Of a stretch of DNA of 64,000 nucleotides, positions 1-64,000 are shown one piece after another. This DNA comes from Rhodospirillales bacterium. GTDB taxonomy: Bacteria > Pseudomonadota > Alphaproteobacteria > Rhodospirillales > UBA2165. The position numbers were made by a program, and so were the translations under genes. The stretch spans positions 322,463 through 386,462 of the forward strand of contig CBDBMR010000014.1 in NCBI GenBank assembly GCA_965207535.1, in the 5' to 3' direction. The notes beneath the pieces are model-generated. The model was not told the origin of the DNA and did no database searches. It saw only the letters and a list, made by a program, of their open reading frames with translations. Numbering within the stretch: the first letter of the stretch is position 1; each line of letters starts with the position of its first letter.

Positions 1-1355
1 CCATCCTCCCCGTAGTCATAACCCTCGATCGGCCCGCTATCCTTGTTCTTTGGCGTGAAGTTGAACTTGGGCGCCAGCACCTGTTCCATCAGCAGGCTCG
101 CCGCAATCGCCTTCAAGGTGTCGTTCACCGCGTCGGTTACAGCCTCTTCCGAGGCGTCCGGCTCCGCGATCAGGTTGGTAAAGCGAGCATGGGTCTTGCC
201 CGGCGCATCCCGGGTCGCCCGGCCGATGATTTGAATGATCTCCGTGAGGCTCGCGCGATAACCGATAGTCAACGCATGCTCGCACCAAATCCAGTCGAAG
301 CCCTCCTTCGCCATGCCGAGGGCGATGATGATGTCCACATGGTCCCGATTGTCTTTTTCTCCGGGCCGTTTGAGGGACGCGGAGACCTTGTCCCGCTTCG
401 ATGGAACGTCATCGACAAGATTCGCTATTCGGAGGGTCCGGCCGTCCGCGGTCTCCACGAGATCAAAACCGGTATCGTCATCGATCCCCTTCCAGTCACC
501 GAGCTCCTCGCTGATGTTCTCGACTTCCCTGTGCTTGTCCTTGGTGCTCTCCCGCGATTGGACGTGGGGGATATGGATGATGGTTTTTTCCGCGGGATCG
601 AGAACCTCCAGAATGCTTTCGGCATATGACCCAGCGTAAAAGTAATACCCGATGTTCAGGGTCTTGAGATATTCATAGCCGTTGAGTTGCTCGTAATAGG
701 TATAGGTCACGGTATCGAACCGGGCTTCGTCATCCGGTGCGAGGACGGCTTCTGCGTCCCCCCTGAAATACGACCCGGTCATCGCGACGATATGGACCTT
801 ATCGCGGGCGATAAACTGCCCAAGATGCGTGCCGAGCTTGTTGTCCGGATTGGCGCTCACGTGGTGAAACTCGTCGACGGCGACCAACCGGTTGTCAAAC
901 GCCTCGACGCCGAACCGGTCCACGGCAAACCGGAACGTCGAATGGGTACAGACCAGGGTCTTGTCGTCGCTCTCCAGGAATGCCTTGACCGAATTGACCT
1001 TGCCGCCCTCCTCGCCGGGCGCGTTGCACAGGTTCCACTTGGGCTCCACCGTCCAGTCGGCCCAAAAACCGAAGTCGCTCAGAGGCTCATCGTTGAAGCT
1101 GGCCCCAATCGCCCGTTCCGGCACGACGATAACGGCCTGCTCGACACCCTGATTGTTGAGCTTGTCCAGCGCGATAAACATCAATGCGCGGCTCTTGCCC
1201 GACGCCGGCGGCGATTTGATCAACAGGTACTGCTCGCCGCGCTTCTCATAGGCGCGCTCCTGCATAACGCGCATGCCCAACTCGTTGGACGATTTGGAAC
1301 TGCCGTTTTGGGCGTAGTTGACTGTGATTGATGGGACTGAATGGTCAGTGATCAC
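1..1355 (-). CDS. yeeB: YeeB-like DEAD/DEAH-box (SF2) helicase, 3' end truncated by window edge
   Basis: Manual translation from GTG at 1355 (overlaps the upstream stop as GTGA) stays open to the edge. It reads ...IKSPPASGKS (Walker A), VAVDEFHH (motif II), AMTGS (motif III), GMAKEGFD and QIIGRATR (motif VI). It is absent from the ORF track because it has no stop in the window. Confidence 0.85.
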   Translation of the reverse strand, partial: MITDHSVPSITVNYAQNGSSKSSNELGMRVMQERAYEKRGEQYLLIKSPPASGKSRALMFIALDKLNNQGVEQAVIVVPERAIGASFNDEPLSDFGFWADWTVEPKWNLCNAPGEEGGKVNSVKAFLESDDKTLVCTHSTFRFAVDRFGVEAFDNRLVAVDEFHHVSANPDNKLGTHLGQFIARDKVHIVAMTGSYFRGDAEAVLAPDDEARFDTVTYTYYEQLNGYEYLKTLNIGYYFYAGSYAESILEVLDPAEKTIIHIPHVQSRESTKDKHREVENISEELGDWKGIDDDTGFDLVETADGRTLRIANLVDDVPSKRDKVSASLKRPGEKDNRDHVDIIIALGMAKEGFDWIWCEHALTIGYRASLTEIIQIIGRATRDAPGKTHARFTNLIAEPDASEEAVTDAVNDTLKAIAASLLMEQVLAPKFNFTPKNKDSGPIEGYDYGED

Positions 1356-2050
1356 TGTTTCGTATCCACCTGATCGGGGAAAAGCCTTCGTTGAATTATC
1401 TCCTCCAGTTCCGCCATCAGAGGCACAACGTCCTCCGTGTAGACGTCCAGAGCCTCTCTCAGCAAATCGCGGCCACCAGATTCATCGGCAAGCTCGAGAT
1501 CAACTTGTCGTGCCGCCCACGATTTGCGGAGCAGCCCCCTAATCTCCTCAAACTTATTACGAATCTCCGGGCTCAAAAATATTCTGTTCTGCTCGAAATA
1601 AGTCTGAAACTCGAAATAGCTCTCCTCCGCTTTCCGAAGACCCCTATGATCCAAAATCCTGCTGAATAGTGACAGGCGCATAGTCGAAGACTTCAATGCA
1701 CGCTTTTCTTCGTCGGTCAGGTCGACCCCCTCTAGCCAGTTCTCGAAATCGTCGTCCGACATTCGATCCAAATCGGGCATGGTTCTAAACAGCATCAGAG
1801 CGGCATCTAAACTTGCTCTTGAGTCACACAACCGCGCCCAAATTTCGGGAAATACTTCGTACTCCTTGTCCTGCAAACGCAATCTCTTGGCGGCGTGGAT
1901 TGAAATCTCCGCTTTTGCGGTCTCAAGGTCCTTGTCCAACCGGAGCTTGATCCAGTTTTGGCCCCAAAATCGAAACAACCCAAATGCGATCGCCGCACCC
2001 CCGCCGCCAGCAATAACCACCTGTCCAACCCAATCAGGTAGATCCATCAC
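1352..2050 (-). CDS. Hypothetical protein with N-terminal hydrophobic (membrane-anchor) segment and helical body
   Basis: 232-aa ORF with N-terminal WVGQVVIAGGGGAAIAFGLFRFW. GTGA overlaps with both neighbours. No recognisable family motif. Confidence 0.7.
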   Translation of the reverse strand: MMDLPDWVGQVVIAGGGGAAIAFGLFRFWGQNWIKLRLDKDLETAKAEISIHAAKRLRLQDKEYEVFPEIWARLCDSRASLDAALMLFRTMPDLDRMSDDDFENWLEGVDLTDEEKRALKSSTMRLSLFSRILDHRGLRKAEESYFEFQTYFEQNRIFLSPEIRNKFEEIRGLLRKSWAARQVDLELADESGGRDLLREALDVYTEDVVPLMAELEEIIQRRLFPDQVDTKQ

Positions 2051-2832
2051 GATACCTGCATATCGGCAATGGCTGATTTGTTCTCGGTACCCTTCGCCAT
2101 CATCTTCGTGTAGAGCTCGAACAACTTCTCCAGACGTTCGGTGTCGTTCTTGAACCGGCGTCCGATATAGATGCGCTCCAAGACCTCATCATTCTGGTCA
2201 TGCGCCCGACGCAAATCCTCAGGCATTTTTTCAGGGTCATAGAGGTCGGCAATCGTCGCCGGAAAATGGGCCTCGCGCGCCAACAGGATTTCCTCGGCGC
2301 AATGCGAAAGGTCATCCTTATTCTTTTGGGTCAACCGGGGAATCGGTAGAGTATTCCAACCAAGTGTGTTCGTATAAGAAAAGTCGGTTCTCATTCTAGC
2401 ACATACAGTTGCAACCCATGATAGATTAATCCGAGAACAAATAATTGAAAGCGGCCAAGCCTCGGTTGCAGAAACGGTGAATGCTTTGTTTGAAACAACC
2501 GTTCCAGCAGGCAAAATATCCGCAGGCAAATACGGTCGATTCTCGGAGCTAATTACCGGGACACAAATGACCGGAGAGCAGGGAATTGATTTTCGCTCGT
2601 CAAATCGATAAGGCCAGCTAGCCGCCTTTACCGTCGCGGCTTTCTTACTAGAACTTCGAAAGTCTCGCACTCGCTGAACACGCTCTGCAATTGCGGGCTC
2701 CGATAATGCATCTTCAACTTTGTCATCATCGATCCATATACAGTAACGATGGTAGCCCGCGATTAACTCACGTGACCCCACAAAGGTTCTAATAAATTCC
2801 TCCTTGGCACGTTCACTAGGTCCTGTTGACAT

Positions 2833-3270
2833 TTATCGCATCCAAATGAGCGCCCCGACGAGGCACAGCATGGCCATGTAGGCGGTGACGGTCTTTTCGT
2901 AGCGTGTGGCGATGCGGCGGAAGTGCTTGATCTTGTTGATGAAACATTCGACGACGTGCCTTTCCTTGTAGAGTTCGGGGTCGTACGGCACGGCTTGTGC
3001 CCGCGACGGGTTGGAGGGGATCACCGCCACCATCCCGGCGCTGTCGAGGCGGGCGCGGAAGCGGTTCGCGTCGTAGGCGGTGTCGGCGATCAGGGTCTCG
3101 CCCGGCAGCCCGGCGATCAGCCCCTCGGCCTGGGTGACGTCGCCCACCTGGCCGCCGGTGAGGATGAACCGCAAGGGATTGCCCAGGCCATCGACGGCGA
3201 TGTGGATTTTGCTCGTCAGGCCGCCGCGCGAGCGGCCGATGGCCTGAGCCTGAGCCCCCCTTTTGCGCCG
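2833..3270 (-). CDS. IS5-family transposase orfB (DDE domain), probably joined to orfA by a -1 frameshift
   Basis: IGRSRGGLTSKIH...IADTAYD...YKERHVVECFINKIKHFRRIATRYEK. Slippery AAAAGGGGGG at about 3255-3264 on the minus strand, inside the orfA/orfB overlap. Confidence 0.85.
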   Translation of the reverse strand, partial: RRKRGAQAQAIGRSRGGLTSKIHIAVDGLGNPLRFILTGGQVGDVTQAEGLIAGLPGETLIADTAYDANRFRARLDSAGMVAVIPSNPSRAQAVPYDPELYKERHVVECFINKIKHFRRIATRYEKTVTAYMAMLCLVGALIWMR

Positions 3271-3584
3271 GCGGCATGTTGATGCGCCCGCACGATGGTC
3301 GAATCCACGATCAGGTATTCGAAGTCGGGATCCTCCGCCAAGGCATTGAAAAGACTCTCCCAAACCCCCGCCTTGGCCCACCGCGAAAAGCGCACGTAGA
3401 CGCTGTTCCAGTTGCCGAAGGCGTCCGGCAGATCGCGCCACGGCGAACCCGCCCGGGCGATCCACAGCACGGCGTCCACAAACAGGCGGTTGTCCCGACC
3501 CGTGGAGCCGCGATCCGCCTCTTTGCCCGGAACCAAACCCTTGATCCGGTCCCATTGCATATCCGTCAGTTCCCGTCGAAGCAT
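3216..3584 (-). CDS. IS5-family transposase orfA (N-terminal, DUF4096-like)
   Basis: LTDMQWDRI...DNRLFVDAVLWIARAGSPWRDLP...GNWNSVYVRFSRW...IVDSTIVRAHQHAAG. Confidence 0.9.
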   Translation of the reverse strand: MLRRELTDMQWDRIKGLVPGKEADRGSTGRDNRLFVDAVLWIARAGSPWRDLPDAFGNWNSVYVRFSRWAKAGVWESLFNALAEDPDFEYLIVDSTIVRAHQHAAGAKGGLRLRPSAARAAA

Positions 3585-5791
3585 GACACGCTCCCGCCAG
3601 TTGAAACGGTCTTGCTTGAATCACGCCAACCATGAATAGTCCGTTAATTGTCAACAGGACCTAAGGCTTAGGCTGCTAAGTTCATGACACTCCAGAATTA
3701 GATTGCCCCCATCGGTCGGCGAATTACCTCTCACCATCTCCGGCAAGTCTGACAGACTGCGTGATGATGGTTGTACGATCACATTTGGGCCAGCGATCAA
3801 GTACGCATTTATATTATCCGTCTCTTTGACGACGACCTCCCCAACTTCTGTCAGTGAATACAGACGTCTTAACCTGCTGGCGTGGTTTGAAAGGCCAACG
3901 ATGACCACCGTGACCCCTGCGTTGTGACTCGCCAGATTTGCCCACTTAAAGGAAGTGTGTGCGAATGAAATTTCGTGGCCCGTCCCGAAAATTGCTGACC
4001 ACAAAATGGGAACTTGCTGCCCTTGGTTTATAGAATTGGTAGCAACGAAAGTAGTCGCAGCTGTTGTGTGGGTGCCAAAGTCAGCGGCTTTCATGAACCA
4101 CCCGGCAACATAATCGAGCGACTTCCACCCTTTCACCCGACCATCAAAAATTGCTGCTAGCTCGGATTTCTGTTCATCCGACTGCCACTTGCTCCCAAGA
4201 TACGGCGGGTTCCCGCAGATGTACGTTTCGCCGCCTTCATTCTCGAAATCGATCTGAGCCTGATCGAGTGGCGTATGAAATAGGTCGTCGGCAGCGAGCC
4301 TTACGGCTTTTCCAGTGGATGGACAGATACTCAGCCAATCCAGCCTCAATGCATTCCCACAGGTGATCCAATTCATGGCATTCAGCGGCAAGAATTCCGC
4401 CAGCGCTTCTTGCTGGCCGCGATAGAGCACGTCGCATTGATACTCGGCGATGATCAGCGCGAGACGAGCAATTTCGGCAGGGAAGTCGCGCAACTCGATC
4501 CCGCGGAAATTGGTGAGTCGGATGTCCGTGCGCCTACCCGGCTCGCCACGGCGCTCATTGATAACGGCCTCGATGGCGCGCATTTCCCTGTAGGCAATGA
4601 CGAGAAAATTTCCGGAGCCGCAGGCCGGGTCGAACACCCTGATCTTGGACATCCGATTGCGAAGATTGAGGAGTTTCCGGCTGTTGTCTCCGGCCTCCTC
4701 CAGTTGCTCGCGCAGGCCGTCGAGGAAGAGCGGGTTCAGGACCTTCAGGATATTCGGGACGCTTGTGTAGTGCATCCCCAACTCACCCCGCTCCTCGTCC
4801 TCCGCAACCGCCTGGATCATGGACCCGAAAATATCAGGGTTGATCTGCTTCCAATCCAAGCTACCGATATGCAGCAGATATGATCGCGCTATGCGGCTAA
4901 AAGTTGGAACGTCGAGGCTTCCGGAAAACAGGCCCCCGTTTACATAGGGGAACACATCGGCCCAGCGGGGTGTGTCCTCCTTAGCCCGGTCTTCGAGCTT
5001 GGTGTTCATCGCCCGGAACAGCTCGCCGATAATTTCATGGGTGTTGCCGGAGCCGCTTTCACTCATCTGCGAAACGGTCGACGTGAACAGATCGTCGCCG
5101 TTGAAGATGTCGGTGTCTTCGGCGAAGAAGCAGAAGATGAGGCGCGCCATGAAGTGGTTCATGTCAGGACGGCGTTCTTCCGTCCCCCACTCCGGGTTGT
5201 CCTTGAGGAGCTGCACATACAGACGATTCAGCCGCCCAGTCGCCTTGATGTCGACAGCGCTCTCCCGAATCTCCCTGACGGTCGTGATGCCGGCGAGCGG
5301 CAGGAAAAAACCGAAATGATCCGGGAAATCCGCATATTCGCAGGCAACGGTCTCGCCGGAGGTCAGGTCCTCGGCCTCGAATTGCTCGCCATCGGTCGCC
5401 AGTACGAATTTGGCCTTGCCCTTGGCGGTGGCCGCGCTGTCGCGAAGCGTTGCCAACGTGGTAGACACCTGCCCGGAGCCGCAAACAACCAAATGAATGT
5501 TGTTTCGCTGAAGCACCCCGCCCTCGACATCGGAAGAGTTGGTGGAACCGCTCTTGAGGCGCCTGATCGTCGTCGCCTTGTTACCGAAGGCCGCGAGGAA
5601 CGCGAACGGGAATTCCCCGGCGTCGAACTCTTCTTCGGCGAGTTCCGATATCGCTTCTTCGATTTCAACGGCGTTCATGTTTGGCCGGCGTTTGGTGAAC
5701 CAATTCCCTCACTCATCAGTCTAGTTGATTCGGCCTGCCGCTCAAATCAAGTAACCGCCCCGATGGGAACCGCGGGAGCGTGTGCGCCATA

Positions 5792-5912
5792 CCCCCTCAC
5801 CCTGACCCTCTCCCCCTAAAGAAGGGGGAGAGGGGACGCACGGCAAGCTCCCTCTCCCTTCCAGCCTTCGTAGCCGAAGGCTACTTCGGCGGAGTAGGCC
5901 CAGGGGAGAGGG
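5792..5912. repeat. Cluster of REP-like GC-rich palindromic elements
   Basis: CCCCCTCACCCTGACCCTCTCCCCC-taaag-AAGGGGGAGAGGGGACGC (5792-5839) plus a second CCCTCTCCC...GGGAGAGGG hairpin (5849-5912). Lies at the 3' end of the coxL-like gene. Confidence 0.75.
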
Positions 5913-5921
5913 AACACATCG

Positions 5922-8249
5922 TCAGCCCGCTTGCCGGATTGCCCGCCAGACCTTTTCCGGGCTCGCCGGCATCTCGACTCCTGGCGCGCCGATACGGTGG
6001 AGCGCGTCGTTGACGGCGTTCATTACCGCCGGCATGGCGCCCACCGTCCCGGCCTCGCCGACCCCCTTGACGCCGAGGGGGTTGCGTTCGGTCGGCACTT
6101 CGTTGGCGCTCAGACCATAGCGGCAGAAATCGTCGGCACGGGGCATGACATAATCCATGAACGAGCCGGACAGCAATTGGCCCGTTTCGGGGTCGTAGTT
6201 GACGCCCTCCATCAGAATTTGTCCCGCGCCCTGGGCGATGCCGCCGTGGATCTGGCCGTCGAACAGCAGGGGATTGAGGATCGTGCCCGCGTCGTCGACG
6301 CACCAGTACCCGACCAGCGAGACCTTCCCCGTATCCGCATCGATTTCCACTTCCGCCAGATGGGCGCCGTTGGGAAACGTGGCGCCCGCGTCGCTGGCGA
6401 AGTCGCCCCGCTCGTACAGGCCGGGCGAGACGCCGGGCGGCAGCTTGTTCTGCTGAAACGCCGCCCGGGCCACCGTTTCCAGATCGACCGTCCGGTCGGT
6501 GCCGGAGACGGTGAACGCGCCGTCCCGGTACTCGATGTCGTGAGCCCCCGCTTCGAGCAGATGGGCGGCGATGGACTTCCCCTTTTCGATAATCTTGTCG
6601 GCCGCCACCGCTATCGCGGAGCCTGCCAGAATTGCCGACCGCGCGCCGAAGGTCCCCATCCCGGCGGTGACCTGGTCGGTGTCGCCGAAGCGGTAGCGGA
6701 TGCGTTCGGGATCGATGCCGAGCCGGTCGGCGAGAATCTGGCGGAACGCCGTCTGGTGGCCCTGACCGTGATCCATGGCGCCGCACAAAAGGGTAATGCC
6801 GCCGCCGCTGTCGAATCGAACCTCGGCGTGCTCGAAATTCGTGTTGCCCACGCCGCAGACCGTGTTGGACATGCCGATGCCGCGACACTTGCCGTGCTGC
6901 CGGGCCCGCCGCCAGCGTTCCTCGAAAGCGCCGTAGGCGCCTTGGGCAAGGCACTCATCCAGATTTTTCGGGAAATCGCCGCAATCGTAGGTAACCCCGA
7001 AGGCCGTCGTGTACGGCATCGAATCGGCGCCGATCATGTTGCGGCGGCGCAACTCGGCGGGGTCGATACCCAGCCGGCGTGCCGCCTCGTCGACCATGAC
7101 TTCGACCACGTGCGCCGGTTCGGGCTTGCCGCCGCCGCGGTAGTGGGCGTTCAGCATGATGTTGGTGAATACCCCGGTTACGCGGGCGTGAATGGCCGGC
7201 GTCCGGTAAACCCCGGCCAATCCGGCGAGGCCGGAGGTCGCCGAACCGATGCTTCTGTCCGAGGTGAAATAGGCGCCGATGGGAACCTTGGTGTGGGTGC
7301 GCAGCCCAAGAAACCGGTAGTCTTCGTCGAGGGCCAGCTCCGCGTCGACCAGGCCGCCGCGGCCCTGATCGTCCGACAGCAGGCTCTCCGAGCGTTCGGC
7401 GATCCACTTGACCGGCCGTCCGATGATCTCGGAGGCCCAAAGCGCCAGCGCGTACTCGGGCTGGCAGCCGCCCCGGGTGCCGAAGCCGCCGCCCATATTG
7501 TCGCAGATGACCCGGAACTTCGACTGCGGCTCGCCGAAGATGTGCCCGGCCAGCATCCCCCGGATGCGGTGAACCGACTGCACCGTCGCCCGCAAGGTGT
7601 AGCGGTCCTCGAACGCATCGTATTCGGCGATACAGCCGCGATTTTCCATGGGATTGCCGGCGACGCGGTTGACGCAGACCCGATGGCGGACGATATGGGC
7701 CGCATCGGCGAACGCCGCATCGGCCGCCGCCGGATCGCCGAGTTCGTGGAAGAACGCCTCGTTGCCGGGATTGTCCGTCCAGATGGCCGGCGCGTCCGGG
7801 TCGAGCGCTTGGTCGACGCCGACGACGACCGGCAACGGGGTGTACTCGACGCGGATCAGTTCGGCGGCGTCCTTGGCCTGGTCCACCGTCTCGGCGACGA
7901 CGAACGCCACCGCCTGTCCGGCGAACCGCACGCGGCCCTCTGCCAGGAGAGGCTGCGGCGTGTAGAAACCGGGCGAGCCGTCGCTTCGCCTGGTTGGACC
8001 CGTGATCTTCAAACTGCCGAGCCCCCGGGCCGCCATGTCCTCGCCGGTGAGAACCGCCAGGACCCCCGGCGCCGCCCGCGCGGCCGAAACATCCATGCCG
8101 GCGATTTCGGCATGGGCGTAAGGCGACCGCAGGACGTAGGCCCGGGCCTGACGCGCGGCGGCGACATCGTCGACATATCGGCCCCGCCCTTGTAGGAGCC
8201 GCGAATCCTCGCCGCGCCGAACGGCATCGCCAATGCGGACCTTGTTCAT
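5922..8249 (-). CDS. Xanthine dehydrogenase family molybdopterin-binding subunit (CoxL-like, not form I)
   Basis: RREDSRLLQGRGRYVDD, GGGFGTRG, DHGQGHQT, NPLLFDGQIHGGIAQG, KGVGEAG. The active-site loop reads HYRGGGKPE. Confidence 0.9.
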   Translation of the reverse strand: MNKVRIGDAVRRGEDSRLLQGRGRYVDDVAAARQARAYVLRSPYAHAEIAGMDVSAARAAPGVLAVLTGEDMAARGLGSLKITGPTRRSDGSPGFYTPQPLLAEGRVRFAGQAVAFVVAETVDQAKDAAELIRVEYTPLPVVVGVDQALDPDAPAIWTDNPGNEAFFHELGDPAAADAAFADAAHIVRHRVCVNRVAGNPMENRGCIAEYDAFEDRYTLRATVQSVHRIRGMLAGHIFGEPQSKFRVICDNMGGGFGTRGGCQPEYALALWASEIIGRPVKWIAERSESLLSDDQGRGGLVDAELALDEDYRFLGLRTHTKVPIGAYFTSDRSIGSATSGLAGLAGVYRTPAIHARVTGVFTNIMLNAHYRGGGKPEPAHVVEVMVDEAARRLGIDPAELRRRNMIGADSMPYTTAFGVTYDCGDFPKNLDECLAQGAYGAFEERWRRARQHGKCRGIGMSNTVCGVGNTNFEHAEVRFDSGGGITLLCGAMDHGQGHQTAFRQILADRLGIDPERIRYRFGDTDQVTAGMGTFGARSAILAGSAIAVAADKIIEKGKSIAAHLLEAGAHDIEYRDGAFTVSGTDRTVDLETVARAAFQQNKLPPGVSPGLYERGDFASDAGATFPNGAHLAEVEIDADTGKVSLVGYWCVDDAGTILNPLLFDGQIHGGIAQGAGQILMEGVNYDPETGQLLSGSFMDYVMPRADDFCRYGLSANEVPTERNPLGVKGVGEAGTVGAMPAVMNAVNDALHRIGAPGVEMPASPEKVWRAIRQAG

Positions 8250-8494
8250 CTGCTATCCCTTCCCCGGTCGAAAAAACCAGCCGCTAGTCTAGTCTCGTTG
8301 CCGGGCGGCGGGTAGCCCGCAGCCCCTCCACGGCGAAGAGCGGATTACTTGTAGTTGGGCTTCATTGACCGCATACGGCTGATGGAAATCCATTCTGGTC
8401 TTGCGCAACGCATAATGATCTCATTGATCCGAGGTCAATCCGGGAAATAGACTTCGTTGCCCAACCGAAAATTTTAAATCAGGAGGACAATGTT

Positions 8495-8716
8495 ATGCCG
8501 CTCGTTCGCGTATCTGCCGTCAAGGGAAGGATTTCGCCGGATGCCAAAAAGAAGATATGCCAGGAAATGCATGACGTCATAAGGCGCCACACGCCCGCGC
8601 CCTCGGAAGCCGTCTGGGTCATGATCGACGACGTGCCGGAGGAAAACTGGATGATTCACGAGACCATGCTCAGCGAGAAGAAGCCGCCCGAGATTTTTGC
8701 CAAGGATTCCGAATAA
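8495..8716 (+). CDS. 4-oxalocrotonate tautomerase family protein (Pro-1)
   Basis: 73 aa, MPLVRV...GR..DAKKKI...VWVMIDDVPEENW. Confidence 0.85.
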   Translation: MPLVRVSAVKGRISPDAKKKICQEMHDVIRRHTPAPSEAVWVMIDDVPEENWMIHETMLSEKKPPEIFAKDSE

Positions 8717-8748
8717 GACAATTTTCCGCGGCCGGGAATCGGCGCAGG

Positions 8749-9702
8749 CTAATGCGACCTAACGAACTCGATGATATCCAGGCCCAGCGCTTCATCCTTG
8801 GTATTGAAGTGCCGGGTAATGGAGATGTGGTTGTGGCCCTGCGCCTGTTTGACGGTGGGCAGCAAGTTGTCCCGGCGATGAAGGGCCTGTATCAGCAGCA
8901 GGTTCTGCCCCTGGATCCCGGGCGGGTCCAGTTCCGCATAGGCGATGTATAGGGGCATGACCCGCCCCGCAATCGTGTTGATCGGTGACATGGACGGGTA
9001 CTTGCCGGGATCGGTCCCGTAATATGCCTTTTCTCCCCTGGAGCGGAGGACGCCCTTCGGGCCCGCCTTTTTGACCAGGTCGACGTTCGGCAGGGACACC
9101 AGAATGGCCCCCGCCACCCCGTCATTCTCCAGCTGATTAGCCTCGAAAAAGGCATAGCCGCTGACATGGACCGCGCCGGCGGACGATCCCATCAGGAATA
9201 TCTTTTCCGCGTCGATGCCGTATTCGGCGGCGTTTGCCTTGATCCATTTGATCGTGCCGGCAACGTCTTCGGCGCCGTTCGGCCATTTGGCTTCGGGGGC
9301 AAGACGGTAGTTCGCCGTAATGCCGACAATTCCATGCCGGGCGAAGAATGTGCCGATATTGGCAAAGGCCCTCTTGTCGCCGCGGACCAGACCGCCGCCA
9401 TGGAAATAGACGACCACCGGCAGGGCGCCCTCGGAATTCCGGGGCTGGTAGATGTCCAGAACATGCCGCGGGTGGCCGCCGTAAGGCCGGTCGGTGGTCA
9501 CTTTGACGCCGTCCCTCGGCATATTCTTCAATAGCGGGCCGTAAAGCCCAATGGTGGTTCTGACGATATTGGGGCCCATCCTGGTGCCCATATTCCGGAT
9601 CTCTTCGCCGACGTTGGGCGGATTTGCGGACATCTGCGCGGCGGCCGGCAAGGCCAGAAACATGAGGCAGGCCGAAGCGGCGAACAGCTTACCCAAAGAC
9701 AT
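8749..9702 (-). CDS. Secreted alpha/beta hydrolase (HSL-like carboxylesterase)
   Basis: Signal-peptide-like N-terminus (ending ...PAAA-Q), HGGG oxyanion motif, GSSAG nucleophile, C-terminal HNH. Confidence 0.85.
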   Translation of the reverse strand: MSLGKLFAASACLMFLALPAAAQMSANPPNVGEEIRNMGTRMGPNIVRTTIGLYGPLLKNMPRDGVKVTTDRPYGGHPRHVLDIYQPRNSEGALPVVVYFHGGGLVRGDKRAFANIGTFFARHGIVGITANYRLAPEAKWPNGAEDVAGTIKWIKANAAEYGIDAEKIFLMGSSAGAVHVSGYAFFEANQLENDGVAGAILVSLPNVDLVKKAGPKGVLRSRGEKAYYGTDPGKYPSMSPINTIAGRVMPLYIAYAELDPPGIQGQNLLLIQALHRRDNLLPTVKQAQGHNHISITRHFNTKDEALGLDIIEFVRSH

Positions 9703-9894
9703 GATGTGCGGCTCCGAGGCTGGTTTGAAATCTGGTCGATTGAACGCTATGGCACCGCAGCCAATATGTAAATTGCCGGAAATGGCGTCTCATTGGCGCC
9801 TCATACGTGACCTGCCGGAAGAGGGGCTCGCGCTTGATTAGGCGATATTGCTGCGTCAACCTGCATTCAACTCACAAACAGTGGGGGATAAGGG

Positions 9895-11229
9895 ATGGCA
9901 ACCACCAAGCAAATGAAGCTCGCGGCCTATTTCAATCCGACGGGCCATCATGTGGCGTCGTGGCGGCATCCGCGGGCCCAGATCGACGCACACGTCAATA
10001 TCGCCCATTATGCGGAGATCGCCCAGACCGCCGAGCGGGCGAAGTTCGACCTGCTGTTTCTCGCCGACAGCGACGGCGTGCGGGATGCGCACATGGATGC
10101 GCTCTGCCGGTCGGTTCAATTCATCGCCGGATTCGAACCCTTCACCCTGCTCTCGTCCCTGGCGATGGTGACCGAGAAGATCGGCCTCGTCTGCACGGCG
10201 TCGACGAGCTGGAACCAGCCCTACCACCTTGCCCGGAAATTCGCGTCGCTGGACATCATCAGCGGCGGCCGTGCGGCATGGAACGTGGTCACCTCGAACA
10301 ACGACTGGGCGGCGCAGAATTTCAGCCTCGCCAAGGCCTATGAGCATGGCGACCGCTATGACCGGGCCGCCGAGGTCGTCGAAATCGTCAAGGGCCTTTG
10401 GGACAGCTGGGATGACGACGCGTTTGTCCGGGACGCCCGCTCGGGGCTCTATTTCGATCCCGGAAAGCTTCACGAACTGAACCACAAATCGGACCGCTAT
10501 CAGGTGCGCGGGCCGCTGAACGTGCCGCGCTCGCCCCAGGGACGGCCGGTGCTGGTCCAGGCCGGCGCGTCCGAGGCCGGGCGCAGTCTCGCCGCGTCCA
10601 TCGGCGAGGTGGTGTTCAGCCCGCACCTGACCATCGAGGCCGCAAAGGAGTATTACGACGATGTCCGGGCCCGCGCCGCCGAATTCGGGCGCAACCCCGA
10701 CCACATCGCCATTCTGCCCGGGTTGAGCGCCATCGTCCGGCCGACCGGCCAGGAGGCCGATGAGGATTTCGAGTTTCTGCAATCCCTCATTCATCCCGTC
10801 GTCGGGCGGGAGATCGTCGCCTCCATGCTGAAGGCGGACCTCACCAACTGCGATCTCGACGAGGAGTTGCCGGATCTGGATTCCGCCGATGCAGGCAGTG
10901 TGGGCCACTTCGAGAGCATCATGAAAATGGCGCGGGACGAACGGCTGACGCTCCGCGAACTGGGCCAAAGGGTCGCGGGCGCAAGGGGCAAGAACACCAT
11001 CAAGGGCACGCCGGCGCAGGTGGCCGACTACATGGAGGAATGGGTCTCCGCCGGGGCGTGCGACGGCTTCACCGTCATGCCGCCCTATATTCCGGGCGCG
11101 CTCGACGATTTTTGCGAAATGGTAATCCCCGAGCTGCAGCGCCGCGGCGCCTTCCGTACCGATTACGAAGGCAGCACCTTGCGCGACCATTTGGGCATCC
11201 CCAAACCGAAGAGCCGTTACGCGGGCTAG
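9895..11229 (+). CDS. NtaA/DszA/SnaA-family flavin-dependent (LLM) monooxygenase
   Basis: AERAKFDLLFLAD, PYHLARKFASLDIISGGRAAWNVVTS, PQGRPVLVQAGAS, ELQRRGAFRTDYEGSTLRDHLG. Confidence 0.92.
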   Translation: MATTKQMKLAAYFNPTGHHVASWRHPRAQIDAHVNIAHYAEIAQTAERAKFDLLFLADSDGVRDAHMDALCRSVQFIAGFEPFTLLSSLAMVTEKIGLVCTASTSWNQPYHLARKFASLDIISGGRAAWNVVTSNNDWAAQNFSLAKAYEHGDRYDRAAEVVEIVKGLWDSWDDDAFVRDARSGLYFDPGKLHELNHKSDRYQVRGPLNVPRSPQGRPVLVQAGASEAGRSLAASIGEVVFSPHLTIEAAKEYYDDVRARAAEFGRNPDHIAILPGLSAIVRPTGQEADEDFEFLQSLIHPVVGREIVASMLKADLTNCDLDEELPDLDSADAGSVGHFESIMKMARDERLTLRELGQRVAGARGKNTIKGTPAQVADYMEEWVSAGACDGFTVMPPYIPGALDDFCEMVIPELQRRGAFRTDYEGSTLRDHLGIPKPKSRYAG

Positions 11230-11272
11230 CGGGGCGGCCGGAGGCCGGCTCGTCCGGGGCATCCAGGAAATT

Positions 11273-11430
11273 CCCCCTCACCCAGCTACGGGTAGGCTCG
11301 GCGTTCGCCTCGCCAACCCTCCGCATCCCTCTCCCCCAAGGGGGCGAGGGTGTTTGATGTGCGTCCCCTCTCCCCCTTGGGGGAGAGGGTCAGGGTGAGG
11401 GGGTTTACATCGAGTCCCCTCTCCCCCTCG
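11273..11430. repeat. Cluster of REP-like palindromic elements (inverted copy of the 5792 element)
   Basis: 11380-11403 is the exact reverse complement of 5792-5815, and 11361-11378 is the reverse complement of 5822-5839. Further CCCTCTCCCC...GGGG hairpins are adjacent. Confidence 0.75.
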
Positions 11431-11604
11431 AACGGAGACCTCACCAACTGCGATCTAGACGAAGAGCTGCCGGATTGCCGACCACTGGGCGGACGGTCCG
11501 TTCTCCGGATACTTGCGAAGCGGCGGCGCTTGGGCGACCATGCGTTCCGGCAACGCGCGGCAAACGGCCGCCGGCCTTTCGCCAGGGGAGAGCCAGGGGA
11601 GAGC

Positions 11605-12474
11605 ATGCAGAATTTGCGATATGAAGCGCCGGAGACATTAGCGGACGCGACCGCCTTGTTGGCGGCCGAAGACGGTGTGGCCCGGGTTCTGGCGGGCGGC
11701 ACCGACGTCATCGTCCAGATGCATTCGGACTTGATCGAGCCCGACCTGATCGTCGACGTCAAGAACATCCCGGAGCTTACCGAGATCACCAAGGAGGGCG
11801 GGGCATACCGGTTCGGCGCGGCGGTGAGCGGCAAGACGCTGATGCTCCACGAGGATTTCAACGAGACCTGGCCCGGAATCATGGACGGCGTGCAGTTGCT
11901 CGGGTCGCTGCAGGTGCGCGGCCGGGCCTCGGTGGGCGGCAATTTGTGCAATGCTTCCCCCGCCGCCGACAGCGTGCCGCCGATGATCGCCGCCGGCGCC
12001 GTGGCGAACGTCATCGGGCCCAACGGCACAAGGGACATTCCGGTCGAGGATATCGTCACCGGACCGGGCGAGACGTGCCTGGAGAAGGGGGAGATCGTGG
12101 TCTCCTTCCAGCTGCCCGAACGGCCGCCCCGTTCAGGCGACGCCTACCTCCGATTCACGCCCCGGACCGAGATGGACATCGCCGTGGTCGGCGTGGGCGT
12201 CAATCTCACCCTCGACGATAGCGGCGCCTGCACGGCGGCGCGGGTCGCCTTGGGCGCCGTGGCGCCGACGCCGCTGCTGGTCGCCGAGGCGGCGGACGCG
12301 CTGATCGGCACCAAAGTGGACGATGCGGCGATGGAGGCCCTGGCGGCCGCGGCGAGCGCCGCCTGCAATCCCATCGACGACAAAAGAGGCACCATCGAAT
12401 ACCGGACCAAAGTCGCCGGCGTCCTCGCCCGGCGGGCGGCGGCGATTGCCCTCGAACGCGCGGGAGCCAACTGA
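11605..12474 (+). CDS. Molybdo-hydroxylase FAD-binding subunit (CoxM-like)
   Basis: Start reassigned to ATG 11605 behind GGGGAG. Motifs LAGGTD, SVGGNLCNASPAAD, IDDKRGTIEYR. Confidence 0.9.
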   Translation: MQNLRYEAPETLADATALLAAEDGVARVLAGGTDVIVQMHSDLIEPDLIVDVKNIPELTEITKEGGAYRFGAAVSGKTLMLHEDFNETWPGIMDGVQLLGSLQVRGRASVGGNLCNASPAADSVPPMIAAGAVANVIGPNGTRDIPVEDIVTGPGETCLEKGEIVVSFQLPERPPRSGDAYLRFTPRTEMDIAVVGVGVNLTLDDSGACTAARVALGAVAPTPLLVAEAADALIGTKVDDAAMEALAAAASAACNPIDDKRGTIEYRTKVAGVLARRAAAIALERAGAN

Positions 12475-12947
12475 TGACCAAGCATCATATTCAAACCACC
12501 ATCAACGGCGACGAGACCGATGTCCTCGTCGAGCCGACCCAATCATTGCTCGACGTGCTGCGGGACGAACTGCACTTGACCGGCACCAAGGAGGGCTGCG
12601 CCACCGGCGATTGCGGCGCCTGCTCGGTCACCATCGACGGCAACCTCGTCTGCTCGTGTCTGGTCCTCGGCGTCGAGGCCGACGGCACGAAGATCGAGAC
12701 CATCGAAGGCATGGCGTCCGGCGATGAGCTGCATCCGCTGCAGGAGAAATTCATCGAGCATGTCGCCCTGCAATGCGGCATCTGCACGCCCGGTTTGCTG
12801 ATCGCCGCCAAGCATTTGCTCGAAGAGAACCCCGACCCGACCGAAGAAGAGGTCCGTTACGGCCTCGCCGGCAATCTCTGCCGCTGCACCGGGTATCAGA
12901 AAGTCGTCGAGGCGGTGCTGGACGCCGCCCAAGTAATGCAGAAGTGA
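12474..12947 (+). CDS. Molybdo-hydroxylase 2x[2Fe-2S] subunit (CoxS-like)
   Basis: GCATGDCGAC...C, QCGIC, GNLCRCTGY. Confidence 0.95.
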   Translation: MTKHHIQTTINGDETDVLVEPTQSLLDVLRDELHLTGTKEGCATGDCGACSVTIDGNLVCSCLVLGVEADGTKIETIEGMASGDELHPLQEKFIEHVALQCGICTPGLLIAAKHLLEENPDPTEEEVRYGLAGNLCRCTGYQKVVEAVLDAAQVMQK

Positions 12948-12964
12948 TGAGAGGAGCCTGACCC

Positions 12965-15301
12965 ATGGGAATGAAACCCTCACCCTATGCGACCAAGATT
13001 CCGTACGAGGAAAAGGACAACAAGGTCGTCGGCGGGCGGCCCGATCCGAAGAACCGCTCCGACGCCATCGACAAGGTTACGGGGCGGGCGCGCTATGCCG
13101 CCGACTACAATCTGCCGGGCCAGTTGATCGGCAAGGTGCTGAGAAGCCCCCACGCCCACGCCGTCATCAAGTCCATCGACACGTCCGAGGCCGAGAAGCT
13201 GCCGGGCGTGAAGGCCGTCGTTACCCGCGACGACTTCCCGGACATGGAGGTCGAGCACGCCGCGTCCGGCGAACTGATGGTCAATTTCCGGGACGTCACG
13301 CGCAACATGATGGCCCGTGAGAAGGCTCTCTATGACGGCCACCCGGTGGCCGCGGTCGCGGCGCTCAGCGAGTCCATCGCCAAGGAAGCGATGAAACTCA
13401 TCAAGGTGGATTACGAAGTGCTGCCCCACGTCATCGACGTGCGCGACGCCATGAAGGACGACGCGCCGCTGCTGCACGAGGACCTGTTCACCAAGGGCGC
13501 CGGAATCGAGCCCGATCCGTCGAAGAAGTCCAACATCGCGACGCGGATGGAAAGCAAACTCGGCGACATCGAGGAAGGCTTCGAGCAGGCGGACTTCATC
13601 GTCGAGCATGAAAGCAACACAAAAGCCGCCCACCAGGGCTATATCGAGCCCCAGGCCAGCGTCGCCAACTTCACCGAAGGCGGCACCATCGAGGTCTATA
13701 CGGGCACCCAGGGCCACCATGTATTCCGCGCCCAGATCGCCAAGCTCCTGAAAATGGACATCTCCAATATCAAGGTGGTGCCGGCGGAGCTCGGCGGCGG
13801 TTTCGGCGGCAAGAACAACGTTTATCTCGAACCGTTGGCGGCCCAGCTTTCCCGCAAGGCCAACCGGCCGGTGAAGATGGTCATGACCCGGGACGAGGTG
13901 TTCCGCGCCACCGGCCCCACGTCCGGGACCAATTGCAAGGTCAAGATGGGCTGCACCAAGGACGGGCGGATCACCGCCGCCGAGGCCGAGCTCAACTACC
14001 AGGCCGGCGCCTTCCCGGGATCGTCGCTCCCGCTGGCGTCGATCACCGTCTTCACCCGCTATGACCTGGAGAACGTGCTGGTGGTCGGCCATGACGTGGT
14101 CTGCAACCGGCCCAAGGTCGCGGCCTACCGGGCGCCGGGCGCGCCGATGATCGCCTTCGCCGTGGAAACCGCAATCGACGATCTCGCCCGCCAGTGCGGA
14201 ATGGATCCCATCGACTTCCGCCTCAAGAACGCGGCCAAACAGGGGACCCAGACCCACTTCGGCCCGCCCTTGGGGCAGATCGGCTATATCGAGACCCTGG
14301 AGGCGGCCAAGGCATCGCCGCATATGAAGGAGCCGTTGGGCCCCAACCAGGGAAGGGGCATCGCGTCCGGCTTCTGGTTCACCATCGGCAACGATACGTC
14401 GGCGACCATCAATATCACCGAGGACGGCACCGCGAGCCTGATCTTCGGCACCGTCGACGTTACCGGCGGCATGCGCTCGGCGTTCGCCATGATCGTCGCC
14501 GAGGAACTGGGAATCCCGTTCGAAAAGGTGCGCACCCAGGTGGGCGACACCAGCGCACTCGGGTTCAACTTCATGACCGCCGGGAGCCGCGGCACGGCGG
14601 CGGGCTCAATGGCCGTCGTCAAGGCGACACGCGATGCCATCCACCGGGCCTGCGAAATCGCCGCGCGCAAGTGGGAGGTGGAGACCGATCAGGTGGTGTG
14701 GGAGAACGGCCACGCGCGGCCGGCGTCGGCCAATGTGGGCGACTTCGAACCCATGTCGCTGGCCCAGCTGTGCAAGGAAGCGACCTGGTTCGGCGGCACC
14801 ATCGCCGGCCATGCCGAGATCAACGTCGCCATGGGCGGCCCCGGTTTCGGCACCCATCTGGTCGACGTGGAGGTGGACCGCCAGACCGGTCTCGTGAAGG
14901 TGCTCCGCTATTCCATCTTCCAGGATGCCGGCAAGGCGGTTTATCCCGCCTTCATCGAAGGCCAGTTCCAGGGCGGCGCGGTACAGGGAATCGGCATGGC
15001 CCTGAACGAGGAGTATATCTACTCGGACAAGGGCACCCTCGAAAATCCGGGTTTCCTCGATTACCGGGTGCCGGTGGCCTCCGACGTGCCGATGATCGAT
15101 ACGCACATTATCGAAGTGCCGAACCCCGACCATCCCTATGGGGTGCGGGGCATCGGCGAGGTGCCGATCATTCCGCCCCTGGCGGCGATTTCCAACGCCA
15201 TCTACGATGCGGCGGGGGTGAGGCTTCTGGACCATCCCATGTCGCCTCCCAAGGTCTTGAAGGCGCTTGACGAGGCCCGGCCGGCGGAAGCGGCGGAGTA
15301 G
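12965..15301 (+). CDS. Molybdo-hydroxylase molybdopterin-binding subunit (XDH family)
   Basis: KVTGRARYAAD, GGGFGGK, AYRAPG loop, GQFQGGAVQGIG, RGIGE. Confidence 0.92.
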   Translation: MGMKPSPYATKIPYEEKDNKVVGGRPDPKNRSDAIDKVTGRARYAADYNLPGQLIGKVLRSPHAHAVIKSIDTSEAEKLPGVKAVVTRDDFPDMEVEHAASGELMVNFRDVTRNMMAREKALYDGHPVAAVAALSESIAKEAMKLIKVDYEVLPHVIDVRDAMKDDAPLLHEDLFTKGAGIEPDPSKKSNIATRMESKLGDIEEGFEQADFIVEHESNTKAAHQGYIEPQASVANFTEGGTIEVYTGTQGHHVFRAQIAKLLKMDISNIKVVPAELGGGFGGKNNVYLEPLAAQLSRKANRPVKMVMTRDEVFRATGPTSGTNCKVKMGCTKDGRITAAEAELNYQAGAFPGSSLPLASITVFTRYDLENVLVVGHDVVCNRPKVAAYRAPGAPMIAFAVETAIDDLARQCGMDPIDFRLKNAAKQGTQTHFGPPLGQIGYIETLEAAKASPHMKEPLGPNQGRGIASGFWFTIGNDTSATINITEDGTASLIFGTVDVTGGMRSAFAMIVAEELGIPFEKVRTQVGDTSALGFNFMTAGSRGTAAGSMAVVKATRDAIHRACEIAARKWEVETDQVVWENGHARPASANVGDFEPMSLAQLCKEATWFGGTIAGHAEINVAMGGPGFGTHLVDVEVDRQTGLVKVLRYSIFQDAGKAVYPAFIEGQFQGGAVQGIGMALNEEYIYSDKGTLENPGFLDYRVPVASDVPMIDTHIIEVPNPDHPYGVRGIGEVPIIPPLAAISNAIYDAAGVRLLDHPMSPPKVLKALDEARPAEAAE

Positions 15302-15374
15302 GCGAACGCCGAAGAAATCGGCGGGCTCCAGGGTCCGGACTCATTTGAGCCTCCGGCCCTTGGGGACACGGTCC

Positions 15375-16082
15375 TTACAAAAGCAAGCCGACCGCGCTCG
15401 CCGTCAGAAACAATACGACCGCGATCCTGAACAGCCATTCGGGGAGCAGTCTGCCCAGGAACAGTCCCAACAACGTCCCGCCCGCCGTCGGCAGCGCCAG
15501 GGCAAGGACAAGCGGCATGACGGTGTCCGACAGTCCCGCCACAGCCCATTGCAGCGCGAACGAAATCGGATAGGCGATCAGGAAGGCGGTCAGGGTCGTT
15601 GCGCGGACGGTTTCCTTGTTCTGGCGGATCGCCGTGATGTAGGCGGCGATGGGAGGTCCGGGCATGGCGAGGGTCGAGTTCAGAATGCCGGAAACTCCCC
15701 CGATGGCGCCCCGCCGCCAGCCATTGTCACGGGTAAAGATCGGAAACCGCTCGAACAGGCCGGTCGCCAGAAGCGCCATGAAACCGACGGCTATCGCCGC
15801 CCCGATCTTTAGTTGGCCGATGGTCAATAGACCGAACAATACGGCGCCTATGGGAGACCCGATACAGATACCGATCAGTATGGGCGTCAGCAGGGAGCGG
15901 TTCACCTTGGGCAGCGTCGACGGCGACACCAGAACGGCGATCAGCATGCTGAGCAGGATGGACACCTGGATCGCCGAGGAAGTTCCCATTGCGAGGATGA
16001 GCGCCGGACCGGCGATGACGCCGAAGCCGATGCCCGTCGCCGCCTGAAGGGCGGACGCGGCGACCACGACGGCCACGAGCAT
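15375..16082 (-). CDS. TauE/SafE-like (sulfite exporter family) membrane protein
   Basis: Highly hydrophobic, ALQAATGIGFG and LAMPGPP motifs. Start uncertain (16082-16115). Confidence 0.75.
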   Translation of the reverse strand: MLVAVVVAASALQAATGIGFGVIAGPALILAMGTSSAIQVSILLSMLIAVLVSPSTLPKVNRSLLTPILIGICIGSPIGAVLFGLLTIGQLKIGAAIAVGFMALLATGLFERFPIFTRDNGWRRGAIGGVSGILNSTLAMPGPPIAAYITAIRQNKETVRATTLTAFLIAYPISFALQWAVAGLSDTVMPLVLALALPTAGGTLLGLFLGRLLPEWLFRIAVVLFLTASAVGLLL

Positions 16083-16141
16083 CACCGACAGTTCGGGCGG
16101 AACCAACACGGCCAACTCGCGATCGCAGCCAGGGCTTCCGG

Positions 16142-17566
16142 CTAGGAAAAGATGACCTGGATATCCGTGTACTCCGCGAGGCCCTCCTCGGCGAACTCGA
16201 CGCCGACGCCGGACGACTTTCTGCCGCCGAAGGGGGCGTTGGGCTGGATCATGCCGTGCTTGTTGATCCATACCGAGCCGCATTCCAGTTTCGCGCCCAC
16301 CTGTTTGGCTTCGGTGATGTCCCGGCACCAGACCGAGCCGCCGAGGCCATTGGGATTGTCATTGGCCTTCTCGATGGCGTCTTCGACGGATTTATACCGG
16401 ATGACCGGCAGCGCCGGGCCGAACTGCTCCTCATCGACGAGCCGGTCGCCGTTCTCGAGGTCCGCGATTATGGTCAGCGGATAGAAATACCCCCTGTCCT
16501 CGCCTTTGCCGTTCTTTTTCAGCTTCTTGCTGCCGCCGAGCAGGACCCGGCCCTTTTTCTCCGCATCCTCGACGAGATCCGAGACGATGTCGTATTGCTT
16601 GAGGTTCTGCACGGGACCGATCACCACGTCATCCTCGATACCGTTCCCCATGGGCATTTTGCGGGCGAATTTGACCAGCTCTTCGCAAACCTCGTCATAG
16701 ACATCGTCGTGAACATAGAGGCGTTTCAACGCCGCGCAGGTTTGCCCGCCATTTATGAAGGCGCCCCAGAACAGGCCTTCCGCGATCTGCCGCGGATCGA
16801 CGTCGGGCAAAACGATTCCGGCATCATTGCCGCCCAGTTCGAGGGTCATGCGCTTCATGGTCTCGGCGGCGTTGGCGTAAATTTTCTGTCCGGTGCCGCA
16901 GGAGCCCGTGAACACGATTTTCCCGATGTCTTCGTGAGACGTCATGACGGGCCCGAGGTCGTCGTCGCCGGTGATGCAGTTGACGACGCCCTTGGGCAAA
17001 ATCTCGTTCATCAGTTCGACGGCGCGGAGGGTCGTCAGCGGGGTATAGGGCGAGGGTTTGCACACCACCGTATTGCCCGAAAGAACCGCCGGAATGATGT
17101 GCCAGATGCCGATCAGCACGGGGAAGTTCCACGGCAGAATGGATCCCACCACACCGATCGGCCGCCGGTGCAGCTCCACCCGGCCCTCGTTGTTTTCCTG
17201 CAGGACCTTCATGGGCAGCGACAGGCTGGCGGTGTACTGGGTCCAGGCAACGGCGCCGCCGATCTCCCAGCGCGAGCCAAGGCCGTTGAGCGGCTTGCCC
17301 TGTTCCGCCGTCAGCAGCTGCGCCAGTTCCTCGGCGTTTTGCTCAAGTTTCTCGGCGATTTTTTCGCACGCGACCTGACGCTTCCGTTCCGGCACATCGC
17401 GCCATTTCTTGAAAGCGGTTTTCGCCGCGGCGACCGCATCGTTGACATGGTCTTCGGTTCCCAGGGGCGCCAGGCCCATGACTTTTTCGGTGGCCGGGTT
17501 CAGCACCTCGAACAGCTGCTTGGTCGGCACCTTTTTGCCGTCGATGATCAGGCGGAACGGTTCCAT
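16142..17566 (-). CDS. Aldehyde dehydrogenase
   Basis: PWNFP, FTGS, LELGGND, NGGQTCAA (catalytic Cys), EEQFGP. Confidence 0.95.
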   Translation of the reverse strand: MEPFRLIIDGKKVPTKQLFEVLNPATEKVMGLAPLGTEDHVNDAVAAAKTAFKKWRDVPERKRQVACEKIAEKLEQNAEELAQLLTAEQGKPLNGLGSRWEIGGAVAWTQYTASLSLPMKVLQENNEGRVELHRRPIGVVGSILPWNFPVLIGIWHIIPAVLSGNTVVCKPSPYTPLTTLRAVELMNEILPKGVVNCITGDDDLGPVMTSHEDIGKIVFTGSCGTGQKIYANAAETMKRMTLELGGNDAGIVLPDVDPRQIAEGLFWGAFINGGQTCAALKRLYVHDDVYDEVCEELVKFARKMPMGNGIEDDVVIGPVQNLKQYDIVSDLVEDAEKKGRVLLGGSKKLKKNGKGEDRGYFYPLTIIADLENGDRLVDEEQFGPALPVIRYKSVEDAIEKANDNPNGLGGSVWCRDITEAKQVGAKLECGSVWINKHGMIQPNAPFGGRKSSGVGVEFAEEGLAEYTDIQVIFS

Positions 17567-17578
17567 GATCTTCCTCCT

Positions 17579-18910
17579 TTAATCGGTGGTTCCGGGTTCC
17601 TGGCCGCCATGCCAGTCGCGGAAATGGTTCTTGTGGGTTTCCGAATATGCGCCCGGCTTCATCTGCTGATCGTAGAAATCAAGATCCAGGTGGTGGGCCT
17701 GGATGAACAGGCTCATCTGAATAGGGTCCACCGTGGCCGGAAACTGCCCATAGGTTTCGTGGATATAGGTGCAGATGTCCTTGACGCACTGAACGCCGTT
17801 GGCGGACGCCTGGGGCGTCGCGGCATCGAATTCCGAATTGGGGGAGAGATGCGGTTTGACCATGCCCTTGGCTTCCCACTCGTCCATGGTCTGCGTCGCG
17901 CCCGCAATGGCCGCCTCGACGGCTTCGTCCATGGTCGGGTAGTTGGGGGGGCAGAAAGCCTCGAACACGCCGGGCCGGCCCACTGGGATCGGGAACGGAT
18001 CCGTCTTGGACTGGATAAACCTGAATCCGAGCCCCTTGCAGGCAGGCGTTCCGCCGAGCACGACCGTGGAAGAGAACCCGCCGTAAACCCAGCCGCCGAT
18101 CCCGGTTGCCTGCATGGCCAGCGCCAGCAGCTGGGCCATGAACGCGCCTTCCGCCAGCATCCCGTCCGACAGGATTTTCTCGAGCCGCGACAGGGTCATC
18201 ACCTTCCTTTTCGCGAGAAAGCCGCTTTCGACCCATTTTTCGTTGCCGCAGGGCGCCATGCCGTTCCGGTCGTCGACCAGAAAGTAGCCGCCCTCCTCGC
18301 CGGAATAGCGGCCGGCCTCCGCGTCGCAGAAATTCAGGATGAGCTTGATCATGTCCTTGGTCACGTCGATGACCGGCATGAACAGGGTCGAGCCGGGACG
18401 GTTGCAGACCCACTGGTTATGAGGCCAGACACCCGGCTCCACGGGCGGCAAATCCATGCGGCCGTCATCCAGCTTCTCGACAAAGGCGTCGTAGAAACCG
18501 AGGATTTTCTCGCGGTCGTCCGCGTCTTCGTATTCCCGCATTTTCGTCATCTTCGCCTGATCGGCATTGATCACGTAGACCCCGTTGTCATTGGTGAAGA
18601 AAAGGCGGGCCCGGTGCGAGCCCATCGCGGAGGGATAGGGCTTGCCGATCGTCTTGACCATGCCGCCCGGAAGTTCCGTTTCGGCCAGAATGGGCCCCGT
18701 GGTCGCAGTGGCGGCGGCCACGAGCATCGCCGTTTCCAGATCGTCCAGCCCGACAGGCTCCTTGTTTGACTTGTACCGGAACGGCCCCGACGTCATTTCC
18801 ATGCCGAGACCGAACCGCCGCGACCGGCGCCCCATGATGGCGTCGTACAGCGGATAGTCCCATGCCGCCTCCGCCTGAGGCGGCAAGTTCGAAGGCTTGT
18901 GGTCACTCAC
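17579..18910 (-). CDS. Large nitroreductase-fold protein of unknown function
   Basis: IMGRRSRRF (RxSxR), YPSA, and EGAFMAQLLALAMQATGIGG match nitroreductase signatures. Start reassigned to GTG 18910. Confidence 0.65.
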   Translation of the reverse strand: MSDHKPSNLPPQAEAAWDYPLYDAIMGRRSRRFGLGMEMTSGPFRYKSNKEPVGLDDLETAMLVAAATATTGPILAETELPGGMVKTIGKPYPSAMGSHRARLFFTNDNGVYVINADQAKMTKMREYEDADDREKILGFYDAFVEKLDDGRMDLPPVEPGVWPHNQWVCNRPGSTLFMPVIDVTKDMIKLILNFCDAEAGRYSGEEGGYFLVDDRNGMAPCGNEKWVESGFLAKRKVMTLSRLEKILSDGMLAEGAFMAQLLALAMQATGIGGWVYGGFSSTVVLGGTPACKGLGFRFIQSKTDPFPIPVGRPGVFEAFCPPNYPTMDEAVEAAIAGATQTMDEWEAKGMVKPHLSPNSEFDAATPQASANGVQCVKDICTYIHETYGQFPATVDPIQMSLFIQAHHLDLDFYDQQMKPGAYSETHKNHFRDWHGGQEPGTTD

Positions 18911-19154
18911 TGGGGGTCTCCTGCCCGGCGTTCCCTTGGTTTTTGGATTTCCCGGAAAAGACAAGTTTGATCATGTAGCCCCAGAACGCGGGCTTCCCGA
19001 GCGTCATGCCCAGCATCTTCCGCATGTCATCCCGGCTCATGAGCGTCTCGGCTTCCCAGACACCCATCTTGCCGACAATGACGACGTCGCCGCCTTCGAT
19101 CTTGAGTTTTTCGATATCGAACTCGAATTCACCTGCCGCGGATTCGATTTTCAC
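18903..19154 (-). CDS. Small hypothetical protein
   Basis: 83-aa ORF overlapping the downstream gene by 8 bp, with coherent GC-rich codon usage. Confidence 0.7.
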   Translation of the reverse strand: MKIESAAGEFEFDIEKLKIEGGDVVIVGKMGVWEAETLMSRDDMRKMLGMTLGKPAFWGYMIKLVFSGKSKNQGNAGQETPSE

Positions 19155-19178
19155 GGTTTTTCGCTCCCACTCACGTCT

Positions 19179-19901
19179 CTAAGGGATTATTTTCCAGTAG
19201 GCGTCTTTTCGGACGATCAGGCCGTCGCCGATCTCGTACACGTCGAATCCGCTGGACTTACGCCACTTTCCGTCCGGTCCCATATACTCGACTTCATAAG
19301 TCTGGTGGACGATTGTGCCCAGGAACTTCCAGACGGAGCCGGAGAATTTTGGCCCGTTCGGCATGGTGAAGCGATGCTCCATTTCCTGGAGGACTTCCTT
19401 CCGCCCGTAGATCACCTTGCCGTTGGGAAGGTGCCATTGAATGGCCGGGGACAGGCACTCTCCCAGCACTTTCATATCCCGGGAGCTGAACGCTTCCTCA
19501 AACCTCGTGAAGAGCTTTTTGTATTCCATCTCGTCCGCCGGCGTCACCTTGATGGACTTGCGTTTGATTTTCTCCTTTTTTTGGCCGGAGACATTCAAGC
19601 GGACACGAAGGCCGTAATTGGACGTCCGGTCAGGCCGGGCGTCCTTGATCGTGTCGAGGGACCGTATGTCCTGGACGGCCTGATCGCCGTCATTGTCCCT
19701 GATCTTCAATAGGGAACTTGTTTTGCGGGCCTTGCCGGCCGGTTCGGATCCAGCCGCCGTGCTATTCCTTGATTTCTTGGCCGCGCGCGGCTTTCGCTTC
19801 TCGGATTGTTTGCCCTTCCGCGTCCTGCCGGCCGCCTCTTCGGATGCGGATCCACCGATATCCTCTGTCGTCTGGCGCAGATTATTGTCGACAACTCTCA
19901 T
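19179..19901 (-). CDS. SnoaL/NTF2-like protein with long basic, low-complexity N-terminal extension
   Basis: C-terminal FEEAFSSRD...GRKEV...GFDVYEIGDGLIVRKDAYWK. GAGGA RBS before ATG 19901. The N-terminal ~115 aa is rich in K/R/S/A. Confidence 0.75.
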   Translation of the reverse strand: MRVVDNNLRQTTEDIGGSASEEAAGRTRKGKQSEKRKPRAAKKSRNSTAAGSEPAGKARKTSSLLKIRDNDGDQAVQDIRSLDTIKDARPDRTSNYGLRVRLNVSGQKKEKIKRKSIKVTPADEMEYKKLFTRFEEAFSSRDMKVLGECLSPAIQWHLPNGKVIYGRKEVLQEMEHRFTMPNGPKFSGSVWKFLGTIVHQTYEVEYMGPDGKWRKSSGFDVYEIGDGLIVRKDAYWKIIP

Positions 19902-19997
19902 AACATTTCCTCGCTGCTGATGAGAGGGACAGTCTCCCGGTCTTCGCTTTTATCCTTATCGACCGTGCCGATAAACTACCGGCATGGAATCGAGCTT

Positions 19998-20033
19998 GTC
20001 AATGAAAATGAATATGAATTCATTTTCATTGAC
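19998..20033. promoter_or_regulatory. Perfect inverted repeat (putative operator) in divergent promoter region
   Basis: GTCAATGAAAATGAAT-atga-ATTCATTTTCATTGAC, 16-bp arms with a 4-bp spacer. Confidence 0.7.
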
Positions 20034-20097
20034 TCCCGAAGCGCATTTTCATAGTGTCGTCGAACCCTGATTCAAAACCCAACGGGAGGCTCGTAGG

Positions 20098-21096
20098 ATG
20101 AAAATCAATTCAAAATTATTGGCGGGAACCCTGGCCGTGGCCGTGATGTCATTTTCGGCATCCGCCGTCGCCAAGGAACTCCGTCTCAGCATGGCGCCGC
20201 CGCCGAATTCGCCTTGGGGTGCGGTGGCTCAGAAGTTCGTCGACAAAGTCAATGAAGTGTCGGGCGGCAAGCTGACCATCAAGGCGTTCATGGCATCCAA
20301 GCTCGGCGGCGAGCAGGACGTCGTCAAACAAATCGCCCGGGGGCGGATCGACATGGGCGTGATGTCCAATACGGCCGTGTCCCTGCTGGTACCGGAATTC
20401 GGCCTGCTCGCGTCACCCTACGCCTTCAATAGCGCCAAGCAGTTCGACTGCGTGGCGGACAATCATCTGCTGTCCACCTTCGGCAAGGAATTTGCCGGTG
20501 CCGGTATCAGGACGCTGTCCTGGATGGAAGTCGGCTTTCAGGTCGTCTACAGCAAGAACGGCGTCCGCGTGCCGGCCGACCTGGCCGGCGTGAAAATCCG
20601 GACGGCGCCGTCGGTGACCGATTCCAAGTTCATCCAGACCGCCGGCGGCACTGCCGTGCCGTTGAGCCCGAAGGACACTATTCCGGCCCTCAAGACCGGA
20701 CAGGTGACGGCCGCGACGCAGCTTTCCGTTTTCGGCATCGTCGTGGGATATCCCAAGGTTGCGCCGCACATTACGCTGACCCGTCACCAGCATCAAGTCG
20801 GCGGCGTCATCATTTCGAAGCGCACGTGGGATAAACTGTCCAAACAGGAACAAGGCTGGATCAACGAGTCCGCGCCGGTCTTCCTGGAATTGCGGAAAAT
20901 CATCCGCGGCGCGGAAGGTGCGCTGATCAAAAAGGCGCAAAAGGAAGGTGCGACGATCATCAACCTGACGGATGCCGAACTGGCGAAATGGAAATCCGTC
21001 GCGCCCAAGGCCCAGAAGATCATCCTGAAGGAGATGGGCGGAGCGGCCGGCGCCAAGTGGCAAGCCATCCAAAAGGCGAAGGCTGCGTGTTCCTAA
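20098..21096 (+). CDS. dctP: TRAP transporter substrate-binding protein
   Basis: Signal peptide, SKLGGEQDVV, DLAGVKIRT, ALKTGQV. Confidence 0.9.
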   Translation: MKINSKLLAGTLAVAVMSFSASAVAKELRLSMAPPPNSPWGAVAQKFVDKVNEVSGGKLTIKAFMASKLGGEQDVVKQIARGRIDMGVMSNTAVSLLVPEFGLLASPYAFNSAKQFDCVADNHLLSTFGKEFAGAGIRTLSWMEVGFQVVYSKNGVRVPADLAGVKIRTAPSVTDSKFIQTAGGTAVPLSPKDTIPALKTGQVTAATQLSVFGIVVGYPKVAPHITLTRHQHQVGGVIISKRTWDKLSKQEQGWINESAPVFLELRKIIRGAEGALIKKAQKEGATIINLTDAELAKWKSVAPKAQKIILKEMGGAAGAKWQAIQKAKAACS

Positions 21097-21105
21097 CGCC
21101 GGATC

Positions 21106-21597
21106 ATGCTGGCACGGACCCTTAGGTGGCTTAGGCTCATCGAAGCCTCAGTGGCGTCGGCCGCATACGCGGCCGTCGCCATTCTTCTTATGGCCGACGT
21201 GATTGGCCGTGAATTGTTCGAGACCGCCATCCTGGGGGCTCAGCAACTGGCCGTCTATGGCGCCATATTGGCCGGATTCCTGGGATTTACCCTGGCAACT
21301 TCCGACAACACCCACCTGCGCCCGGAATTTCTGGACTTCGTCCTGAAGCGGTTCGAGCCCTGGACGTCGCAGGCCGGCAACGCTCTTTCCGCCCTCTTCT
21401 TTTTCGGCGCCGGATATGTCGCCTGGACGTTCGTGGAAATTTCCATGGATGCGGGGGACAGGGCGCCGGTTCTCTATTTTTTCGTCTGGCCGCTCCAACT
21501 CATCATTCCCTACGCGTTCATCTCTTCCGGGCTCAAGCATCTGGCCTTCGCCGTCCGCCCGGACCTTCAGCCCGCAAAAGAGCGGGAAGCGGGCTAG
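21106..21597 (+). CDS. dctQ: TRAP transporter small permease
   Basis: Four hydrophobic segments, HLRPEF motif, position between dctP and dctM. Confidence 0.85.
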   Translation: MLARTLRWLRLIEASVASAAYAAVAILLMADVIGRELFETAILGAQQLAVYGAILAGFLGFTLATSDNTHLRPEFLDFVLKRFEPWTSQAGNALSALFFFGAGYVAWTFVEISMDAGDRAPVLYFFVWPLQLIIPYAFISSGLKHLAFAVRPDLQPAKEREAG

Positions 21598-21599
21598 CG

Positions 21600-22856
21600 G
21601 TGGCCGCAATCATCCTCTTGCTGCTTGTGTTGCTGGCGCTTGCCCTGCGCCAGAACGTCATCGTGATCCTGATCGGCGCGGCGGCGTACGTTCATCTCGT
21701 CTGGGGTGACGGACAACTGGAATTCCTGGCCGAGGACATCTGGATCAGCCTGGACAATTCCCTGCTGCTCGCGATCCCGATGTTTTTGCTGGCGGGATCC
21801 ATCATGACCCGGGGGTCCATCGCCCGCCGTCTCATAGATCTCGCCATCAGCGTAACCCGGCCCCTGCCCGGTGGACTGGCCGTCGCGACCATTCTGTCGT
21901 GCGCCATTTTTGCCGCCATATCGGGATCGTCCCCGGTGACGCTTCTGGCGGTCGGCACGATCCTCTATCCGGCCCTGCTGCAGCACGGCTATCCGAAAAG
22001 GTTCGCGCTCGGAGCGCTGACCTCGGGCGGCACCCTCGGCATCGTCATTCCGCCCTCCATTCCGCTGATCCTCTACGGCATCGTTACGGAGACCTCCATC
22101 GCCGATCTCTTTATCGCCGGCATCATTCCCGGCCTGATGATCGCGGCGGTCCTGGCGTTCTATTCCTATTGGGTAAACCGGCACATGCCGGCGGAACCGT
22201 TCGACCTGAACGAGGTCCTGACGGCCCTGGCGCGGGGCGGATGGTCCGCCATGCTGCCCGTCATCCTGTTGGGCGGCATCTACTCCGGCTTCTTTTCGCC
22301 GACCGAGGCCGCGGCCGTCGCCCTCGTCTATGCCTTGTTCGTGGAGATATTCATTCACCGGGAGCTGAAGCCCGTCGATTTCTACCACACGGCCGTCGAG
22401 ACCGCGAAACTGCTCGGCATGCTGTTCCCGATCGTTGCCGTTGCCCTCAGCCTCAAGACCATCCTGACGATCGAGGAAGTGCCCGATCAGTTGGCGATCT
22501 GGATATCCACCATAACCGAGAACAAGATCGCGTTCTTGCTGGCCGTCAACCTGTTGCTTCTGGTGGTCGGCTTTTTGTTCGATGTCATTTCGGCCATTTT
22601 GATCCTGGCCCCGCTTCTGCTGGTGCCGGCAATCGCCTTCGGCATTGATCCCATACACCTTGGGATCATCATGGTGATCAACCTTGAAATCGGGTTCCTG
22701 ACGCCGCCCATGGGACTCAACCTGATTGTCGCGATGACGGCCTTCCGCGAGAAGTTTCTGGAAATCTGCTACGCCGTCCTGCCCTTCATCGCCTTGATCT
22801 TCGGCGTTCTCATGGTCGTGACGTTTTGGCCGGCAACCGCCCTTCTGTTTCTATAA
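21600..22856 (+). CDS. dctM: TRAP transporter large permease
   Basis: LLAIPMFLLAG, AAISGSS, GTLGIVIPPSIP, EIGFLTPPMGLNL. Confidence 0.93.
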   Translation: MAAIILLLLVLLALALRQNVIVILIGAAAYVHLVWGDGQLEFLAEDIWISLDNSLLLAIPMFLLAGSIMTRGSIARRLIDLAISVTRPLPGGLAVATILSCAIFAAISGSSPVTLLAVGTILYPALLQHGYPKRFALGALTSGGTLGIVIPPSIPLILYGIVTETSIADLFIAGIIPGLMIAAVLAFYSYWVNRHMPAEPFDLNEVLTALARGGWSAMLPVILLGGIYSGFFSPTEAAAVALVYALFVEIFIHRELKPVDFYHTAVETAKLLGMLFPIVAVALSLKTILTIEEVPDQLAIWISTITENKIAFLLAVNLLLLVVGFLFDVISAILILAPLLLVPAIAFGIDPIHLGIIMVINLEIGFLTPPMGLNLIVAMTAFREKFLEICYAVLPFIALIFGVLMVVTFWPATALLFL

Positions 22857-22874
22857 CCCGCGAGCGACACCGAA

Positions 22875-23549
22875 ATGAATTTTGAAGATAACGACACGCC
22901 TCTCTCCGGCTTTCTGGAGAATGTCGCAGGTGTCCTGGAAGCAAACCAGGCGCGCAGCGTTCGCATCCGGGATTCATTTATCAACGCGGGAATCGATTTG
23001 CTGAACGAAGAACGTCTCGGCCATGTGACGATACCCAATTTGGCGAAATTGTGCGGCTGCTCCGTCGGCAGCTTTTACACCCGTTTCGAGGACAAGGAAG
23101 CCTACTTCCGGGCGCTCCGTGTCACGACCATCCACGCCTGCAATATGGAAATAGACCGGCGGGTTTCGGTCGAGGCGCTGAAAAAGCTGGGGCCCAGGAA
23201 GGGACTGGAGGAGCTGGTCGACCTCATGTCGGACCTGTTTACCAGCCGTTACCGGGGCGTGTTGAGAGAGAGCCTTCTCCGGATTTTGGAGCCCGACGAT
23301 CCATGGGCGCCCATGCGCGATTCCGCGAGGGGAATCATGTCCAATTATCACCGGGCCTTCGAGAACGCGTTCGAGGGATACAAACCGAGGGAAGCCAGAG
23401 AACGTCTAAGCTTTTGTTTTCAAATGATCGTGGGCGTGCTCCAAAACGATCTCGTCAACGACTACCACGTCTTTTCCACGCGGAATAAATCATTGCGCAA
23501 CGGCCTGAGGGATGCCGTGCTGAATTATATGAACCTTGGTGATCGTTGA
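22875..23549 (+). CDS. TetR/AcrR family transcriptional regulator
   Basis: N-terminal HTH IPNLAKLCGCSVGSFYTRFEDKE. Confidence 0.9.
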   Translation: MNFEDNDTPLSGFLENVAGVLEANQARSVRIRDSFINAGIDLLNEERLGHVTIPNLAKLCGCSVGSFYTRFEDKEAYFRALRVTTIHACNMEIDRRVSVEALKKLGPRKGLEELVDLMSDLFTSRYRGVLRESLLRILEPDDPWAPMRDSARGIMSNYHRAFENAFEGYKPREARERLSFCFQMIVGVLQNDLVNDYHVFSTRNKSLRNGLRDAVLNYMNLGDR

Positions 23550-23550
23550 T

Positions 23551-24069
23551 TTAGCGGCCGTTACCCGCACCCTTGGTTTCACCCGTTGCGGCCTCCGCAC
23601 CGCTGATGCTTTCCTCCAATTTGTCGAATACGTCGAACATCGTCCGGCGCTCTTGCACAGACAGATTGTTCAGAAGCAGGTCGTGGCGTTCCTGCATGTA
23701 GGGGCGCGCCCGCTCATAGGCGCCGCGTCCCGCGTCCGTCAGACGCAGCAACATATGGCGTTTGTTGGTCTTTGACGGCCGGCCTTCGATCAACCGGGTT
23801 TGCATCATGCCTTTGATGGCCCGGCTCAGGAGGCCTTTGTCCAATTGGGTCCAGCGGGCGATCTCGGACGATGTGCACTCGCCCAGGGTCTCCAGCATCA
23901 CCAGGACCCGCCACTGGGTGGGTGTGAGATCGCCGTGCTCCTTCAGAATTTTGATGGCCTGGGCATTCAATTTGGATTGAAGCCGGGACACCCTGAAGGA
24001 AATCATTTGGTCCAGCGGCGGAGAATCCATCTGTGGCTTCCCCCGCTTAAATGCCAACTTCTTGTTCAT
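23551..24069 (-). CDS. MarR family transcriptional regulator
   Basis: LTPTQWRVL...EIARWTQLDKGLLSRAIKGM...NKRHMLLRLTDAG. Confidence 0.9.
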   Translation of the reverse strand: MNKKLAFKRGKPQMDSPPLDQMISFRVSRLQSKLNAQAIKILKEHGDLTPTQWRVLVMLETLGECTSSEIARWTQLDKGLLSRAIKGMMQTRLIEGRPSKTNKRHMLLRLTDAGRGAYERARPYMQERHDLLLNNLSVQERRTMFDVFDKLEESISGAEAATGETKGAGNGR

Positions 24070-24106
24070 TGCGCAGCCATCCTGCCTGGAGAGACCCGCG
24101 TGTCAA

Positions 24107-24134
24107 ATATAATGTTGACCCGTCAACATTATAT
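24107..24134. promoter_or_regulatory. Perfect palindrome (putative MarR operator)
   Basis: ATATAATGTTGAC-cc-GTCAACATTATAT between the divergent marR and tctC. Confidence 0.75.
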
Positions 24135-24203
24135 GGGTAGCGTTTGAATAAGTGCAATGAAATGTACCAATATAATTTCGACACGACAGGGAGACGATTT
24201 TCC

Positions 24204-25154
24204 ATGAAACACACCTTCAAAATGCTGGTGGGCGCGTTTGCCCTTACCATGATGACGGCGGAGGCCTTGGCGGCAAACTGGTCGCCCCCCGGCCCCATCA
24301 AAATGCTGATCGCCTGGCGGGCGGGCGGCGGCGCCGACACACAGGCGCGGCTGATCGCGGAAGCCATCGAGAACAAGATGGGCTGGAAGTTCATCCCGGA
24401 ACAGGTCACCGGCAAAGGCGGCGTCAACATGCTGAACGCCCTCTCCAAGCTGCCCAATGACGGCACCGCCATCGGCATGGCGGTGACGGAAACCCTCGGC
24501 TACAACCTGGCGACCTCCAAATCCCGTCTAAAGGCATCCGATTTTACCGGCCTTTCGACCACGGCGGGATTTCAACTGGGCATCATCGGGCGGACCAAGG
24601 ACGGCTGGAAAACCATGCGCGACGTGATCGCGGCCGCGAAGGCGGGCAAGCAGATCCGTCTCGGGACCATGAGCCCCCGGCTGGCCGACCTGACCTATCT
24701 CCTGGAAAAGGCCAATGGCGTGAAATTCAACATCGTCTCCTACCGGGGCGGAATCGCCGTGTTGAACGCCATCAACGCAGGTGACGTGGACGTGGGGTAT
24801 GTTGCCGGTCCGCAGGCCAAGGGCGTGAAGGCCGGCGATCTGGTCGAACTGGCATCGGCCCTCTCCAAGCCGCTCAACGCCACGCCCAGCGCGCCGAAGC
24901 TCAGTGACCTCGGGGTCGACTTCAATGCCGACGGGCAGTTCGTCTTCGTCGGCCCGGGCGGCATGCCTGCCGCGGCGCAAGAGGCCTTGGGCAATGCAAT
25001 CGCCGGGATCGTCAACGATCCCAACCAAAAGGTCGCGAAGATCATCAAGCGCGTCTTCGGCGGTGCGGTCACCATCAAGGGCAAGAAACTGGATGCTCAT
25101 CTCCAGCAGGGGTATGACAACGCCGGCAAACTTGCGAAGGCCGTCAGCCAGTAG
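24204..25154 (+). CDS. tctC: Tripartite tricarboxylate transporter substrate-binding protein (Bug/TctC)
   Basis: Signal peptide, AGGGADTQAR, YRGG..VLNAINAGDVD. Start ATG 24204. Confidence 0.88.
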   Translation: MKHTFKMLVGAFALTMMTAEALAANWSPPGPIKMLIAWRAGGGADTQARLIAEAIENKMGWKFIPEQVTGKGGVNMLNALSKLPNDGTAIGMAVTETLGYNLATSKSRLKASDFTGLSTTAGFQLGIIGRTKDGWKTMRDVIAAAKAGKQIRLGTMSPRLADLTYLLEKANGVKFNIVSYRGGIAVLNAINAGDVDVGYVAGPQAKGVKAGDLVELASALSKPLNATPSAPKLSDLGVDFNADGQFVFVGPGGMPAAAQEALGNAIAGIVNDPNQKVAKIIKRVFGGAVTIKGKKLDAHLQQGYDNAGKLAKAVSQ

Positions 25155-25160
25155 GACGCC

Positions 25161-25787
25161 ATGATCGAGGGTCCGGACGGCATCCGGACCCTCGAAACCT
25201 CGAACATCGGCGCATACCCGGTGGATAACCGCTCCAACAGCAACGCCGTCCTGGGCGGGCTTTGCGTTCTGGCGGCGGCGCTGGTCGCCTTCGTCTGGGT
25301 GCCTCTCGACGTCGACTCCGGCGTCGTGGAACAAGTCCGCCGGCGTGTTCAGATCGGCGACAGCCTGGCGCCTATTACGGCGGCAGTGTTCATTGCGATT
25401 GGCGGACTGCTTCTCCTTTTTGTCGAACGCCGGTCACCCGATCAGCCGGTCTTTACCCTGCAAAACGTGCGTTTCATCGGAATTTCGGCGGTAATTATCG
25501 TTGTCGGCTTTCTGATCATGCGGTTTACCGGCCCGCTCACCGTCGACGTCGTCAATTGGCTGACCGGCGATGACTTGAAGTACAGGCTTCTCCGGGATTC
25601 GGCGCCTTGGAAGTTCATCGGGTATTTCATCGGCGGTATATTTGTCGTTGCCGGTCTGATGGCTCAGGCGGAGGGCAGAACAACCCGGAAAAACCTCGGC
25701 ATAGCCACCGCCGTCGTCATCGCCCTGATCCTGATCTTCGACGTTCCATTCGACGATCTGCTGTTGCCGCCGAACGGTGACGTCTGA
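25161..25787 (+). CDS. tctB: TctB-like small transporter membrane protein
   Basis: About five TM segments, lies between tctC and tctA. Confidence 0.65.
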   Translation: MIEGPDGIRTLETSNIGAYPVDNRSNSNAVLGGLCVLAAALVAFVWVPLDVDSGVVEQVRRRVQIGDSLAPITAAVFIAIGGLLLLFVERRSPDQPVFTLQNVRFIGISAVIIVVGFLIMRFTGPLTVDVVNWLTGDDLKYRLLRDSAPWKFIGYFIGGIFVVAGLMAQAEGRTTRKNLGIATAVVIALILIFDVPFDDLLLPPNGDV

Positions 25788-27382
25788 TGGGTGTCGGCGA
25801 CTACATTCTCCAGGGGATTCTAGCATTCTTTCTGGGGTCGGAGCTGTTTTCCGTATTCGGCATACCCGTCTCCATCAACATCGCCATGGTGATCGCCGGA
25901 TTTCTGCTCGGCATCATGGTGGGGGCAACGCCCGGACTGGCAGGCCCGGTCGCCATGGCCATTTCACTGCCGCTCCTTCTCTCGAGCTTCGGGTATCACG
26001 CATCGGCATTGCTGCCGGTTCTGGGATTCCTGATCGGGATCATGAAAGGGGCGACCGTCGGCGGCGCCGTGCCGGCCATCCTGTTCAATACGCCGGGCAC
26101 GCCGGATGCCTACATGACCACCCTGGATGGGTTTCCGATGGCGCAGAAGGGGCAGGCGAAGAAGGCTCTTCGCATTGCCCATTTCTCTTCGGCGTCCGGC
26201 GATACGTTCTCGGATTTGGTCCTGTTCGTCTGTGCGCCTTTTTTGGCCATCATCATCGAGGCCCATCTGGACCTCCCGGAGAAAACAGCCCTTCTAATCC
26301 TCTCTCTCAGTTTTATCGCCGCCGTGATCGGGGGATCACCGGCAAAAGGCTTGATTTCCACCGGACTTGGTCTTCTTGCCGTATTCATCGGGACCGGAGA
26401 AGATTTTTATCCCCGTCTATCCCTGGGTACGGATCAACTTGCACGCGGATTTCCAATTACCACCGCTGTCCTGGGCGTGCTGATTCTGGGCGCGGTCTTC
26501 GAGGGGATCGATAATCTCGTTCGGGAAAAGCGCGAAACCGGATCGTTTTCGGCTGTTCGGGAAAGCGGCGATCAGGGCCTCCATTGGCGGGATATCCGGC
26601 GCCTCATGCCCTATATTTCCCGCTCCGCGCTGATCGGGACGGCCATCGGCGCATTGCCGGGCATCGGATCGACCCTGGCCGCGACGCTCGGGTACACCAT
26701 CGGCAAATCGCGCCACCAAAAACGCAAAAGCCCGGATGATAAGGATTTCGGAACCGGCGCCCCGCAGGGCATCGCCGCCACCGAGGCCGCCAACTCCTCC
26801 GTGTCGGGCGCGAATTTGATTCCCGTACTGTCCCTTGGCATTCCCGGAAATGCGGCCGCCGTTTTTTTGATTTTGGCCGCCGAAAGCATCGGCGGTTTCG
26901 TGCCTGGCCCCGCCGTATTCAAATTCACCACGGACACGGTCAATCCGGAGCTGGTGATCGCGTTTGGCCTGTTTACCGCAATGGCCTTCGCGAACGTATT
27001 AAACTGGACCATCGGCGGGCTCTTCATGCGCACCATGGGCATCATGATCCGCATCCCGAAACAGATGCTGCTCCCCTCGGTCCTGCTGCTGACCTTGACC
27101 GCCATCTACATCCAGGAAACCCGGTTGGAAGCAATCTGGTTCGCGCTCGGGTTTGGGGTGTTGGGCTACGCCATGCGGAAGCTCGAGATTTCTCCCCTCC
27201 CCTTCGTCATCGCCTTCATTCTCGGCGACAAGCTGGAGCTGAGCGCCCGCCGGGCCTTCAGCGCCAGCGGGAACGATCCCTTTTTTCTGTTCAGCACGCC
27301 AATCGCCACGATCTTGATGCTCCTGGCCATTGGGGTCCTTGTCTATACCGCCCGGAAGCGGCGTCTCGAGGCTTCGGCGTGA
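25787..27382 (+). CDS. tctA: Tripartite tricarboxylate transporter large permease
   Basis: GATPGL, ILFNTPGTP, GIAATEAANS, LSLGIPGN. Confidence 0.9.
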   Translation: MGVGDYILQGILAFFLGSELFSVFGIPVSINIAMVIAGFLLGIMVGATPGLAGPVAMAISLPLLLSSFGYHASALLPVLGFLIGIMKGATVGGAVPAILFNTPGTPDAYMTTLDGFPMAQKGQAKKALRIAHFSSASGDTFSDLVLFVCAPFLAIIIEAHLDLPEKTALLILSLSFIAAVIGGSPAKGLISTGLGLLAVFIGTGEDFYPRLSLGTDQLARGFPITTAVLGVLILGAVFEGIDNLVREKRETGSFSAVRESGDQGLHWRDIRRLMPYISRSALIGTAIGALPGIGSTLAATLGYTIGKSRHQKRKSPDDKDFGTGAPQGIAATEAANSSVSGANLIPVLSLGIPGNAAAVFLILAAESIGGFVPGPAVFKFTTDTVNPELVIAFGLFTAMAFANVLNWTIGGLFMRTMGIMIRIPKQMLLPSVLLLTLTAIYIQETRLEAIWFALGFGVLGYAMRKLEISPLPFVIAFILGDKLELSARRAFSASGNDPFFLFSTPIATILMLLAIGVLVYTARKRRLEASA

Positions 27383-28443
27383 CGTCCCGAAAACTTCGCA
27401 TGTGGGCGTCCGGCTGTTCCCATGTTGCATACGACAAGGCGAACGGCCGCGAGAGTCTGGGCGATGCCATCCGCCAGGTGGAGCGGGATATCGACTGGGA
27501 CTTCGGAATAAATGTCGGCGACTTCTCGGCCGCCTTCGGCTTGCCGACGGACGAGGAGGGAGAAGAAATCGTCCGGCAGTTCGGTGCCCTCGGCAATCAT
27601 CCGCGGGAAGCCATTTACACCCTGTGCGGCAACCACGACCGAAACGCGCCGGACCAAGAGGAAGGTTTTTGGTTTCGCAAATATATAGATCCCGTGGGCG
27701 AAAACACCGGGGTATCAGGCGTTGATGCCGCCCGCATGCCCTACCCCGTTACGGGCACGTTCGAGCGATACCACTTCGACGTCGGCAACATCCGGGTCCT
27801 GATGATGAGCGACGTCAACGAAATGGCCCAGGAAAAGGGGCGCGGAGAACTGGGCGGCAATCCCGGCGGCGTCGTCACCCGGGAAACCTTCGACTGGTGG
27901 GTGGACCAAATCGAGTCCAATCACCGGGACAAGATCATCATTGCCGCGCATCACTACCTTCTCCACGAAACCACCGTCGCCACCGGCGACTGGGAAGGCA
28001 TGAAAAAGAACGCCGACGAAGAGTGGACCACCGACTATCACGGCTATTACGCCGAGGGCACGCCCCGGGAAGCGAGCTACCTGTGCTGGGTCGGCGGCAA
28101 GTACCGCGCGGGCGTTTTCGAGACGTGGCTCGAGGACAATCCCGGCAAACTGGATTTCTGGCTGGGCGGACATACCCATACCAACCCGGACGACACCCAC
28201 GGCGACAAAAGCCATATCGAAACCCGATATGGCGGTACGACCTTCGTCAACGTGGCGGCCCTGACCCGGTGGTTCGTCAAGGACCACGCCATGCCCCATT
28301 CCCGGCTTTTCACCTTCGAGGACGGGTCGGACCGGGCCTCCATCGAATGCTATATGCATACGGACGAATACAAGCCGCAGGGGTTCTACGAGGAGAAGAA
28401 GGCCGACATCCAGCTCACCAAACCGTTCCTGTACGACGGTTGA
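27379..28443 (+). CDS. Calcineurin-like metallophosphoesterase (atypical motif I)
   Basis: GCSH (at the DxH position), VGDFS, GNHD, AHH, GGHTH. Confidence 0.75.
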   Translation: MTSRKLRMWASGCSHVAYDKANGRESLGDAIRQVERDIDWDFGINVGDFSAAFGLPTDEEGEEIVRQFGALGNHPREAIYTLCGNHDRNAPDQEEGFWFRKYIDPVGENTGVSGVDAARMPYPVTGTFERYHFDVGNIRVLMMSDVNEMAQEKGRGELGGNPGGVVTRETFDWWVDQIESNHRDKIIIAAHHYLLHETTVATGDWEGMKKNADEEWTTDYHGYYAEGTPREASYLCWVGGKYRAGVFETWLEDNPGKLDFWLGGHTHTNPDDTHGDKSHIETRYGGTTFVNVAALTRWFVKDHAMPHSRLFTFEDGSDRASIECYMHTDEYKPQGFYEEKKADIQLTKPFLYDG

Positions 28444-28447
28444 GGCC

Positions 28448-28480
28448 TGAACCGCTCGTGAACCGCTCGTGAACCTCTCG
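28448..28480 (+). repeat. Tandem 11-bp repeat, three copies
   Basis: TGAACCGCTCG, TGAACCGCTCG, TGAACCTCTCG. Confidence 0.85.
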
Positions 28481-28505
28481 CACCCCAGGTGGAGTCTGAA
28501 GGCAA

Positions 28506-30038
28506 ATGAACAATCCGGACCGCCCGAACCTGTTACTCATCACCTCGGACCAGCAGCGGGGCGACTGTTACGGGTTTGCCGGCCGTCGCGTGTCGACGCC
28601 GCATTTGGACGCATTCCGCCGCGAGGGCACGTGGCTGAAAAACGCCATCACCCCCTGCGTGGTCTGTCAACCCGCCAGAGCTTCCATCCTGACAGGTCAG
28701 CTTCCGCGGACACATGGGGTTCACGATAACGGCATCGACCTCGACCCGGCCACCGGCGAAAAAGGCTTTGCCGGGAGCCTGGGCCGCGCCGGATATGACA
28801 CGGCATTTATCGGCAAGGCGCACTTCGCCAGCTTTTTCACGTTCGAGCCGACCGGCACCCCTGAATGTGTGGTCTCTTCCGCCGAATACGGGGAAGACTG
28901 GTATGGGCCCTATATGGGTTTCGAGCATGTGGAACTGGTGCTCATCGGCCATAATCATTTTCCGCCGGAGACGCCCCCGAAGGGACAACACTATGAGCGG
29001 TGGTTCCACGCGGACGGCAAAGGGGCGGAGAAAATCCGTCTATATGCGGAAAATGCTCGCGACACCAAGGGCGCGGCGCAAACAATTCATTCCCGGCTGC
29101 CGACGGCCTGGCACAATTCCACTTGGGTCGCGGACCGGTCCATCGGCTGGCTGGAACAAAGGCGGGACAAGCCGTTTGCCGCCTGGATCAGTTTCCCGGA
29201 TCCGCACCACCCCTTCGACTGTCCGGAACCCTGGTCCTACCTGCACCGGCGGGAAGACGTGGACCTGCCGCAGCACCGCACCCGGGACTTCGAACGCCGG
29301 CCATGGTGGCATCGGGCGGTCGTGGAGAGCAGACCGACCGGCAGCGAAGCCCATGCGGCCATCCGGTCCGAGTATAGCCGCATTCAGCCTCAGACCGATG
29401 ACCAGTTGCGGGAAATCATCGCCAATACCTATGGCATGTTGTCGCTCATCGATCACAATGTGGGACGCATCCTGAACAAGCTCGACGAGCTGGGGATCGC
29501 CGAAAGCACCATCGTCATCTACACCTCCGACCATGGAGACTGGCTGGGCGACCACGGCCTCATCCTGAAAGGCCCGATGCATTATGAAGGACTGCTGCGG
29601 GTCGGCATGATCGCCCGGGGGCCGGGTATCCGGGAAAACGCCACCGTGGAAGCGCCAACGTCGACCTTGGATATCGCGTCAACGTTTGCCGACTATGCGG
29701 GCGCAGGGCCGCGGCTGAGCCAACATGGAACTTCCCTGCGTAGATTGCTGGAGGGGACGGATGGCAACCGCGATTTCGCCTACAACGAATGGGATCTCCA
29801 TTCCAACCGGACAGGCGTAAGCCTGGACCTCCGAACGGTCAGGACGGAGAGCGAGAAACTCACGGTAGACATGCATTCCGGCGCCGGTGAAATGTACGAC
29901 CTCGGGAACGATCCGAATGAAATGGAAAACCTGTACGACGACCCGGCGCACAAAGGCCTCAGGGACACACTCACCGACATGATCAACAGCCGGCCCGACG
30001 ACGCGCTGGGACGGCAGGAACCGGTTGGAATGGCCTAG
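28506..30038 (+). CDS. Cys-type (formylglycine) sulfatase
   Basis: NLLLITSDQQR, CQPARASILTG (CxPxR), IGKAH, DPHHP, SDHGD. Confidence 0.92.
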   Translation: MNNPDRPNLLLITSDQQRGDCYGFAGRRVSTPHLDAFRREGTWLKNAITPCVVCQPARASILTGQLPRTHGVHDNGIDLDPATGEKGFAGSLGRAGYDTAFIGKAHFASFFTFEPTGTPECVVSSAEYGEDWYGPYMGFEHVELVLIGHNHFPPETPPKGQHYERWFHADGKGAEKIRLYAENARDTKGAAQTIHSRLPTAWHNSTWVADRSIGWLEQRRDKPFAAWISFPDPHHPFDCPEPWSYLHRREDVDLPQHRTRDFERRPWWHRAVVESRPTGSEAHAAIRSEYSRIQPQTDDQLREIIANTYGMLSLIDHNVGRILNKLDELGIAESTIVIYTSDHGDWLGDHGLILKGPMHYEGLLRVGMIARGPGIRENATVEAPTSTLDIASTFADYAGAGPRLSQHGTSLRRLLEGTDGNRDFAYNEWDLHSNRTGVSLDLRTVRTESEKLTVDMHSGAGEMYDLGNDPNEMENLYDDPAHKGLRDTLTDMINSRPDDALGRQEPVGMA

Positions 30039-30309
30039 ATCGGATTCACATGTCATTCCAAATCTTCGATCGCCGGTATTTTCGACGAAAAGACGGTGCC
30101 CGCTTCGGCTCCGGAACTAATTGATTGCGTTATCCGCGCGGAACGTCTGCTTCCAGCCAGTAACAGACGTATACCCTCCATTAATTCTATTCTTTCGTTT
30201 TTATACGTGAGTCTTCTGATAGACCGTTTTTATCGGCAACGCTTTACTGGTCTCACCGACCGATAGTGTTGGAGGGAGTGATAAGCAGGCGATGACGGAA
30301 GGATGGCAG

Positions 30310-30423
30310 ATGGACAGGTATTTGGATGACTATGAAGCAGGCCGGACCTATGAGCCGGGTGAATTTTCTCTCACCCAGGAGGAAATGATCGAGTTCGCCG
30401 ATTTTACTCCGTCATCTGGATAA
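30310..30423 (+). pseudogene. 5' remnant of a MaoC-like dehydratase gene
   Basis: MDRYLDDYEAGRTYEPGEFSLTQEEMIEFA resembles a MaoC N-terminus. It then runs into the 3' end of the dehalogenase gene and stops after 37 aa. Confidence 0.55.
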
Positions 30424-31339
30424 ACTGCTGGATCAGCGCGACCAGAACTTCAGGCTCATCTTCCTGACAGTAGTGGCCCGCATTGGGAAGTTTGACAATC
30501 GGACCATTCGGAAAGAGCGCCTTAAAGTCCGCCAACTGGACTGCCGGGTCGATGGCGCCGTCTTTCATACCGACGGCCAGCATAGCCGGTTTTGATCTGA
30601 GATTGTCGACCAGCGGCATGCCTTCTTCCCGGTAAGGAAGGATACGTCCCTCCAAAGCATCCAATGGAAACTCGATGGCGCCGATACATTCCTCTTTGGT
30701 CGGAAACGGTGTGCTGTAGGCACGAATCCATGTGTCATCCACTTGGGCGGTGTTCTGGAATCCGATTGTCTTCATCACGCTCAATACATGATTGCCGAGG
30801 TCGCCGATGGTGTCGTGATAGGTGCCGGCATCATAATGTTCTTTCACATATTTGAACCAGGGGGTGAACTTGCGCTTCAAACGGTCAGGGCTGTCATCCT
30901 CGATCATGCCTTTACCGGTTCCCCCATACCCGCATGCCGTATTGAGCAGGCACAGCCGTTTTAGCCGGTCGGGATGTCGAAGGGCAAATCCAGAGCCGAT
31001 GGAGCCACCCCAATCCTGCATCACCAACGTAATATCCGTCAGATCAAGATGTCCGACGAGGGCTTCCAGGTTCTCTGCGTGGGTCTTGATTGTGTAGATC
31101 TTGTCCTGAGGGGTCTCACTTTTGCCGAACCCCATGTGGTCGGGGACAATCACCCGATGCGTCTCTGACAGGGGTGGAATAAATTTTCGGTAGAGATATC
31201 CCCAAGTGGGTTCCCCGTGCAGGCAAATGATAGGATCGCCCTCACCCTCGTCGACATAGTGCTGCCGAAAGCCGGCGCCATCGAAGTAATGGGGCGCGAA
31301 AGGCCATGTGCCATCGAAGGTTTCGTCTGCGGGGATCAT
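30404..31339 (-). CDS. Haloalkane dehalogenase-like alpha/beta hydrolase (DhlA/HLD-I type motifs)
   Basis: CLHGEPTWGYLYRK, QDWGG (nucleophile Asp plus Trp), VGMKD (acid), GHYCQED (base). Confidence 0.82.
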   Translation of the reverse strand: MIPADETFDGTWPFAPHYFDGAGFRQHYVDEGEGDPIICLHGEPTWGYLYRKFIPPLSETHRVIVPDHMGFGKSETPQDKIYTIKTHAENLEALVGHLDLTDITLVMQDWGGSIGSGFALRHPDRLKRLCLLNTACGYGGTGKGMIEDDSPDRLKRKFTPWFKYVKEHYDAGTYHDTIGDLGNHVLSVMKTIGFQNTAQVDDTWIRAYSTPFPTKEECIGAIEFPLDALEGRILPYREEGMPLVDNLRSKPAMLAVGMKDGAIDPAVQLADFKALFPNGPIVKLPNAGHYCQEDEPEVLVALIQQFIQMTE

Positions 31340-32238
31340 TCGCTGTCTCCGTTTCCGTCAAGTGAGTCCATGAGCGAAAGCGCTTGTTCGAGGCGGTGTG
31401 AGGGTCGATCACCGAATATCTCCGTGAGGGCGGTCCGCCAGTTCACCTCATCATGCCAATCGGTGACGGCTATTTTGTAAGACGGTCGTTCCTGTAATCT
31501 CTGCCAATAGTCACGCAATCGGGGCACCGTCACGTGATCCAAAAGTCCGTCCAGCCTGACATCCTCCAATCGGTGAAAACAGGCCATCATGGTGATGTCG
31601 GGTAAAGAGAAATCACCAAGAATGTAGGGGCCTCCAAACCGGTCCAGAAGACCGTCAATCTCCCTTAGCCCCCGGCATACGCTGTTCAGGGCAGCGGTGA
31701 GAATCTCCGGCGGAGATGCCGTGCCATCGCGGCGCAACGCGGTGAATCGCTTACCTCGTATTTCCAGAGGGTGATGGCGGTACTTCTCCACTACGAGATC
31801 AAGAGGCTGCCGGCTGAGTGTGTGCGCCAATATTGGATGGCTGAGAATGGGGATGGCCAAACCGAACGTCGAGCCATAGAGGCCATTCTCGTCGAGCATG
31901 CCTTCTTCAAACCAGTAGCCGGCGATCTGCCGCCGTTCCTCATCTTCGGGCCAAAGCCGTGCACCACGCTTGGGAAACTGCTCATCGGCATATTTGATGA
32001 TGCGGTGAGCGTCGTACACCGGTCTGCCTTTGTGCACCAAGGTGGGCACGATCCCCTTGGGATTCACTTTCAGATACTCGGGAGTCAGGTTCTGGCAATC
32101 TTCCGCCACGTCACAGATGACAATATGATGGGATTTATAATCCAGTGACTTTTCCGCCAATCCGATCCGCGCCTTCTGAGAGCAGAGAGATTCTCCGTAG
32201 TGGTAGAGTTCGAACTCTTGTTCGTAGGCAATGGCCAA
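31336..32238 (-). CDS. Glutathione S-transferase family protein with SxCSxK motif
   Basis: LYHYGESLCSQKARIGLAEK, NPKGIVPTL, FSLPDI. Start reassigned to TTG 32238 behind GGAG. Confidence 0.85.
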   Translation of the reverse strand: MAIAYEQEFELYHYGESLCSQKARIGLAEKSLDYKSHHIVICDVAEDCQNLTPEYLKVNPKGIVPTLVHKGRPVYDAHRIIKYADEQFPKRGARLWPEDEERRQIAGYWFEEGMLDENGLYGSTFGLAIPILSHPILAHTLSRQPLDLVVEKYRHHPLEIRGKRFTALRRDGTASPPEILTAALNSVCRGLREIDGLLDRFGGPYILGDFSLPDITMMACFHRLEDVRLDGLLDHVTVPRLRDYWQRLQERPSYKIAVTDWHDEVNWRTALTEIFGDRPSHRLEQALSLMDSLDGNGDSE

Positions 32239-32349
32239 TCTATTTACTCCAATCCCTGTACGTGCCCTATGCCACCTGGTCCACATCTACCGTGTGAGGC
32301 GAGCCCGGCATGGGATAAGGCCATTCGATGATGGCCTTCCGGAAGGCTG

Positions 32350-32591
32350 GCCGCCGAGTCGGAGAAGTTGCCGCTGGTGGTGACCCAGAAGTGCTTGCGG
32401 AAGATTTCCCGAAATGCGTGGTCCGGATTGTCCCGGGAAAAGACATGATCCGTGCGCCAGAGGAGGAAGGGCAGACCCTCACCCAGATGACCAAGGATGA
32501 TTTTCAGATTGGGATGGGCCTCGAATACACCTGAAAGCACAAGCCTGACCCCGAGGGTGACGGTTTCAATAGTGAAACCCCAACCGACCAT
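32350..32591 (-). pseudogene. Internal remnant of an amidohydrolase-2 (decarboxylase-type) gene
   Basis: WGFTIET...LSGVFEAHPNLKIILGHLGEGLPF...FWVTTSGNFSD. The N-terminal ~180 aa and the C-terminal SxDYP motif are missing. Confidence 0.75.
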
Positions 32592-32722
32592 GGATGAAGG
32601 CGGGGTGATTTATTCTCACCGAGTTCACATCGGTTTTCAAAGTTAAAACGGACTTCATTGTCGGAGAAGTTGCAGTCCGGTCACGCGCCCCCACCCATTC
32701 GCCTTGTTCCAGGAAACAAAAT

Positions 32723-32749
32723 CCCGCCGGGCGGCGTTCGCCCGGCGGG
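32723..32749 (-). terminator. Intrinsic terminator downstream of tctC
   Basis: 11-bp GC stem CCCGCCGGGCG/CGCCCGGCGGG with a 5-nt loop, followed by ATTTTGTTT on the minus strand. Confidence 0.8.
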
Positions 32750-32787
32750 TTAGTCCAAATAACTGCGCTTAGTTCACGCCGGTTGGG

Positions 32788-33867
32788 CTATTTCTCGCCC
32801 TGGGCAATGTAATCCTGGAAGAACTTCACCATGTCCGCTCCTACGGTAGCCACAGCGTTCTGCGCGGCCAACGCGCCCTTGTAGTTGACGAAGTTCACGG
32901 CTTTGCCGAAGGCTTTTTTATGCGCCGCCTTGAAAGCCGGATCATTCGGAAGCGCCTCCCAGCCGGCCTTGATCGCGTTGAACGCCGCATCCGGCGTTCC
33001 CGCCGGCAACCAGACCGAAAGTCCCATGGAGGACAGGTGGGTCAGCACTTTGTAGGCTTCCCAATGCGGGCCCGAGGGAGGCTTGCCATGCATTTTTTTG
33101 TGCAACCCATCCAGCGTCGGAACACCCTGTTTCATCAGAACCGCATTGGCCGAGGCGCTGCCGTCGGCGCCGATCTTTGGATAATCGACCCACAGCATGC
33201 CCGGGCCTTGATCAACCAGGGAGCTTTTCATCACGGAAACGTATGTTCCGTAGTTCAATCCCAACAGGCTGACCTCACCCGACAGGAAGGCCGGGATCTG
33301 CTTCGCCGAACCGCGATAGCCCGGGACGTATTTGTACTTCACGCCGAGCACATCGAGGCCAAGCCGTTGGCGCAGGTCGAGGGTCGATGACGGGCTCAGA
33401 CCGGCAACGACCAGCGGTTGCTTACCCTTGCCGATCGTCATCCGGTCGCCGCCGACGAGCACGTTCTTGTTGATGACCGCGGTGTTGATTGCGCTTTCAC
33501 CGCCGACCACCCGCATTTTCGAATAGTCGAAGCGAACACCCTTGCGCTTGGTCAACTGGGCAATGGAGAGCCAGGGCGCACAAAGCATTTCGGAGCCGTT
33601 ATTCGGCATCTCGTTCGATGCATAATTGTTGGCCTTCAGGCCGCCCGCGCCGGACATGTTGTTGATGATCACGTCGGGCTTGCCCGGGATGAGACGCGCC
33701 AGGTGCGGCACGACAACACGGAAGAACGAATCCGTTCCGCCTCCGGGCGCGTAAGGTACGACACAGGTAATTTTCTTGCCTGCGTAAAACTCGGCCGCGC
33801 CAGCCGTGGCCGTTGGAAGCAGCGAAACAGCAACCGCCGCCAACGCCAAACTCTTCACTAGTTTCAT
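32788..33867 (-). CDS. tctC: Tripartite tricarboxylate transporter substrate-binding protein
   Basis: Signal peptide, PYAPGGGTD, NMSGAGG, VPGYRGS. Confidence 0.88.
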   Translation of the reverse strand: MKLVKSLALAAVAVSLLPTATAGAAEFYAGKKITCVVPYAPGGGTDSFFRVVVPHLARLIPGKPDVIINNMSGAGGLKANNYASNEMPNNGSEMLCAPWLSIAQLTKRKGVRFDYSKMRVVGGESAINTAVINKNVLVGGDRMTIGKGKQPLVVAGLSPSSTLDLRQRLGLDVLGVKYKYVPGYRGSAKQIPAFLSGEVSLLGLNYGTYVSVMKSSLVDQGPGMLWVDYPKIGADGSASANAVLMKQGVPTLDGLHKKMHGKPPSGPHWEAYKVLTHLSSMGLSVWLPAGTPDAAFNAIKAGWEALPNDPAFKAAHKKAFGKAVNFVNYKGALAAQNAVATVGADMVKFFQDYIAQGEK

Positions 33868-33997
33868 CGTTTAACCTCCTTGTCAGGTCTATGAATTTCT
33901 CTCCCCGATTTACGCACAATCAGGACAGAGTGGTCGCCGGCCTCGACGAGACCGGCAGCCATTTTCTCGCTGTCGTCCAGCGGGAATTCGGAAATCA

Positions 33998-36013
33998 TCA
34001 TCCACCCCCAATCACCTTCAGGACGTAGGGATTTTGAAACGGGATGTGCATGGTGCGGTCGTAAAAGAGCTCGATGAACAGATAGCCTACGGCCGCGTAG
34101 ATCAGGGCGAACCGCAGGGACCGCTTTCCCCAAATACACAAATAGGCCAGAATAAAGCCGGCAATGGCCAGCTTTTGGCCGATCAACCAGGCGCCAAATA
34201 CGGCAACCGCTATCCACAGAACAAACCGCAGGCCGCGCGCCATGTCCGCCTTGTCCACGGCGGCACGCCACGCCTCTGCGTAGCCCGCAACCGATTGGCG
34301 CTCCGCGCGTGCGGCCGCCATCTCCTTCACGACAATGATCGCGAGCAGCGCGACGGCGACCACCGAGGTCGCGATGGGATACTGGCGATTGGTCGGGTGG
34401 AAATCGATGGCAAGGATGCCGGCCGTGATGAACGCGGCGAGAAAAAAGAGCGCCAAAACAATACCGATGAGCGGATTTCTTTCCGCGCCCTCGATCGAGA
34501 GTTTGCCGTCGAGCGAATTGTTCGTGGTCAAGGGGGTGCGCCGGGTGCGCACCAGGCCGAGCGCCGTTACCCCGATGGTCAGGACAATGATCAATCCAAT
34601 GACGAGGCTCGGGGTGCGGTCGATCCATCCCAACGTGCCGTAGACGCGGTTGGATAGAACCAGTGCGTTCTCCATGTTTGGACCAAGCACCAGCGCAATG
34701 ATCAACGGGGGGCGTGGCCAACCGGACCGCTTCATGAACAAGCCCAAGGCGCCCATGATCCACATCAGGATCAAATCACCCATGGACTGATTGCCGAGCC
34801 AGCTGCCCATGAATACGAACAGGATGACCACCGGAACCAGCAGATGGCCATCGACGAAGATGGCCTTTGCGACCTGACGACCCAGCATCATCAGCAAAAT
34901 CGCGGATGCGATGTTCGCGATAATCAGGGTCCAGATCATCGCGAACGTGATGTCGAGCTTGGTGGTCAGCATCTCCACGCCGGGGCGCAATCCCTGGATC
35001 AACATCGCGCCGAGCAGGATGGACATGGCGAAGTCGCCGGGAATGCCAAACGTCAAGGTCGGAATGAGCGCCCCGCCCCGCTGGGCATTGTTGGCCGACT
35101 CGGGCGCGATCACGCCGCGAATATCGCCGCGCCCGAATTTGTTCTCGCCCTTGGTGGTCTGGACCGCCATGCCATAGGCGGCCCAATCGACGATTGAGGC
35201 GCCGAGCCCCGGCAACATGCCGATATAGACGCCGAGCACCGAGCCCTTGATCACCAGCCACCAGTTGGTAAACGCGTCCCTGATCCCCTGAAGCATCCCG
35301 CCGCCCCGCGATTGGTCGTTGGGGACGCGGGAAATCGAGGTGTTCTTCGTGGCGAGTTCCAACAGTTCCGGAATGGCGAACAGGCCGAGCACGACCGCAA
35401 CCAGCGGCGGCGTGTTGAGCATGTACTCGATGCCGAAGTAGTAGCGGGCCTCGCCGTTGAAGGTTTCTTCGCCGATTGTGCCCAGCATCATCCCGAACGC
35501 GCCGATCACCAGGCCCTTGGCGACGGAACTGCCGGACAGCGAACCCACCATGCAGATCCCCAATAGGGAGAGCATGAAGAATTCCGGCGTGGAAAACAGT
35601 GTAAGGATCGGCTTGATCACCGGCAGCGAGAACATCAATACGACGGCGCCGATTACGCCGCCGATCGCCGAGCAGGTATAGGCGGCGCCAAGCGCCCGAT
35701 TGGCCTGCCCCATTTGGGCCAACGGATAGCCGTCCAATATGGTCGCCTGCGACGCAACGGTGCCCGGAATACCCAACATGACGGATGCGATGGTGTCGCT
35801 CGTCGTGGTGACCGCGAACATACCCAGCATCAGCGCAAAGGCTGAGACCGGCTCCATCGTATGGGTGAACGGCAGCAGCAGGATCAGGCCGGTGACCCCG
35901 CCGATCCCGGGCAAGGCCCCCAGCCAGACGCCCAGGAATATGCCAAATCCCAGATAGCCGATGGCCGGCCAACTGAAGACCTGGCTCAATCCGATGAGGA
36001 CGGCGTCAAACAT
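33998..36013 (-). CDS. tctA: TctA permease with C-terminal TctB-like extension
   Basis: GALPGIGG, LGIPGT, APESANNA, FGIPGD. The 671-aa length includes about 170 extra hydrophobic C-terminal residues. Confidence 0.88.
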   Translation of the reverse strand: MFDAVLIGLSQVFSWPAIGYLGFGIFLGVWLGALPGIGGVTGLILLLPFTHTMEPVSAFALMLGMFAVTTTSDTIASVMLGIPGTVASQATILDGYPLAQMGQANRALGAAYTCSAIGGVIGAVVLMFSLPVIKPILTLFSTPEFFMLSLLGICMVGSLSGSSVAKGLVIGAFGMMLGTIGEETFNGEARYYFGIEYMLNTPPLVAVVLGLFAIPELLELATKNTSISRVPNDQSRGGGMLQGIRDAFTNWWLVIKGSVLGVYIGMLPGLGASIVDWAAYGMAVQTTKGENKFGRGDIRGVIAPESANNAQRGGALIPTLTFGIPGDFAMSILLGAMLIQGLRPGVEMLTTKLDITFAMIWTLIIANIASAILLMMLGRQVAKAIFVDGHLLVPVVILFVFMGSWLGNQSMGDLILMWIMGALGLFMKRSGWPRPPLIIALVLGPNMENALVLSNRVYGTLGWIDRTPSLVIGLIIVLTIGVTALGLVRTRRTPLTTNNSLDGKLSIEGAERNPLIGIVLALFFLAAFITAGILAIDFHPTNRQYPIATSVVAVALLAIIVVKEMAAARAERQSVAGYAEAWRAAVDKADMARGLRFVLWIAVAVFGAWLIGQKLAIAGFILAYLCIWGKRSLRFALIYAAVGYLFIELFYDRTMHIPFQNPYVLKVIGGG

Positions 36014-36061
36014 GAGCGAACCAACCCATTGGTGACGCGGTTCCCAAACCCGGCCGCGGCG

Positions 36062-37636
36062 TCATTGGTACCACTTCCAGTCTTTGAGAATTTCGCGCGC
36101 GGCGTTGTGCCCGGGCACGGCGGATACGGCGCCGCCCGGATGTGTCGACGCGCCGCACTGGTACAGATTGCGTACGGGTGAGCGATAGTCGGCGTAACGG
36201 GGTACCGGCCGCATGAAGAACAACTGGTCCAGCGTCAGTTCCCCATGCTGCGAATTTCCCCCCGGCAGGTTGATATCCGCTTCGATGTCCTTCGGCGTGT
36301 AGAGCTTGTAGTCGATCACGCTGTCGGAGAATCCGGGTGCAAATCGGTCCAGCACCGAGAAGGCGTTCTTGATCAATTGCGGCGCCTCGTGATCCCAATT
36401 CGAATTGCGCAATTCGTACGGGGTCACGCCGCCTTGGATGACGACGACGTGCTTGCCGTCAGGCGCCAAGGTCGGGTCCGTATAGCTGGGCACATTCGGG
36501 GAGAGAAACGGCTCGGTCGAGTACCAGCCGAATTTCGCGTCATGGAAGGCCTGTTCCAGGAATTCGGGCGTCGGGCAGATGTGGACATAGGCCGGATATT
36601 CGGTCCCCGTCTTCTCTTTGCTGAAACCCTTGTATTGGGGCAGCCGGTCCACCGCCAAGAGCAGTTTGAATCCCATCCCCCTGGACCTGAAGCCCTTGAC
36701 GTCATCCACGAATTCTTCCGGCAGATGGCTTTCGTCCACCATGTCCAGGAAAGTGCGTTTGACATTTACGTTCGAGATTATCCGGCCGGCGTACAGCTCC
36801 TCGCCGGTCTTTAGGCGCACACCCACGGCCTTTCCATCGCGCACCAGAATTTCATCGACCCACGAATCGCACTGGATCTCCATTCCGTGCGCGGCACCCG
36901 AGGCCGCGATGGCGTCCGCGATGGAACCCATCCCGCCCTTGCAGAAGCTCATGCCGGTTTGCCCAATAAGATGGGTCACCAGGTAGAAGGCTGTCCCGGG
37001 ACTGTAGGGGCCGACATTGCCGCCTATGGTGGCCCAGAACATGAACTTCGCCTTCACCAGATCGTTCTCGAACCAGCGGCTGACATAGTCATGGGCACTC
37101 ATCGAGAGCGCATGCAGCAGGTTGTAGACCTCCTTTTCGGCGTCGCGATAACGCCAGGCGAACCGCGCGGTCTTCCACACCCCCGATAGATCCTTGCGGA
37201 AAGGATTGTGCGGGGTCTCCATCTGCAGCCTGCGCAGAATTTCGATGGTCGACTGGAGGCGCTCGAAGAACTTGGGGTAATTGTCGGCGTCGTGTTTCGA
37301 GAAGCGTGCGATCTGTTCCCGCGTCTTGACCGGATCCTTGGAGAACACGATCCCGTCATCCTCCGTCGGATTGAATACGTTTGGCTGGGGATAATACTCC
37401 AGGCCAAATTTTCTTAGCTCCAACTCCTCTATGACCTTGGGATGCAAGTGACCCATGATGAAAGAGTAGGTCGAGGCACGGAATCCGGGGCTGAACTCTT
37501 CGGTGACACTCGCGCCGCCCACATGAGGCTTTTGTTCCAGCACGAGAATCTTCTTGCCGGCGCGGGATAGATAAGCGCCGCAAGTCAGGCCATTGTGGCC
37601 GCCGCCGATGATTATGGCGTCGTACTTGCGGGTCAT
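36062..37636 (-). CDS. Phytoene-dehydrogenase-like (COG1233) FAD oxidoreductase
   Basis: IIGGGHNGL, GGMGSI, NLYQCGASTHPGGAVS..PGHNAA. Confidence 0.9.
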   Translation of the reverse strand: MTRKYDAIIIGGGHNGLTCGAYLSRAGKKILVLEQKPHVGGASVTEEFSPGFRASTYSFIMGHLHPKVIEELELRKFGLEYYPQPNVFNPTEDDGIVFSKDPVKTREQIARFSKHDADNYPKFFERLQSTIEILRRLQMETPHNPFRKDLSGVWKTARFAWRYRDAEKEVYNLLHALSMSAHDYVSRWFENDLVKAKFMFWATIGGNVGPYSPGTAFYLVTHLIGQTGMSFCKGGMGSIADAIAASGAAHGMEIQCDSWVDEILVRDGKAVGVRLKTGEELYAGRIISNVNVKRTFLDMVDESHLPEEFVDDVKGFRSRGMGFKLLLAVDRLPQYKGFSKEKTGTEYPAYVHICPTPEFLEQAFHDAKFGWYSTEPFLSPNVPSYTDPTLAPDGKHVVVIQGGVTPYELRNSNWDHEAPQLIKNAFSVLDRFAPGFSDSVIDYKLYTPKDIEADINLPGGNSQHGELTLDQLFFMRPVPRYADYRSPVRNLYQCGASTHPGGAVSAVPGHNAAREILKDWKWYQ

Positions 37637-38430
37637 TTGCCCTTCCAAACCGGTTTGCGTTTCTCGATGAAGGCCGCGAGTCCCTCCTGGCGGTCATCGG
37701 AGAACATCAACAGCGCCGAGAGGTCACCGCCTGAGTTAAGTGCCTGCTCGAATGTCTGATAGGGCGCCCTGTCGATCGCCTGTTTGGCGGCCATGATCGC
37801 CAGAGGCGCCGAGGACTCCATCTCGGCGACAATTTCCACCGCCTTTGATACCGCCCCGCCTGCGGGCACCACATGATTGAGAATTCCCAGGTCGAGCGCC
37901 TCGTCCGCGTCCATCCGCCTACCCGTAAATGCCAGTTCCTTGGCCTTGCGCTCCCCGACCGCACGGGCCAAAGACCAAGCGCCGCCCAGAATTGGGAACA
38001 GGCCGAGTTTGGCCTCGGTGATGCCGAAACTCGCGGTTTCGGACCCGACGATGAAGTCACAGCGGAGCGCGACCTCCAACCCGCCTCCGAGGGCATAACC
38101 CTCTACCGCCGCTATCACCGGCTTGGTGTAGTTGACGAAGAAGCGCATGAAGTTGTGCAGTCCGCTTTGGGTATGGCGGAAGCGATACTTGTCGAACGGG
38201 GTCATTTCGCTGGAGGCCGTATTCTTGACGTCTCCGCCTGCACAAAAGGCCGTATCGTCACCGGTCAAAATCACGGCTGTGACGGCGCCGTCGCTCTCCC
38301 AGGTTTCCATTTGCGCCCGCGTCTCGGCGAGCATCCGTTCGGTCAGTGCGTTTCGCGCCTCGGGCCTGGCAAAGCGGATAATTCCCGCATTGCCGATCGT
38401 TTCCGCCCGAATCTCCGATGGGGCGGCCAT
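37633..38430 (-). CDS. Enoyl-CoA hydratase/isomerase
   Basis: AFCAGGD, ALGGGLE, ITEAKLG (both catalytic Glu present). Confidence 0.92.
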   Translation of the reverse strand: MAAPSEIRAETIGNAGIIRFARPEARNALTERMLAETRAQMETWESDGAVTAVILTGDDTAFCAGGDVKNTASSEMTPFDKYRFRHTQSGLHNFMRFFVNYTKPVIAAVEGYALGGGLEVALRCDFIVGSETASFGITEAKLGLFPILGGAWSLARAVGERKAKELAFTGRRMDADEALDLGILNHVVPAGGAVSKAVEIVAEMESSAPLAIMAAKQAIDRAPYQTFEQALNSGGDLSALLMFSDDRQEGLAAFIEKRKPVWKGK

Positions 38431-38434
38431 CCCC

Positions 38435-39106
38435 TCACACCAGCATTTCTATGGCTTGGTCGGCCGTTCTCACGTCGCCGAAGGATTGGTAGAACGAGGT
38501 CAATCCGGCCAGGTGATCGTCGTCGTACCGTGCCGCGTTTGCGTCCTCGACCATCACCACCTTGTAATCGAGCATCATCGCATCACGGGCCGTGGACTCG
38601 CTGCACATGTTGGTCGCCGTGCCCGTCACGATGAGGTTTTCGATACCCATGCCCTGCAAGATTTCGTGCAAATCCGAAGCGCCGACGATGAACGGCGAGA
38701 AGCGTTTCTTGGTGACGATACGGTCTTCGTCCTTGACCTCGAGATCGGGATAAATCTCGTAGCCCTCGTTGCCGGGACTGAGTTTGGTCAGGTGGTTCTG
38801 GCCCTTTGCCTCGGTGAAGAAATATTGGTGGTAGATCTGCCATTGGCTCGGCGCGCCTTCGTTTTCGGCGCACCGCATGATTACCCAGATAACCGGCGCC
38901 CCCTTCTCTCTGCATGCCCCGGCAATCCGATTGATGTTGGGCACGATCGAAATCGCCGTGTCCACCTCGGCCACGTAGAAATTCTGCATGTCGATGACGA
39001 GGAGGGCGGTCTTGCGCGCTTCAAACTCGTCGAATACTTCCAGCTTTCCCCGCTTAGCCATGATCCTTTCGATCACGTAGTCAGGAATCTTCACATCATG
39101 GGGCAT
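38435..39106 (-). CDS. Isochorismatase-family cysteine hydrolase (amidase)
   Basis: LLVIDMQN, VTKKRFS, TGTATNMCSESTARDA (D-K-C triad). Confidence 0.9.
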   Translation of the reverse strand: MPHDVKIPDYVIERIMAKRGKLEVFDEFEARKTALLVIDMQNFYVAEVDTAISIVPNINRIAGACREKGAPVIWVIMRCAENEGAPSQWQIYHQYFFTEAKGQNHLTKLSPGNEGYEIYPDLEVKDEDRIVTKKRFSPFIVGASDLHEILQGMGIENLIVTGTATNMCSESTARDAMMLDYKVVMVEDANAARYDDDHLAGLTSFYQSFGDVRTADQAIEMLV

Positions 39107-39136
39107 GCCCATTTCCTCCCATTTGGCCTTTATTGT

Positions 39137-39156
39137 TGCCCACTTTATCCCACTAG
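39137..39156. promoter_or_regulatory. Repeated 20-bp upstream motif, copy 1
   Basis: TGCCCACTTTATCCCACTAG, identical to 48982-49001. It extends into the palindrome CCCACTAGTGGG (39149-39160). Confidence 0.65.
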
Positions 39157-39202
39157 TGGGTCATTTCAAAATGGTTTTTAGCCGGTGCCGGACGGGAGAA
39201 TT

Positions 39203-39397
39203 TTATTCGTGCCGGTCTAGGAACACCGGGTTGCCGCCGACGCCGTACGCGCCGTCCCGGACCTCGTTTATGGTCACCCTAACCTGCCCGGGTTTCGCAT
39301 CCAGCGTTTCGATCACCGCCTCGGTCATTCGCTTTATCAGGCGGTTTTTCGTCTCCTGGTCGCGGCCCTCGATGATCGTGATGCTTACAATTGCCAT
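39203..39397 (-). CDS. 4-oxalocrotonate tautomerase-like protein with Ala in place of Pro-1
   Basis: MAIVSITIIEGRDQETKNRLIKRMTEAVIETL...VRVTINEV...YGVGG, AAGGA RBS before ATG 39397. Confidence 0.85.
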   Translation of the reverse strand: MAIVSITIIEGRDQETKNRLIKRMTEAVIETLDAKPGQVRVTINEVRDGAYGVGGNPVFLDRHE

Positions 39398-39424
39398 GTT
39401 CGTCCTTCGCAATTAGGTGGTTGC

Positions 39425-40174
39425 TCAGCGGGTGATTCCGCCTCCATCGACGATCAGGCACTGACCGCTGACAAAGTCCGCGTGATCGCTGAGAAAAAAT
39501 GCGGCCGGTCCAATAAGGTCGTCAGGTTGCTGATCGCGCCCCAAGGATCGCCCAGCGGCGATGGTTGCCTTCCGGTCCCCGATGCCCTCGCGGGCCAAGA
39601 CGCCCTCGCTCATGGTCAGGCCGGGGGCGATGGTGTTGACGCGAATGTTCTTTGGCCCAAGTTCGCGGATCAACGAGCGAGTCATCGCCAACACCCCGCC
39701 CTTGGATGCGTCATAGTGGAGCAGACCGGGATATCCGTGGAAGATGCGGTTGGTGGATACCATGACGATTGATCCGCCGCCCGCCCGCTCCATGGCCGGC
39801 ACGGCCGCCCGGGCGCACAACCAGGGCCCCTTGACATTGACCCGCATAACCTCGTCCCAGAGTTCGGGATCGATCTCGTCGTACGCCTCGATCGGCAGGG
39901 CCGAGAAAAGGGCCGCGTTGCAAACCAGCCCATCGACTCCCCCGAAAGCTTCCTCTGTTTCAGCGACCATCCGATTGCAGTCATCGAGACTGGTAACGTC
40001 TGCCTGGATTCCAATCGCCTTGCAGCCATCGGACGCGATCCGCCGAACGGCGTCGGAAGGATCGGCGAGGTCACAGACCGCAACGCTGGCGCCCATCCGG
40101 GCGAAGCCCGAAGCCATCGCGGCGCCGATTCCCTGTGCCGCCCCGGTTATGATTATCCGTTTAGAGTCCAACAT
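39425..40174 (-). CDS. Short-chain dehydrogenase/reductase
   Basis: TGAAQGIG, CNAA, YDASK (YxxxK), NTIAPG. Confidence 0.93.
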   Translation of the reverse strand: MLDSKRIIITGAAQGIGAAMASGFARMGASVAVCDLADPSDAVRRIASDGCKAIGIQADVTSLDDCNRMVAETEEAFGGVDGLVCNAALFSALPIEAYDEIDPELWDEVMRVNVKGPWLCARAAVPAMERAGGGSIVMVSTNRIFHGYPGLLHYDASKGGVLAMTRSLIRELGPKNIRVNTIAPGLTMSEGVLAREGIGDRKATIAAGRSLGRDQQPDDLIGPAAFFLSDHADFVSGQCLIVDGGGITR

Positions 40175-40216
40175 CAGATGCTCTCACCCCTCCCCTCGGA
40201 TCGGCTCCGCGGCAGC

Positions 40217-42289
40217 TTACAGATCCACGACCAGATCGGCCGCCACGAGACGATCCGCCGTCACGAACAGCGGATTGATTTCCAAGGACGGCAGCCGGTC
40301 GGCGGCCTCCGACATCCGCACCAACAATTTCGCCAGGGCATTACGGTTCACCGGTCCGGCGCCACGCCAGCCATCCAGCATGCGCTCCGCCCTTATTTCC
40401 CCGATCATGGCGTGAGCTTCGCCTTCGCCGAATGGCGCCTTGCGATAACTCAGGTCATCAAGCAATTCACACAAAGTTCCACCTGAGCCGAGCATGACAA
40501 GCGGCCCGAAATGCGGATCGCTTCGGGCAGCCAGCAGGACTTCGACGCCGTTGATGTGAGGACACCATGTGACATGGATGTCCGGCCAGTTCCCCGCGTG
40601 TTCTTCCGCCAGTCTCGCCAAATCGCCGTAGGCGGCTTCCACAGCCGCCGGCACCGAGAGGTTGATCCGCACGCCGTCCAATTCGGTCCGGTGTTTCAAC
40701 CCCGCCGCCGTCAGCTTGAGCACTATGGTCTTGTGATCCCCGAGCGCGGATACCGCCTCCTCCGCCGATTTGACCGGCGCGTCGGTCAGTACCTCGATGC
40801 CGGTCTCTCGAAGGATATCGACCACCGCATCCAGACTTTTCGCCTGCACACCCGGAGGAAGAGGCGCCGTGGACGGTTTCTCGAATGACTTCCCGGTTCG
40901 CACCAGCTTGGCGACCGCCTCCGTCATGACGGTCGGATCGTCGAATACGGCGATACCGCTTCTCACCAGATCAGCGCGATCCTCGCTCTCGAGATTTGCC
41001 GCGATGGCGATCAGTTTGTCCGGGTGACCGGCTTGAAACGTCAGCATTTGCGACATGATCCCGTCGCGGGTTCGGGGGACCAGGGGCACATGGCTGATAT
41101 AACCGAGCATCGTTTGTGGATCGCGCTCAAGCCCCCACTTCAGATGACCGCCGGTAATTTCCATGTCGCTCATGGATGGCGCGGAGATGTCGATGGGATT
41201 GCGGTCATTGACGAACGAGTTCGTCTGTTTGAGATCGGCCAGCGCACCCTTGGGATATTCGGGGAGCTCCAGGCCGTTCTTTGCCGCGGCATCCGATATC
41301 ATCACGGCGCCCCCGCCCGAAACCGAGACAGCGGCTATTTCGGGAGAGGCCGGAATAGCCCCGGCGTTGCAAGCGGCGACCAGATCGATCATTTCATTGA
41401 TTGATCCGGCCCGCAAAACGCCAAACTGGCAAAACAAGTCCTCGACAACCCGGTCTTCGACGTAAACCGACGCGGTGTGCCCGGTTGCGGCCTCGCCGCC
41501 CTGGGGAGTGGTCCCAACCTTGAGAACCACCACGGGCTTTCTTGATTGCCGCGCCAGTTCCAGCGCCTGAACCAGCTTCAAACCACGGCTGGCGTCTTCC
41601 ATGTAAACGGCAATCGTCTTCGTCGCGGGATCACCGGCATAGAACGCGATCGCGTCGCAGATATCGATATCGGCCTGGTTTCCGGTGGATATCCAATTGG
41701 CCAGTCCCAACCCGCGGTCGCGCAGTTGCGCAAAAATCTGAATGCCGACCGCGCCGGACTGACTTGCAACGGAGATATCCCCCACCACCGGCCAGCCGTT
41801 GCCCCCGTGATGTTCAGGGGCGCTGGTAAAACTGGCGACAAATCCGGATGCCAATGACATCACACCCATGCAGTTGGGCCCGATCATCCGCATGTCATGG
41901 TCCTGGGCGATCTTCAGCAGCTCGTCCTGCCGGAGCCGTCCCTCGGCGCCGGCCTCCGCAAACTGCGCGCCATAGACGATGGCAATGCTTGCCCCCTTCT
42001 CCCCGGCGGCTATCAAATTTTCGCGCACGAGCGCCGCGGGCACCGCGATCACGGCAATGTCCGGGGCCTCGGGAAGATCGGAAATGCTCCGATAGGCCTC
42101 GATGCCCTGGACGATTTCGTTTTTTGCATTCACCGGGTAGAGTCGGCCCGCATATCGTCGTTCGAGACAGAATTTCAATGCGCGTCCGCCGAATTTCATC
42201 GGATTCGTCGACGCACCGATGATCGCCGCCGATTGCGGACGAAAGCACATCTCCAGCTTTCCGAATTCCGACTTGTCGAGTTGCTGCAT
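40217..42289 (-). CDS. Acetate-CoA ligase (ADP-forming) family acyl-CoA synthetase
   Basis: IIGAS, MIGPNCMG, SQSGA, ISTGNQAD, TGHTAS (phospho-His), C-terminal ATP-grasp with EINP. Confidence 0.9.
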   Translation of the reverse strand: MQQLDKSEFGKLEMCFRPQSAAIIGASTNPMKFGGRALKFCLERRYAGRLYPVNAKNEIVQGIEAYRSISDLPEAPDIAVIAVPAALVRENLIAAGEKGASIAIVYGAQFAEAGAEGRLRQDELLKIAQDHDMRMIGPNCMGVMSLASGFVASFTSAPEHHGGNGWPVVGDISVASQSGAVGIQIFAQLRDRGLGLANWISTGNQADIDICDAIAFYAGDPATKTIAVYMEDASRGLKLVQALELARQSRKPVVVLKVGTTPQGGEAATGHTASVYVEDRVVEDLFCQFGVLRAGSINEMIDLVAACNAGAIPASPEIAAVSVSGGGAVMISDAAAKNGLELPEYPKGALADLKQTNSFVNDRNPIDISAPSMSDMEITGGHLKWGLERDPQTMLGYISHVPLVPRTRDGIMSQMLTFQAGHPDKLIAIAANLESEDRADLVRSGIAVFDDPTVMTEAVAKLVRTGKSFEKPSTAPLPPGVQAKSLDAVVDILRETGIEVLTDAPVKSAEEAVSALGDHKTIVLKLTAAGLKHRTELDGVRINLSVPAAVEAAYGDLARLAEEHAGNWPDIHVTWCPHINGVEVLLAARSDPHFGPLVMLGSGGTLCELLDDLSYRKAPFGEGEAHAMIGEIRAERMLDGWRGAGPVNRNALAKLLVRMSEAADRLPSLEINPLFVTADRLVAADLVVDL

Positions 42290-43711
42290 TCAGCCCTGCC
42301 GCTTCCGGGTGACGGTAAATGTCTCGTTCACGAACCACATCCCGCCATGCTTGACGAGCACCTCGCGCACCACGTCCAGATAGCGCGAGTCCCGGGCCAT
42401 GACCTGTTGCGCCAGCTCCTCCTTCACCTCGACGAAATAGAGCGCGTTGTTCCAGGCGGAAGAGAGGGAGAGCAGTCCTATTTCGTGCTCGCCCAGTGAC
42501 GGCAGGGTGTGCATATCGAACCGGAACAGGGAACGGGCGTCGGTCAGGCCGCTGAACTTGAAGCCGCTTTGCTTGGCACCCAGGGCTTTTCGGAAATCGC
42601 GCAGAATATCGTAGCGGTTTACGAACGGAATCCGCTGTTTCGGCCAGACGCCCCGCACGATTTCATGGGCCGGATCGTTTCCATGCGACTGAATGACGGT
42701 CATCTGCCCGCCCGGCGCCAACCGTTCGACCACGGGTCTCAGAACGTAGTCGATCCTGAACTTCATGGTGTGGCTGTGGAGGTAGGGGTGATTGAGCAGG
42801 CAGTAATCGTACTGCCGAATACCCTCTCCGTGGCTGGGAATGATATCCTTGAGGTTGGACTTCTGGTCCTGTCGGTAAATCGTCACCACGCTCGGCACGG
42901 CGTAGACCGGCTGCGCGTGTTCGCCCTGGTAAACGACCCATTCCTTCGAGAGATCTTCGTAAAGCGCCGCCACCTGCTTCTGGAAGTCGTAGCTGCGGTC
43001 GCCGTCGAGCGCCACGTCCCGCCAGATCAGGTCCTCGGGGCAATCGTCGGACTTCTTCTCCATATCCAGCGCTTCCCAAAGGTACATATTGGTCATGACG
43101 AAAACGCTTAGCGGATGTTCCGCCAGCCGATCCACCAACCGCCCCATCGTATTGCGAAGATCCTCCAGTCCGCGCCCCTTCAAAACGACAAGCACCGGCG
43201 TATCGGGCAAAGTGGCATTCAAGGCGCGCAGGGTTCGGGTCAACGTGATCCCATTGTCCATGGGCGTGTAGAACAAACGGATGCCCGGCGAGCCCGGCTG
43301 CAAATTCTTGAGTTCCTCGGCAACGCGGTCCGCCAGAACCCAAGACTCGTTCGTCGTGCCGGCAAACACATGGAAACGTTGGCGCTGCTCATGAAAGGCG
43401 AAACTGCCGGGCGTGCGGATCGAGGTTTCCTGGCTGATGAGCTCGGCCATGGTCTCCGCATTGGACTGGGCCTTCTTTCGGCGCGGACGGCCGCGGAGTT
43501 CGATCTCGCCCCGGTCGGCCCGCTCGATGAATTCCGCGATTCGCTCGGCGGTCCGGGACTCGATGCGGCTGCCGTTCGAAATACGGCCGACAAGCTTGCC
43601 GTCATTGACCGCAAGACGTCCGAACGTCGATTCCGCGATCTTGTGCTTCCTGCAAAATGCTCGAATCGCAGCGGCCAGCTTTTCCGGTTTGTCGAGAAGA
43701 TGAAGAACCAT
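42290..43711 (-). CDS. Hypothetical protein: N-terminal Cro-like HTH fused to a degenerate methyltransferase-like fold (putative regulator)
   Basis: N-terminal AFCRKHKIAESTFGRLAVNDGKLVGRISNG looks HTH-like. The ~370-aa C-terminal alpha/beta domain has no intact glycine-rich SAM motif (reads LFYTPMDNG). Confidence 0.55.
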   Translation of the reverse strand: MVLHLLDKPEKLAAAIRAFCRKHKIAESTFGRLAVNDGKLVGRISNGSRIESRTAERIAEFIERADRGEIELRGRPRRKKAQSNAETMAELISQETSIRTPGSFAFHEQRQRFHVFAGTTNESWVLADRVAEELKNLQPGSPGIRLFYTPMDNGITLTRTLRALNATLPDTPVLVVLKGRGLEDLRNTMGRLVDRLAEHPLSVFVMTNMYLWEALDMEKKSDDCPEDLIWRDVALDGDRSYDFQKQVAALYEDLSKEWVVYQGEHAQPVYAVPSVVTIYRQDQKSNLKDIIPSHGEGIRQYDYCLLNHPYLHSHTMKFRIDYVLRPVVERLAPGGQMTVIQSHGNDPAHEIVRGVWPKQRIPFVNRYDILRDFRKALGAKQSGFKFSGLTDARSLFRFDMHTLPSLGEHEIGLLSLSSAWNNALYFVEVKEELAQQVMARDSRYLDVVREVLVKHGGMWFVNETFTVTRKRQG

Positions 43712-43768
43712 GTGGCTTTCGCGTGATGTCCGACGGTAATGGCGTACGGAGGCAGATGACCCGGATCG

Positions 43769-44245
43769 TCAATCGCCGATCAGGAATGTGCCCTCGATCT
43801 CGACCGGCTGGCGATCCACCAGCCCATCCACGCCGACCGAAGAGCGGGCATGGCAACCTATTTCCGGGCCGAACGCCTCATAGAACAAATCGCTGGCCCC
43901 GTTCAACACTATATTCTGCCGCTCGAAATCCGGATGAGCGTTGATCATTCCGAGAATTTTTACCACCCGCTTCACCCGATCCAAATCGCCCACATGATGC
44001 CTGACCGTGGCGATCATCTTTATCGCCAAGGCGCGTGCAACTTCATACCCCTCATCCTCGGTGATCTCCAAACCGACCTTTCCGCGCCGCTTCACGTTTC
44101 CTTCCTCCAGGAGCGCGGCACCGTGGCCGGATACGTAGAGCATCTTGTCCACAAGCACGGCGCTGGTTCGGTTGGGACTGGGCAGAACGAGCGGCTCCGG
44201 CAAGGTTATTCCCATATCCTGCAGGCGAGCCTCGATTTTCGACAT
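43769..44245 (-). CDS. RidA/YjgF family protein
   Basis: LYVSGHG, RVVKILGMIN, VLNGASDL, HARSSVG, PVEIE. Confidence 0.9.
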   Translation of the reverse strand: MSKIEARLQDMGITLPEPLVLPSPNRTSAVLVDKMLYVSGHGAALLEEGNVKRRGKVGLEITEDEGYEVARALAIKMIATVRHHVGDLDRVKRVVKILGMINAHPDFERQNIVLNGASDLFYEAFGPEIGCHARSSVGVDGLVDRQPVEIEGTFLIGD

Positions 44246-44327
44246 GATGCTGCCCTTGACGCAGTGGATGAAGGTCAAACGAAATCATTTCGTTTGGCAG
44301 GAACCGTGGAAATTTCACTTGCAGTAT

Positions 44328-44348
44328 TGCCCATTATCTGCCCATTAG
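44328..44348. promoter_or_regulatory. Variant of the CCCAYT direct-repeat motif
   Basis: TGCCCATTATCTGCCCATTAG between the divergent ridA and ligM-like genes. Confidence 0.5.
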
Positions 44349-44404
44349 TAAACAGAAAAGGCTCACGCCTACATGTTCACCGCCTCTGGAACGGGAGAAG
44401 GTCA

Positions 44405-45769
44405 ATGGCAATTGAGACACTCGAAGACAAGATCAACTCGATAGGCAATCCGGTGGATATGCTCCGCAACGCCGCCGCCGGGCCGTACCAGTTTCCCATC
44501 ACCTCCGAGTTCAGCAATTGGCGCGACGAGCAGGAGGCCTGGCGCAACGGCGCGGTCCTGTTCGACCAGTCGTTCCACATGACCGATCTATATGTCGAGG
44601 GTCCGGATACCAGGAAGTTGTGCGAATACCTGGCGGTCAATTCAATGGCCAACTGGCAGCGCGATCTCGCCAAGCAATTCGTTCACTGCACGCCGGATGG
44701 TTATGTGGTTGGCGACGCGATCATATTTATCCTCGAGGAAGACAAGGCCAATATCGTCAACAAACCCAGCAATGCCAACTGGGTGACGTATCACGCCGAG
44801 AAAGAGGGGTTTGACGTCTCCTTCGATCTCGACATGCGCGCACTGGACAACAGGGGACGGCGCAAGGGATACCGGTTTGAAGTCCAGGGTCCCGAAGCCT
44901 GGTCGCTCCTGGAAAAACTGAACGGCGGGCCGATCGAGCAGTTCAAATTCTTCCGGATGGGCGAAATCAACGTGGCCGGCCGGCAGGTACGGGCACTGCG
45001 GCACGGCATGGCCGGCGCAGTCGGCTTGGAACTCTTTGGCCCGTTCGACGACTACGACCTCATCCGCGACGCCATCCTCGAGGCGGGTCAGGAGTTCGGC
45101 ATCAGGGCCGCCGGCTCCAAGACCTATTCGACCGTCGCGCATGAATCCGGATGGTTCCCTTCGCCGCTTCCCGCGATCTATTCCAGCGGCGATCTTGCCG
45201 ATTACCGGCGGTGGCTGCCCGCGACAAGCTTCGAGGCCAACCTGTCATTGGGCGGCTCGTTGGTCAGCGACAACGTGGAGGACTATTACCTCACGCCCTA
45301 CGACCTGGGCTACGGCCATATCGTCAAGTTCGATCATGACTTCATCGGGCGCGATGCGCTGGAGGCGAAAAAGGATCAGCCGCACAGGCACAAGGTGACG
45401 CTTCGGTGGAACAAGGACGATGTGCTGAAGGTGTTTGCTTCCATGTTCAATGAAGGCGACCGGTACAAGTTCCTCGACATACCCGCATCTCACTACGCGA
45501 CCTGCCCCTATGACCTTGTGACCAGGGACGGCAAGCCGGTCGGATTGTCCCACTATCCGGTCTACACATCCAATGTCGCCGGCTGGATTTCCCTGGCCCT
45601 GCTGGATGAGGAAGCGGCCGCCCCCGGCACGGAGGTCTCGTTGACGTGGGGCGAACCGGACGGCGGGACCATGAAACCGGCCGTCGAACGTCACGTTCAG
45701 ACCGAAATTGCCTGCACGGTGGAGCCCTGTCCGATTTCAGTCACGGCGCGGGAAACGTACAGAAAGTAG
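44405..45769 (+). CDS. ligM: THF-dependent aminomethyltransferase-family demethylase (LigM/DesA-like)
   Basis: NPVDMLRN...SEFSNWRDEQEAWRNGAVLFDQSFHM, YRFEVQGP, RHGMAG..GLELFGP, TPYDLGYG. Start ATG 44405. Confidence 0.82.
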   Translation: MAIETLEDKINSIGNPVDMLRNAAAGPYQFPITSEFSNWRDEQEAWRNGAVLFDQSFHMTDLYVEGPDTRKLCEYLAVNSMANWQRDLAKQFVHCTPDGYVVGDAIIFILEEDKANIVNKPSNANWVTYHAEKEGFDVSFDLDMRALDNRGRRKGYRFEVQGPEAWSLLEKLNGGPIEQFKFFRMGEINVAGRQVRALRHGMAGAVGLELFGPFDDYDLIRDAILEAGQEFGIRAAGSKTYSTVAHESGWFPSPLPAIYSSGDLADYRRWLPATSFEANLSLGGSLVSDNVEDYYLTPYDLGYGHIVKFDHDFIGRDALEAKKDQPHRHKVTLRWNKDDVLKVFASMFNEGDRYKFLDIPASHYATCPYDLVTRDGKPVGLSHYPVYTSNVAGWISLALLDEEAAAPGTEVSLTWGEPDGGTMKPAVERHVQTEIACTVEPCPISVTARETYRK

Positions 45770-45779
45770 GGACCGCACC

Positions 45780-47381
45780 TTAACGGTTTTCATCCTCGAG
45801 AATCATATCGCTGGCTTTCTCGGCGATCATCAGCACGGCTGCATTGGTGTTTCCCGATACGATCGACGGCATAACCGACGCATCCACCACTCGCAGCCCG
45901 GCAACACCTCTCAGCCGGCAACGGGGGTCCAAGGGCGCGTCGTCCGCGTCCCCCATGGCTACAGTCCCGACCGGATGAAATATCGTCGTCACCCGTTCCT
46001 TGATCGCCTCCAGCAACTCATCGTCGCCGGCATTTGCCAATTCCGGCTCGGGCCAGACCTCCTCTTCGATCACATCCGACACCGGCGCCAGCCGGCAGAT
46101 CTCCCGCGACCGTTTAAGGCCGTCGACAATCGCTTTCCGATCTCGGTCCGCGGAAAGATAGTTGGCGGTGATGGCAGGCGCCGTCATGGGGTCCGGGCTT
46201 CTTAAACGCACCGTCCCCCGGCTTTCCGGACGTATGGGGCAGATGGAAACCGAGAATCCTGGCCATGGGTGAAAACCCTCGGCCGGATTGTCGCTGCTCC
46301 AAGGCAAGACATGGAACTGAACATCCGGGCGCGCGAGTTCGCCGGAGCTGCGAAGGAAACAAAATACCGGGCCCGCTCCCATGGTCAGCGGACCGCGACG
46401 CCGCAATAGGTATTCGAACCCCATCCCCGCTTTGCCGAAATTGCTGTTCAGACGGCCGTTCAAGGTCGGGATCGATACCCGATAGACATTGTGGAACTTC
46501 AAGTGATCCTGCAGGCCCCGGCCGATACCGGGTGCGTCCAGTACCGTCCGGATTTCGTGAGCCTCCAGATGGTCGGCTTCGCCGATGCCGGAAAGCATCA
46601 ACAAGTGTGGCGAGCCGATGGTACCCGCCGACAAAAGAATTTCCCTGTTGGCGGAAATAATCTCGCCGGCGCCATCCGGACGGCGCAACTCCACGCCCCT
46701 TGCGCGGTTGCCCGCCGTGACGATGCGGGTGACCATCGCGTCCGTCATGACCCTCAAGTTCGGGCGGCCCCGGACCGGATCGAGATAGCCGTGGGCCGCC
46801 GAGACGCGCCGTCCCTTCCAGGTGGTCGTCTGGTAGTAGCCCGTGCCTTCCTGATCGGCACCGTTGCAATCCGGGTTCGCCGGCAGTCCATAGTTCACAG
46901 CGGCTTCACGGAAAAGGTCCGTAATCCGGAATTGGGCCCGGCCGAGCGAAACGCCGATCCGGCCGTCGCCGCCCCGCCATTGGTCATCCCCCTGCTCGTT
47001 CCGTTCGGAACGCTTGAAGTACGGCAGGACGTTCCCGTAATGCCATCCCTCGGCGGCCTGCCCCCAATAATCGAAGTCAGCCTTATGTCCGCGGACGTGG
47101 ATCAATCCGTTGATCGCGCTCGAACCGCCGAGCCCCCGGCCGCGCGGCCAATCCAGCACACGGCCGTTTAGGTGCGGCTCCGGTTCGGTCGTCAGGCACC
47201 AATCGTAGACCGGATCGCCGATGGTTTTGAAATAGCCGATCGGCATCTTGACCCAGGGGCTGCGATTGCGCCCGCCGGCTTCAATCAGCAGCACCCGGCG
47301 ACGGGGATCGCCGCTCAGCCGGTTGGCAAGGACGCAGCCCGCGGTGCCGGCACCGACGACAATGTAATCCCAGTCATCCAT
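45780..47381 (-). CDS. GMC family oxidoreductase (choline dehydrogenase-like)
   Basis: DYIVVGAGTAG, PRGRGLGGSSAING, LQDH, FHPVGT, GNTNA. Confidence 0.92.
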   Translation of the reverse strand: MDDWDYIVVGAGTAGCVLANRLSGDPRRRVLLIEAGGRNRSPWVKMPIGYFKTIGDPVYDWCLTTEPEPHLNGRVLDWPRGRGLGGSSAINGLIHVRGHKADFDYWGQAAEGWHYGNVLPYFKRSERNEQGDDQWRGGDGRIGVSLGRAQFRITDLFREAAVNYGLPANPDCNGADQEGTGYYQTTTWKGRRVSAAHGYLDPVRGRPNLRVMTDAMVTRIVTAGNRARGVELRRPDGAGEIISANREILLSAGTIGSPHLLMLSGIGEADHLEAHEIRTVLDAPGIGRGLQDHLKFHNVYRVSIPTLNGRLNSNFGKAGMGFEYLLRRRGPLTMGAGPVFCFLRSSGELARPDVQFHVLPWSSDNPAEGFHPWPGFSVSICPIRPESRGTVRLRSPDPMTAPAITANYLSADRDRKAIVDGLKRSREICRLAPVSDVIEEEVWPEPELANAGDDELLEAIKERVTTIFHPVGTVAMGDADDAPLDPRCRLRGVAGLRVVDASVMPSIVSGNTNAAVLMIAEKASDMILEDENR

Positions 47382-47395
47382 CAACCACGCAGACG

Positions 47396-47965
47396 TCAGA
47401 TAAAGTGAGGAATTTCCCTTTTGGTCGGCCCAACCGAATAACGCGGGTTCGGTCTTCGGCCGTCCCATCGATCCGCCGTGACGTCCTCCAGAACGACCTG
47501 ATGGTCAAGCGAACGGCCGAGCCTGCCATCCGATAGCGTCGCCCTGTCTCCCGGCACCGAGTTCTCACAGATCACCAGGAAGCCGCGCGGAAGCACCTCA
47601 CCCGAACCGCCGTTCTCCGAGACCAACTCGGATGGCCGGCCAAGCTCGGCGAGTGAATTTCCATTGAGCGCGACGGCATCGAGGTGGCCGCTCAGATTCT
47701 TCAGGCGCCACGCCTTTCGCGCCAGAACGATGCTCCCGGTACTCAACTGCACCACCGGTGAGATGAGTGCGCCGCCGCCCAAAGCGGTGAGCGCATACGT
47801 TGAACTTGCCTGCCCGCCCGGCTCCGCCTGGTGATAGAGCTCGGTTGTCAGAACCGTCAGGGGCATCGGCGTGCCGCCGATAAATATCCGGTCAATCACG
47901 ATGTCCGGCGTGGTGATGTTCCCTTCCGGTCCCTCTACGTGCGGCTTGAATAGAAACAGCGACAT
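47396..47965 (-). CDS. Hypothetical protein
   Basis: 189-aa ORF with GGAG RBS, tightly co-oriented between the beta-propeller and GMC genes. Confidence 0.7.
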   Translation of the reverse strand: MSLFLFKPHVEGPEGNITTPDIVIDRIFIGGTPMPLTVLTTELYHQAEPGGQASSTYALTALGGGALISPVVQLSTGSIVLARKAWRLKNLSGHLDAVALNGNSLAELGRPSELVSENGGSGEVLPRGFLVICENSVPGDRATLSDGRLGRSLDHQVVLEDVTADRWDGRRPNPRYSVGPTKREIPHFI

Positions 47966-47977
47966 TGAAACGTCTCC

Positions 47978-48949
47978 TTACACGGGCGCCCAGGTGATCA
48001 TGCGGATTTCGCCGAGTTCCCGATCCGTCTTTGTCCAGCTTTCGCCGCCGTCCGTGCTTTTGAAAATTTGTCCAAAGATCGTTGCCGCAAAAAGAAGGGA
48101 GGTGTCGGCGGCGTTGGTCCCGATGGACCACAAGGTGCTGTTGGGTTCATGGGACAACGCGCACTCACGCCAGGTTTCCCCGAAATCGCGGCTAATGAGA
48201 AACTGCCCTGCCTCGCCGGAAGGCCTGTCGCCAACCGAAGCAATCACGATAGGAGAGTTCGCCGCCGGCTGTTTGATGCTTCGGAAGTAGTCCCATTTCG
48301 CCAACGGGATACTCAACTGCTCCCACGTCACGCCGTCATCCCGCGATCTGTGGAGCCCATCTTCGGTCGAACAGAGGATTGTTCGTTCGTCACCCTCGTC
48401 GAGGAATGCCAGATCGTGGGTATCATTGTCGTGCAGTCCCTCGATCATCAGCCGCCACGTTTTGCCGCGGTCGTCGGAACGGATTATCCCGTCGATTTCG
48501 ACGGTGATCCAGATCGTATCCTCGTGCTTCGGGTCGAAATGAACCGAGGTCACGCGGGATGTATTGATAAACCAGCACTCGGTTGAAGCGTCCAGATTGG
48601 CCCGCGTCCAGGTCTGTCCGTCATCCTCGGAGATGAAAATTTCACCCGGCCGCGTGCCGCAGGCGATGAAACCCGGATCGTTTGGCGCGCGCGCGATCTG
48701 CAGAATGTGAAGCGAATCCATGGGAGACGGAATGTAGTCGAACCGGCCCTTGTCCTCGGTAAACCGGTAAAGGCCCTGATCGGTCCCCGCCAGCACCTCT
48801 CCGGGTCGAGCAGGGTGGGTGTTGACCGACCAGCATCTCGCTTCGTTGTAAAATCCGCCGGTCGGCGTGGGCAGCCGGTTCCAGCTTGTGCCCTCGTCTT
48901 CGCTGATCCAAACGCTTTGCATCGTGGCCGCATAGGCTTTGTATTTCAC
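47978..48949 (-). CDS. BNR/Asp-box repeat beta-propeller protein
   Basis: Repeated S-x-D-x-G-x-T/S-W boxes: SEDEGTSW, SEDDGQTW, SDDRGKTW, SRDDGVTW, SRDFGETW, STDGGESW. No signal peptide. Start GTG 48949. Confidence 0.85.
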   Translation of the reverse strand: MKYKAYAATMQSVWISEDEGTSWNRLPTPTGGFYNEARCWSVNTHPARPGEVLAGTDQGLYRFTEDKGRFDYIPSPMDSLHILQIARAPNDPGFIACGTRPGEIFISEDDGQTWTRANLDASTECWFINTSRVTSVHFDPKHEDTIWITVEIDGIIRSDDRGKTWRLMIEGLHDNDTHDLAFLDEGDERTILCSTEDGLHRSRDDGVTWEQLSIPLAKWDYFRSIKQPAANSPIVIASVGDRPSGEAGQFLISRDFGETWRECALSHEPNSTLWSIGTNAADTSLLFAATIFGQIFKSTDGGESWTKTDRELGEIRMITWAPV

Positions 48950-48981
48950 AACGCGCTCCCCCGGGCAGTCCAAATCCTCGC

Positions 48982-49001
48982 TGCCCACTTTATCCCACTA
49001 G
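48982..49001. promoter_or_regulatory. Repeated 20-bp upstream motif, copy 2
   Basis: TGCCCACTTTATCCCACTAG, identical to 39137-39156. Confidence 0.65.
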
Positions 49002-49150
49002 ATGAAGTATGCAATCCATGTTATCAGTGATCCGGCCGATTATAATCCAGTTGCGGCTGCGGCATCCAACCACTGGATAACCGGGTGCCGCGGTTCGCTC
49101 GGCCGTCAAGAGGGTCGGATATCGCCCCCGAGCCAAACCAGGACAGCGGA

Positions 49151-49954
49151 ATGATGCAGGTAACATTGCTTGGGACTGGCCTTCCCTTCCCCAACCCGAA
49201 ACGCCGGGGTCCCGGCTATCTCATCCGATGCGGAGAAACCAATTGCCTGGTCGACTGCGGATCCGGCGCGGTCCACCGGTTGGTCGAAGCCGGGAAGATG
49301 GCGCACGACATCGACCACGTTTTCATCACCCACTTGCACTCCGATCACTTCATCGACCTCGGGCACTTCACAATCTGTCATTGGATATATGGAGATGGCC
49401 GCCCTTGGAACCTTTACGGCCCGGAGGGGATAGACGTCATATTCCAGAACCTCCTAGATGCGCTCCGGTCCGATCTCGAACTCCGCAACAAAATCAGAAA
49501 ATCGCCGAAGCCGTTGCCCCAAATCGTGGTTCATGAACTCCGGCAAGGAGAAGCGCTTGAGGAAAACGGGCTGACGGTCAGCGCGTTTGATGTCGAACAC
49601 CAACCTCTTGATCAGCCATTCGGGTATCGATTTGCCACGCGGGACAAAACCGTGATCTTCTCGGGCGACACCTGCCCGTCCGAAAATCTGATCCGTCACA
49701 GCCAGGGGGCGGACGTTCTAATTCACGAATGCGTCGAGTACGACAAGTGGAAGGCGCGGGACATCGATCACGCCCATACCCCTCATGCACATACCTCGCC
49801 GGAACGGCTTGCTTTGTTGGCAAGGGACGCCAATGTGGGACTTCTGGTCACCACCCACATGATGGCGAACTCCGTCCCCCGCGAATTGATGGAAATCATC
49901 CGCCGGGACTATCGGAAGCCGGTGGCCATCGGCGAAGATCTAATGACCGTTTGA
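49151..49954 (+). CDS. MBL-fold metallo-hydrolase (RNase Z/arylsulfatase-like)
   Basis: LLGTG, LVDCG, THLHSDH (HxHxDH), FSGDT, AHTS, TTHM. Confidence 0.9.
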   Translation: MMQVTLLGTGLPFPNPKRRGPGYLIRCGETNCLVDCGSGAVHRLVEAGKMAHDIDHVFITHLHSDHFIDLGHFTICHWIYGDGRPWNLYGPEGIDVIFQNLLDALRSDLELRNKIRKSPKPLPQIVVHELRQGEALEENGLTVSAFDVEHQPLDQPFGYRFATRDKTVIFSGDTCPSENLIRHSQGADVLIHECVEYDKWKARDIDHAHTPHAHTSPERLALLARDANVGLLVTTHMMANSVPRELMEIIRRDYRKPVAIGEDLMTV

Positions 49955-49968
49955 CGGCGGATCGCTCT

Positions 49969-50835
49969 ATGACGGATTTACGCACCTCTTCCTGGTCTCT
50001 GGAGGCCACACTGCCGAAGCCGGCGGAGATCGAGGCTGTGGCGTCGGTCATCGAGGAGGGAACGGAGGTTTTCCTCAGCACACTTCCGCACGTCTCGTTG
50101 GACCAGCAGATCGAAACGGCGCGGATCGTCCGGTCAAACGGGCTCGAGCCGGTTCTCCACATCGCCACTCGGTACTTCGCGACACGGACGGAAATGGTGG
50201 GATACCTCGCGCGCGCCAACCAGGAGGCGGAGGTCTCCAGAGTACTCGTCATCGGCGGCGACCTGCATCCGCCCCGCGGCGAATTCGATTCCGCACTGGC
50301 ATTCATCAAGAGCGGATTGGCTTCCGACTACGGCATCAAGAGGATTGGCGTCGCCGGATATCCGGAAGGACATCCGAAAATTCCTGATGCCACGCTTTGG
50401 ACCGAAATGGGGGAGAAATTGGCTTCCGCCCGGGCGCAAGGATTGGATTTCGAGATCGTGACCCAGTTCTGCTTTAGTCCCGACGCCATCGTGGACTGGC
50501 TCGACGACACCTGGGAGCGCTGGCCCGGGACGCATGTGCGTCTCGGCTTCGCGGGACCGGCCTCCGCAAAGTCGATTCTGCGTTACGCATTAAGGTGCGG
50601 CGTGAAGACCCCGAAAAGCGGACTGGGTCACAAGCTTACGGCGGCCTCTCGATTGGCAAAGAATCACGACCCGGCGCCGTCAATTGTGGCGGTCGGGGAT
50701 GCCATTCGGCAAAAATCAGGCTCGGCGTCCGTTCATTTGTTCTCCTTCGGCGGAGTTGAAAACACGGTGCGCTGGATGAACCGCGGTCTCGGGTCATCAC
50801 GCTCGGCGGACCGCGATCCCCAGGCCTACGCTTAA
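49969..50835 (+). CDS. metF: Methylenetetrahydrofolate reductase-like protein (short alphaproteobacterial type)
   Basis: SLE, PVLHIA, VIGGD, GVAGYPEGHP, IVTQFCF, GFAGPAS...LRYALRCGV. Confidence 0.8.
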   Translation: MTDLRTSSWSLEATLPKPAEIEAVASVIEEGTEVFLSTLPHVSLDQQIETARIVRSNGLEPVLHIATRYFATRTEMVGYLARANQEAEVSRVLVIGGDLHPPRGEFDSALAFIKSGLASDYGIKRIGVAGYPEGHPKIPDATLWTEMGEKLASARAQGLDFEIVTQFCFSPDAIVDWLDDTWERWPGTHVRLGFAGPASAKSILRYALRCGVKTPKSGLGHKLTAASRLAKNHDPAPSIVAVGDAIRQKSGSASVHLFSFGGVENTVRWMNRGLGSSRSADRDPQAYA

Positions 50836-50897
50836 TCCATCTTATGGGACTAGGGTTCGAATCCATGGATTGGTGGCCGAAACGGCCGGGAAAGAAC

Positions 50898-50925
50898 GGT
50901 GGCCCCGGCAGGACTCGAACCGGCA
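50898..50925 (-). other. Degenerate tRNA 3'-half-like fragment (T-arm plus acceptor strand)
   Basis: Minus strand TGCCGGTTCGAGTCCTGCCGGGGCCACC has a GTTCGAGTCC T-loop and an ACC(G) end. No 5' half, D-arm or anticodon arm is found upstream. Confidence 0.45.
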
Positions 50926-50980
50926 GGCAACGAACCAAGATGTTCATCCGCGCCGTGGTTTCATCAAAACATGACCCGAT

Positions 50981-51838
50981 CTAGCGGTTGCTTTCGGCCT
51001 TTTTCAGAAAGGCCGCAAGTATCCCGGCAAGCCGCGGTTCCGCGTCACGCCATTCTTGAACGTCCCATTCCTGCAGCAATTGGTCCTCGGGCAGAATTCT
51101 TACCACGCCTTCGTGCAATTCGCCGTTGGGCAAAAGGTTCACCGTTTTTCGCGCTGTCTCCGGGGTATGGACAACGTCGTTCCCCGCGACCAGGCAGACA
51201 GGGCAACTTATGGCATTAAGTTGTTCCTCCGTGGCCCCGACGATAGGCAGCAAGGCCGATTTCAGGAACGCCTCACGCCAAATTTCCATCGCCTCGATGA
51301 AGGCGTCGACGTCCATCCCCAGGATGTATTCCCGGTTCGACGGCCGGGCTGCAATGAGCTCGGCGAAATGCTCGGATTCGGCGACGGCTTCCATGCCGCC
51401 CTCTCTGGCGAGTTCGATGTACTGGCCGTAGTAGTTCTGAGATAACCGGTCGACGGCGTGTTGGCCACCGGTCACCCGCCAGAGCAGAAGGCCCGAAAGC
51501 GCTTCCGGATGACGGATGGCAAACAGGATGGCGAGCCGTGCGCCCGAGGAAGATCCGCCGACATAGAGTTTCTCCTCACCCAGGTAATTTGCCAGGGCAT
51601 GCAAGTCATCGGCCCAGAGCGCATACTCGGACTCCGAGCCCCCAAAAACCACATCCGACTTGCCGCAATTGCGGCGGTCATGGAGCAGCACGCGATAGCC
51701 GTGGGCGGCTACGGTTTTCGATAAATCAACAAGTTCGTCGAAGGACCGGCGGCTACCCGGCGTCAACGCGACAAGCGGCCCGCCATCGCCGATGATTTCG
51801 TAATTTATGTAAATTCCCTGGAGATTGGCTTCAGGCAT
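50981..51838 (-). CDS. Alpha/beta hydrolase
   Basis: HDRRNCGKS, GGSSSG nucleophile elbow, AGNDVVH. Confidence 0.85.
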   Translation of the reverse strand: MPEANLQGIYINYEIIGDGGPLVALTPGSRRSFDELVDLSKTVAAHGYRVLLHDRRNCGKSDVVFGGSESEYALWADDLHALANYLGEEKLYVGGSSSGARLAILFAIRHPEALSGLLLWRVTGGQHAVDRLSQNYYGQYIELAREGGMEAVAESEHFAELIAARPSNREYILGMDVDAFIEAMEIWREAFLKSALLPIVGATEEQLNAISCPVCLVAGNDVVHTPETARKTVNLLPNGELHEGVVRILPEDQLLQEWDVQEWRDAEPRLAGILAAFLKKAESNR

Positions 51839-51929
51839 ATTTCCTGTCCTTCGAGTTGATCGGTTCCGAAGCTGACTACTCCCCGGATTGCAAATTACAT
51901 TGAGCCGGTCAGTGGTGCCGCTCCTTGCG

Positions 51930-52475
51930 CTAAGGCTTCAGTGGCGACTCCCCGTCGGGCAGTATTTCGAAACAATTGAGTACCATGGCGACATAATTGT
52001 AGTAGCCGAGAACACCGATCAGTTCGACCAACCCCTGTTCACCGAGCTCGTCCAATGCGGCCTGATAGGTATTGGCGCTGACCCGGTGATTTTCCATTAA
52101 CTCCATGGCCAGGTTATAGACGACTTCCTCGTCGCGGTTGACAAAGTGAGGGCGCTGCCGCGCTTCAATGGCGTCGGCGATCGCCGGATCGAGGCCGGCC
52201 TTCAGCGCCAGCGGATGGTGGGCCCACCATTCGATCTGCGCGGTCCATCTCCTGGACACCAGCAGAATAGTGAATTCGGTGATCCGGTCGGGGAGGCTGG
52301 AAGAGAAGCGCAGGAAGGCGCCGACCTTCTGGCTGAGGTCGCCGAGCTCCGGACTGCGAAACCAAGGGATCATTGGCCCCGCGATACGCCCGCGCGGCCC
52401 CGACATGACGTTGTCGTACATTTCCTTCTGGGCTGGGGTCATCTGCTCGAGGGGGATCGGCTCCATCCGTGCCAT
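51930..52475 (-). CDS. Carboxymuconolactone decarboxylase/AhpD-like protein
   Basis: GPMIPWFRSPEL, EWWAH, ELIGVLGYY. Confidence 0.85.
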   Translation of the reverse strand: MARMEPIPLEQMTPAQKEMYDNVMSGPRGRIAGPMIPWFRSPELGDLSQKVGAFLRFSSSLPDRITEFTILLVSRRWTAQIEWWAHHPLALKAGLDPAIADAIEARQRPHFVNRDEEVVYNLAMELMENHRVSANTYQAALDELGEQGLVELIGVLGYYNYVAMVLNCFEILPDGESPLKP

Positions 52476-52524
52476 TCAAGAACTCCTTTCTGTTCTGAAT
52501 TGCGGTCAATTTCGTTTCTCGTGC

Positions 52525-52836
52525 CTAAAAGGGCTCGTGATCCTTCAACGCCGGTATGACATGCTCACCGAATAGCCGGATCGACCGCATGAGATCTTCC
52601 TCCTCCAAATCGGAAAAATTGAACTCTCCCATAAAGGTGTTGAACATGCCTGTCGTCGAGGCCTCCTTGAGTTTTCGGGCGACGGTTTCGGGAGAGCCGA
52701 TGAAGACGATATCATTGCCGATGAGGTAATCCGCATCAAAGATCTTCAGACGGGTTTCGATCGTCTTCAGGTCGCCGCGCCGGCGGTAGGTTTCGACACC
52801 CTGATCAGCGGGGAAGAAGTTGCACTTCGGTACCAT
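52525..52836 (-). pseudogene. C-terminal remnant of an LLM-class flavin oxidoreductase
   Basis: FIGSPETVARKL...RSIRLFGEHVIPAL is an LLM C-terminus. The N-terminal two-thirds is absent because the NIPSNAP gene ends at 52880. Confidence 0.7.
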
Positions 52837-52879
52837 TCAGGACGCGGTGGTGAAGCGGGTCGGGGTGTCAACGAAGGTC

Positions 52880-53506
52880 CTATTGCAGCGGTGAAAAGGG
52901 GACCGGAACCAGAATTTTGTTTTCTTGAACGCTCATCTCTTCTTCTTCGCCGGGTCCGTGTTTCGGCGGCCAGAGTCCCTCGGCAACGACATCCTCGCGG
53001 ATTTTCTGGCGTTGATTGAGGTCCTCGTAAGCCCAAATATGAACGAGTTTATTCACGGTTCCCGTATCACCCTGCAGGATCATCATAACGGGAGAATGCT
53101 TCGTCCGACCGGGAAGAGCTTCGGTCCACCGCCGCTTTGCTTGTGGCATGAGACCAGGTTTTACCAGATAACTCCTGTATTCGTAGAAGCGGCCGTATCT
53201 GCCGGGCTCCGGCACCGGCGCCAACTCCCATGGAGTGAAAACTTCCGAAGATTGTTTGATCACGTTGGGCGCAATTTTGGGTGGCCACCAATCATTGGCG
53301 GCAGCTTCCGCCCTGATCCGCGCCCTTTCATTCGTATCTTCGTACTGCCATACGTGGACGATTTGATTGAGGGGCCCGATCTCCGTTTGCCAGAACCCCA
53401 CAAGCTTGGACAACTCTTGCCGGTAACCGATAACCTTGGCAAAAGCATCGACAACTTCCTGCACCTTGCCGACCTTCAAGTCATAGGTTCGAATTTCAAT
53501 GATCAT
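52880..53506 (-). CDS. NIPSNAP family protein (two domains)
   Basis: IIEIRTYDLKVG...IGPLNQIVHVWQY..R, repeated in the second half. Confidence 0.9.
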   Translation of the reverse strand: MIIEIRTYDLKVGKVQEVVDAFAKVIGYRQELSKLVGFWQTEIGPLNQIVHVWQYEDTNERARIRAEAAANDWWPPKIAPNVIKQSSEVFTPWELAPVPEPGRYGRFYEYRSYLVKPGLMPQAKRRWTEALPGRTKHSPVMMILQGDTGTVNKLVHIWAYEDLNQRQKIREDVVAEGLWPPKHGPGEEEEMSVQENKILVPVPFSPLQ

Positions 53507-53572
53507 TTCGAGCTCTGGAATGTAGGAGCAAAAGGCCGATCCATCTGACAGGCTATTCCATAAGCCTCTTTG

Positions 53573-54022
53573 TCACCAGCCGACAACGTCGAGGTTCGTC
53601 TTAATTTTGTCCAAAGTCTTGGACAGGATCTTGAGCTCGGATTTGGGAATGCCGGCCAGTGCCTTGCCGAGTTCTTCTTGGGCGATATCGGCGCACTTCC
53701 TGTAGAGACGCCGCCCTTTCTGAGTCAGCGACACCTCAATGCTGCGTTTGTCCTGCTTCGACTGCCTGCGCTGGACGTATCCATCCTCATCCAATTTGTT
53801 AAGCATATGATGAAGCGCCGTACGTTCGACAAATGTGCGATCGGCCAACTTTGTCATGGCTATCCAGCTTTCTTCCCCGAGCGCTCCCAAAATTCGCCAT
53901 TGAACGATCGACATTTTGATCGGCGCCCTGGAGACAATGTTTTCCTGGGACTTTCTCACGACCATCAGCATGGAAATAAACGGATAGTCGACAACCCTGA
54001 ACTGACCGGTTTTTTGCGTCAT
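53573..54022 (-). CDS. MarR family transcriptional regulator
   Basis: QWRILGAL...LADRTFVERTALHHMLNKL...QDKRSIEVSLTQKG. Start ATG 54022. Confidence 0.88.
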   Translation of the reverse strand: MTQKTGQFRVVDYPFISMLMVVRKSQENIVSRAPIKMSIVQWRILGALGEESWIAMTKLADRTFVERTALHHMLNKLDEDGYVQRRQSKQDKRSIEVSLTQKGRRLYRKCADIAQEELGKALAGIPKSELKILSKTLDKIKTNLDVVGW

Positions 54023-54257
54023 GGTTATGGTGGTTCCATCGTGTTGCCTCGAAAACAAACTCGAGCCTGGTGTCTCGCGGGGCGCCATACCTGCATTGGT
54101 CTGCCGTCAAAACGCCAGCTGTTTTAACGGTCTCCGCCGCAACGGACAATCCCCGTCCACTATTTCGGGCTCTCCCGGTCCGGTGTGCCACGGATCGCCA
54201 CGGAAACTCGTGTCTCAACAGGCGGGCGCATAAATATTTGACGAGGATTTTATTCTG

Positions 54258-54303
54258 ACATATAAGTTAATTAGGTGAAAATTCACTTAATTAACTTATA
54301 TGT
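54258..54303. promoter_or_regulatory. 46-bp near-perfect AT-rich palindrome containing GTGAAAATTCAC
   Basis: ACATATAAGTTAATTAGGTGAA-aa-TTCACTTAATTAACTTATATGT, 22-bp arms with one mismatch, 15 bp upstream of the monooxygenase start. Confidence 0.8.
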
Positions 54304-54318
54304 TGGATTGGCAAGGAA

Positions 54319-55962
54319 ATGACGAAGATTGATACACCCATTCTGATTGCGGGCGGCGGTCCCGTCGGCATGTTGCTGGCCATGGAATTGGCGGACAAGG
54401 GCGTTAAGTTTCTCCTGGTCAATGATCAGCCGACCACCCGAGCGCATCCTCAGGCCGGGACCATCAACAGCCGGACGATGGAACATTTTCGACGCCTGGG
54501 GTTATCGGAAGAAATTCGAAAGACAGGTTTGCCCATGGATCATCCCGCCGACAGCGTTTACGTAACACGGATTGCCGAGTTTGAACTGCTGCGGCATGAA
54601 ATGCCCACCCTGCGCGAGAAAATCGGCAATCCCGGCCCCTGGGGAGAGACCAAACTGACGCCTGAGCCGATTCATCGATCCAACCAGCGGCACTTTGAAC
54701 CGCTCATGTATGAACGCATCACATCGACCGATTGCGCCGATGTTCGGTTTGGCTGGCGGCTCGTCTCGTTTGAGGACAGGGGCGATCACGTCATTGCCCA
54801 AATTGAGCAAATGGAAACCGGTCATCTGGAGAGGATCAGCTGCCGCTATCTCGTCGGCTGTGACGGGGCGAAGGGCCCGGTCAGGAGGTCGCTCGGTATC
54901 AAGTACAGCGGTCGCAGCAGTTCCGAATCGGCATTTTACGATGGGCGGATGTTGTCGATATTCGTGAAGTCCGATGAGATCGCTGCTTCCGCCAATATGA
55001 AAAATGCCTGGCACTACTGGACAATCAACTCGAAGGGCAGAACCGACTTCATCACGCTGAACGGGGCCGGAGAGTATATGGTACTTGCCGAAGTCCGTTC
55101 AGACGCACCTCTGGATGAACTGGATGTCCGCGGCATAGTGTCGAACGCCGTCGGCGCGGATGTGGATTTCGAGGTTGCTTCGGTCCGCGAATGGCTCGCC
55201 GGTTTGGCGGTGGTCGCGGACGAGTATCAGCGGGGCCGCGTGTTCTTGGCGGGTGATGCCGTCCATCTGTTCACGCCTTCCGGCGGCTTTGGCTTCAATA
55301 CAGGCGCGGACGATGCTGCCAACCTGGGTTGGAAACTTGCCGCCGTAGTTCAGGGCTGGGCGCCGCCCGCCCTCCTCGACAGTTATGAAATTGAACGCCG
55401 GCCGATCGGCAAACGGAACACCGGTGTTTCCGGCAGGTACGCCGGTATGATCGCCAAATTGGAGTTCGATGAAACCATCGAGAAGAATTCCGCCGAAGGC
55501 GAGGCGGCGCGCGACGTCCTCCGCGGAGAGTTGAAGCATTTCAAAGAGGAATTTGCCAGCATGGGAATCGTCCTTGGCGCCCGATATGACGGCTCCCCCC
55601 TTATCATCGCAGATGGCACCACACCGCCGGAAGACGATCCGGCGATCTACACCCCTAGCCCGACCCCAGGCGGCCGGACCCCTCACTATTGGATTGACGA
55701 AAAATCGTCGCTTTTCGATGAATTGGGACCGTGGTTCACCCTTCTCAAGATGGGCTCGGCGGCGCCCGATACGTCCAAGCTGGAGAAGGCGGCGGGGGAA
55801 CTTGGGGTCCCACTGAAGGTTCTCCAGGTTGAGGAGGGTGGTATCGTGAATCTGTATGAACAGCCTTTGGCCCTGGTGCGCCCCGATCACTATCTCGCCT
55901 GGCGGGGAAACTCGGTGCCCGGAGATTCAAAGGGAGTCCTGACCAAGGTGATCGGGGGATGA
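54319..55962 (+). CDS. FAD-dependent aromatic monooxygenase (PheA/TfdB-like)
   Basis: IAGGGPVG, LVGCDGA, LAGDAVH..TPSGGFGFNTG..DAANLGWKL, LVRPDHYLAW. Confidence 0.92.
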   Translation: MTKIDTPILIAGGGPVGMLLAMELADKGVKFLLVNDQPTTRAHPQAGTINSRTMEHFRRLGLSEEIRKTGLPMDHPADSVYVTRIAEFELLRHEMPTLREKIGNPGPWGETKLTPEPIHRSNQRHFEPLMYERITSTDCADVRFGWRLVSFEDRGDHVIAQIEQMETGHLERISCRYLVGCDGAKGPVRRSLGIKYSGRSSSESAFYDGRMLSIFVKSDEIAASANMKNAWHYWTINSKGRTDFITLNGAGEYMVLAEVRSDAPLDELDVRGIVSNAVGADVDFEVASVREWLAGLAVVADEYQRGRVFLAGDAVHLFTPSGGFGFNTGADDAANLGWKLAAVVQGWAPPALLDSYEIERRPIGKRNTGVSGRYAGMIAKLEFDETIEKNSAEGEAARDVLRGELKHFKEEFASMGIVLGARYDGSPLIIADGTTPPEDDPAIYTPSPTPGGRTPHYWIDEKSSLFDELGPWFTLLKMGSAAPDTSKLEKAAGELGVPLKVLQVEEGGIVNLYEQPLALVRPDHYLAWRGNSVPGDSKGVLTKVIGG

Positions 55963-56046
55963 CTCAAGCCGGCCCCGCAACAGGGCACGAAATTTCACTA
56001 ATTCGGGCCGCCTTGCAGGCGCGCCTGAAACATGGAGGTCAGAATA

Positions 56047-57027
56047 GTGTCTGAAACAATGAGAGCCATCCAAGTGACCGAGTTTGGCGGCCCCGAGGTT
56101 CTGAAACTCGTCGAGGTGCCAGTACCTGATCCGGGCGATGACGGTGTCCTCGTGAAACAAGCCGCCGCGGGAATAAACTATGCGGACGTCTACCAAAGAG
56201 AAGGCAGGAGTGGCGGCACGCCGCCTTTCATTATCGGCCGGGAGGGTGCCGGCACTGTCGTGGCGGTGGGAAGGAATGTGTCCGGTGTTGCCGTGGGCGA
56301 CCTTGTCTCCTACAGGGGTCCCAAACCGGGCGGCTTTTCCGAATACGTCGTTGCGTCGCCCAACCTGCTATTCAAGGTGCCGGACGGAATCTCGCCGCTT
56401 CAGGCGACCGCCATCCAGGTCCAGGGTATGACGGCCCACTATCTGAGCCATGACGTGTTCGAAATCAAAGAGGGTCACACCTGTCTTGTCCACGCCGGTG
56501 CCGGGGGTGTGGGTCACATTCTGATACAGATCGCCAAGGCCAAGGGAGCCACCGTGTTCACCACGGTCGGCAGCGCCGAAAAGGCGGATTTGTCAAGTTC
56601 CTATGGCGCCGACGAAGTCATTTTGTACCGCGAGCAGGACTTTGCGGAGATCGTTCTTGAAAAAACCGATGGAGAGGGCGTCAATGTCGTTTATGACGCG
56701 ATCGGCAAGACAACCATTGAGGGCTCCATAAAATCGGTTGGTTTTCAGGGCACCGTGGCCCTCTACGGAGATGCGTCGGGGCAGACGCCGCCCGTCGACA
56801 CCAAGCTTCTCGGTGAAAAATGCAGCTACCTGACCCGCGTGGGGCTTCCGCACTTCACCCGCAGCGACGAGGAGGTTGCCCGCCGCTGCAGTGATTTGGT
56901 TGATCTCATCAAGGCCGGCAAGCTCAATTTGAATATCGCCGAACCGTGGCCGCTGGAAAAGGCCGCCGAGGCCTTTGCGGCGCTTGAAGGCAGGCAAACG
57001 ACCGGCAAGCAAATCCTACAACCCTAA
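56047..57027 (+). CDS. NADPH:quinone oxidoreductase (zeta-crystallin MDR family)
   Basis: FGGPEVL, GINYAD, GMTAHYL, HAGAGGVG, TTGK. Confidence 0.92.
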   Translation: MSETMRAIQVTEFGGPEVLKLVEVPVPDPGDDGVLVKQAAAGINYADVYQREGRSGGTPPFIIGREGAGTVVAVGRNVSGVAVGDLVSYRGPKPGGFSEYVVASPNLLFKVPDGISPLQATAIQVQGMTAHYLSHDVFEIKEGHTCLVHAGAGGVGHILIQIAKAKGATVFTTVGSAEKADLSSSYGADEVILYREQDFAEIVLEKTDGEGVNVVYDAIGKTTIEGSIKSVGFQGTVALYGDASGQTPPVDTKLLGEKCSYLTRVGLPHFTRSDEEVARRCSDLVDLIKAGKLNLNIAEPWPLEKAAEAFAALEGRQTTGKQILQP

Positions 57028-57109
57028 CCGGACCAACCTTGACGCGCCAACGGCGGCAACGCGGCGGCGATGGGCCCCGGCCGAAAGAAACGAGATCGTG
57101 GAAAATTCA

Positions 57110-58249
57110 ATGGACCCTACGAAAACCGTCAAAACTCCAGTGGGGGCAGTCATCGAGCCAACCTACGATGTGTCGGACGTGCCGCCACATTACGATGTGC
57201 CGACGCCGGACTTTTGCGCTCTAGACGGCCCGGTGCGCCTGGATTCGAATGAATCGGCTTTCGGCACGTCGAAGGCCGCCCAAGAGGCCTACGCTGGGTG
57301 CCCTGATCTCCATCGTTATCCCGACATCGGTGCCAAATCGCTGCGGGAAGCCCTGGCAAGACACCATGGCCTAGATGCCGACAGAATTATCCCCGGCGCC
57401 GGCTCCGGCGAGGTGATCCACAGCCTCGGACATGCCTACCTTTGCCCCGGAGACGAGGTCATCTTTTCGCAACGTACGTTCGGCGCCTACAACGTCATCT
57501 CCCGCCTTAATGGCGCCACGCCCGTTCCCATTCCAGAGCTTGATTGGACGGCGAATCCGGCCGGGATGGTGGACGCCATGAATGACCAAACGCGGTTGCT
57601 TTGCTTGGCCAATCCCGACAATCCGACCGGAACTTATTTGGACGAAACCGACGTCCGCGCGCTTCTGGCCACATTGCCGCGGCACGCAATATTGCTGCAT
57701 GACGAAACCTACAGCGAGTTTGCGACTCAGTCCGACTTCCCGGACGGCCTTGGTTTGGTCGATGAGTTTGAGAATGTAGTTGTCACGCGGACATTCTCGA
57801 AGATATTCGGGCTCGCGGGGTTGCGGCTGGGTTGGGCATATGCCTCGCCGGCCATCGCCGACGCTCTGCGCCGCTACAAGGGTCCCTTTAATGTCTCGAC
57901 GCCGTCTGAGGCCGCGGCAGTGGCAGCGCTTGCCGACACAGAGTTCGTAAATCGAGCAATCAAGCACAATAAAATTTGGCGTGAGCGACTTGCAACGGAG
58001 TTTTCCAAATTGGGTCTAGCGGTCCCCGAAAGTGCGTCCAACTTTGTCATGATTATTTTCCCTGACCATCCGGGCAAATCCGCAACCGATGCTCAGAAGT
58101 TCCTTGTCGACAGGAACATCTTTCTGCGCCCATTGGCCGGGTGGGGGATCCCACAGGCCATTAGAATGACAATTGGAACCGAGGAAGAAAACACGCACGT
58201 ATTGGCAACGCTGACTGAATTCATGGAACTGAACCGCCTTGTCGAGTAG
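57110..58249 (+). CDS. hisC: Histidinol-phosphate/aromatic aminotransferase (class I/II PLP)
   Basis: LDSNES, RYPD, ANPDNPTG, HDETY, RTFSKIFGLAGLRLGW. Confidence 0.8.
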   Translation: MDPTKTVKTPVGAVIEPTYDVSDVPPHYDVPTPDFCALDGPVRLDSNESAFGTSKAAQEAYAGCPDLHRYPDIGAKSLREALARHHGLDADRIIPGAGSGEVIHSLGHAYLCPGDEVIFSQRTFGAYNVISRLNGATPVPIPELDWTANPAGMVDAMNDQTRLLCLANPDNPTGTYLDETDVRALLATLPRHAILLHDETYSEFATQSDFPDGLGLVDEFENVVVTRTFSKIFGLAGLRLGWAYASPAIADALRRYKGPFNVSTPSEAAAVAALADTEFVNRAIKHNKIWRERLATEFSKLGLAVPESASNFVMIIFPDHPGKSATDAQKFLVDRNIFLRPLAGWGIPQAIRMTIGTEEENTHVLATLTEFMELNRLVE

Positions 58250-58321
58250 GGCATGAGAGCCTTCCAATTTGTCAGTGTTGTGCCGCTCAGTGGCGAGCGA
58301 CTCCAGCATTCTTGATTTAAA

Positions 58322-58333
58322 GTGAATATTCAC
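58322..58333. promoter_or_regulatory. GTGAAWATTCAC palindrome upstream of the MetE-like gene
   Basis: tttaaaGTGAATATTCACttaaaa. Confidence 0.65.
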
Positions 58334-58442
58334 TTAAAATTCTTTACAGCCCACGGGCTAAGGTGGCTGGAATTAGTTCGTTCATACCTCTTGGCCACGT
58401 TGTTGCTGACGACTATTGGCAATCTGGTCGGGGGATCAATCT

Positions 58443-59552
58443 ATGAATCAGGGACGCTCGCTACCGCCTTACAGAGCCGATCATGTTGGCAGCCTGCTAA
58501 GACCTCATAGGCTCAGCGAAGCCCGAGCGGACTGTTCGGCCGGCAGGATTTTGGCTGACGATCTTCGAGAAATAGAAGATGAGTGCATTGCCGAAGCGGT
58601 CGCCAAGCAAGAACGGATAGGGCTGAATTCGGTAACAGACGGTGAGTTCCGTCGTGAGTCGTGGCACTACGATTTCTTGGGTAGCCTGGAGGGGATTGAT
58701 GTTACCGGTGTTCATCAGGGTCCCGCGTTCCAATCTGGATCTACCGCCAAATCCATTTGCACCACTGGCGTCATCCGGAACCCCGATGGGGTCATGATTG
58801 ACCACTTTAAGTATCTGAATGATATCAGCAGCGTAACCGCAAAATTCTGTATACCCTCGCCAAGCTTGGCCCACTATCGCGGCGGTCGCGACCTGATTGA
58901 CGATACCCTCTACCCTGATCTCACCCAATTTTGGGACGATCTTTGCGCGGCGTACCGAGACGAAGTCACCTACCTGGTAAGAGCCGGATGTCGATATCTG
59001 CAGTTTGACGACACGACTTTCGCCATGCTTTGCGACCCCAATATTCGAAAATATGTGGCCGACCGGGGAGACGACCCAGTCGAGCTGGTCTCCACCTATG
59101 CCAGAAGCATCAAGGGCGCGCTCTCGGAACGGCCACCTGAACTGACAGTTGCCGTTCACATGTGCCGCGGTAACTTCAAGAGTTCGTGGGTGGCTGAAGG
59201 CGGCTATGAGCCAGTCGCCGAGACCATGTTTGCCGAAGTTCCGGTGGATGGGTTCTTTATGGAATGGGATTCGGACCGAGCTGGAGGGTTTGAGCCATTG
59301 AGGTTCGCACCAAGGGACAAGATCATCGTCCTGGGTCTAGTCAGCTCCAAGTATCCCGAGCTGGAATCCAAAGACGACTTAAAGCGCCAGATCGACGAGG
59401 CGGCAAAATACGTACCGATTGAAAATCTGTGCCTCAGTCCACAGTGTGGTTTTGCAAGTATGGCCATTGGAAATGACATAAACCAAGACAGCCAATGGCG
59501 AAAACTTGAGCTCGTTGTTGAGACGGCAGCCGAGGTTTGGGGAGAGGCTTGA
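58443..59552 (+). CDS. Single-domain cobalamin-independent methionine synthase II-like (YxjH/core MetE) Zn protein
   Basis: ADHVGSLLRP, TDGEFRR, YLQFDDT, HMCRGN, FMEWD, SPQCGFAS (His/Cys/Glu/Cys Zn ligands). About 369 aa, i.e. only the C-terminal barrel. Confidence 0.88.
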   Translation: MNQGRSLPPYRADHVGSLLRPHRLSEARADCSAGRILADDLREIEDECIAEAVAKQERIGLNSVTDGEFRRESWHYDFLGSLEGIDVTGVHQGPAFQSGSTAKSICTTGVIRNPDGVMIDHFKYLNDISSVTAKFCIPSPSLAHYRGGRDLIDDTLYPDLTQFWDDLCAAYRDEVTYLVRAGCRYLQFDDTTFAMLCDPNIRKYVADRGDDPVELVSTYARSIKGALSERPPELTVAVHMCRGNFKSSWVAEGGYEPVAETMFAEVPVDGFFMEWDSDRAGGFEPLRFAPRDKIIVLGLVSSKYPELESKDDLKRQIDEAAKYVPIENLCLSPQCGFASMAIGNDINQDSQWRKLELVVETAAEVWGEA

Positions 59553-59790
59553 GGGGAGTCTCAGGATGACTTTATCCCCGGACCGACTTCGAAAATGATC
59601 CAGGAGGCGGCACAGCACCGATTTCTGGATTGACAGTCCTATGGTCCCAAACCTTTATACCGGACAGGTCTAACCAGGATGGAGCGCCGCGTTACCTGCA
59701 ATGTGCCTTCGCCCGTGGTGCAATTTCCTGGCGATCTCCGCGATGCGTTCACGTACCCATTTGTGAAACGGCGAGTGGTGGGTGAAAAAA

Positions 59791-59825
59791 GTGAATATTT
59801 ACCTATATTTTATGTGAAAATTAAC
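59791..59825. promoter_or_regulatory. Two degenerate GTGAAWATTCAC sites upstream of the orphan dctP
   Basis: GTGAATATTTAC (59791-59802) and GTGAAAATTAAC (59814-59825). Confidence 0.55.
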
Positions 59826-59912
59826 ATAGTATTCTCCTGTCAAGGAATGCAAATTCAATAATTGGCCGGACCTCTTGAAAGGACCGACCAAAATCACTTG
59901 GAGGTGAATACA

Positions 59913-60947
59913 ATGATTATCAGAGGATTGTTGGCTGGCCTTATCGGCCTCGGAGCCGTGCTGACAGCAGACACGAGTCATGCAGCCGAACGGTGGACAT
60001 GCAATATCTTTGGTGGCCCAAAACACTTCATCCAAAAGGTGCTGAGAGACTGGTCCAAGGACGTCAAACAAGCGACGAGTGGCGAGGTCGACATCAGATT
60101 TCTGCCGTCAAATGCGGCACCGCCGCCAAAACAGTTGGACGGTATCGTTGCCGGCACCTATGACTGTGCCTTCATATTCCACGCTTTCACCACCAGGAAA
60201 GCAATTGGACCGCAGTTCGGCATATTGCCTTTCATCGGTCCCGCTGATGCCTCGAAAGGTTCAATTGCCTTTCAACGAACCTGGAAAAAGCACTTTGCTG
60301 CCAAAAAGGAATTTGCGGATGATGGTCTCCATGTCTTGACCATGTTCCAATTTTCCGGCGTCCAGATTTACACTGCACGAAGCAAGCCGATCGATTCGGT
60401 TGAGGATCTAAAGAGCCAAAAGGTCTGGGCTCTTGCCGGCACGTCCTCCCGGACAATGAAGTCTTTGGGCGTCAGTCATGTCTCAGGCCCTGCCGCGCGA
60501 CTGGCTGAGTTCACCCAGACCAAGGTCGTACAAGGCCTTGTCGGTGCTTCGCCGTATATTGTGGCCGCTTTCGCAGGTATGCAGTTTCCAAGGTATGGAA
60601 CCAACACCAGTAAATCTCTAATGCTGCCGTCCTTCGGGTTGAAGGTTGGATCCAAAAAGTGGGATGCGCTGCCGGGTGAGACAAAACGGCAGGTAATGTC
60701 GGCGTCCGGGGAAAAGCTGGCAGCCGTTATCGGGCAGGCTTCAGAATCTGCCGAAGGAGTTGTACGAACCAAGCTTACAGCTGCTGGCGTCAAACATATC
60801 TCGGCGTCGAAAGAGTTCGAAGCCAGTCTGGTCAAAGCAGCGCGTCCCCAGATTGAAGCCTGGGTGCAGCAGGTAAAGGGTATTGGCGTCGACGGAAATC
60901 AGGTCATCAAAGATTACATAAGAATAGTCAACGAACTCGGTTCTTAA
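59913..60947 (+). CDS. dctP: Orphan TRAP substrate-binding protein (DctP family)
   Basis: Signal peptide, ATSGEVDI, DLKSQKV. No permease genes adjacent. Confidence 0.8.
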   Translation: MIIRGLLAGLIGLGAVLTADTSHAAERWTCNIFGGPKHFIQKVLRDWSKDVKQATSGEVDIRFLPSNAAPPPKQLDGIVAGTYDCAFIFHAFTTRKAIGPQFGILPFIGPADASKGSIAFQRTWKKHFAAKKEFADDGLHVLTMFQFSGVQIYTARSKPIDSVEDLKSQKVWALAGTSSRTMKSLGVSHVSGPAARLAEFTQTKVVQGLVGASPYIVAAFAGMQFPRYGTNTSKSLMLPSFGLKVGSKKWDALPGETKRQVMSASGEKLAAVIGQASESAEGVVRTKLTAAGVKHISASKEFEASLVKAARPQIEAWVQQVKGIGVDGNQVIKDYIRIVNELGS

Positions 60948-61089
60948 GTATCGACCTGTTCTGTAGTGGCAAAATGAGGGCGAGGATGCCCGGCAACAGA
61001 GCTGGAAGCCGGCAGAGATACCGCTGAGCTTTTGGAGCACGGCTCAAGCTAGGTTGTCCCGAACGTCGCGCGTATGCCGGACCAGTCGG

Positions 61090-62106
61090 TCAATCGAGGT
61101 TGAAGACTCCTCTGGCGTTTAGCTCGTAAAATTTGTCGGGATCTCCGAGGGTGATCTCGCTCGCCTGATTTACCTGTTGGGTAGAGTCGTCGTAGGGGTA
61201 GTCCACAGCGAACATGAGCCGATCCTCTCCCACGACCTCCTCCGTGAAGCGAACGGCGGGACCCCAATTGTGACCCGAACTCGAAAGCCAGAAGTTTTCT
61301 TTGAAGTATTCACTTGGAATACGCTCGCAACGCCAATGTGGATAGGCGTCAAATCCTGCACGGTTGTATGAAAACATGCGGTCAATCCGATCAAGCCAAA
61401 ACGGTATGCCCTCTCCGAGATGCCCTAGAACAATCCTCAAACCGGGATGGCGATCGAATACCCCGGTTACAATCATTCGAAGCGCGTGCACCGCGGTTTC
61501 TGTCTGAAACCCCCATAACGCTCCTTCCAGGTGTCGTTCCGCCATCGGGCCCATCATTGCAGGAGATGCCGGACGCGGATGAATGTAGAGAGGTAACTCC
61601 AGAGCCTCGATGGCCTCTAGCAATGGCCGAAATGCAAGGCCATCCAGATATTCGCCCTTGGTGTGCGAGTTGACCATAACGCCCTTTAGGCCGAGCGCTT
61701 TGGCGCGCTCAATTTCTTTCGCGGCGGTCTTGGGCGCCTGAGGCGCAACACTAGCCAATCCCGCAAATCTCTCGGGACGAGCCGCTACCGACTCCGCTAG
61801 TATTTCATTAGCCTCTGTAGCCAAATTGCTGCCTGTGTCGGCGTCGAACACCTGAACGCCCGGTGAGGTAAGGGCAATTACCTGCAAATCCACGCCTGAT
61901 TTATCCATATCCTCCAGCCGCAAGGGACCGAGATCGAGCAAACGCTTCTTGATCTCCGCGCCCCGACCTTTTGGGCTCATGACCAGTCGGTTTAGGTGGT
62001 GATCCAGGCCCGGCTCACCAACCGCGCCATCGTTCAGCAGATCCTGCCAAGCGTTCACGACGGACTTTGTGACAAATGCTTCTTCTACGGCGATCTTCTT
62101 GGGCAT
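61090..62106 (-). CDS. Amidohydrolase-2 family aromatic acid decarboxylase (LigW-like)
   Basis: IAVEEAF, LTSPGVQ, ANE..A..V..RPERFAGL, LYIHP, LGHLGEGIPF, FAVDYPY. Confidence 0.82.
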   Translation of the reverse strand: MPKKIAVEEAFVTKSVVNAWQDLLNDGAVGEPGLDHHLNRLVMSPKGRGAEIKKRLLDLGPLRLEDMDKSGVDLQVIALTSPGVQVFDADTGSNLATEANEILAESVAARPERFAGLASVAPQAPKTAAKEIERAKALGLKGVMVNSHTKGEYLDGLAFRPLLEAIEALELPLYIHPRPASPAMMGPMAERHLEGALWGFQTETAVHALRMIVTGVFDRHPGLRIVLGHLGEGIPFWLDRIDRMFSYNRAGFDAYPHWRCERIPSEYFKENFWLSSSGHNWGPAVRFTEEVVGEDRLMFAVDYPYDDSTQQVNQASEITLGDPDKFYELNARGVFNLD

Positions 62107-62324
62107 GCATGTACTCCTGACCGAGCCGCGTTTGCAAAGGGCGGCATTCGTATAGTGGCAATTGGCGGGTTCTTCCGCCGCAGGATAAACCGGAACCGAA
62201 CCCCAGCGGCGCTTTAACGGCGGCACGGAAAAATTTGTCGTCGGATGGCGGTGCCGTCATTGCCGCCAACACTCGAGGTCCGCTGACAGGCAGATCATGT
62301 TTTACGGCAATATACCGTCTAATA

Positions 62325-62348
62325 GTGAAAATTCACATGAATTTTCAC
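62325..62348. promoter_or_regulatory. Tandem GTGAAAATTCAC-type sites between the divergent decarboxylase and TAXI genes
   Basis: GTGAAAATTCAC (62325-62336) immediately followed by ATGAATTTTCAC (62337-62348). Confidence 0.7.
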
Positions 62349-62443
62349 ATAAAATCGATGACTCCCGGAGTGTTGGATGGTAATCTCCATGAGACACGTC
62401 AACCGAATTCAGCTGGCCCAAAAGTGCCAGGGGGAGAAGCTTC

Positions 62444-63487
62444 ATGAAACGCATATTGCTAGCAACGCTTGCTGCATCATTTGTCGCTGGGGGCGCGCAG
62501 GCGCAAAACCTCAAACTAACCATGACGGCGGGAGGGATCGGCGGAGCCACCGATATCGCAGCGAGGAACCTCGCGGAGGTGGCCTCGGCGAACAAAATCG
62601 CAACCATTCAGGTGCAGGTTGGCAAGACCCTGACAAAGACCTTGCGGGATGTGGCGGAGGGTAAGACCAACATCACCGCCGGAGCCAATGTCCTGCCGTT
62701 CTTGATGTCTCGCGGGCTTGGGCCGTACTCGGGCCTCGGTAAGGAGAATGGCAAGAGGCTCGCGGGCAACCTCCGTATGCTCTACCCCTATCATTTGGCT
62801 TCCATGTACCTTGTCGCCTTCCAAAGTACCGGGATCGACAGCTTCGAGAAACTGAAGGGCAAGGTCGTACATAATGGCCCGCCCCGCGGCGGTGCATTGA
62901 TTACCGCCCGCCAGGTTATCCAACTTTCAGCAGGTTTGGCGGATGGAAAAGACTACACCGGCAAACAAATCGCGTGGGGACAGGCAACGTCGATTTTCCT
63001 CGATCGGTCCGTTGACGCCGCGCTCCGGCCCGGAACCAATCCGGCCGAGTTCATGCCGATCTATCTGGCTGCCGGTAAACTTAATCTGGTTTCCGTTCCG
63101 AAGGCAAAATGGGAAGGGCCGGCGTGGCAGAAATTTCTGAACGCGCCCGGCAACGCGCCGGCATTTTTCCCGATCAAGGAGCTCGAGCATTATGGCCCGA
63201 ACGTGAAAATAGTTTCCGATGACGGCATGTTCCGGACGGTGGCGATTACGGGCGGTGATTTCGTCAACAAGAACATGGACAGGACTCTCGCCAAGGCCCT
63301 GACCGCAGCCTTCATCAAAAGTGTTCCCAATCTTTTGAAGAAGGTTCCGTTCGCCAAAGGCCAGCGCTACGGCACGGTCGACATTGTCGAACACGGCATC
63401 TGTAGCGCCGGCGTCAAACTGCATCCAGGTGCGGTAGAGGCATGGGAAGAGGCCGGCCATAAAGTCGCGGATTGCGCAAAGGGTTAG
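62444..63487 (+). CDS. TAXI-family TRAP solute-binding protein (orphan in window)
   Basis: Signal peptide, TAGGIGG, GIDSFEKLKGK, KLHPGAVEAWEE. Confidence 0.85.
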   Translation: MKRILLATLAASFVAGGAQAQNLKLTMTAGGIGGATDIAARNLAEVASANKIATIQVQVGKTLTKTLRDVAEGKTNITAGANVLPFLMSRGLGPYSGLGKENGKRLAGNLRMLYPYHLASMYLVAFQSTGIDSFEKLKGKVVHNGPPRGGALITARQVIQLSAGLADGKDYTGKQIAWGQATSIFLDRSVDAALRPGTNPAEFMPIYLAAGKLNLVSVPKAKWEGPAWQKFLNAPGNAPAFFPIKELEHYGPNVKIVSDDGMFRTVAITGGDFVNKNMDRTLAKALTAAFIKSVPNLLKKVPFAKGQRYGTVDIVEHGICSAGVKLHPGAVEAWEEAGHKVADCAKG

Positions 63488-64000
63488 GCTCTGCCGTTCC
63501 AGGTGCTTTCAAGGCTTTGGAGGGGCACCGATACCTAAACGGTATCGATGTCCCTTTTTCCTTAACGGTCGGCGGGAAGACAATTGATGGATCACGCCCC
63601 AATCTCTATTTCCGAATACGGCGCTTTGCTGCCCGTGCTAACCGTTTATTGATTGTATCGACGCGCGCGGTTTTTCCCTCGGAACCAGATACGATCCGGC
63701 GCAATGCCGTTTGAGACTGTCTTCGGACTCTCTGTTCGGCGATTTCCAGAAGCGGAGAATTACGCGAAGGCGAGCGTCTTTCCAAATATTGCCATATTTG
63801 GTCGACCACTTTCAGAAGGCTTACTGAATTTGGTCAGCGTCAGCCGAGTAATTCTTCACAAAGTCAGCTACGAGCTACGATTTGGACCTGCTCGTCAACA
63901 ATTTCACACTGCCGAGGATGACGACGAATTCCCGTACTGGTCTATGACGTTCCCGATTGCCAAACTTCCGGTCGTCGAAATCGGGCTCCAGAGACGTTTT

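Follow-up and report, generated by a model that had tools for sequence, protein, structure and literature searches.

A candidate family of one-component regulators with a methyltransferase fold, and its predicted operators, in a catabolic gene cluster of a Rhodospirillales bacterium

In a 64-kb window of the genome of a Rhodospirillales bacterium (the whole stretch of 64,000 nucleotides analysed here, to which all positions refer), three boxes of CCCAYT half-sites precede a pathway of 14-16 genes and are very probably the binding sites of a 473-residue protein encoded within the cluster (X473; 42290-43711, minus strand). On the evidence of AlphaFold, Foldseek and gene-motif co-occurrence, X473 is likely to belong to an uncharacterised family of one-component transcription factors and to regulate the cluster through these operators; we infer its DNA binding, and likewise the sign of regulation and the ligand.

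Repeated boxes in the promoters of the cluster

Two exact copies of TGCCCACTTTATCCCACTAG are present, at 39137-39156 and 48982-49001; they share the plus strand and lie 9845 bp apart, in agreement with an earlier note that had placed identical 20-mers 9.8 kb from each other. It is the sole 100%-identical repeat of at least 20 nt within 33-52 kb, and the identity between the copies ends at the edges of the 20-mer; a third copy with up to 3 mismatches was not found in the window, nor did any of 100 shuffles yield one. The variant TGCCCATTATCTGCCCATTAG, which the note had placed in the ridA/ligM divergent promoter, is present there at 44328-44348. All three sites contain the proposed CCCAYT direct repeats about one helical turn apart, with a period of 10 bp in the identical copies and of 11 bp in the variant. 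From other genomes we derived a half-site weight matrix and ran it over the 64 kb. Sites 1-3 scored 28.6-30.9 bits and were the sole strong matches, so the motif is no common feature of unrelated promoters in the window; in shuffled windows the same matrix gave on average 0.2 matches above 14 bits, with a maximum of 23.2 bits.

Predicted operator site 1 (39137-39160, plus strand; 28.6 bits) comprises TGCCCACTTTATCCCACTAG and an additional, third half-site in inverted orientation, which gives the perfect palindrome CCCACTAGTGGG at 39149-39160. The site precedes a minus-strand isochorismatase-ECH-FAD oxidoreductase(-TctA) operon and ends 25 nt from ATG 39112 and 31 nt from a second ATG, 39106. 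Predicted site 2 (48982-49001, plus strand), the second exact TGCCCACTTTATCCCACTAG, is situated in the divergent promoter region of the BNR-propeller and MBL-hydrolase genes. It overlaps GTG 48988 of the longest BNR open reading frame; judging from the sequence, GTG 48949, preceded by GGGGGAG and 33 nt from the site, is the likelier start. Compared with the suggested spacing of about 30-50 bp upstream of each operon, the first copy is slightly nearer (25 nt). Predicted site 3 (44328-44348, plus strand; 30.9 bits) is located between the RidA-like gene (minus strand) and the LigM-like gene (plus strand, ATG 44405). As sites 2 and 3 fall within divergent promoter regions, each may serve two transcription units; in all, the three sites face five units at distances of 25-85 nt from the start codons. 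A weak extra direct repeat, TGCCCATTTCCTCCCATTTG (39106-39125, plus strand; 17.2 bits), spans the isochorismatase gene's ribosome-binding site and start codon and is conserved only in relatives of 93-97%; its membership of the operator set is doubtful.

The X473 operon, read on the minus strand, begins with a YjgF/RidA-like gene (43769-44278; Pfam PF14588, 4e-13), followed by X473 and by an NDP-forming acyl-CoA synthetase (40217-42289; CoA_binding_2, Succ_CoA_lig and ATP-grasp_5 domains) whose start abuts the X473 stop codon; this RidA-X473-CoA ligase order is conserved. A short-chain dehydrogenase/reductase (39425-40174) and, as last gene, a 64-residue protein of the 4-oxalocrotonate-tautomerase family (39203-39397; PF01361, 6.6e-15) complete it. 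Downstream of site 1, also on the minus strand, are an isochorismatase-family hydrolase (38435-39112), an enoyl-CoA hydratase/isomerase (37633-38430) and an FAD oxidoreductase of the phytoene-desaturase/amine-oxidase family (COG1233-like; 36062-37648). A TctA-family transporter subunit (33998-36013, minus strand), syntenic in the closest relatives only (locus L029), is possibly the tail of this operon. The hydrolase had been labelled an amidase; its similarity to RutB and biuret amidohydrolase is weak and sub-threshold, and it is better described as a generic member of its family. On the minus strand beyond the LigM-like gene, the BNR/Asp-box beta-propeller gene (47978-48988, or to the probable start GTG 48949) is always followed by a gene for a conserved 189-residue protein of unassigned function (47396-47965), and a GMC oxidoreductase (choline-dehydrogenase-like) is encoded at 45780-47468. 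A metallo-beta-lactamase-fold hydrolase (49085-49954) and a methylenetetrahydrofolate reductase (MTHFR; 49729-50835, true start probably near 49950) are on the plus strand.

Co-occurrence of the boxes and the gene across genomes

We compared about 21 kb per related genome; further regulon members or a rival regulator may lie elsewhere in them. One of the homologues is encoded by the isolate Pseudolabrys sp. Root1462. CCCAYT-N4/5-CCCAYT sites were found at the same promoters in 26 of 29 syntenic marine loci, which together hold 66 strict sites, 55 of them at most 150 nt upstream of LigM-like, RidA-like, isochorismatase, BNR or X473 orthologues. In 16 marine loci the isochorismatase gene is preceded by an orthologue of site 1, the orthologue of site 3 (CTGCCCATTTTCTGCCCACTAGTAAAG) is present in 22, and relatives carry orthologues of site 2 upstream of the BNR gene; across genera, the sites are kept at orthologous promoters despite diverged flanks. 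In a soil clade of homologues (37-40% identity), which have other gene contexts, half-site arrays lie directly upstream of the homologue's own gene. In 44 of 50 soil-clade loci, the 200 nt preceding the homologue hold at least three half-site matches, a level reached by 1.1% of 4067 background windows. The clade has a fixed layout, RTGGGC-N5/6-CCCAY-N7-CCCAY-N7/8-RTGGGC-N5/6-TTGTGGTTGAC, with the TTGTGGTTGAC anchor in 42 of 51 loci and the array in most of these. The expected co-occurrence of motif and gene therefore extends down to 37% identity, and into a different gene context.

A blind metagenome search with the generic pattern TGCCCAYTWTNNNCCCACTAG returned 54 stretches; cluster genes accompany the motif in 23 and the homologue itself in 14, while the remaining 31 represent about 22 unrelated contexts, about one third of them within long open reading frames. 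That the 21-mer pattern also stands alone in unrelated metagenome contexts, for instance upstream of an IS transposase (L084/L101/L124), could suit identical 20-mers that are a chance repeat or the remnant of a mobile or repetitive element devoid of any regulatory role. This reading is extremely improbable: none of the shuffles gave any match, the identity is restricted to 20 bp in promoter regions, and the retention of sites at orthologous promoters across genera already contradicts it.

The closeness of the marine boxes to start codons, and their constant orientation with respect to the RidA-like, isochorismatase, BNR and X473 genes, could also suit an RNA-level element (a 5'-UTR or RNA-binding-protein site) or a promoter element of an alternative sigma factor. 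We consider this very unlikely, as the orientation is reversed at the LigM-like gene and throughout the soil clade, where the array is upstream of a -35-like box, as an Rfam search gave no family match, and as direct and inverted half-sites with a helical period of 10-12 bp are typical of protein-DNA recognition.

X473 had been singled out as the only regulator-like gene of the block, and the wider comparison upholds this. No classical regulator was found within 24-64 kb of the window, the nearest being a TetR (22875-23549) and a MarR gene (23551-24069), and no other conserved regulator was found near family members; in Pseudolabrys (L078), a GntR/FCD gene adjoins the LigM-like gene.

Domain architecture of X473

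X473 has no match in Pfam, NCBIfam or the PDB sequences. [quoted passage not shown] Among the best 50 PDB matches of the N-terminal domain (model pLDDT 91), nearly all are lambda-repressor-like DNA-binding domains, including HipB, CUT, POU, C.AhdI, SinR, P22 c2 and lambda cI, superposed over 52-57 residues at about 2 Å; the small size of the domain keeps the Foldseek E-values at about 1. None of the Pfam HTH models matched any of 25 N-terminal sequences significantly, the near-matches being CUT in three of them (best E 0.003) and HTH_26 in one (E 0.15). The models thus point to a lambda-repressor-like fold, in keeping with the Cro-like HTH first proposed. Conservation within the family is highest in the N-terminal segment, where C20, A26, T29, G31, R32, N36, D37, G38, K39, R43 and G47 are invariant in 38 sequences of at least 37% identity.

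The C-terminal domain, for which a methyltransferase-like fold had also been proposed, is predicted to have one of class I; its structural matches are histamine N-methyltransferase and many further enzymes of that class (E 8e-8, probability 1.0; TM 0.54-0.60 on target). It differs from its best structural matches (histamine N-methyltransferase and others; 1JQE, 2AOW, OxaG and TmtA) in sharing only about 10% identity with such small-molecule enzymes, in extra insertions, with only about 60% of the target superposed, and in the absence of the glycine-rich loop and the acidic residue of strand 2. The decayed SAM loop noticed earlier is thus real, and common to the marine clade, in which motif I has changed from FDAGxGDG to FYTPMDNG, the acidic residue following strand 2 to Gly, and ASQPYR to LNHPYL. 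This decay is graded from clade to clade: soil-clade fusions keep FDAGxGDG, GKE and ASQPYR intact, and stand-alone homologues of the C-terminal domain (363-417 residues, without HTH) likewise retain all three. In X473, the C-terminal domain most likely serves as a pseudo-enzyme sensor and is not an active methyltransferase, and soil-clade members with an intact SAM motif could be active enzymes.

These observations bear on the possibility that X473 is itself a pathway enzyme of methyltransferase type, or that it combines enzymatic and regulatory roles in the manner of BirA, PutA or an ArsR-methyltransferase fusion. Besides the fold and the intact motifs in soil-clade fusions and HTH-less homologues, the constant adjacency to one-carbon enzymes (type-4 MTHFR, MetE-like) speaks for it, as does whole-protein conservation of 60-70% across genera, which would be more usual for an enzyme than for a regulator and counts against our reading; an ArsR-methyltransferase fusion has moreover been reported to have both activities (PMC10190100). 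We nevertheless think it unlikely, since X473 and its whole marine clade have lost motif I and the strand-2 acidic residue, and Pfam methyltransferase models match no clade. If X473 were purely an enzyme, the CCCAYT boxes would be read by another, unlinked factor; yet they accompany the gene into a different genomic context and no alternative regulator is conserved, and the invariant HTH-like domain would be left unexplained.

Proposed mode of regulation

As a regulator, X473 would read the CCCAYT half-sites through its N-terminal HTH, and the conserved basic RGRPRRKK arm that follows may contact A/T-rich bases between and after them. Domains of the lambda-repressor-like kind usually sit on palindromic DNA as symmetric dimers, whereas the marine clade has direct repeats of the half-site and the soil clade has arrays that mix direct and inverted copies. 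This geometry counts against our reading, although the long flexible linker might accommodate it. The three operators would control the five transcription units and their 14-16 genes. Site 3 probably also drives the regulator's own operon (RidA-X473-CoA ligase-SDR-tautomerase), and we thus propose that X473 is autoregulated.

The likeliest mode would be repression, lifted by the binding of a small molecule to the C-terminal domain, because the sites are 25-85 nt from start codons and site 1 covers the spacer and -10 of a sigma-70-like promoter, TTGAAA-N16-TAAAGT (39142-39169, minus strand; a consensus match only, 1 found against 0.3 expected). Promoter scans at sites 2 and 3 found no match, so the argument for repression is one of a single consensus match and start-codon distances. 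It is possible, if in our view rather doubtful, that X473 is instead a ligand-dependent activator acting at the same sites. The soil-clade array abuts the conserved TTGTGGTTGAC, whose TTGAC resembles a -35 element, a position typical of class I/II activators, and no sigma-70-like promoter was detected at sites 2 and 3; weak core promoters often need activation. Against this, site 1 overlaps the only promoter-like match, the marine sites are very close to the start codons, and an array overlapping a -35 would also suit autorepression.

The pathway and its substrate

The plus-strand gene at 44405-45769 encodes a tetrahydrofolate (THF)-dependent aryl O-demethylase of the LigM/DesA family (NCBIfam DesA 6e-180 and LigM 1.5e-171, each slightly below its curated cut-off; PDB LigM 5x1i, 4.9e-147). 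With a demethylase of this type, an O-methylated aromatic or CoA-activated acid is a more likely substrate than an N-methyl compound. The methylated, nitrogen-containing substrate first suggested is thus unlikely, and the gene content of the predicted regulon suggests that an O-methylated acid is broken down as its CoA thioester. The CoA ligase and hydratase, together with an aldehyde dehydrogenase encoded in the clusters of relatives, are reminiscent of hydroxycinnamate-to-vanillate routes. The constant partner of the family is a type-4, CH3-THF-oxidising MTHFR (S6MTHFR-like): the product of 49729-50835 matches PDB 7XG9, identified in PMC11868366, at 2.7e-47, against 5.6e-6 for canonical MTHFRs. 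Enzymes of this type work alongside demethylases of the LigM/DesA kind, a further point against an N-methyl substrate. An MTHFR-like gene is the sole broadly conserved neighbour in the distant clade (34 of 43 loci), and soil-clade members sit beside MTHFR and MetE-like genes.

Relation to known regulators

By analogy of domain layout and gene context, the closest known systems appear to be SahR and the ArsR-methyltransferase regulators. The original description of SahR reportedly gave it an N-terminal HTH and a C-terminal methyltransferase-like domain. SahR is an SAH-responsive ArsR-family regulator of the SAM cycle (PMC4239095), and ArsR^M, from the metRFHH operon of Brevundimonas sp. M20, is a fusion of an ArsR HTH and a methyltransferase (PMC10190100). 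As ArsR-type HTH-methyltransferase regulators are known next to metF, the architecture of X473, called non-canonical in the earlier note, is not without precedent. Both groups place an HTH at the N-terminus and a SAM-methyltransferase(-like) domain at the C-terminus, both are one-component and autoregulated (by prediction in X473) and both are tied to methyl-THF enzymes (metF, metH/metE). X473 differs in its lambda-repressor-like HTH instead of an ArsR winged helix, in a C-terminal domain matched by no Pfam methyltransferase model, in a predicted operator made of a CCCAY half-site array with a 10-12 bp period instead of a 20-bp palindrome, and in the catabolic type-4 MTHFR; the marine clade has, moreover, lost the SAM motifs, and its predicted regulon is a catabolic cluster of 15 genes.

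With Cro/C1 (XRE) regulators such as HipB, SinR, C.AhdI and P22 c2, X473 shares the predicted fold of residues 1-66, a small HTH in N-terminal position, and the proposed autoregulation; it differs in having no sequence-profile membership, direct-repeat half-sites, an AT-hook-like basic arm and an additional 370-residue enzyme-fold domain. Other regulators are built on enzyme folds, namely MocR/GabR (GntR HTH and aminotransferase fold), NrtR (Nudix fold), BirA and PutA, and in some lineages the catalytic motifs of such proteins have decayed. X473 may be analogous in reusing an enzyme fold as an effector-sensing or bifunctional module, although the folds and families are unrelated.

THF-dependent O-demethylation of vanillate and syringate is regulated by DesR, of the MarR family, in Sphingobium sp. 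SYK-6 (PMC6888825) and by Atu1419, of the GntR/FCD family, in Agrobacterium fabrum (PMC7797058). Both control, as predicted for X473, a ligM-type demethylase and metF-type genes within aromatic catabolic clusters, but their protein families and operators are unrelated to those of X473. The X473 family, widespread, previously uncharacterised and linked to folate-dependent demethylation, would, if our reading is true, represent a third, independent solution beside DesR and Atu1419.

Predicted operators in the promoters of the gene block

The pair of identical 20-mers and the variant reported in the earlier note were recovered in full: TGCCCACTTTATCCCACTAG occurs in two exact copies on the + strand of the window (39137-39156 and 48982-49001), and the variant TGCCCATTATCTGCCCATTAG lies at 44328-44348. 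A search that tolerated up to 3 mismatches turned up no third copy of TGCCCACTTTATCCCACTAG in the window, and 100 shuffles produced none. Within 33-52 kb no other perfect repeat reaches 20 nt, and the flanks of the two copies diverge immediately beyond the 20-mer. In all 64 kb there are four matches to CCCAYT-N3-6-CCCAYT, every one of them on the + strand and within the 39.1-49.0 kb interval. With a half-site weight matrix trained on related genomes, from which the three closest relatives were left out, the three sites score 28.6-30.9 bits and the fourth repeat (39106-39125) 17 bits; the shuffled-window control gave a mean of 0.2 matches above 14 bits and a maximum of 23 bits.

Using Pfam and NCBIfam, we delimited five transcription units (A to E) around these sites. 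Unit A (- strand) comprises a RidA/YjgF-like gene (43769-44278), the 473-aa ORF that is our candidate regulator (42290-43711), an NDP-forming acyl-CoA synthetase (40217-42289), a short-chain dehydrogenase (SDR, 39425-40174) and a tautomerase (39203-39397). Unit B, also on the - strand, holds an isochorismatase-family hydrolase (38435-39112), an enoyl-CoA hydratase (37633-38430), a phytoene-desaturase-like FAD oxidoreductase (36062-37648) and possibly TctA (33998-36013), and unit C (- strand) a BNR propeller (47978-48988), a conserved 189-aa protein (47396-47965) and a GMC oxidoreductase (45780-47468). On the + strand, unit D is a GcvT-fold demethylase of the LigM/DesA type (44405-45769), and unit E an MBL-fold hydrolase (49085-49954) with an MTHFR-like gene (49729-50835). 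In the longest-ORF calls the 189-aa ORF overlaps the GMC gene (47396-47468) and the MBL gene overlaps the MTHFR gene (49729-49954); as the domain alignments begin only at residue 34 (GMC) and residue 77 (MTHFR), the true starts are probably downstream of those listed.

Site 3 (44328-44348) lies between units A and D, site 1 (39137-39160) before unit B, and site 2 (48982-49001) between units C and E, all of them 25-85 nt away from start codons. Site 3 thus precedes the operon of the candidate regulator itself and site 2 faces the MBL-MTHFR unit, positions that would imply autoregulation and the inclusion of MTHFR in the regulon. The sole sigma-70-like match, TTGAAA-N16-TAAAGT (39169-39142), has its spacer and -10 element covered by site 1; promoter and terminator scans at sites 2 and 3 gave no match, and Rfam identified no RNA family anywhere in the window. 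Site 1 also runs into a perfect 12-bp palindrome, CCCACTAGTGGG (39149-39160), not noted earlier, which is made of the second half-site and an inverted third one and is absent from sites 2 and 3. A similar sequence, CCCACTAATGGG, is found at some orthologous isochorismatase-promoter sites (related loci L004 and L019).

The weak fourth direct repeat, TGCCCATTTCCTCCCATTTG (39106-39125), likewise new to this analysis, covers the ribosome-binding site and start codon of the isochorismatase gene at 31 bp (three helical turns) from site 1, and is kept only in the relatives that are about 93-97% identical. We downgraded it as a real operator because of its low score, this overlap, and its lack of conservation in more distant orthologous promoters.

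Downstream of the block lie an aromatic-ring hydroxylase (FAD_binding_3, 54319-55962), a TRAP solute-binding protein (59862-60947) and an Amidohydro_2 protein of the LigW-like decarboxylase family (61090-62226). These genes would suit an island for aromatic-acid catabolism, but all three lack a CCCAYT box.

Between 24 and 64 kb of the window, Pfam recognised no regulator. The sole classical regulators in the annotated part of the window are a TetR (+) and a MarR (-) gene, adjacent and convergent (22875-24069), with a TRAP transporter (DctQ/DctM) on one side and a TctC/TctB/TctA transporter set on the other. We rejected this pair (22.9-24.1 kb) as the cognate factor, since it lies 15 kb off, beside other transporters and outside the synteny of the related loci. 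The block's small unannotated ORFs (189, 181, 103, 185 and 359 aa) were likewise discarded as hidden regulators, having given just an insignificant touch to GntR (E 0.087, 51930-52475).

A predicted helix-turn-helix protein with a methyltransferase-like fold

The 473-aa protein matched nothing in Pfam, NCBIfam or the PDB sequences. In its AlphaFold model, built with 38 homologues (pLDDT 85), residues 1-66 form a helical N-terminal domain, residues 67-104 a basic linker of low confidence, and the remainder an alpha/beta domain. Modelled alone, the N-terminal domain reaches pLDDT 91, with helices at 9-23, 27-35, 40-45 and 52-66. In Foldseek nearly all of its top 50 matches have the lambda-repressor-like fold, among them HipB, CUT, POU, controller proteins, SinR, P22 c2 and lambda cI (RMSD 1.7-2.5 Å over 52-59 residues, TM 0.5-0.6), with E-values of about 1 because the domain is small. 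The full protein has no Pfam hit to HTH profiles (HTH_3, HTH_31, HTH_26 and others). When 25 N-terminal sequences were run against Pfam, three touched CUT (best E 0.0034) and one HTH_26 (E 0.15), and an N-terminal profile returned only noise from the PDB sequences (SptP, E 0.27). As sequence profiles give such faint touches, the HTH assignment is made at the level of the fold only: residues 1-66 are a predicted lambda-repressor-like (Cro/C1, XRE) HTH domain. Nowhere is the family more conserved than in this domain, where 11 residues between C20 and G47 are invariant in 38/38 aligned sequences; this fits the conservation of the half-site. Directly after it comes LRGRPRRK (residues 71-78, 43478-43501), continuing to K79, with an AT-hook-like GRP core and basic flanks. 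Residues G74, R75 and R78 of this arm are nearly invariant in the family, and the most distant soil clade has no arm.

The alpha/beta domain gave 72 Foldseek matches at E<=1e-3, and the best 50 are all proteins of the class I methyltransferase fold, headed by histamine N-methyltransferase (2AOW/1JQE, E ~1e-7, probability 1.0, TM 0.54-0.60 on the target). The Foldseek comparison that the earlier note had proposed for this ORF therefore returned, for the predicted model, both a Cro-like HTH fold and a class I methyltransferase fold. Pfam Methyltransf_* profiles found no significant match in the window protein or in 9 homologues from all clades (best Methyltransf_23, E 0.17).

Co-occurrence of motif and gene in marine and soil bacteria

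Homologues of the 473-aa protein number more than 1,500 in a 90%-identity collection; among 50%-identity library representatives there are 1,067 at E<=1e-3, 292 at E<=1e-10 and 52 at E<=1e-30. The genome scan yielded 80 related loci, with about 21 kb examined per related genome. The closest relatives (L001, L002 and L029) are sponge-associated 'Rhodospirillales bacterium' MAGs, 94-96% identical to the window. They belong to a marine group (L001-L029) that further includes Paracoccaceae, Hoeflea, Rhizobiaceae and other MAGs (56-74% identity) and two gammaproteobacterial MAGs (43-44%), and most of its loci keep the synteny. We found 66 strict sites in 26 of the 29 marine loci, 55 of them no more than 150 nt upstream of orthologues of the LigM-like/RidA-like genes (22), the isochorismatase (16), the regulator (9) or the BNR protein. 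Their consensus is cTGCCCAyTwTsnkCCCACTAg, in which the A following the second half-site is invariant. In seven marine loci (L003, L004, L005, L017, L019, L023 and L025) the short gap that separates the RidA-like gene from the regulator holds an extra box (e.g. GTCCCACTTTCGTCCCACTAG), some 20-60 nt before the homologue. In those relatives it would be the regulator's own predicted operator; the window has no such box and presumably relies on site 3.

A second group from soil and freshwater (L030-L080: Pseudolabrys, Hyphomicrobiales, Burkholderiales) has homologues of 37-40% identity in a different gene context. Here an array of half-sites stands directly upstream of the homologue, with the layout RTGGGC-N5/6-CCCAY-N7-CCCAY-N7/8-RTGGGC-N5/6-TTGTGGTTGAC. 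The TTGTGGTTGAC anchor is present in 42/51 loci, most of which show the array, and at least 3 half-site matches occur at -220 to -20 in 44 of 50 loci, compared with 1.1% of 4,067 background windows. The earlier note had made its regulon depend on gene and motif occurring together across genomes, as they do in these marine and soil loci. As the soil-clade array precedes the pair formed by the homologue and an MTHFR gene, its position would again imply autoregulation and control of MTHFR.

In the metagenome collection the pattern TGCCCAYTWTNNNCCCACTAG was found in 54 stretches. Cluster genes lie right by the motif in 23 of these, 14 including the homologue itself, many of the contigs being only 1-3 kb long. 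The other 31, about one third of them inside long ORFs, represent some 22 unrelated contexts that vary in G+C, and a profile search of their six-frame translations revealed no hidden family member. Two of these contexts were inspected, the upstream region of an IS transposase and an AraC neighbourhood, and we take these two as background. A 21-mer, TGCCCACTTTTTGCCCACTAG, occurs with identical flanks in three soil metagenome stretches (L084, 1262-1282; L101; L124), where an IS-type transposase (rve/HTH_32) follows some 90 nt downstream; it is probably part of an IS end, unrelated to the regulon.

Graded loss of the cofactor motif

In the alignments, motif I (D/E-x-G-x-G-x-G) reads F-Y-T-P-M-D-N-G in the window protein and F-Y-(T/A/S)-P-M-D-N-G in the marine clade. 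Soil-clade fusions and stand-alone homologues have F-D-A-G-x-G-D-G, together with G-K-E and A-S-Q-P-Y-R, and the intermediate clades have F-D-x-x-L-G-x-G with mostly K-E. An acidic residue closing strand 2 contacts the ribose hydroxyls in class I methyltransferases. At this strand-2 position, whose equivalence was deduced from alignment and secondary structure, the window protein and the rest of the marine clade have K-G-(R/W)-G, and they have L-N-H-P-Y-L for A-S-Q-P-Y-R. This graded series bears out the 'decayed SAM-binding loop' of the earlier note for the window protein, in which both motif I and the strand-2 acidic residue are missing. The loss of these SAM/SAH-binding signatures argues against a response to S-adenosylhomocysteine in the marine clade. 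Seven stand-alone C-terminal homologues (P0126, P0129, P0132, P0136, P0142, P0187 and P0207; 363-417 aa, 23-35% identity) have no HTH; they form a putative methyltransferase family, which seems to be the source of the regulator. The regulator family is most probably descended from a SAM-binding module.

Conserved partners and the pathway

The sole broadly conserved neighbour in the soil clade is an MTHFR-like gene immediately downstream of the homologue (34/43 loci). MetE-like genes occur in 18 loci (40 copies), and protocatechuate dioxygenase, thiolase and SDR genes are rarer. No classical regulator is conserved in the soil-clade neighbourhoods; in one isolate locus (L078) a GntR/FCD gene adjoins the LigM-like gene. 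The MetE-like paralogues, often several, lie downstream of the regulator-MTHFR pair in those 18 loci (e.g. L076, 12435-13658; L078, 14923-16035), and the window has a MetE-like (Meth_synt_2) gene at 58416-59552 (+). One possibility is that these genes form a branch of the same module that consumes methyl-THF.

By sequence comparison, the window MTHFR is far closer to the type-4 enzyme S6MTHFR (7XG9, 2.7e-47) than to the canonical MTHFRs (1V93/3APT, 5.6e-6), and so is the neighbour MTHFR of the soil-clade locus L078 (5.2e-56 versus 1.2e-7). Type-4 MTHFR oxidises CH3-THF and pairs with THF-dependent demethylases, and its signature residues are Leu48, Pro49, Arg78, Phe215, Cys219, Pro268 and Phe269 (PMC11868366). 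In a pairwise alignment with the window protein, Leu48, Pro49, Cys219 and Phe269 are kept, Phe215 is replaced by Tyr and Pro268 by Ser, and Arg78 is aligned with Tyr, an Arg standing at 77.

The demethylase (44405-45769) scores 598.6 bits with the DesA model (cut-off 800, 6e-180) and 571.4 bits with the LigM model (cut-off 580, 1.5e-171), below both curated NCBIfam equivalog cut-offs, and matches LigM structures over its full length (4.9e-147). From sequence it is clearly a member of the LigM/DesA family, and its substrate is not assignable on this basis. We take the NDP-forming CoA synthetase to share its architecture with FerA, the feruloyl-CoA synthetase of Sphingobium. Two relatives that we checked have an aldehyde dehydrogenase between the CoA ligase and the SDR gene (L010, 13444-14862; L004, 13385-14953). 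Most other marine relatives, with a gap of the same size between these genes, probably carry it too, whereas it is missing there in the window and its closest relatives. The LigM/DesA-type demethylase, type-4 MTHFR, NDP-forming CoA synthetase and enoyl-CoA hydratase, with the aldehyde dehydrogenase in two relatives, point to an O-methylated acid handled as a CoA thioester, like the hydroxycinnamate-to-vanillate routes. The methylated, nitrogen-containing substrate proposed in the earlier note found no support, as neither the isochorismatase-family hydrolase nor the RidA-like protein specifies nitrogen chemistry.

A possible mechanism of regulation

On these comparisons, the 473-aa protein is probably the factor that binds the CCCAY arrays. 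We favour an autoregulated repression that would be relieved by a ligand, because the sites are near the starts, site 1 covers the spacer and -10 element, and the soil-clade array abuts a -35-like TTGAC. Ligand-dependent activation by the same protein is the less likely alternative. The long flexible linker could let the Cro-like domain read both direct and inverted half-sites, and the RGRPRRKK arm could read the A/T-rich bases after each half-site. The ligand might plausibly be SAM/SAH or methyl-THF in the soil clade; in the marine clade a pathway intermediate would be more plausible.

Among known systems SahR comes closest; in it a methyltransferase fold reportedly serves as the sensor of a transcription factor. 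This SAH-responsive member of the ArsR family regulates ahcY, metK, metF, metH and also itself, and its operator is a 20-bp palindrome (PMC4239095). Related to SahR is an ArsR-methyltransferase fusion (ArsR^M) of Brevundimonas, which is encoded within a metRFHH operon and binds the promoter of its own gene (PMC10190100). An HTH joined to a methyltransferase-type domain and adjoining an MTHFR gene is common to these regulators and the present family, so that such a sensor beside an MTHFR gene is already known in principle. However, SahR and the ArsR-methyltransferase fusion have an ArsR winged helix, whereas the modelled 473-aa protein matches the lambda-repressor-like fold and has no Pfam HTH_5 or HTH_20 hit, and the SahR palindrome contrasts with the direct repeats of the marine clade and the arrays of 4-5 half-sites of the soil clade. 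What is new is a family absent from Pfam and NCBIfam, the class of its DNA-binding domain, its predicted operator and the stepwise loss of its cofactor motif, as well as the link to catabolic type-4 MTHFR and LigM-type demethylases. Our literature search, which surfaced type-4 MTHFR, DesR, Atu1419, SahR and ArsR^M as comparators, found no description of the family.

Significance for methoxylated aromatic metabolism

Methoxylated aromatics enter bacterial metabolism through THF-dependent O-demethylation by LigM/DesA and type-4 MTHFR, a step that matters for lignin valorisation and the turnover of marine dissolved organic matter. To our knowledge, how this step is regulated has been described in just a few model strains, where the regulators are of the MarR and GntR types. 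The present, unannotated protein family is a different one. A precise predicted operator motif ties it to the demethylation genes, and this motif is conserved among sponge symbionts, Paracoccaceae, and soil Hyphomicrobiales and Burkholderiales. The candidate regulator-operator pair is a possible biosensor part, and would provide an annotation for more than 1,000 'hypothetical proteins'. Alongside SahR, it would also offer a second, independent example of a transcription factor with a methyltransferase fold as its sensor, and the stepwise decay of the cofactor motif opens the evolution of such a pseudo-enzyme sensor to direct tests.

One might speculate, with little confidence, that a widespread and hitherto unrecognised family of transcription factors in marine and soil Proteobacteria arose by fusion of a Cro-like HTH to a SAM-binding enzyme module, acting as a methyl-cycle sensor in soil and as a pseudo-enzyme sensor with a 15-gene regulon in marine bacteria. 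Ancestral soil-clade members, with an intact SAM motif, would couple SAM/SAH or methyl-THF status to the expression of type-4 MTHFR, which would dispose of the methyl groups freed by THF-dependent O-demethylases. The marine and sponge-symbiont clade would later have made the module a sensor of a catabolic intermediate, its regulon growing to the 15-gene pathway. If true, THF-dependent demethylation outside the sphingomonads would have its general master switch in this family, which would also provide a worked example of how an enzyme decays into a sensor within a single family.

Follow-up and report, generated by a model that had tools for sequence, protein, structure and literature searches.

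The 64,000-nt stretch of DNA analysed here (the window) encoded, within 18 kb, homologues of the aryl O-demethylase LigM, of methylenetetrahydrofolate reductase (MTHFR), of the methionine synthase MetE and of the decarboxylase LigW. These four genes had been singled out in a preliminary description of the sequence; all lay at the coordinates given there, and their family calls stood in Pfam, NCBIfam and PDB matches. The features of the two gene sets around them, called modules A and B, are listed in Table 1.

Table 1. Genes, predicted operator sites and repeats of the two modules (positions in the window)
Feature	Position	Strand	Remark
Module A left arm	36062..44245	-	Pfam and NCBIfam results
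Two module A operator repeats, predicted	39108..39154	+	Upstream of isochorismatase operon
Module A operator repeat, predicted	44330..44346	+	RidA/LigM divergent promoter
LigM/DesA-family THF-dependent aryl O-demethylase homologue	44405..45769	+	GCV_T domain PF01571, 134 bits
Module A right arm: GMC oxidoreductase, 189-aa unknown protein, BNR/Asp-box propeller	45780..48988	-	
Module A operator repeat, predicted	48984..48999	+	Between BNR operon and MBL/MTHFR-like operon
MBL-fold (RNase Z-like) gene	49085..49954	+	14 bp upstream of MTHFR-like gene
Type 4 (S6MTHFR-like) methylenetetrahydrofolate reductase homologue	49969..50835	+	Best PDB match 7xg9
Dispersed intergenic repeat, 37 nt	50948..50984	+	At synteny break between module A and the rest
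MarR-family regulator	53573..54088	-	Candidate binder of module B boxes
Module B box GTGAAWATTCAC, predicted	54275..54286	.	MarR/hydroxylase promoter
Module B operon: FAD aromatic-ring hydroxylase (PRK06126), NADPH:quinone reductase-like enzyme, HisC-type aminotransferase	54319..58249	+	
Module B box, predicted	58322..58333	.	110 bp upstream of MetE-like start codon
Single-domain MetE homologue (YxjG / PDB 1YPX type)	58443..59552	+	Meth_synt_2 domain
Two module B boxes, predicted	59791..59825	.	Upstream of DctP gene
DctP-type TRAP solute-binding protein	59862..60947	+	Two module B boxes upstream
LigW-like non-oxidative (hydroxy)aromatic acid decarboxylase, 338 aa	61090..62106	-	Amidohydro_2; ATG start at 62106
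Two adjacent module B boxes, predicted	62325..62348	.	Between LigW-like and TAXI genes
TAXI-type TRAP solute-binding protein	62444..63487	+	Divergent from LigW-like gene

The LigM-like protein, product of the only LigM-type gene of the genome, matched LigM (PDB 5x1i/5tl4) with 493 bits and about 55% identity, and scored below the cut-offs of both NCBIfam models, DesA (598.6, cut-off 800) and LigM (571.4, cut-off 580). Tyr29, His60 and Tyr247 were retained and Tyr31 was replaced by Phe. The protein fell into a clade of 51 entries tied to the conserved module A cluster and is, judged by its sequence, a member of an uncharacterised LigM/DesA subfamily. Homology and the retained Tyr247 suggest that it would transfer an O-methyl group to THF.

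Module A formed a cluster of about 12 genes conserved in Rhodospirillales, Paracoccaceae, Hoeflea and beta- and gamma-proteobacteria. Its left arm encoded a CrtO/CrtI-like FAD oxidoreductase, an enoyl-CoA hydratase, an isochorismatase-family hydrolase, a 4-OT tautomerase, an SDR, an ADP-forming acyl-CoA synthetase, a 473-aa unknown protein and a RidA/YjgF-like protein, and in about 35 loci, drawn from several orders, these genes accompanied the LigM-like gene in order. The GMC oxidoreductase of the right arm was an indel among relatives. The acyl-CoA synthetase displayed the same three Pfam domains as the characterised feruloyl-CoA synthetase FCS1 (PMC6388921), and the crotonase of the module matched no feruloyl-CoA hydratase/lyase model. 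By analogy with the Agrobacterium fabrum hydroxycinnamate pattern, synthetase, crotonase and SDR probably act on a methoxylated aromatic acid by processing its side chain. The predicted operator of module A was a conserved direct repeat, CCCAYT-N4-5-CCCAYT, whose sites at 39108, 39139, 44330 and 48984 made up four of the six matches in the 4.2 Mb genome; in other taxa, more than 30 loci carried a matching site 30-80 bp upstream of their LigM-like gene. The 473-aa protein is a candidate regulator of the module.

The MTHFR-like protein gave a weak Pfam MTHFR match, and matched the 288-aa methyl-THF-oxidising type 4 enzyme of Sphingobium SYK-6 (7xg9) with 164 bits (E 6e-47). It retained Glu21, Leu48-Pro49, Asp107, Gln175, Cys219 and Phe269-Gly-Gly of S6MTHFR and departed from the published type 4 signature at two positions (Pro268 to Ser, Arg78 to Tyr). 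Oxidation of methyl-THF is its predicted activity, and the signature residues suggest that it would yield methylene-THF next to the demethylase. The C1 unit would then be taken by FolD, PurU/FTHFS or MetH, whose genes lie in other parts of the genome: FolD was located at C17 and PurU and FTHFS at C16, the sole FTHFS copy (C16:611929) lying outside the window, which, as already described, held no formate-THF ligase gene. A canonical MetF-MetH pair was present at C4, and methyl-THF supply is therefore independent of demethylation.

In congeners the MTHFR-like gene came after the BNR gene of the cluster, a position syntenic within the genus; it was intact and syntenic in L003 and reduced to remnants in L001, L002 and L004. 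The MBL-fold gene had no counterpart at the same position in relatives. Since the MTHFR-like gene had decayed in several congeners and was unmatched in two of the eight cluster-bearing genomes, its coupling to the LigM-like gene was facultative. The signature residues, the BNR-adjacent synteny and the divergence from a predicted module A operator site supported the proposed pairing of a LigM-type demethylase with an MTHFR of the methyl-THF-oxidising SYK-6 type.

The remainder of the locus differed in conservation and composition. DNA searches of five congeners displayed synteny for positions 44240-49082 and only paralogue-level matches for 52800-62480, and the module B island had no counterpart in these same-genus genomes. 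GC content was 52-55% at 58-64 kb versus 58-62% at 40-50 kb, and the 37-nt repeat at the synteny break occurred in 45 genomic copies, with many in congeners too. A predicted operator box, GTGAAWATTCAC, was common to the MetE-like, LigW-like, MarR, flavin hydroxylase, quinone reductase, aminotransferase and the two solute-binding protein genes. The two strands together gave eleven matches at seven places, against 0.5 expected; six of the seven places fell inside the island (54275, 58322, 59791, 59814, 62325 and 62337), as did all three exact copies in the genome. Module B would be a strain-specific island, probably under MarR control, that handles a carboxylated hydroxy-aromatic compound; it supplies a LigW-like decarboxylase, a flavin hydroxylase, a quinone reductase, a HisC-type aminotransferase and two binding proteins of the TRAP type.

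The MetE-like protein matched NCBIfam PRK06520 with 455 bits (cut-off 313) and PDB 1ypx with 324 bits. Its zinc ligands and the equivalents of Ser411, Glu462 and Asp577 (homocysteine binding) were retained and were invariant in 25 relatives. It lacked the N-terminal folate barrel, the pterin-binding Glu583, the DMV motif and Arg493, the folate residues being compared through a 27-bit pairwise alignment to Thermotoga maritima MetE. These residues indicate that it probably S-alkylates homocysteine in a zinc-dependent reaction, with a donor other than folate. As a YxjG-type homologue it would bind zinc and a homocysteine-like amino-acid thiol, and not methyl-folate in the manner of MetE; it would therefore not be the sink for the methyl-THF of LigM. 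The methyl-THF-to-thiol route proposed earlier is disfavoured on these grounds and by the MetF-MetH pair.

The family was represented by 2-16 copies in all 24 genomes of the same bacterial family, and orthologues of the MetE-like gene (66-70%) were flanked by different genes. Meth_synt_2 paralogues recurred weakly near LigW-like or VanA-like genes in two genomes (G017 and G024), in a convergent and not operonic arrangement. In the present genome, 2 of 11 such paralogues had a VanA_C gene no more than 5 kb away (p about 0.02, uncorrected). Because of this weak recurrence, the MetE-like protein may have a role in methoxy-aromatic metabolism. It could act as a folate- and cobalamin-independent demethylase, passing a methyl group from a module B substrate (methoxy, methylthio or methylsulfonium) directly to homocysteine or another amino-acid thiol. 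The invariance of the zinc and homocysteine residues alongside the loss of the folate residues is consistent with such a role, as are the module B box of the gene itself, the family expansion, the paralogues adjoining VanA-like Rieske and LigW-like genes (two such in this genome) and the direct donors known for the unrelated Bmt/BHMT enzymes (PMC12366255). We consider it rather unlikely, however, as YxjG/YxjH are treated in the literature only as putative methionine synthases, with no subfamily member of defined donor, the paralogues in this genome have neighbours from heterogeneous families, and the VanA-/LigW-like associations are weak, uncorrected for multiple testing and, in G017 and G024, convergent with no operon.

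The best solved relatives of the LigW-like protein were LigW/LigW2 (4inf/4qrn; 283 bits), and Glu19, Arg58, His188, Phe212, His241, Arg252, Asp314 and Tyr317 were all retained. Because every 5-carboxyvanillate pocket residue was kept, its product could be vanillate, a LigM-type substrate, and a hand-over between the modules is possible. Module B would then decarboxylate a 5-carboxyvanillate-like acid to a vanillate-like product that the separately regulated module A demethylates, the MetE-like protein being uninvolved. The presence of both pocket arginines, the LigM-like gene as sole THF-dependent O-demethylase of the genome and the physical nearness of the two genes fit this route, but it is unlikely: the flavin hydroxylase and quinone reductase of module B could themselves use up the decarboxylation product, five of six congeners retain module A without any close LigW-like orthologue, and no biphenyl-pathway gene (the source of 5-carboxyvanillate) was identified. 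LigW-like orthologues were absent from all six genomes of the genus and displayed 63-68% identity, with different neighbours, in other genera.

As the genome holds 24 Amidohydro_2, about 11 single-domain MetE-like and 3 MTHFR genes, the chance of meeting such a neighbour within 17.7 kb of a random point was 0.18, 0.09 and 0.025, respectively. MTHFR was the only unexpected neighbour of the LigM-like gene, and also the only one syntenic in relatives. Module A is a widely conserved set (demethylase and methyl-folate-oxidising partner) and module B a strain-specific set (decarboxylase and MetE-like protein). We favour, with a probability of about 0.65, two independent catabolic units that are adjacent by chance in 18 kb of this sponge-associated Rhodospirillales genome. 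From the earlier interpretation, this keeps the step from LigM through methyl-THF to MTHFR and drops both the single kit and the methyl sink.

It is improbable that the MetE-like gene is instead a methionine synthase paralogue, either spare or condition-specific, that entered the island by chance: the NCBIfam subfamily is named methionine synthase and numerous paralogues stand in unrelated contexts, yet the gene carries its own copy of the island operator, and some eleven methionine synthases are hard to justify beside MetH. The dispersed lignin-type kit first proposed, in which vanillate formed from 5-carboxyvanillate by LigW is demethylated by LigM, methyl-THF is oxidised by the short MTHFR and some methyl groups pass from methyl-THF to a thiol through the MetE-like protein, is very improbable, for although the four homologies are all genuine, the LigW pocket is complete and the genes lie within 18 kb, the operators of the two modules are unlike, the island has no counterpart in the five congeners searched by DNA, six of six congeners lack a close LigW-like or MetE-like orthologue, no MetE-like, LigW-like or hydroxylase gene accompanied a LigM homologue in any of 80 loci, orthologues of the first two in other genera are unlinked to each other, the MetE-like protein is missing the folate determinants, MetH is present, and closeness is unremarkable given the Amidohydro_2 and MetE-like paralogues.

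Among known systems, the ligM-metF-ligH operon of SYK-6 (Sphingobium lignivorans; PDB 5x1i, 7xg9; Yu et al. 2025, PMC11868366) likewise places a LigM-family demethylase near a short MTHFR; Leu48-Pro49, Cys219, Phe269-Gly-Gly and the catalytic Glu, Asp and Gln of S6MTHFR are kept here, and the same conversion of an O-methyl group to methyl-THF and methylene-THF is predicted. Unlike in SYK-6, the two genes do not form one operon (three minus-strand genes and the MBL-fold gene intervene), the FTHFS gene is not nearby, the demethylase falls under the LigM and DesA equivalog cut-offs, Ser and Tyr replace Pro268 and Arg78, and a canonical MetF-MetH pair is additionally present. The SpG8-1b hydroxycinnamate cluster of A. 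fabrum (Atu1415-1422; PMC7797058) resembles module A in the CoA ligase, enoyl-CoA hydratase and SDR-type dehydrogenase of its pathway and in its homologues of LigM (56% identity to LigM) and MTHFR, all of them encoded in two differently regulated units. Module A differs in its ADP-forming ligase of FCS1 domain architecture, in having no recognised thiolase or thioesterase, in its extra genes (isochorismatase-type hydrolase, 4-OT, CrtO-like flavoenzyme, RidA-like protein, BNR propeller and two unknowns) and in a candidate regulator of neither GntR nor MarR type with a predicted CCCAYT direct-repeat operator.

For module B, the 5-carboxyvanillate decarboxylases LigW/LigW2 (PDB 4qrn, 4icm) share about 45% identity, the three Mn ligands and all five pocket residues with the LigW-like protein, whose gene, unlike theirs, is not beside biphenyl (DDVA) pathway genes but with TRAP binding proteins, a flavin hydroxylase and a predicted MarR operator, as one of 24 Amidohydro_2 paralogues. 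The MetE-like protein resembles YxjG/YxjH (PDB 1YPX) and the core methionine synthases MesA-D (Price et al. 2021, PMC7857596) in consisting of the C-terminal MetE barrel alone, with no folate-binding domain, and in its His-x-Cys, Glu and Cys zinc ligands and homocysteine-binding residues. It differs from these in having no MesX (DUF1852) or corrinoid-protein neighbour and in the setting of its gene, an aromatic catabolic island with a predicted operator of catabolic type, in a lineage whose paralogues number up to 16.

The four genes that the preliminary description had joined into one demethylation and decarboxylation kit were all present, as seen in the open reading frame listing and in Pfam and NCBIfam scans, and the window lacked a formate-THF ligase (FTHFS) gene, as had been stated. 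Judged from sequence comparison, the kit consists of two regulons that lie side by side and differ in their histories, one with the LigM-like and MTHFR-like genes (module A) and one with the MetE-like and LigW-like genes (module B, or the island). A single kit was contradicted by two sets of motifs that do not overlap and that, across the genome, hardly occur outside their own modules, by the co-location of the four genes in none of the 80 compared loci with LigM-like relatives, and by the lack of an island counterpart in five congeners (genomes of the same genus). Orthologues elsewhere were unlinked: genomes with both LigW-like and MetE-like orthologues carried them on different contigs, among different neighbours. 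Predicted operator motifs and synteny separated the two units cleanly.

Table. Positions of the features in the window and, in the last rows, at other loci (C, contigs of the same genome; L, fetched loci; G, genomes)
Feature	Position	Strand	Description
Transporter region	20098-30038		TRAP, TTT and sulfatase genes
Module A	36-51 kb		LigM-like cluster and MTHFR-like gene
CCCAYT-N4-5-CCCAYT	39108, 39139, 44330, 48984		48984 between BNR operon and MBL/MTHFR-like operon
Stretch matched in congeners	44240-49082		87-92% identity
LigM-like	44405-45769	+	454 aa, GCV_T fold; PF01571 134 bits
GMC oxidoreductase	45780-47468		
MBL-fold	49085-49954		upstream of MTHFR-like
MTHFR-like	49969-50835	+	weak Pfam MTHFR match; closest solved relative by far 7xg9, 164 bits
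Intergenic repeat	50948-50984		37 nt
Displaced stretch	50981-52798		elsewhere in congeners
Unmatched stretch	52800-62480		paralogue-level matches at most
Module B (island)	53.5-63.5 kb		
GTGAAWATTCAC	54275, 58322, 59791, 59814, 62325, 62337		palindrome
Low-GC zone	58-64 kb		52-55% GC
MetE-like	58443-59552	+	369 aa, Meth_synt_2, PRK06520 / PDB 1YPX type
Solute-binding proteins	59862, 62444		
LigW-like	61090-62106	-	338 aa, Amidohydro_2, closest to LigW
MTHFR remnants	L001:13071-13157; L002:14685-14810 (= L106:11453-11578); L004:4359-4571		29-70 codons
MTHFR-PurU pair	C16:653622-655413 (L115:8572-10420)		
YxjG-type trio	C15:287145-298009 (L110)		within 11 kb
LigW-like operon locus	L122:4888-10338 (G017)		similar locus in L120 (G024)

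Proximity alone defines no pathway where Amidohydro_2 and MetE-like paralogues number in dozens. The genome (4.2 Mb, 98.6% complete, with the window on contig C14) was rich in aromatic-catabolic paralogues, with 24 copies of Amidohydro_2, 8 of the LigB-type dioxygenase, about 10 of the VanA_C Rieske oxygenase and about 11 of the single-domain MetE-like protein, alongside one LigM-type and three MTHFR copies. The chance that a family member lies within 17.7 kb of a random point was 0.18 for Amidohydro_2, 0.09 for MetE-like proteins and 0.025 for MTHFR. The nearest public relatives were "Rhodospirillales bacterium" MAGs, and sponge metagenomes were among the datasets with matching DNA. Other C1 genes were scattered, with MetF-MetH on contig C4 and, from the proposed genome search for folD, purU and ligH, FolD on C17 and both PurU and FTHFS on C16. 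A divergent MTHFR gene lay directly upstream of the PurU gene, with a molybdopterin oxidoreductase nearby. This MTHFR (129 bits on Pfam) was neither of the type of S6MTHFR, the Sphingobium SYK-6 enzyme (PDB 7xg9), nor near E. coli MetF; the idea of another type 4 enzyme was rejected because 7xg9 was absent from its PDB matches, and the pair may form a second C1-oxidation module.

Homologues at least about 62% identical to the LigM-like protein shared one conserved gene set, encoding a CrtO-like flavoenzyme, a crotonase, an isochorismatase-type hydrolase, a 4-OT, an SDR, an ADP-forming acyl-CoA synthetase, a 473-aa protein, a RidA-like protein, the LigM-like protein, an optional GMC oxidoreductase, a 189-aa protein and a BNR propeller. 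This set was found in Rhodospirillales, Paracoccaceae, Hoeflea and beta- and gammaproteobacteria. The direct repeat CCCAYT-N4-5-CCCAYT, the predicted operator of module A, occurred four times in the window and only twice elsewhere in the genome, and at more than 30 loci from other taxa it preceded the flanking operons and stood 30-80 bp ahead of the LigM-like gene. DNA search against five congeners recovered the matched stretch of the module in the table. The GMC oxidoreductase gene was an indel within the genus, present in the window and in G001/L002 and absent from L001, L003, L004, G002 and G005. No relative had a counterpart of the MBL-fold gene at its position.

The LigM-like protein matched the LigM structure 5x1i with 493 bits over residues 5-453, at about 55% identity to both LigM structures (5x1i and 5tl4). 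It scored below the two NCBIfam equivalog cut-offs (571.4 against 580 for LigM, 598.6 against 800 for DesA); among ten representative homologues scanned, the window's clade included, two reached the LigM cut-off, both outside that clade, and none the DesA cut-off. Alignment to LigM showed Tyr247, which we take to be catalytic, to be kept, along with His60 and Tyr29, and Tyr31 to be replaced by Phe, these last three presumably being substrate-site residues. In a quick maximum-likelihood tree (IQ-TREE), the protein and its cluster-borne relatives formed a supported clade, apart from sphingomonad and other homologues. The gene is predicted to encode a LigM-like demethylase of a subfamily that goes with a conserved regulon of 12 genes.

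The coupling of this demethylase to a methyl-THF-oxidising MTHFR of the SYK-6 kind, as proposed earlier, held up, and the link from LigM to a type 4 MTHFR is well supported by the best solved match, the type 4 residues and gene position. The enzyme of 7xg9 is a "type 4" MTHFR reported to oxidise methyl-THF, with catalytic Glu21, Asp107 and Gln175, a Leu48-Pro49 pair that blocks NADH, and Pro268 and Arg78 stated as conserved in the type (PMC11868366). Aligned to 7xg9, the window's protein kept Glu21, Leu48-Pro49, Arg77, Asp107, Gln175, Cys219 and Phe269-Gly-Gly, and had Tyr at Phe215, Ser at Pro268 and Tyr at Arg78. The Pro268 (P/T/S/A/C) and Arg78 (R/N/S/K/L and others) positions, where the changes are non-conservative, were also variable in a set of 16 further MTHFR homologues whose genes lie no more than 10 kb from a LigM homologue, so that the published type 4 signature would be narrower than the natural family. 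At loci L035, L037, L045, L066, L067 and others, the Pro268 position was often Thr, as in ordinary MTHFRs, and the Arg78 position was variable.

The MTHFR-like gene lay 4.2 kb from the LigM-like gene. At locus L003, an intact homologue (88% identity) started directly after the BNR-side operator site; remnants occupied that place in L001, L002 and L004, and in L005/G006 no MTHFR-like gene followed the BNR gene. Intact only in the window and L003, the type 4 gene appears to be in decay in this genus. Six of the eight complete cluster-bearing genomes had a 26-32% identical MTHFR homologue elsewhere on the chromosome, and more distant LigM homologues often had an MTHFR homologue 1-2 kb downstream.

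The island was marked by its own boxes. The palindrome GTGAAWATTCAC was matched 11 times when both strands were counted (0.5 expected). The matches fell at seven places, six of them in the island, where all exact copies in the genome also lay. These boxes preceded the MarR/hydroxylase pair, the MetE-like gene, the DctP gene and the LigW-like/TAXI pair, and the genome-wide motif search found none near the LigM-like or MTHFR-like genes. In the five congeners, DNA search returned nothing above paralogue-level matches for the unmatched stretch in the table, and the displaced stretch before it was located elsewhere, 900 kb away in one closed chromosome. GC content fell toward the end of the island. 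The 37-nt repeat lay exactly at the synteny break and had 45 copies in the genome (up to 4 substitutions) and dozens per congener; a string resembling a tRNA T-arm/acceptor end adjoined it, and ARAGORN called no tRNA there or in 44-64 kb. Neither of the island's solute-binding proteins had a membrane partner of its own. The transporter region of the window held a complete TRAP (DctP-DctM) set, a TTT (TctC-TctA) transporter set and a sulfatase.

In LigW, Glu19, His188 and Asp314 are Mn ligands, and the 5-carboxyvanillate pocket has been modelled with Arg58, Phe212, His241, Arg252 and Tyr317 (PMC8187880, PMC6031855). All eight residues were kept in the aligned LigW-like protein, which makes a hydroxy-isophthalate-type substrate plausible. 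None of the biphenyl (DDVA) pathway genes ligX, ligZ and ligY was evident among the annotated island genes. A class-wide search of 300 genomes (E<=1e-120) returned no LigW-like orthologue besides the window's own, and a family-level search (1e-110) found none in six congeners and orthologues at 63-68% identity in other genera.

The MetE-like protein had been proposed as a possible sink passing methyl groups from methyl-THF to a thiol, a role now disfavoured. MetE binds zinc through His618, Cys620, Glu642 and Cys704, and homocysteine through Ser411, Glu462 and Asp577 (PMC539065). Equivalents of all these residues were kept in the island protein and were invariant in 25 aligned relatives. Its folate determinants were gone, with the pterin-binding Glu583 replaced by Met, Asp-Met-Val by Ser-Trp-His and Arg493 by Thr; Trp539 was replaced by Tyr, and the N-terminal folate/polyglutamate barrel was missing. 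This combination of kept zinc and homocysteine residues and lost folate features points to a protein that probably transfers an alkyl group to an amino-acid thiol, with a donor other than folate. The literature on YxjG/YxjH and core MetE enzymes yielded no defined non-folate methyl donor. The gene differed from that of a MesD-type core methionine synthase in having no adjacent MesX (DUF1852) partner; its neighbours encoded an aminotransferase on one side and a binding protein of the DctP type on the other.

Orthologues of the MetE-like protein (66-70% identity) were found in other genera only. YxjG-type genes, the single-domain homologues like 1YPX, numbered 2-16 in each of the 24 genomes sampled from this bacterial family, but of 16 other families in the order only 2 had any; on contig C15, three paralogues clustered. 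There were weak hints from gene neighbourhoods that the family touches methoxy-aromatic metabolism. Permutation tests gave weak, uncorrected signals of proximity to Amidohydro_2, VanA_C and LigB genes, a VanA_C gene lay within 5 kb of 2 of the 11 paralogues in the genome, and in G017 and G024 the orthologue of the window's gene was convergent with a VanA-like gene. A Pfam tally of 84 neighbouring ORFs found no constant partner family for the other paralogues. The same two genomes also carried an operon of VanA-like Rieske, TauD/TfdA dioxygenase and LigW-like genes, convergent with a thiolase-like gene and a distant 394-aa Meth_synt_2 gene. At L107-L114, two alkyl-sulfatase genes (MBL, Alkyl_sulf_dimr and Alkyl_sulf_C) and two Rieske genes lay within about 7 kb of MetE-like paralogues of the genome.

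These zinc- and homocysteine-competent, folate-incompetent MetE homologues in aromatic-catabolic islands are the main lead of the analysis. YxjG-type homologues in this sponge-symbiont family could be substrate-specific demethylases, folate- and cobalamin-free, that move a methyl group from a methylated catabolic substrate directly to homocysteine or a similar amino-acid thiol, a speculative reading with a probability of about 0.15. If so, the island enzyme would act on a methoxy- or methylthio-aromatic acid imported via the module B binding proteins, and this copy would be the first such demethylase in a defined regulon, alongside a LigW-like decarboxylase.

The LigM-MTHFR pairing is a known kind of system; its lineage and its gene context here are new. 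Among characterised systems, module A most resembles the hydroxycinnamate cluster of A. fabrum, where genes for a CoA ligase, a hydratase and a dehydrogenase accompany homologues of LigM and MTHFR (PMC7797058), and the three Pfam domains of the module A ligase are those of the characterised feruloyl-CoA synthetase FCS1 (PMC6388921). Only recently have lignin-degrading sphingomonads been described as pairing a THF-dependent demethylase with a methyl-THF-oxidising MTHFR (PMC11868366); the same logic is seen here in a marine sponge-associated lineage. The pairing is looser here, and the MTHFR gene is apparently decaying in some congeners.

Follow-up and report, generated by a model that had tools for sequence, protein, structure and literature searches.

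The 64,000-nucleotide stretch of DNA analysed here (the window) probably carries a local MarR repressor regulon of four transcription units, one of which encodes a MetE-like protein that most likely methylates homocysteine. The regulon type is a textbook one, with a local MarR repressor and palindromic operators; its main value lies in the MetE-like gene.

Palindromic boxes in four promoter regions

The initial annotation reported a palindrome, GTGAAWWTTCAC, at 54275, 58322, 59791, 59814, 62325 and 62337, the first copy inside a 46-bp palindrome. Both observations were borne out, and nothing comparable occurs elsewhere in the 64 kb. The exact sequence GTGAAWATTCAC is found at 54275, 58322 and 62325; the expectation is 0.02 per window, and none of 100 shuffles matched the count. 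Three further copies, at 59791, 59814 and 62337, have one mismatch; the 62337 copy reads on the minus strand. A lone outlier lies at 30359. In all there are 11 strand-matches in the window against 0.51 expected. A 16-bp matrix (A-n-GTGAA-WW-TTCAC-n-T) gives the six sites 21-28 bits, and the two strongest remaining positions in the 64 kb reach 13.5 bits (30359) and 10.1 bits. No box was detected in the remaining 54 kb of the window, nor in the flanks of the related loci L007 and L008. The features are as follows.

52880-53506, minus strand: NIPSNAP-domain protein (PF07978), in the same orientation as marR and 67 bp downstream of it
53573-54022, minus strand: MarR-family winged-helix repressor, 149 aa (PF12802, 39.9 bits against a cut-off of 27; PF01047, 37.2 against 24.6)
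54258-54303, no strand: O1 (core 54275-54286) within the 46-bp palindrome, which overlaps a predicted promoter and ends 15 bp before the monooxygenase ATG
54319-55962, plus strand: FAD-dependent aromatic-ring monooxygenase, PRK06126 class (PF01494 and PF21274; PRK06126, 608 bits against 445)
56032-57027, plus strand: medium-chain-dehydrogenase-type protein, NAD(P)H:quinone oxidoreductase-like (ADH_N and ADH_zinc_N)
57110-58249, plus strand: HisC-family class I/II aminotransferase (PF00155; TIGR01141, 278 bits against 277)
58322-58333, no strand: O2, perfect palindrome GTGAATATTCAC, the best site (28.1 bits)
58443-59552, plus strand: single-barrel MetE-like protein, 369 aa, PRK06520 or YxjG-YxjH class (PF01717 only)
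59791-59825, no strand: O3a (59791-59802, 23.3 bits) and O3b (59814-59825, 23.5 bits), 23 bp apart, 5′ of the DctP-type gene
59913-60947, plus strand: DctP-family TRAP solute-binding protein (PF03480; TRAP_S1, 62 bits against 50)
61090-62106, minus strand: putative LigW-like non-oxidative hydroxybenzoate decarboxylase (Amidohydro_2, PF04909), 338 aa
62325-62348, no strand: O4a (62325-62336, 24.7 bits) and O4b (62337-62348, 21.2 bits), abutting
62444-63487, plus strand: TAXI-type TRAP solute-binding protein (PF16868; TIGR02122, 70 bits, under the cut-off of 84)

As described earlier, the boxes fall in four promoter regions between 54.0 and 62.4 kb, and these are the sole promoter-bearing intergenic regions there. 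When the four regions were compared, similarity was confined to the 12-16 nt box; the regions are therefore not duplicated segments. The palindrome around O1 has two 22-nt arms (54258-54279 and 54282-54303) that are 95% complementary, and folded as RNA it reaches -30.8 kcal/mol (z = -10.5). O2 sits between the -35 and -10 elements of a predicted sigma-70-like promoter (TTGATT-17-TAAAAT), about 100 nt 5′ of the MetE-like gene. O4a and O4b occupy the divergent promoter region of the LigW-like and TAXI genes. O3a and O3b are conserved in loci L001, L007 and L008, O4a and O4b in L007 and L008.

Co-occurrence of the boxes with MarR orthologs

The MarR start is most likely 54022, as called in relatives, rather than 54088, the start of a longer ORF. 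Orthologs with 64-95% identity were found at seven loci in four lineages, and the clade is small, with only seven members in 5.8 billion proteins. Over this range of identity the recognition helix and the wing hardly vary. The box is present in 7/7 ortholog loci, beside marR, the monooxygenase operon or a DctP gene; three of them share about 95% identity with the window, and the MarR is found in only four lineages. In all seven, the exact boxes sit in intergenic DNA (62-66% GC) that does not otherwise align. Where a box precedes the monooxygenase, it always lies 31-33 bp from the ATG (33 for O1; 31 in L009 and L010). In 1.34 Mb of control sequence from 79 loci, two exact matches turned up, the chance level, one of them in coding sequence. 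MarR is the only regulator common to the ortholog loci. These comparisons support the view that the boxes define a local regulon, with the divergent MarR as the best candidate binder, and so sustain the earlier proposal of co-regulation by MarR through the boxes.

The arrangement resembles that of the MarR/SlyA-family local repressors that govern aromatic catabolic operons, such as HpaR and the MarR proteins responding to hydroxycinnamate or protocatechuate, in having a small winged-helix protein divergent from its target operon and short palindromic operators over core promoters, several per regulon, binding being predicted here. No NCBIfam equivalog cut-off was reached by the window MarR; it differs from HpaR in falling short of that equivalog (52 bits against 121) and in belonging to a tiny clade. 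The NIPSNAP gene, which adjoins marR in the window lineage only, is possibly co-transcribed with it and is a tentative regulon member. Further regulators in the window are a second MarR (23551-24069) and a TetR.

Core and lineage-specific genes

Five components form the conserved core of the regulon: MarR, the RebC-like FAD monooxygenase, the quinone reductase, the HisC-family aminotransferase and one TRAP binding protein. Among solved structures, RebC is the closest to the monooxygenase (PDB 2r0c, 300 bits). The quinone oxidoreductase-like protein scores 228 bits with PRK10754, under the cut-off of 348. The aminotransferase, encoded by the last gene of the operon, has 379 aa with its start inferred from relatives; its closest PDB entry is 4r2n, a "putative phenylalanine aminotransferase". 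No membrane subunits are encoded adjacent to the DctP-type gene, whose product is only 26-27% identical to those of the box-carrying DctP genes in L009, L010 and L012. No permease gene follows the TAXI gene within the window.

The MetE-like, LigW-like and TAXI genes were added in the window lineage alone, and it is the only one with the LigW-like gene. The LigW-like protein matched none of the NCBIfam models; its closest solved relatives are the 5-carboxyvanillate decarboxylases LigW/LigW2 (PDB 4inf/4qs5, 283 bits). The gene identities assigned at the outset stood as read, and the gene order was corrected: the DctP-type gene is the one at 59913-60947 (plus strand) and the LigW-like gene the one at 61090-62106 (minus strand).

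An MTHFR-like gene and a gene for a LigM/DesA-type tetrahydrofolate-dependent aryl O-demethylase lie 4-10 kb upstream, the latter at about 10 kb (5x1i, 494 bits; LigM model, 570 against 580). The LigW-like gene in the regulon and the LigM/DesA-like gene 10 kb upstream recall the LigW/LigM catabolism of lignin-derived aromatics in Sphingobium sp. SYK-6; in the window, the LigM-like gene had no box in the matrix scan. We know of no SYK-6 pathway counterpart for the core of RebC-like monooxygenase, quinone reductase and aminotransferase.

Family and residues of the MetE-like protein

The MetE-like protein passes the PRK06520 cut-off (454.9 bits against 313) and matches PDB 1ypx (375 aa) end to end with 325 bits. 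It shares with the YxjG/YxjH core MetE proteins (1YPX of Listeria; PRK06233, PRK06520) a PF01717 barrel of about 370 aa and the zinc and homocysteine residues. The domain search showed this barrel without the N-terminal Meth_synt_1 folate domain, and because that domain is missing the PRK06520 product name (a methyl-THF-triglutamate enzyme) is probably an over-annotation here. The zinc residues H239, C241, E274 and C335 and the homocysteine residues S17, E68 and D189 are at least 97% conserved among 116 homologs, with roles taken from PMC7857596 and E274 assigned via the beta-strand motif FFMEWD, where the phmmer alignment to T. maritima MetE gaps differently. A dN/dS of 0.16-0.24, similar to that of the neighbours, indicates purifying selection.

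Three other assignments were rejected. PRK06233, the YxjG/YxjH equivalog, gave 329 bits against a cut-off of 576. Full-length MetE (TIGR01371; about 750 aa and two barrels in its canonical form) gave 33 bits against 930, over the C-terminal half only, in agreement with the earlier view that this is not a plain methyl-THF-dependent MetE. MesD was matched through its structure 3RPD with just 28 bits (E = 9e-6), over the N-terminal half only. MesD is a core MetE of aerobic proteobacteria that lacks the folate domain, works with MesX and depends on oxygen (PMC7857596). The window protein shares with the MesD/MesX system the catalytic residues and the missing folate domain (PMC7857596); it differs in its poor match to 3RPD, and a scan of roughly 45 window proteins turned up no MesX partner (DUF1852).

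Control and history of the MetE-like gene

With a sigma-70-like promoter of its own that contains a box, the MetE-like gene lies inside the box circuit, as originally suggested. No Rfam match reached the gathering score in the window, no SAM, SAH or cobalamin riboswitch appeared at E <= 1 in 58230-58470, and the predicted folding of the leader was no stronger than that of shuffled sequences (z = -0.84). Firmicute YxjG/YxjH genes are linked with methionine metabolism and subject to S-box control. The window gene differs from them in carrying a MarR box and in having no detectable riboswitch. One MetE-like copy appears to have exchanged methionine-type control for an aromatic-responsive repressor, beside LigW- and LigM-like genes.

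In the sister haplotype L007 (95% identical) the MetE-like gene and O2 are both missing; O2 is kept in L001 and L008. Orthologous clusters whose MarR is 64-68% identical lack the gene as well. Homologs with 65-70% identity lie in unrelated, mostly housekeeping-looking contexts (moaE, ATP synthase, gcvTHP and similar). Judged by these comparisons, the MetE-like gene is a recent recruit and not part of the core of the circuit. Its dispensability in L007 means that the link to the pathway may be loose.

Proposed circuit and role of the MetE-like protein

We propose that a dimer of the 149-aa MarR binds the 16-bp palindromes on or just past the core promoters of four units: the monooxygenase/quinone-reductase/aminotransferase operon, which has its intergenic region in common with marR; the MetE-like gene; the DctP-type gene; and the divergent pair of LigW-like and TAXI genes. 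Occupancy would block RNA polymerase, and if this MarR behaves like others of its family, the repressor would be freed by a phenolic or quinoid effector. The ancestral regulon may have comprised MarR, monooxygenase, reductase, aminotransferase and one TRAP binding protein. In the window lineage the binding protein would then have been swapped and the LigW-like, TAXI and MetE-like genes gained, each with its own box. Co-induced with the catabolism of lignin-type methoxylated aromatics, the MetE-like enzyme could serve as a methyl-group sink or a spare methionine synthase.

To go by its residues and relatives, the protein most likely still methylates homocysteine, forming methionine with a non-folate or some other methyl donor, rather than acting as a lyase on a pathway intermediate. 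Among the core MetE families already characterised, MesA, MesB and MesD use corrinoid proteins or require MesX; neither kind of partner was seen here. The literature searched holds no demonstrated methyl donor for the YxjG/YxjH class. We see a slim chance that the protein is a cofactor-free aryl-methyl-ether:homocysteine methyltransferase that takes the methyl group straight from a methylated pathway compound, for instance from the methoxy group of a vanillate-like product of the co-acquired LigW-like enzyme or of a methoxy-hydroquinone made by the monooxygenase.

Other readings would give the gene a different place in the circuit. A protective role, in which thiol-reactive quinones inactivate zinc-thiolate synthases and a spare core MetE keeps up the methionine supply, is rather unlikely. 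The regulon does pair a hydroxylase with a quinone reductase, and the gene is dispensable and newly added. In B. subtilis, oxidant stress leads to S-thiolation of MetE and YxjG, which causes methionine auxotrophy, and quinones alkylate thiols (PMC4360819). The argument is nevertheless one of analogy, and the spare enzyme would have the identical vulnerable zinc-cysteine site.

The initial annotation favoured a zinc-thiol transferase or lyase whose substrate is an intermediate of the pathway. Like epoxyalkane:CoM transferase, such an enzyme would form no methionine; it might, for instance, attach a thiol to a quinone or epoxide. Co-regulation with the monooxygenase and quinone reductase, the intact zinc site and the lack of a detectable riboswitch would all fit, as would two unrelated MAG loci (L035 and L065) in which MetE-like paralogs adjoin FAD_binding_3 hydroxylases. 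Yet the Ser/Glu/Asp triad for the amino-acid end of homocysteine is invariant throughout the family, which speaks against a thiol other than an amino acid. L007 and every more distant orthologous cluster lack the gene, the closest homologs lie elsewhere, as noted above, and the 2-3 MetE-like neighbours among 69 monooxygenase loci are not clearly above chance. The evidence does not favour this reading, which we consider quite improbable.

That another protein reads the boxes (the second MarR, a Crp/Fnr-type or a MetR-like regulator) and the adjacent MarR something else is very unlikely: the second MarR and the TetR are at hand, and GTGA-N4-TCAC and TGAA...TTCA bear a loose likeness to Crp/Fnr and MetR half-sites, respectively, but the spacing is unlike that of CRP (N6) and MetR (N5), the box is kept in L009, L010 and L012, where the MarR ortholog is the sole regulator, and both the remaining 54 kb of the window and the L007 and L008 flanks are free of it.

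Significance

The host of the predicted MarR regulon is an uncultured alphaproteobacterium. Single-barrel homologs of the PRK06520 or YxjG-YxjH kind abound in aerobic bacteria, with over 8000 cluster representatives matched, and are routinely annotated as methyl-THF methionine synthases. The role of such MetE homologs in aerobic marine bacteria has been openly questioned (PMC12478193, PMC12366255); a "Mes-like" mutant of P. inhibens retained DMSP-induced shortening of the lag phase, the sole trait reported (PMC12366255). A MetE-like gene with a MarR box points to definite conditions for induction and to a handful of candidate methyl donors. Transfer from an aryl methyl ether, if true, would provide the first physiological donor for a large orphan class of "methionine synthases" in aerobic bacteria. 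The locus also offers a clean small case of regulon growth, with one binding protein replaced and three genes gained together with their operators, and the MetE-like gene is still polymorphic in the population.

Genes and promoters of the putative MarR regulon

Profile searches against Pfam and NCBIfam gave the following assignments for the genes in and next to the regulon:

52880-53506, minus strand: NIPSNAP protein, immediately 3′ of marR
53573-54022, minus strand: MarR
54319-55962, plus strand: FAD monooxygenase of class PRK06126; nearest structure RebC (300 bits)
56032-57027, plus strand: quinone-reductase-like medium-chain dehydrogenase
57110-58249, plus strand: HisC-family aminotransferase; nearest structure a putative phenylalanine aminotransferase
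58443-59552, plus strand: MetE-like protein
59913-60947, plus strand: DctP-type binding protein
61090-62106, minus strand: LigW-like decarboxylase (283 bits versus 5-carboxyvanillate decarboxylases)
62444-63487, plus strand: TAXI binding protein

The identifications made in the initial annotation hold, except that it had the order of the DctP and LigW-like genes swapped. Both binding proteins of the regulon are without membrane partners of their own.

The palindromic boxes occur in four regions; these coincide exactly with the intergenic regions of this stretch that bear promoters. Operator O2 (58322) lies between the hexamers of a predicted promoter, TTGATT-17-TAAAAT. Operator O1, at the first site, coincides in part with a predicted promoter, and its end is 15 bp upstream from the ATG; the 46-bp palindrome described around this site is indeed present, with 22-nt arms that are 95% complementary. 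If transcribed, the palindrome (window 54250-54325) would fold into a hairpin of 25 bp (-30.8 kcal/mol, z = -10.5) immediately upstream from the monooxygenase ribosome-binding site. The long arms are found in the window lineage alone; the distant loci L009 and L010 keep just the 12-16 bp core.

Sequence and distribution of the boxes

Searching the window for exact and one-mismatch copies confirmed the boxes and their positions as originally described. Exact GTGAAWATTCAC is found at 54275, 58322 and 62325, against an expectation of 0.02 per window. Allowing one mismatch adds 59791, 59814 and 62337, plus an outlier at 30359, for 11 strand-matches versus 0.51 expected; since the window is 59% G+C, the AT-rich boxes are still less probable by chance. 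A 16-bp matrix derived from sites in four lineages (consensus A-n-GTGAA-WW-TTCAC-n-T) scores the six window sites at 21-28 bits, the runners-up in the 64 kb reaching only 13.5 and 10.1. The 13.5-bit match is the 30359 site, which falls between convergent genes and was regarded as a chance occurrence. Local alignments among the four box regions revealed no excess over shuffled sequences beyond a 16-nt match. As similarity ends with the box, the regions are not duplicated segments, and the boxes are not leftovers of duplicated promoters.

The 70 bp that separate the monooxygenase gene from the reductase gene contain a degenerate box, ACGAAATTTCAC (two mismatches), at 55988-55999. In L007, a close relative locus, its counterpart reads GTGAAATTTCGC (8025-8036; one mismatch, 11.3 bits). 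This element may act as a weak internal operator, or it may be a relic.

MarR is the candidate box-binding protein

The MarR clade comprises seven proteins (61-95% identity) in a collection of 5.8 billion, and exact boxes were found in all seven of the loci encoding them, whose contigs were fetched. Three (L001, L007, L008) are approximately 95% relatives of the window. In the others (L009, L010/L011, L012), MarR identity is 64-68% and the intergenic DNA, 62-66% G+C, cannot be aligned with that of the window; nonetheless, the boxes occupy the same positions, 31 bp upstream from the monooxygenase ATG and in the marR-DctP gene interval. By comparison, 79 control loci totalling 1.34 Mb (69 monooxygenase-homolog loci of 29-60% identity, MetE-homolog loci and one distant match) yielded only two exact matches, one of them within a coding sequence. 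A scan of JGI metagenomes for further MarR loci produced a single match, L086, at 29% identity.

No regulator other than MarR is shared by all the positive loci, and hardly any residue varies in its recognition helix or wing. These comparisons lend strong support, short of proof, to MarR being the protein that binds the boxes, and the co-regulation originally proposed is thus well supported by comparative genomics. Binding by some other factor appears very unlikely. The second MarR of the window (23551-24069) is missing from orthologous loci that retain the box. Half-sites are separated by N6 in CRP sites and N5 in MetR sites; the N4 spacing of the box (N2 if read as TGAA/TTCA) appears to fit neither.

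The best control match to the 16-bp matrix, AGGTTAATTTTCACCT (21.7 bits), is at 5822-5837 of L016, a locus from a related Rhodospirillaceae MAG. The box (5824) shares bases with a stop codon, in AT-rich surroundings about 90 bp upstream from a 369-aa gene. The monooxygenase of L016 is the closest genome-derived homolog (60%), and the contig starts inside its gene, so that marR may have been cut off. This box could be a genuine site for a related regulator.

Late additions to the regulon

The conserved set consists of MarR, the monooxygenase (74-77% identity), the reductase (77-78%), the aminotransferase (63-67%) and a binding protein of the DctP type. L009, L010 and L012 have DctP genes that resemble one another at 85%; their best match in the window is its DctP, at only 26-27% identity, so the window lineage must have exchanged its binding protein. 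The LigW-like, TAXI and MetE-like genes are confined to this lineage.

The L007 and L008 loci, from one metagenome (sample ERZ25069412), are near-identical at the marR, TAXI and LigW-like genes (dS 0-0.01). L007 has neither box O2 nor the MetE-like gene, and the 3′ end of its aminotransferase gene has diverged. This presence-absence pattern identifies the MetE-like gene as a recent, still polymorphic addition, which arrived with its own operator or later gained one. Its dN/dS (0.16-0.24) is similar to that of its neighbors, with no sign of decay. The gene content of L007 and L008 also differs past the NIPSNAP gene.

A probable neighborhood for methoxylated aromatics

Other parts of the window contain:

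20098-27382 and 22875-24069: complete TRAP DctPQM operon, TetR, second MarR (23551-24069, minus strand) and TctCBA tricarboxylate-type transporter
37633-42289, minus strand, one direction: ADP-forming acyl-CoA synthetase (CoA_binding + ATP-grasp_5, 689 aa), SDR, isochorismatase-like hydrolase, enoyl-CoA hydratase
43850-45769 (coding ~44415-45769), plus strand: LigM/DesA-type THF-dependent aryl O-demethylase (494 bits to PDB 5X1I)
~49960-50835, plus strand: weak MTHFR/MetF-like gene (PF02219, 31 bits; TIGR00676, 34 bits)

The transporter and regulator genes listed first probably correspond to the other regulon of the initial annotation. The O-demethylase scores 570 with the NCBIfam LigM model (cut-off 580) and 597 with DesA (cut-off 800); the 190-aa N-terminal extension of its listed ORF is probably not translated. 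The MTHFR-like gene is flanked by genes for a metallo-beta-lactamase-fold protein and an alpha/beta hydrolase. Together, the LigM-like and MTHFR-like genes suggest C1 handling for methoxy-aromatic catabolism. The arrangement from acyl-CoA synthetase to enoyl-CoA hydratase recalls genes for hydroxycinnamate (ferulate) side-chain cleavage. With these genes nearby, the neighborhood seems devoted to lignin-type methoxylated aromatics. Demethylation of such compounds yields methyl groups, which would be a reasonable motive for co-inducing a methionine-forming enzyme. The matrix scan detected no box at the O-demethylase, MTHFR-like, synthetase/hydratase, transporter, second MarR or TetR genes. Transporters in the window include several of the TRAP and TTT types.

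Predicted activity of the MetE-like protein

The MetE-like protein has the catalytic PF01717 barrel alone. It passes NCBIfam model PRK06520 (455 bits versus 313) and fails both the YxjG/YxjH equivalog PRK06233 (329 versus 576) and the canonical MetE model (33 versus 930). Its alignment with 1YPX, a Listeria YxjG/H-type structure, covers the whole length (325 bits). Identity with MesD was ruled out, the 3RPD match being just 28 bits and no DUF1852 partner turning up among the roughly 45 window proteins scanned. In E. coli numbering, the zinc ligands of MetE are H641, C643, E665 and C726, and the homocysteine residues S433, E484 and D599 (Price et al., PMC7857596). Their equivalents here are H239, C241, E274 and C335, and S17, E68 and D189, all seven being at least 97% conserved among 116 homologs. 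By criteria customary in the field, the protein is thus predicted to bind zinc and homocysteine, which points to methionine synthesis as its chemistry. The methyl donor used by such homologs in aerobic marine bacteria is stated to be open (PMC12478193, PMC12366255).

Probably, then, this is a local MarR repressor regulon, with the MetE-like gene encoding a late-recruited, predicted homocysteine methyltransferase. By analogy with the S-thiolation of MetE and YxjG (PMC4360819), the protein might serve as a spare synthase against quinone damage, a role we consider rather unlikely. The initial annotation had proposed a thiol transferase or lyase acting on a pathway intermediate; this enzymatic proposal, only partly supported, is improbable given the conserved homocysteine triad and the dispensability of the gene. 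That the protein passes the methyl of an aryl methoxy group straight to homocysteine is very unlikely.

Riboswitch control of the MetE-like gene was ruled out, as its leader is unstructured and an Rfam search upstream yielded no match, whether at gathering score or with E ≤ 1. Literature searches retrieved no MetE-like demethylase, no member of the family within degradation clusters and no biochemistry on YxjG/YxjH. The kind of system is already known; its interest lies in offering a testable lead for a large orphan enzyme class.

MetE-like genes in other contexts

Homologs of the MetE-like protein at 65-70% identity have unrelated neighbors: moaE upstream and a VanA-like Rieske gene in convergent orientation, ATP synthase and gcvTHP, or, for a tandem, a GCV_T-family gene and sulfatases ahead of it. 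In L084 (4318-9104), two MetE-like paralogs (366 and 367 aa) stand in tandem behind a GCV_T-family gene and a 346-aa gene with no annotation, and sulfatase and sulfotransferase genes flank the group; here, too, there is a hint of a role for the class in methyl-group traffic.

Among the 69 monooxygenase loci, a MetE-like neighbor was found in L035 and L065 (weakly in L062), and none of five distinct MetE-homolog contexts had a monooxygenase nearby. Linkage of MetE-like and RebC-like monooxygenase genes is thus not clearly above chance. In L035 (1376-11593) and L065 (2104-4606), from unrelated alphaproteobacterial MAGs, MetE-like paralogs (40% and 48%) lie beside FAD_binding_3 aromatic hydroxylases, that of L035 also near a distant MarR, a Crp-type regulator and a cupin. 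These cases hint at a recurrent link and are too few to call.

Finally, the 18477-20450 stretch of L008 includes a second, only faintly PF01717-like gene (378 aa) some 10 kb from the regulon, for which tblastn found no counterpart in the window. It adjoins a bicupin and an RraA-like (HMG-aldolase-type) gene and extends off the fetched locus.
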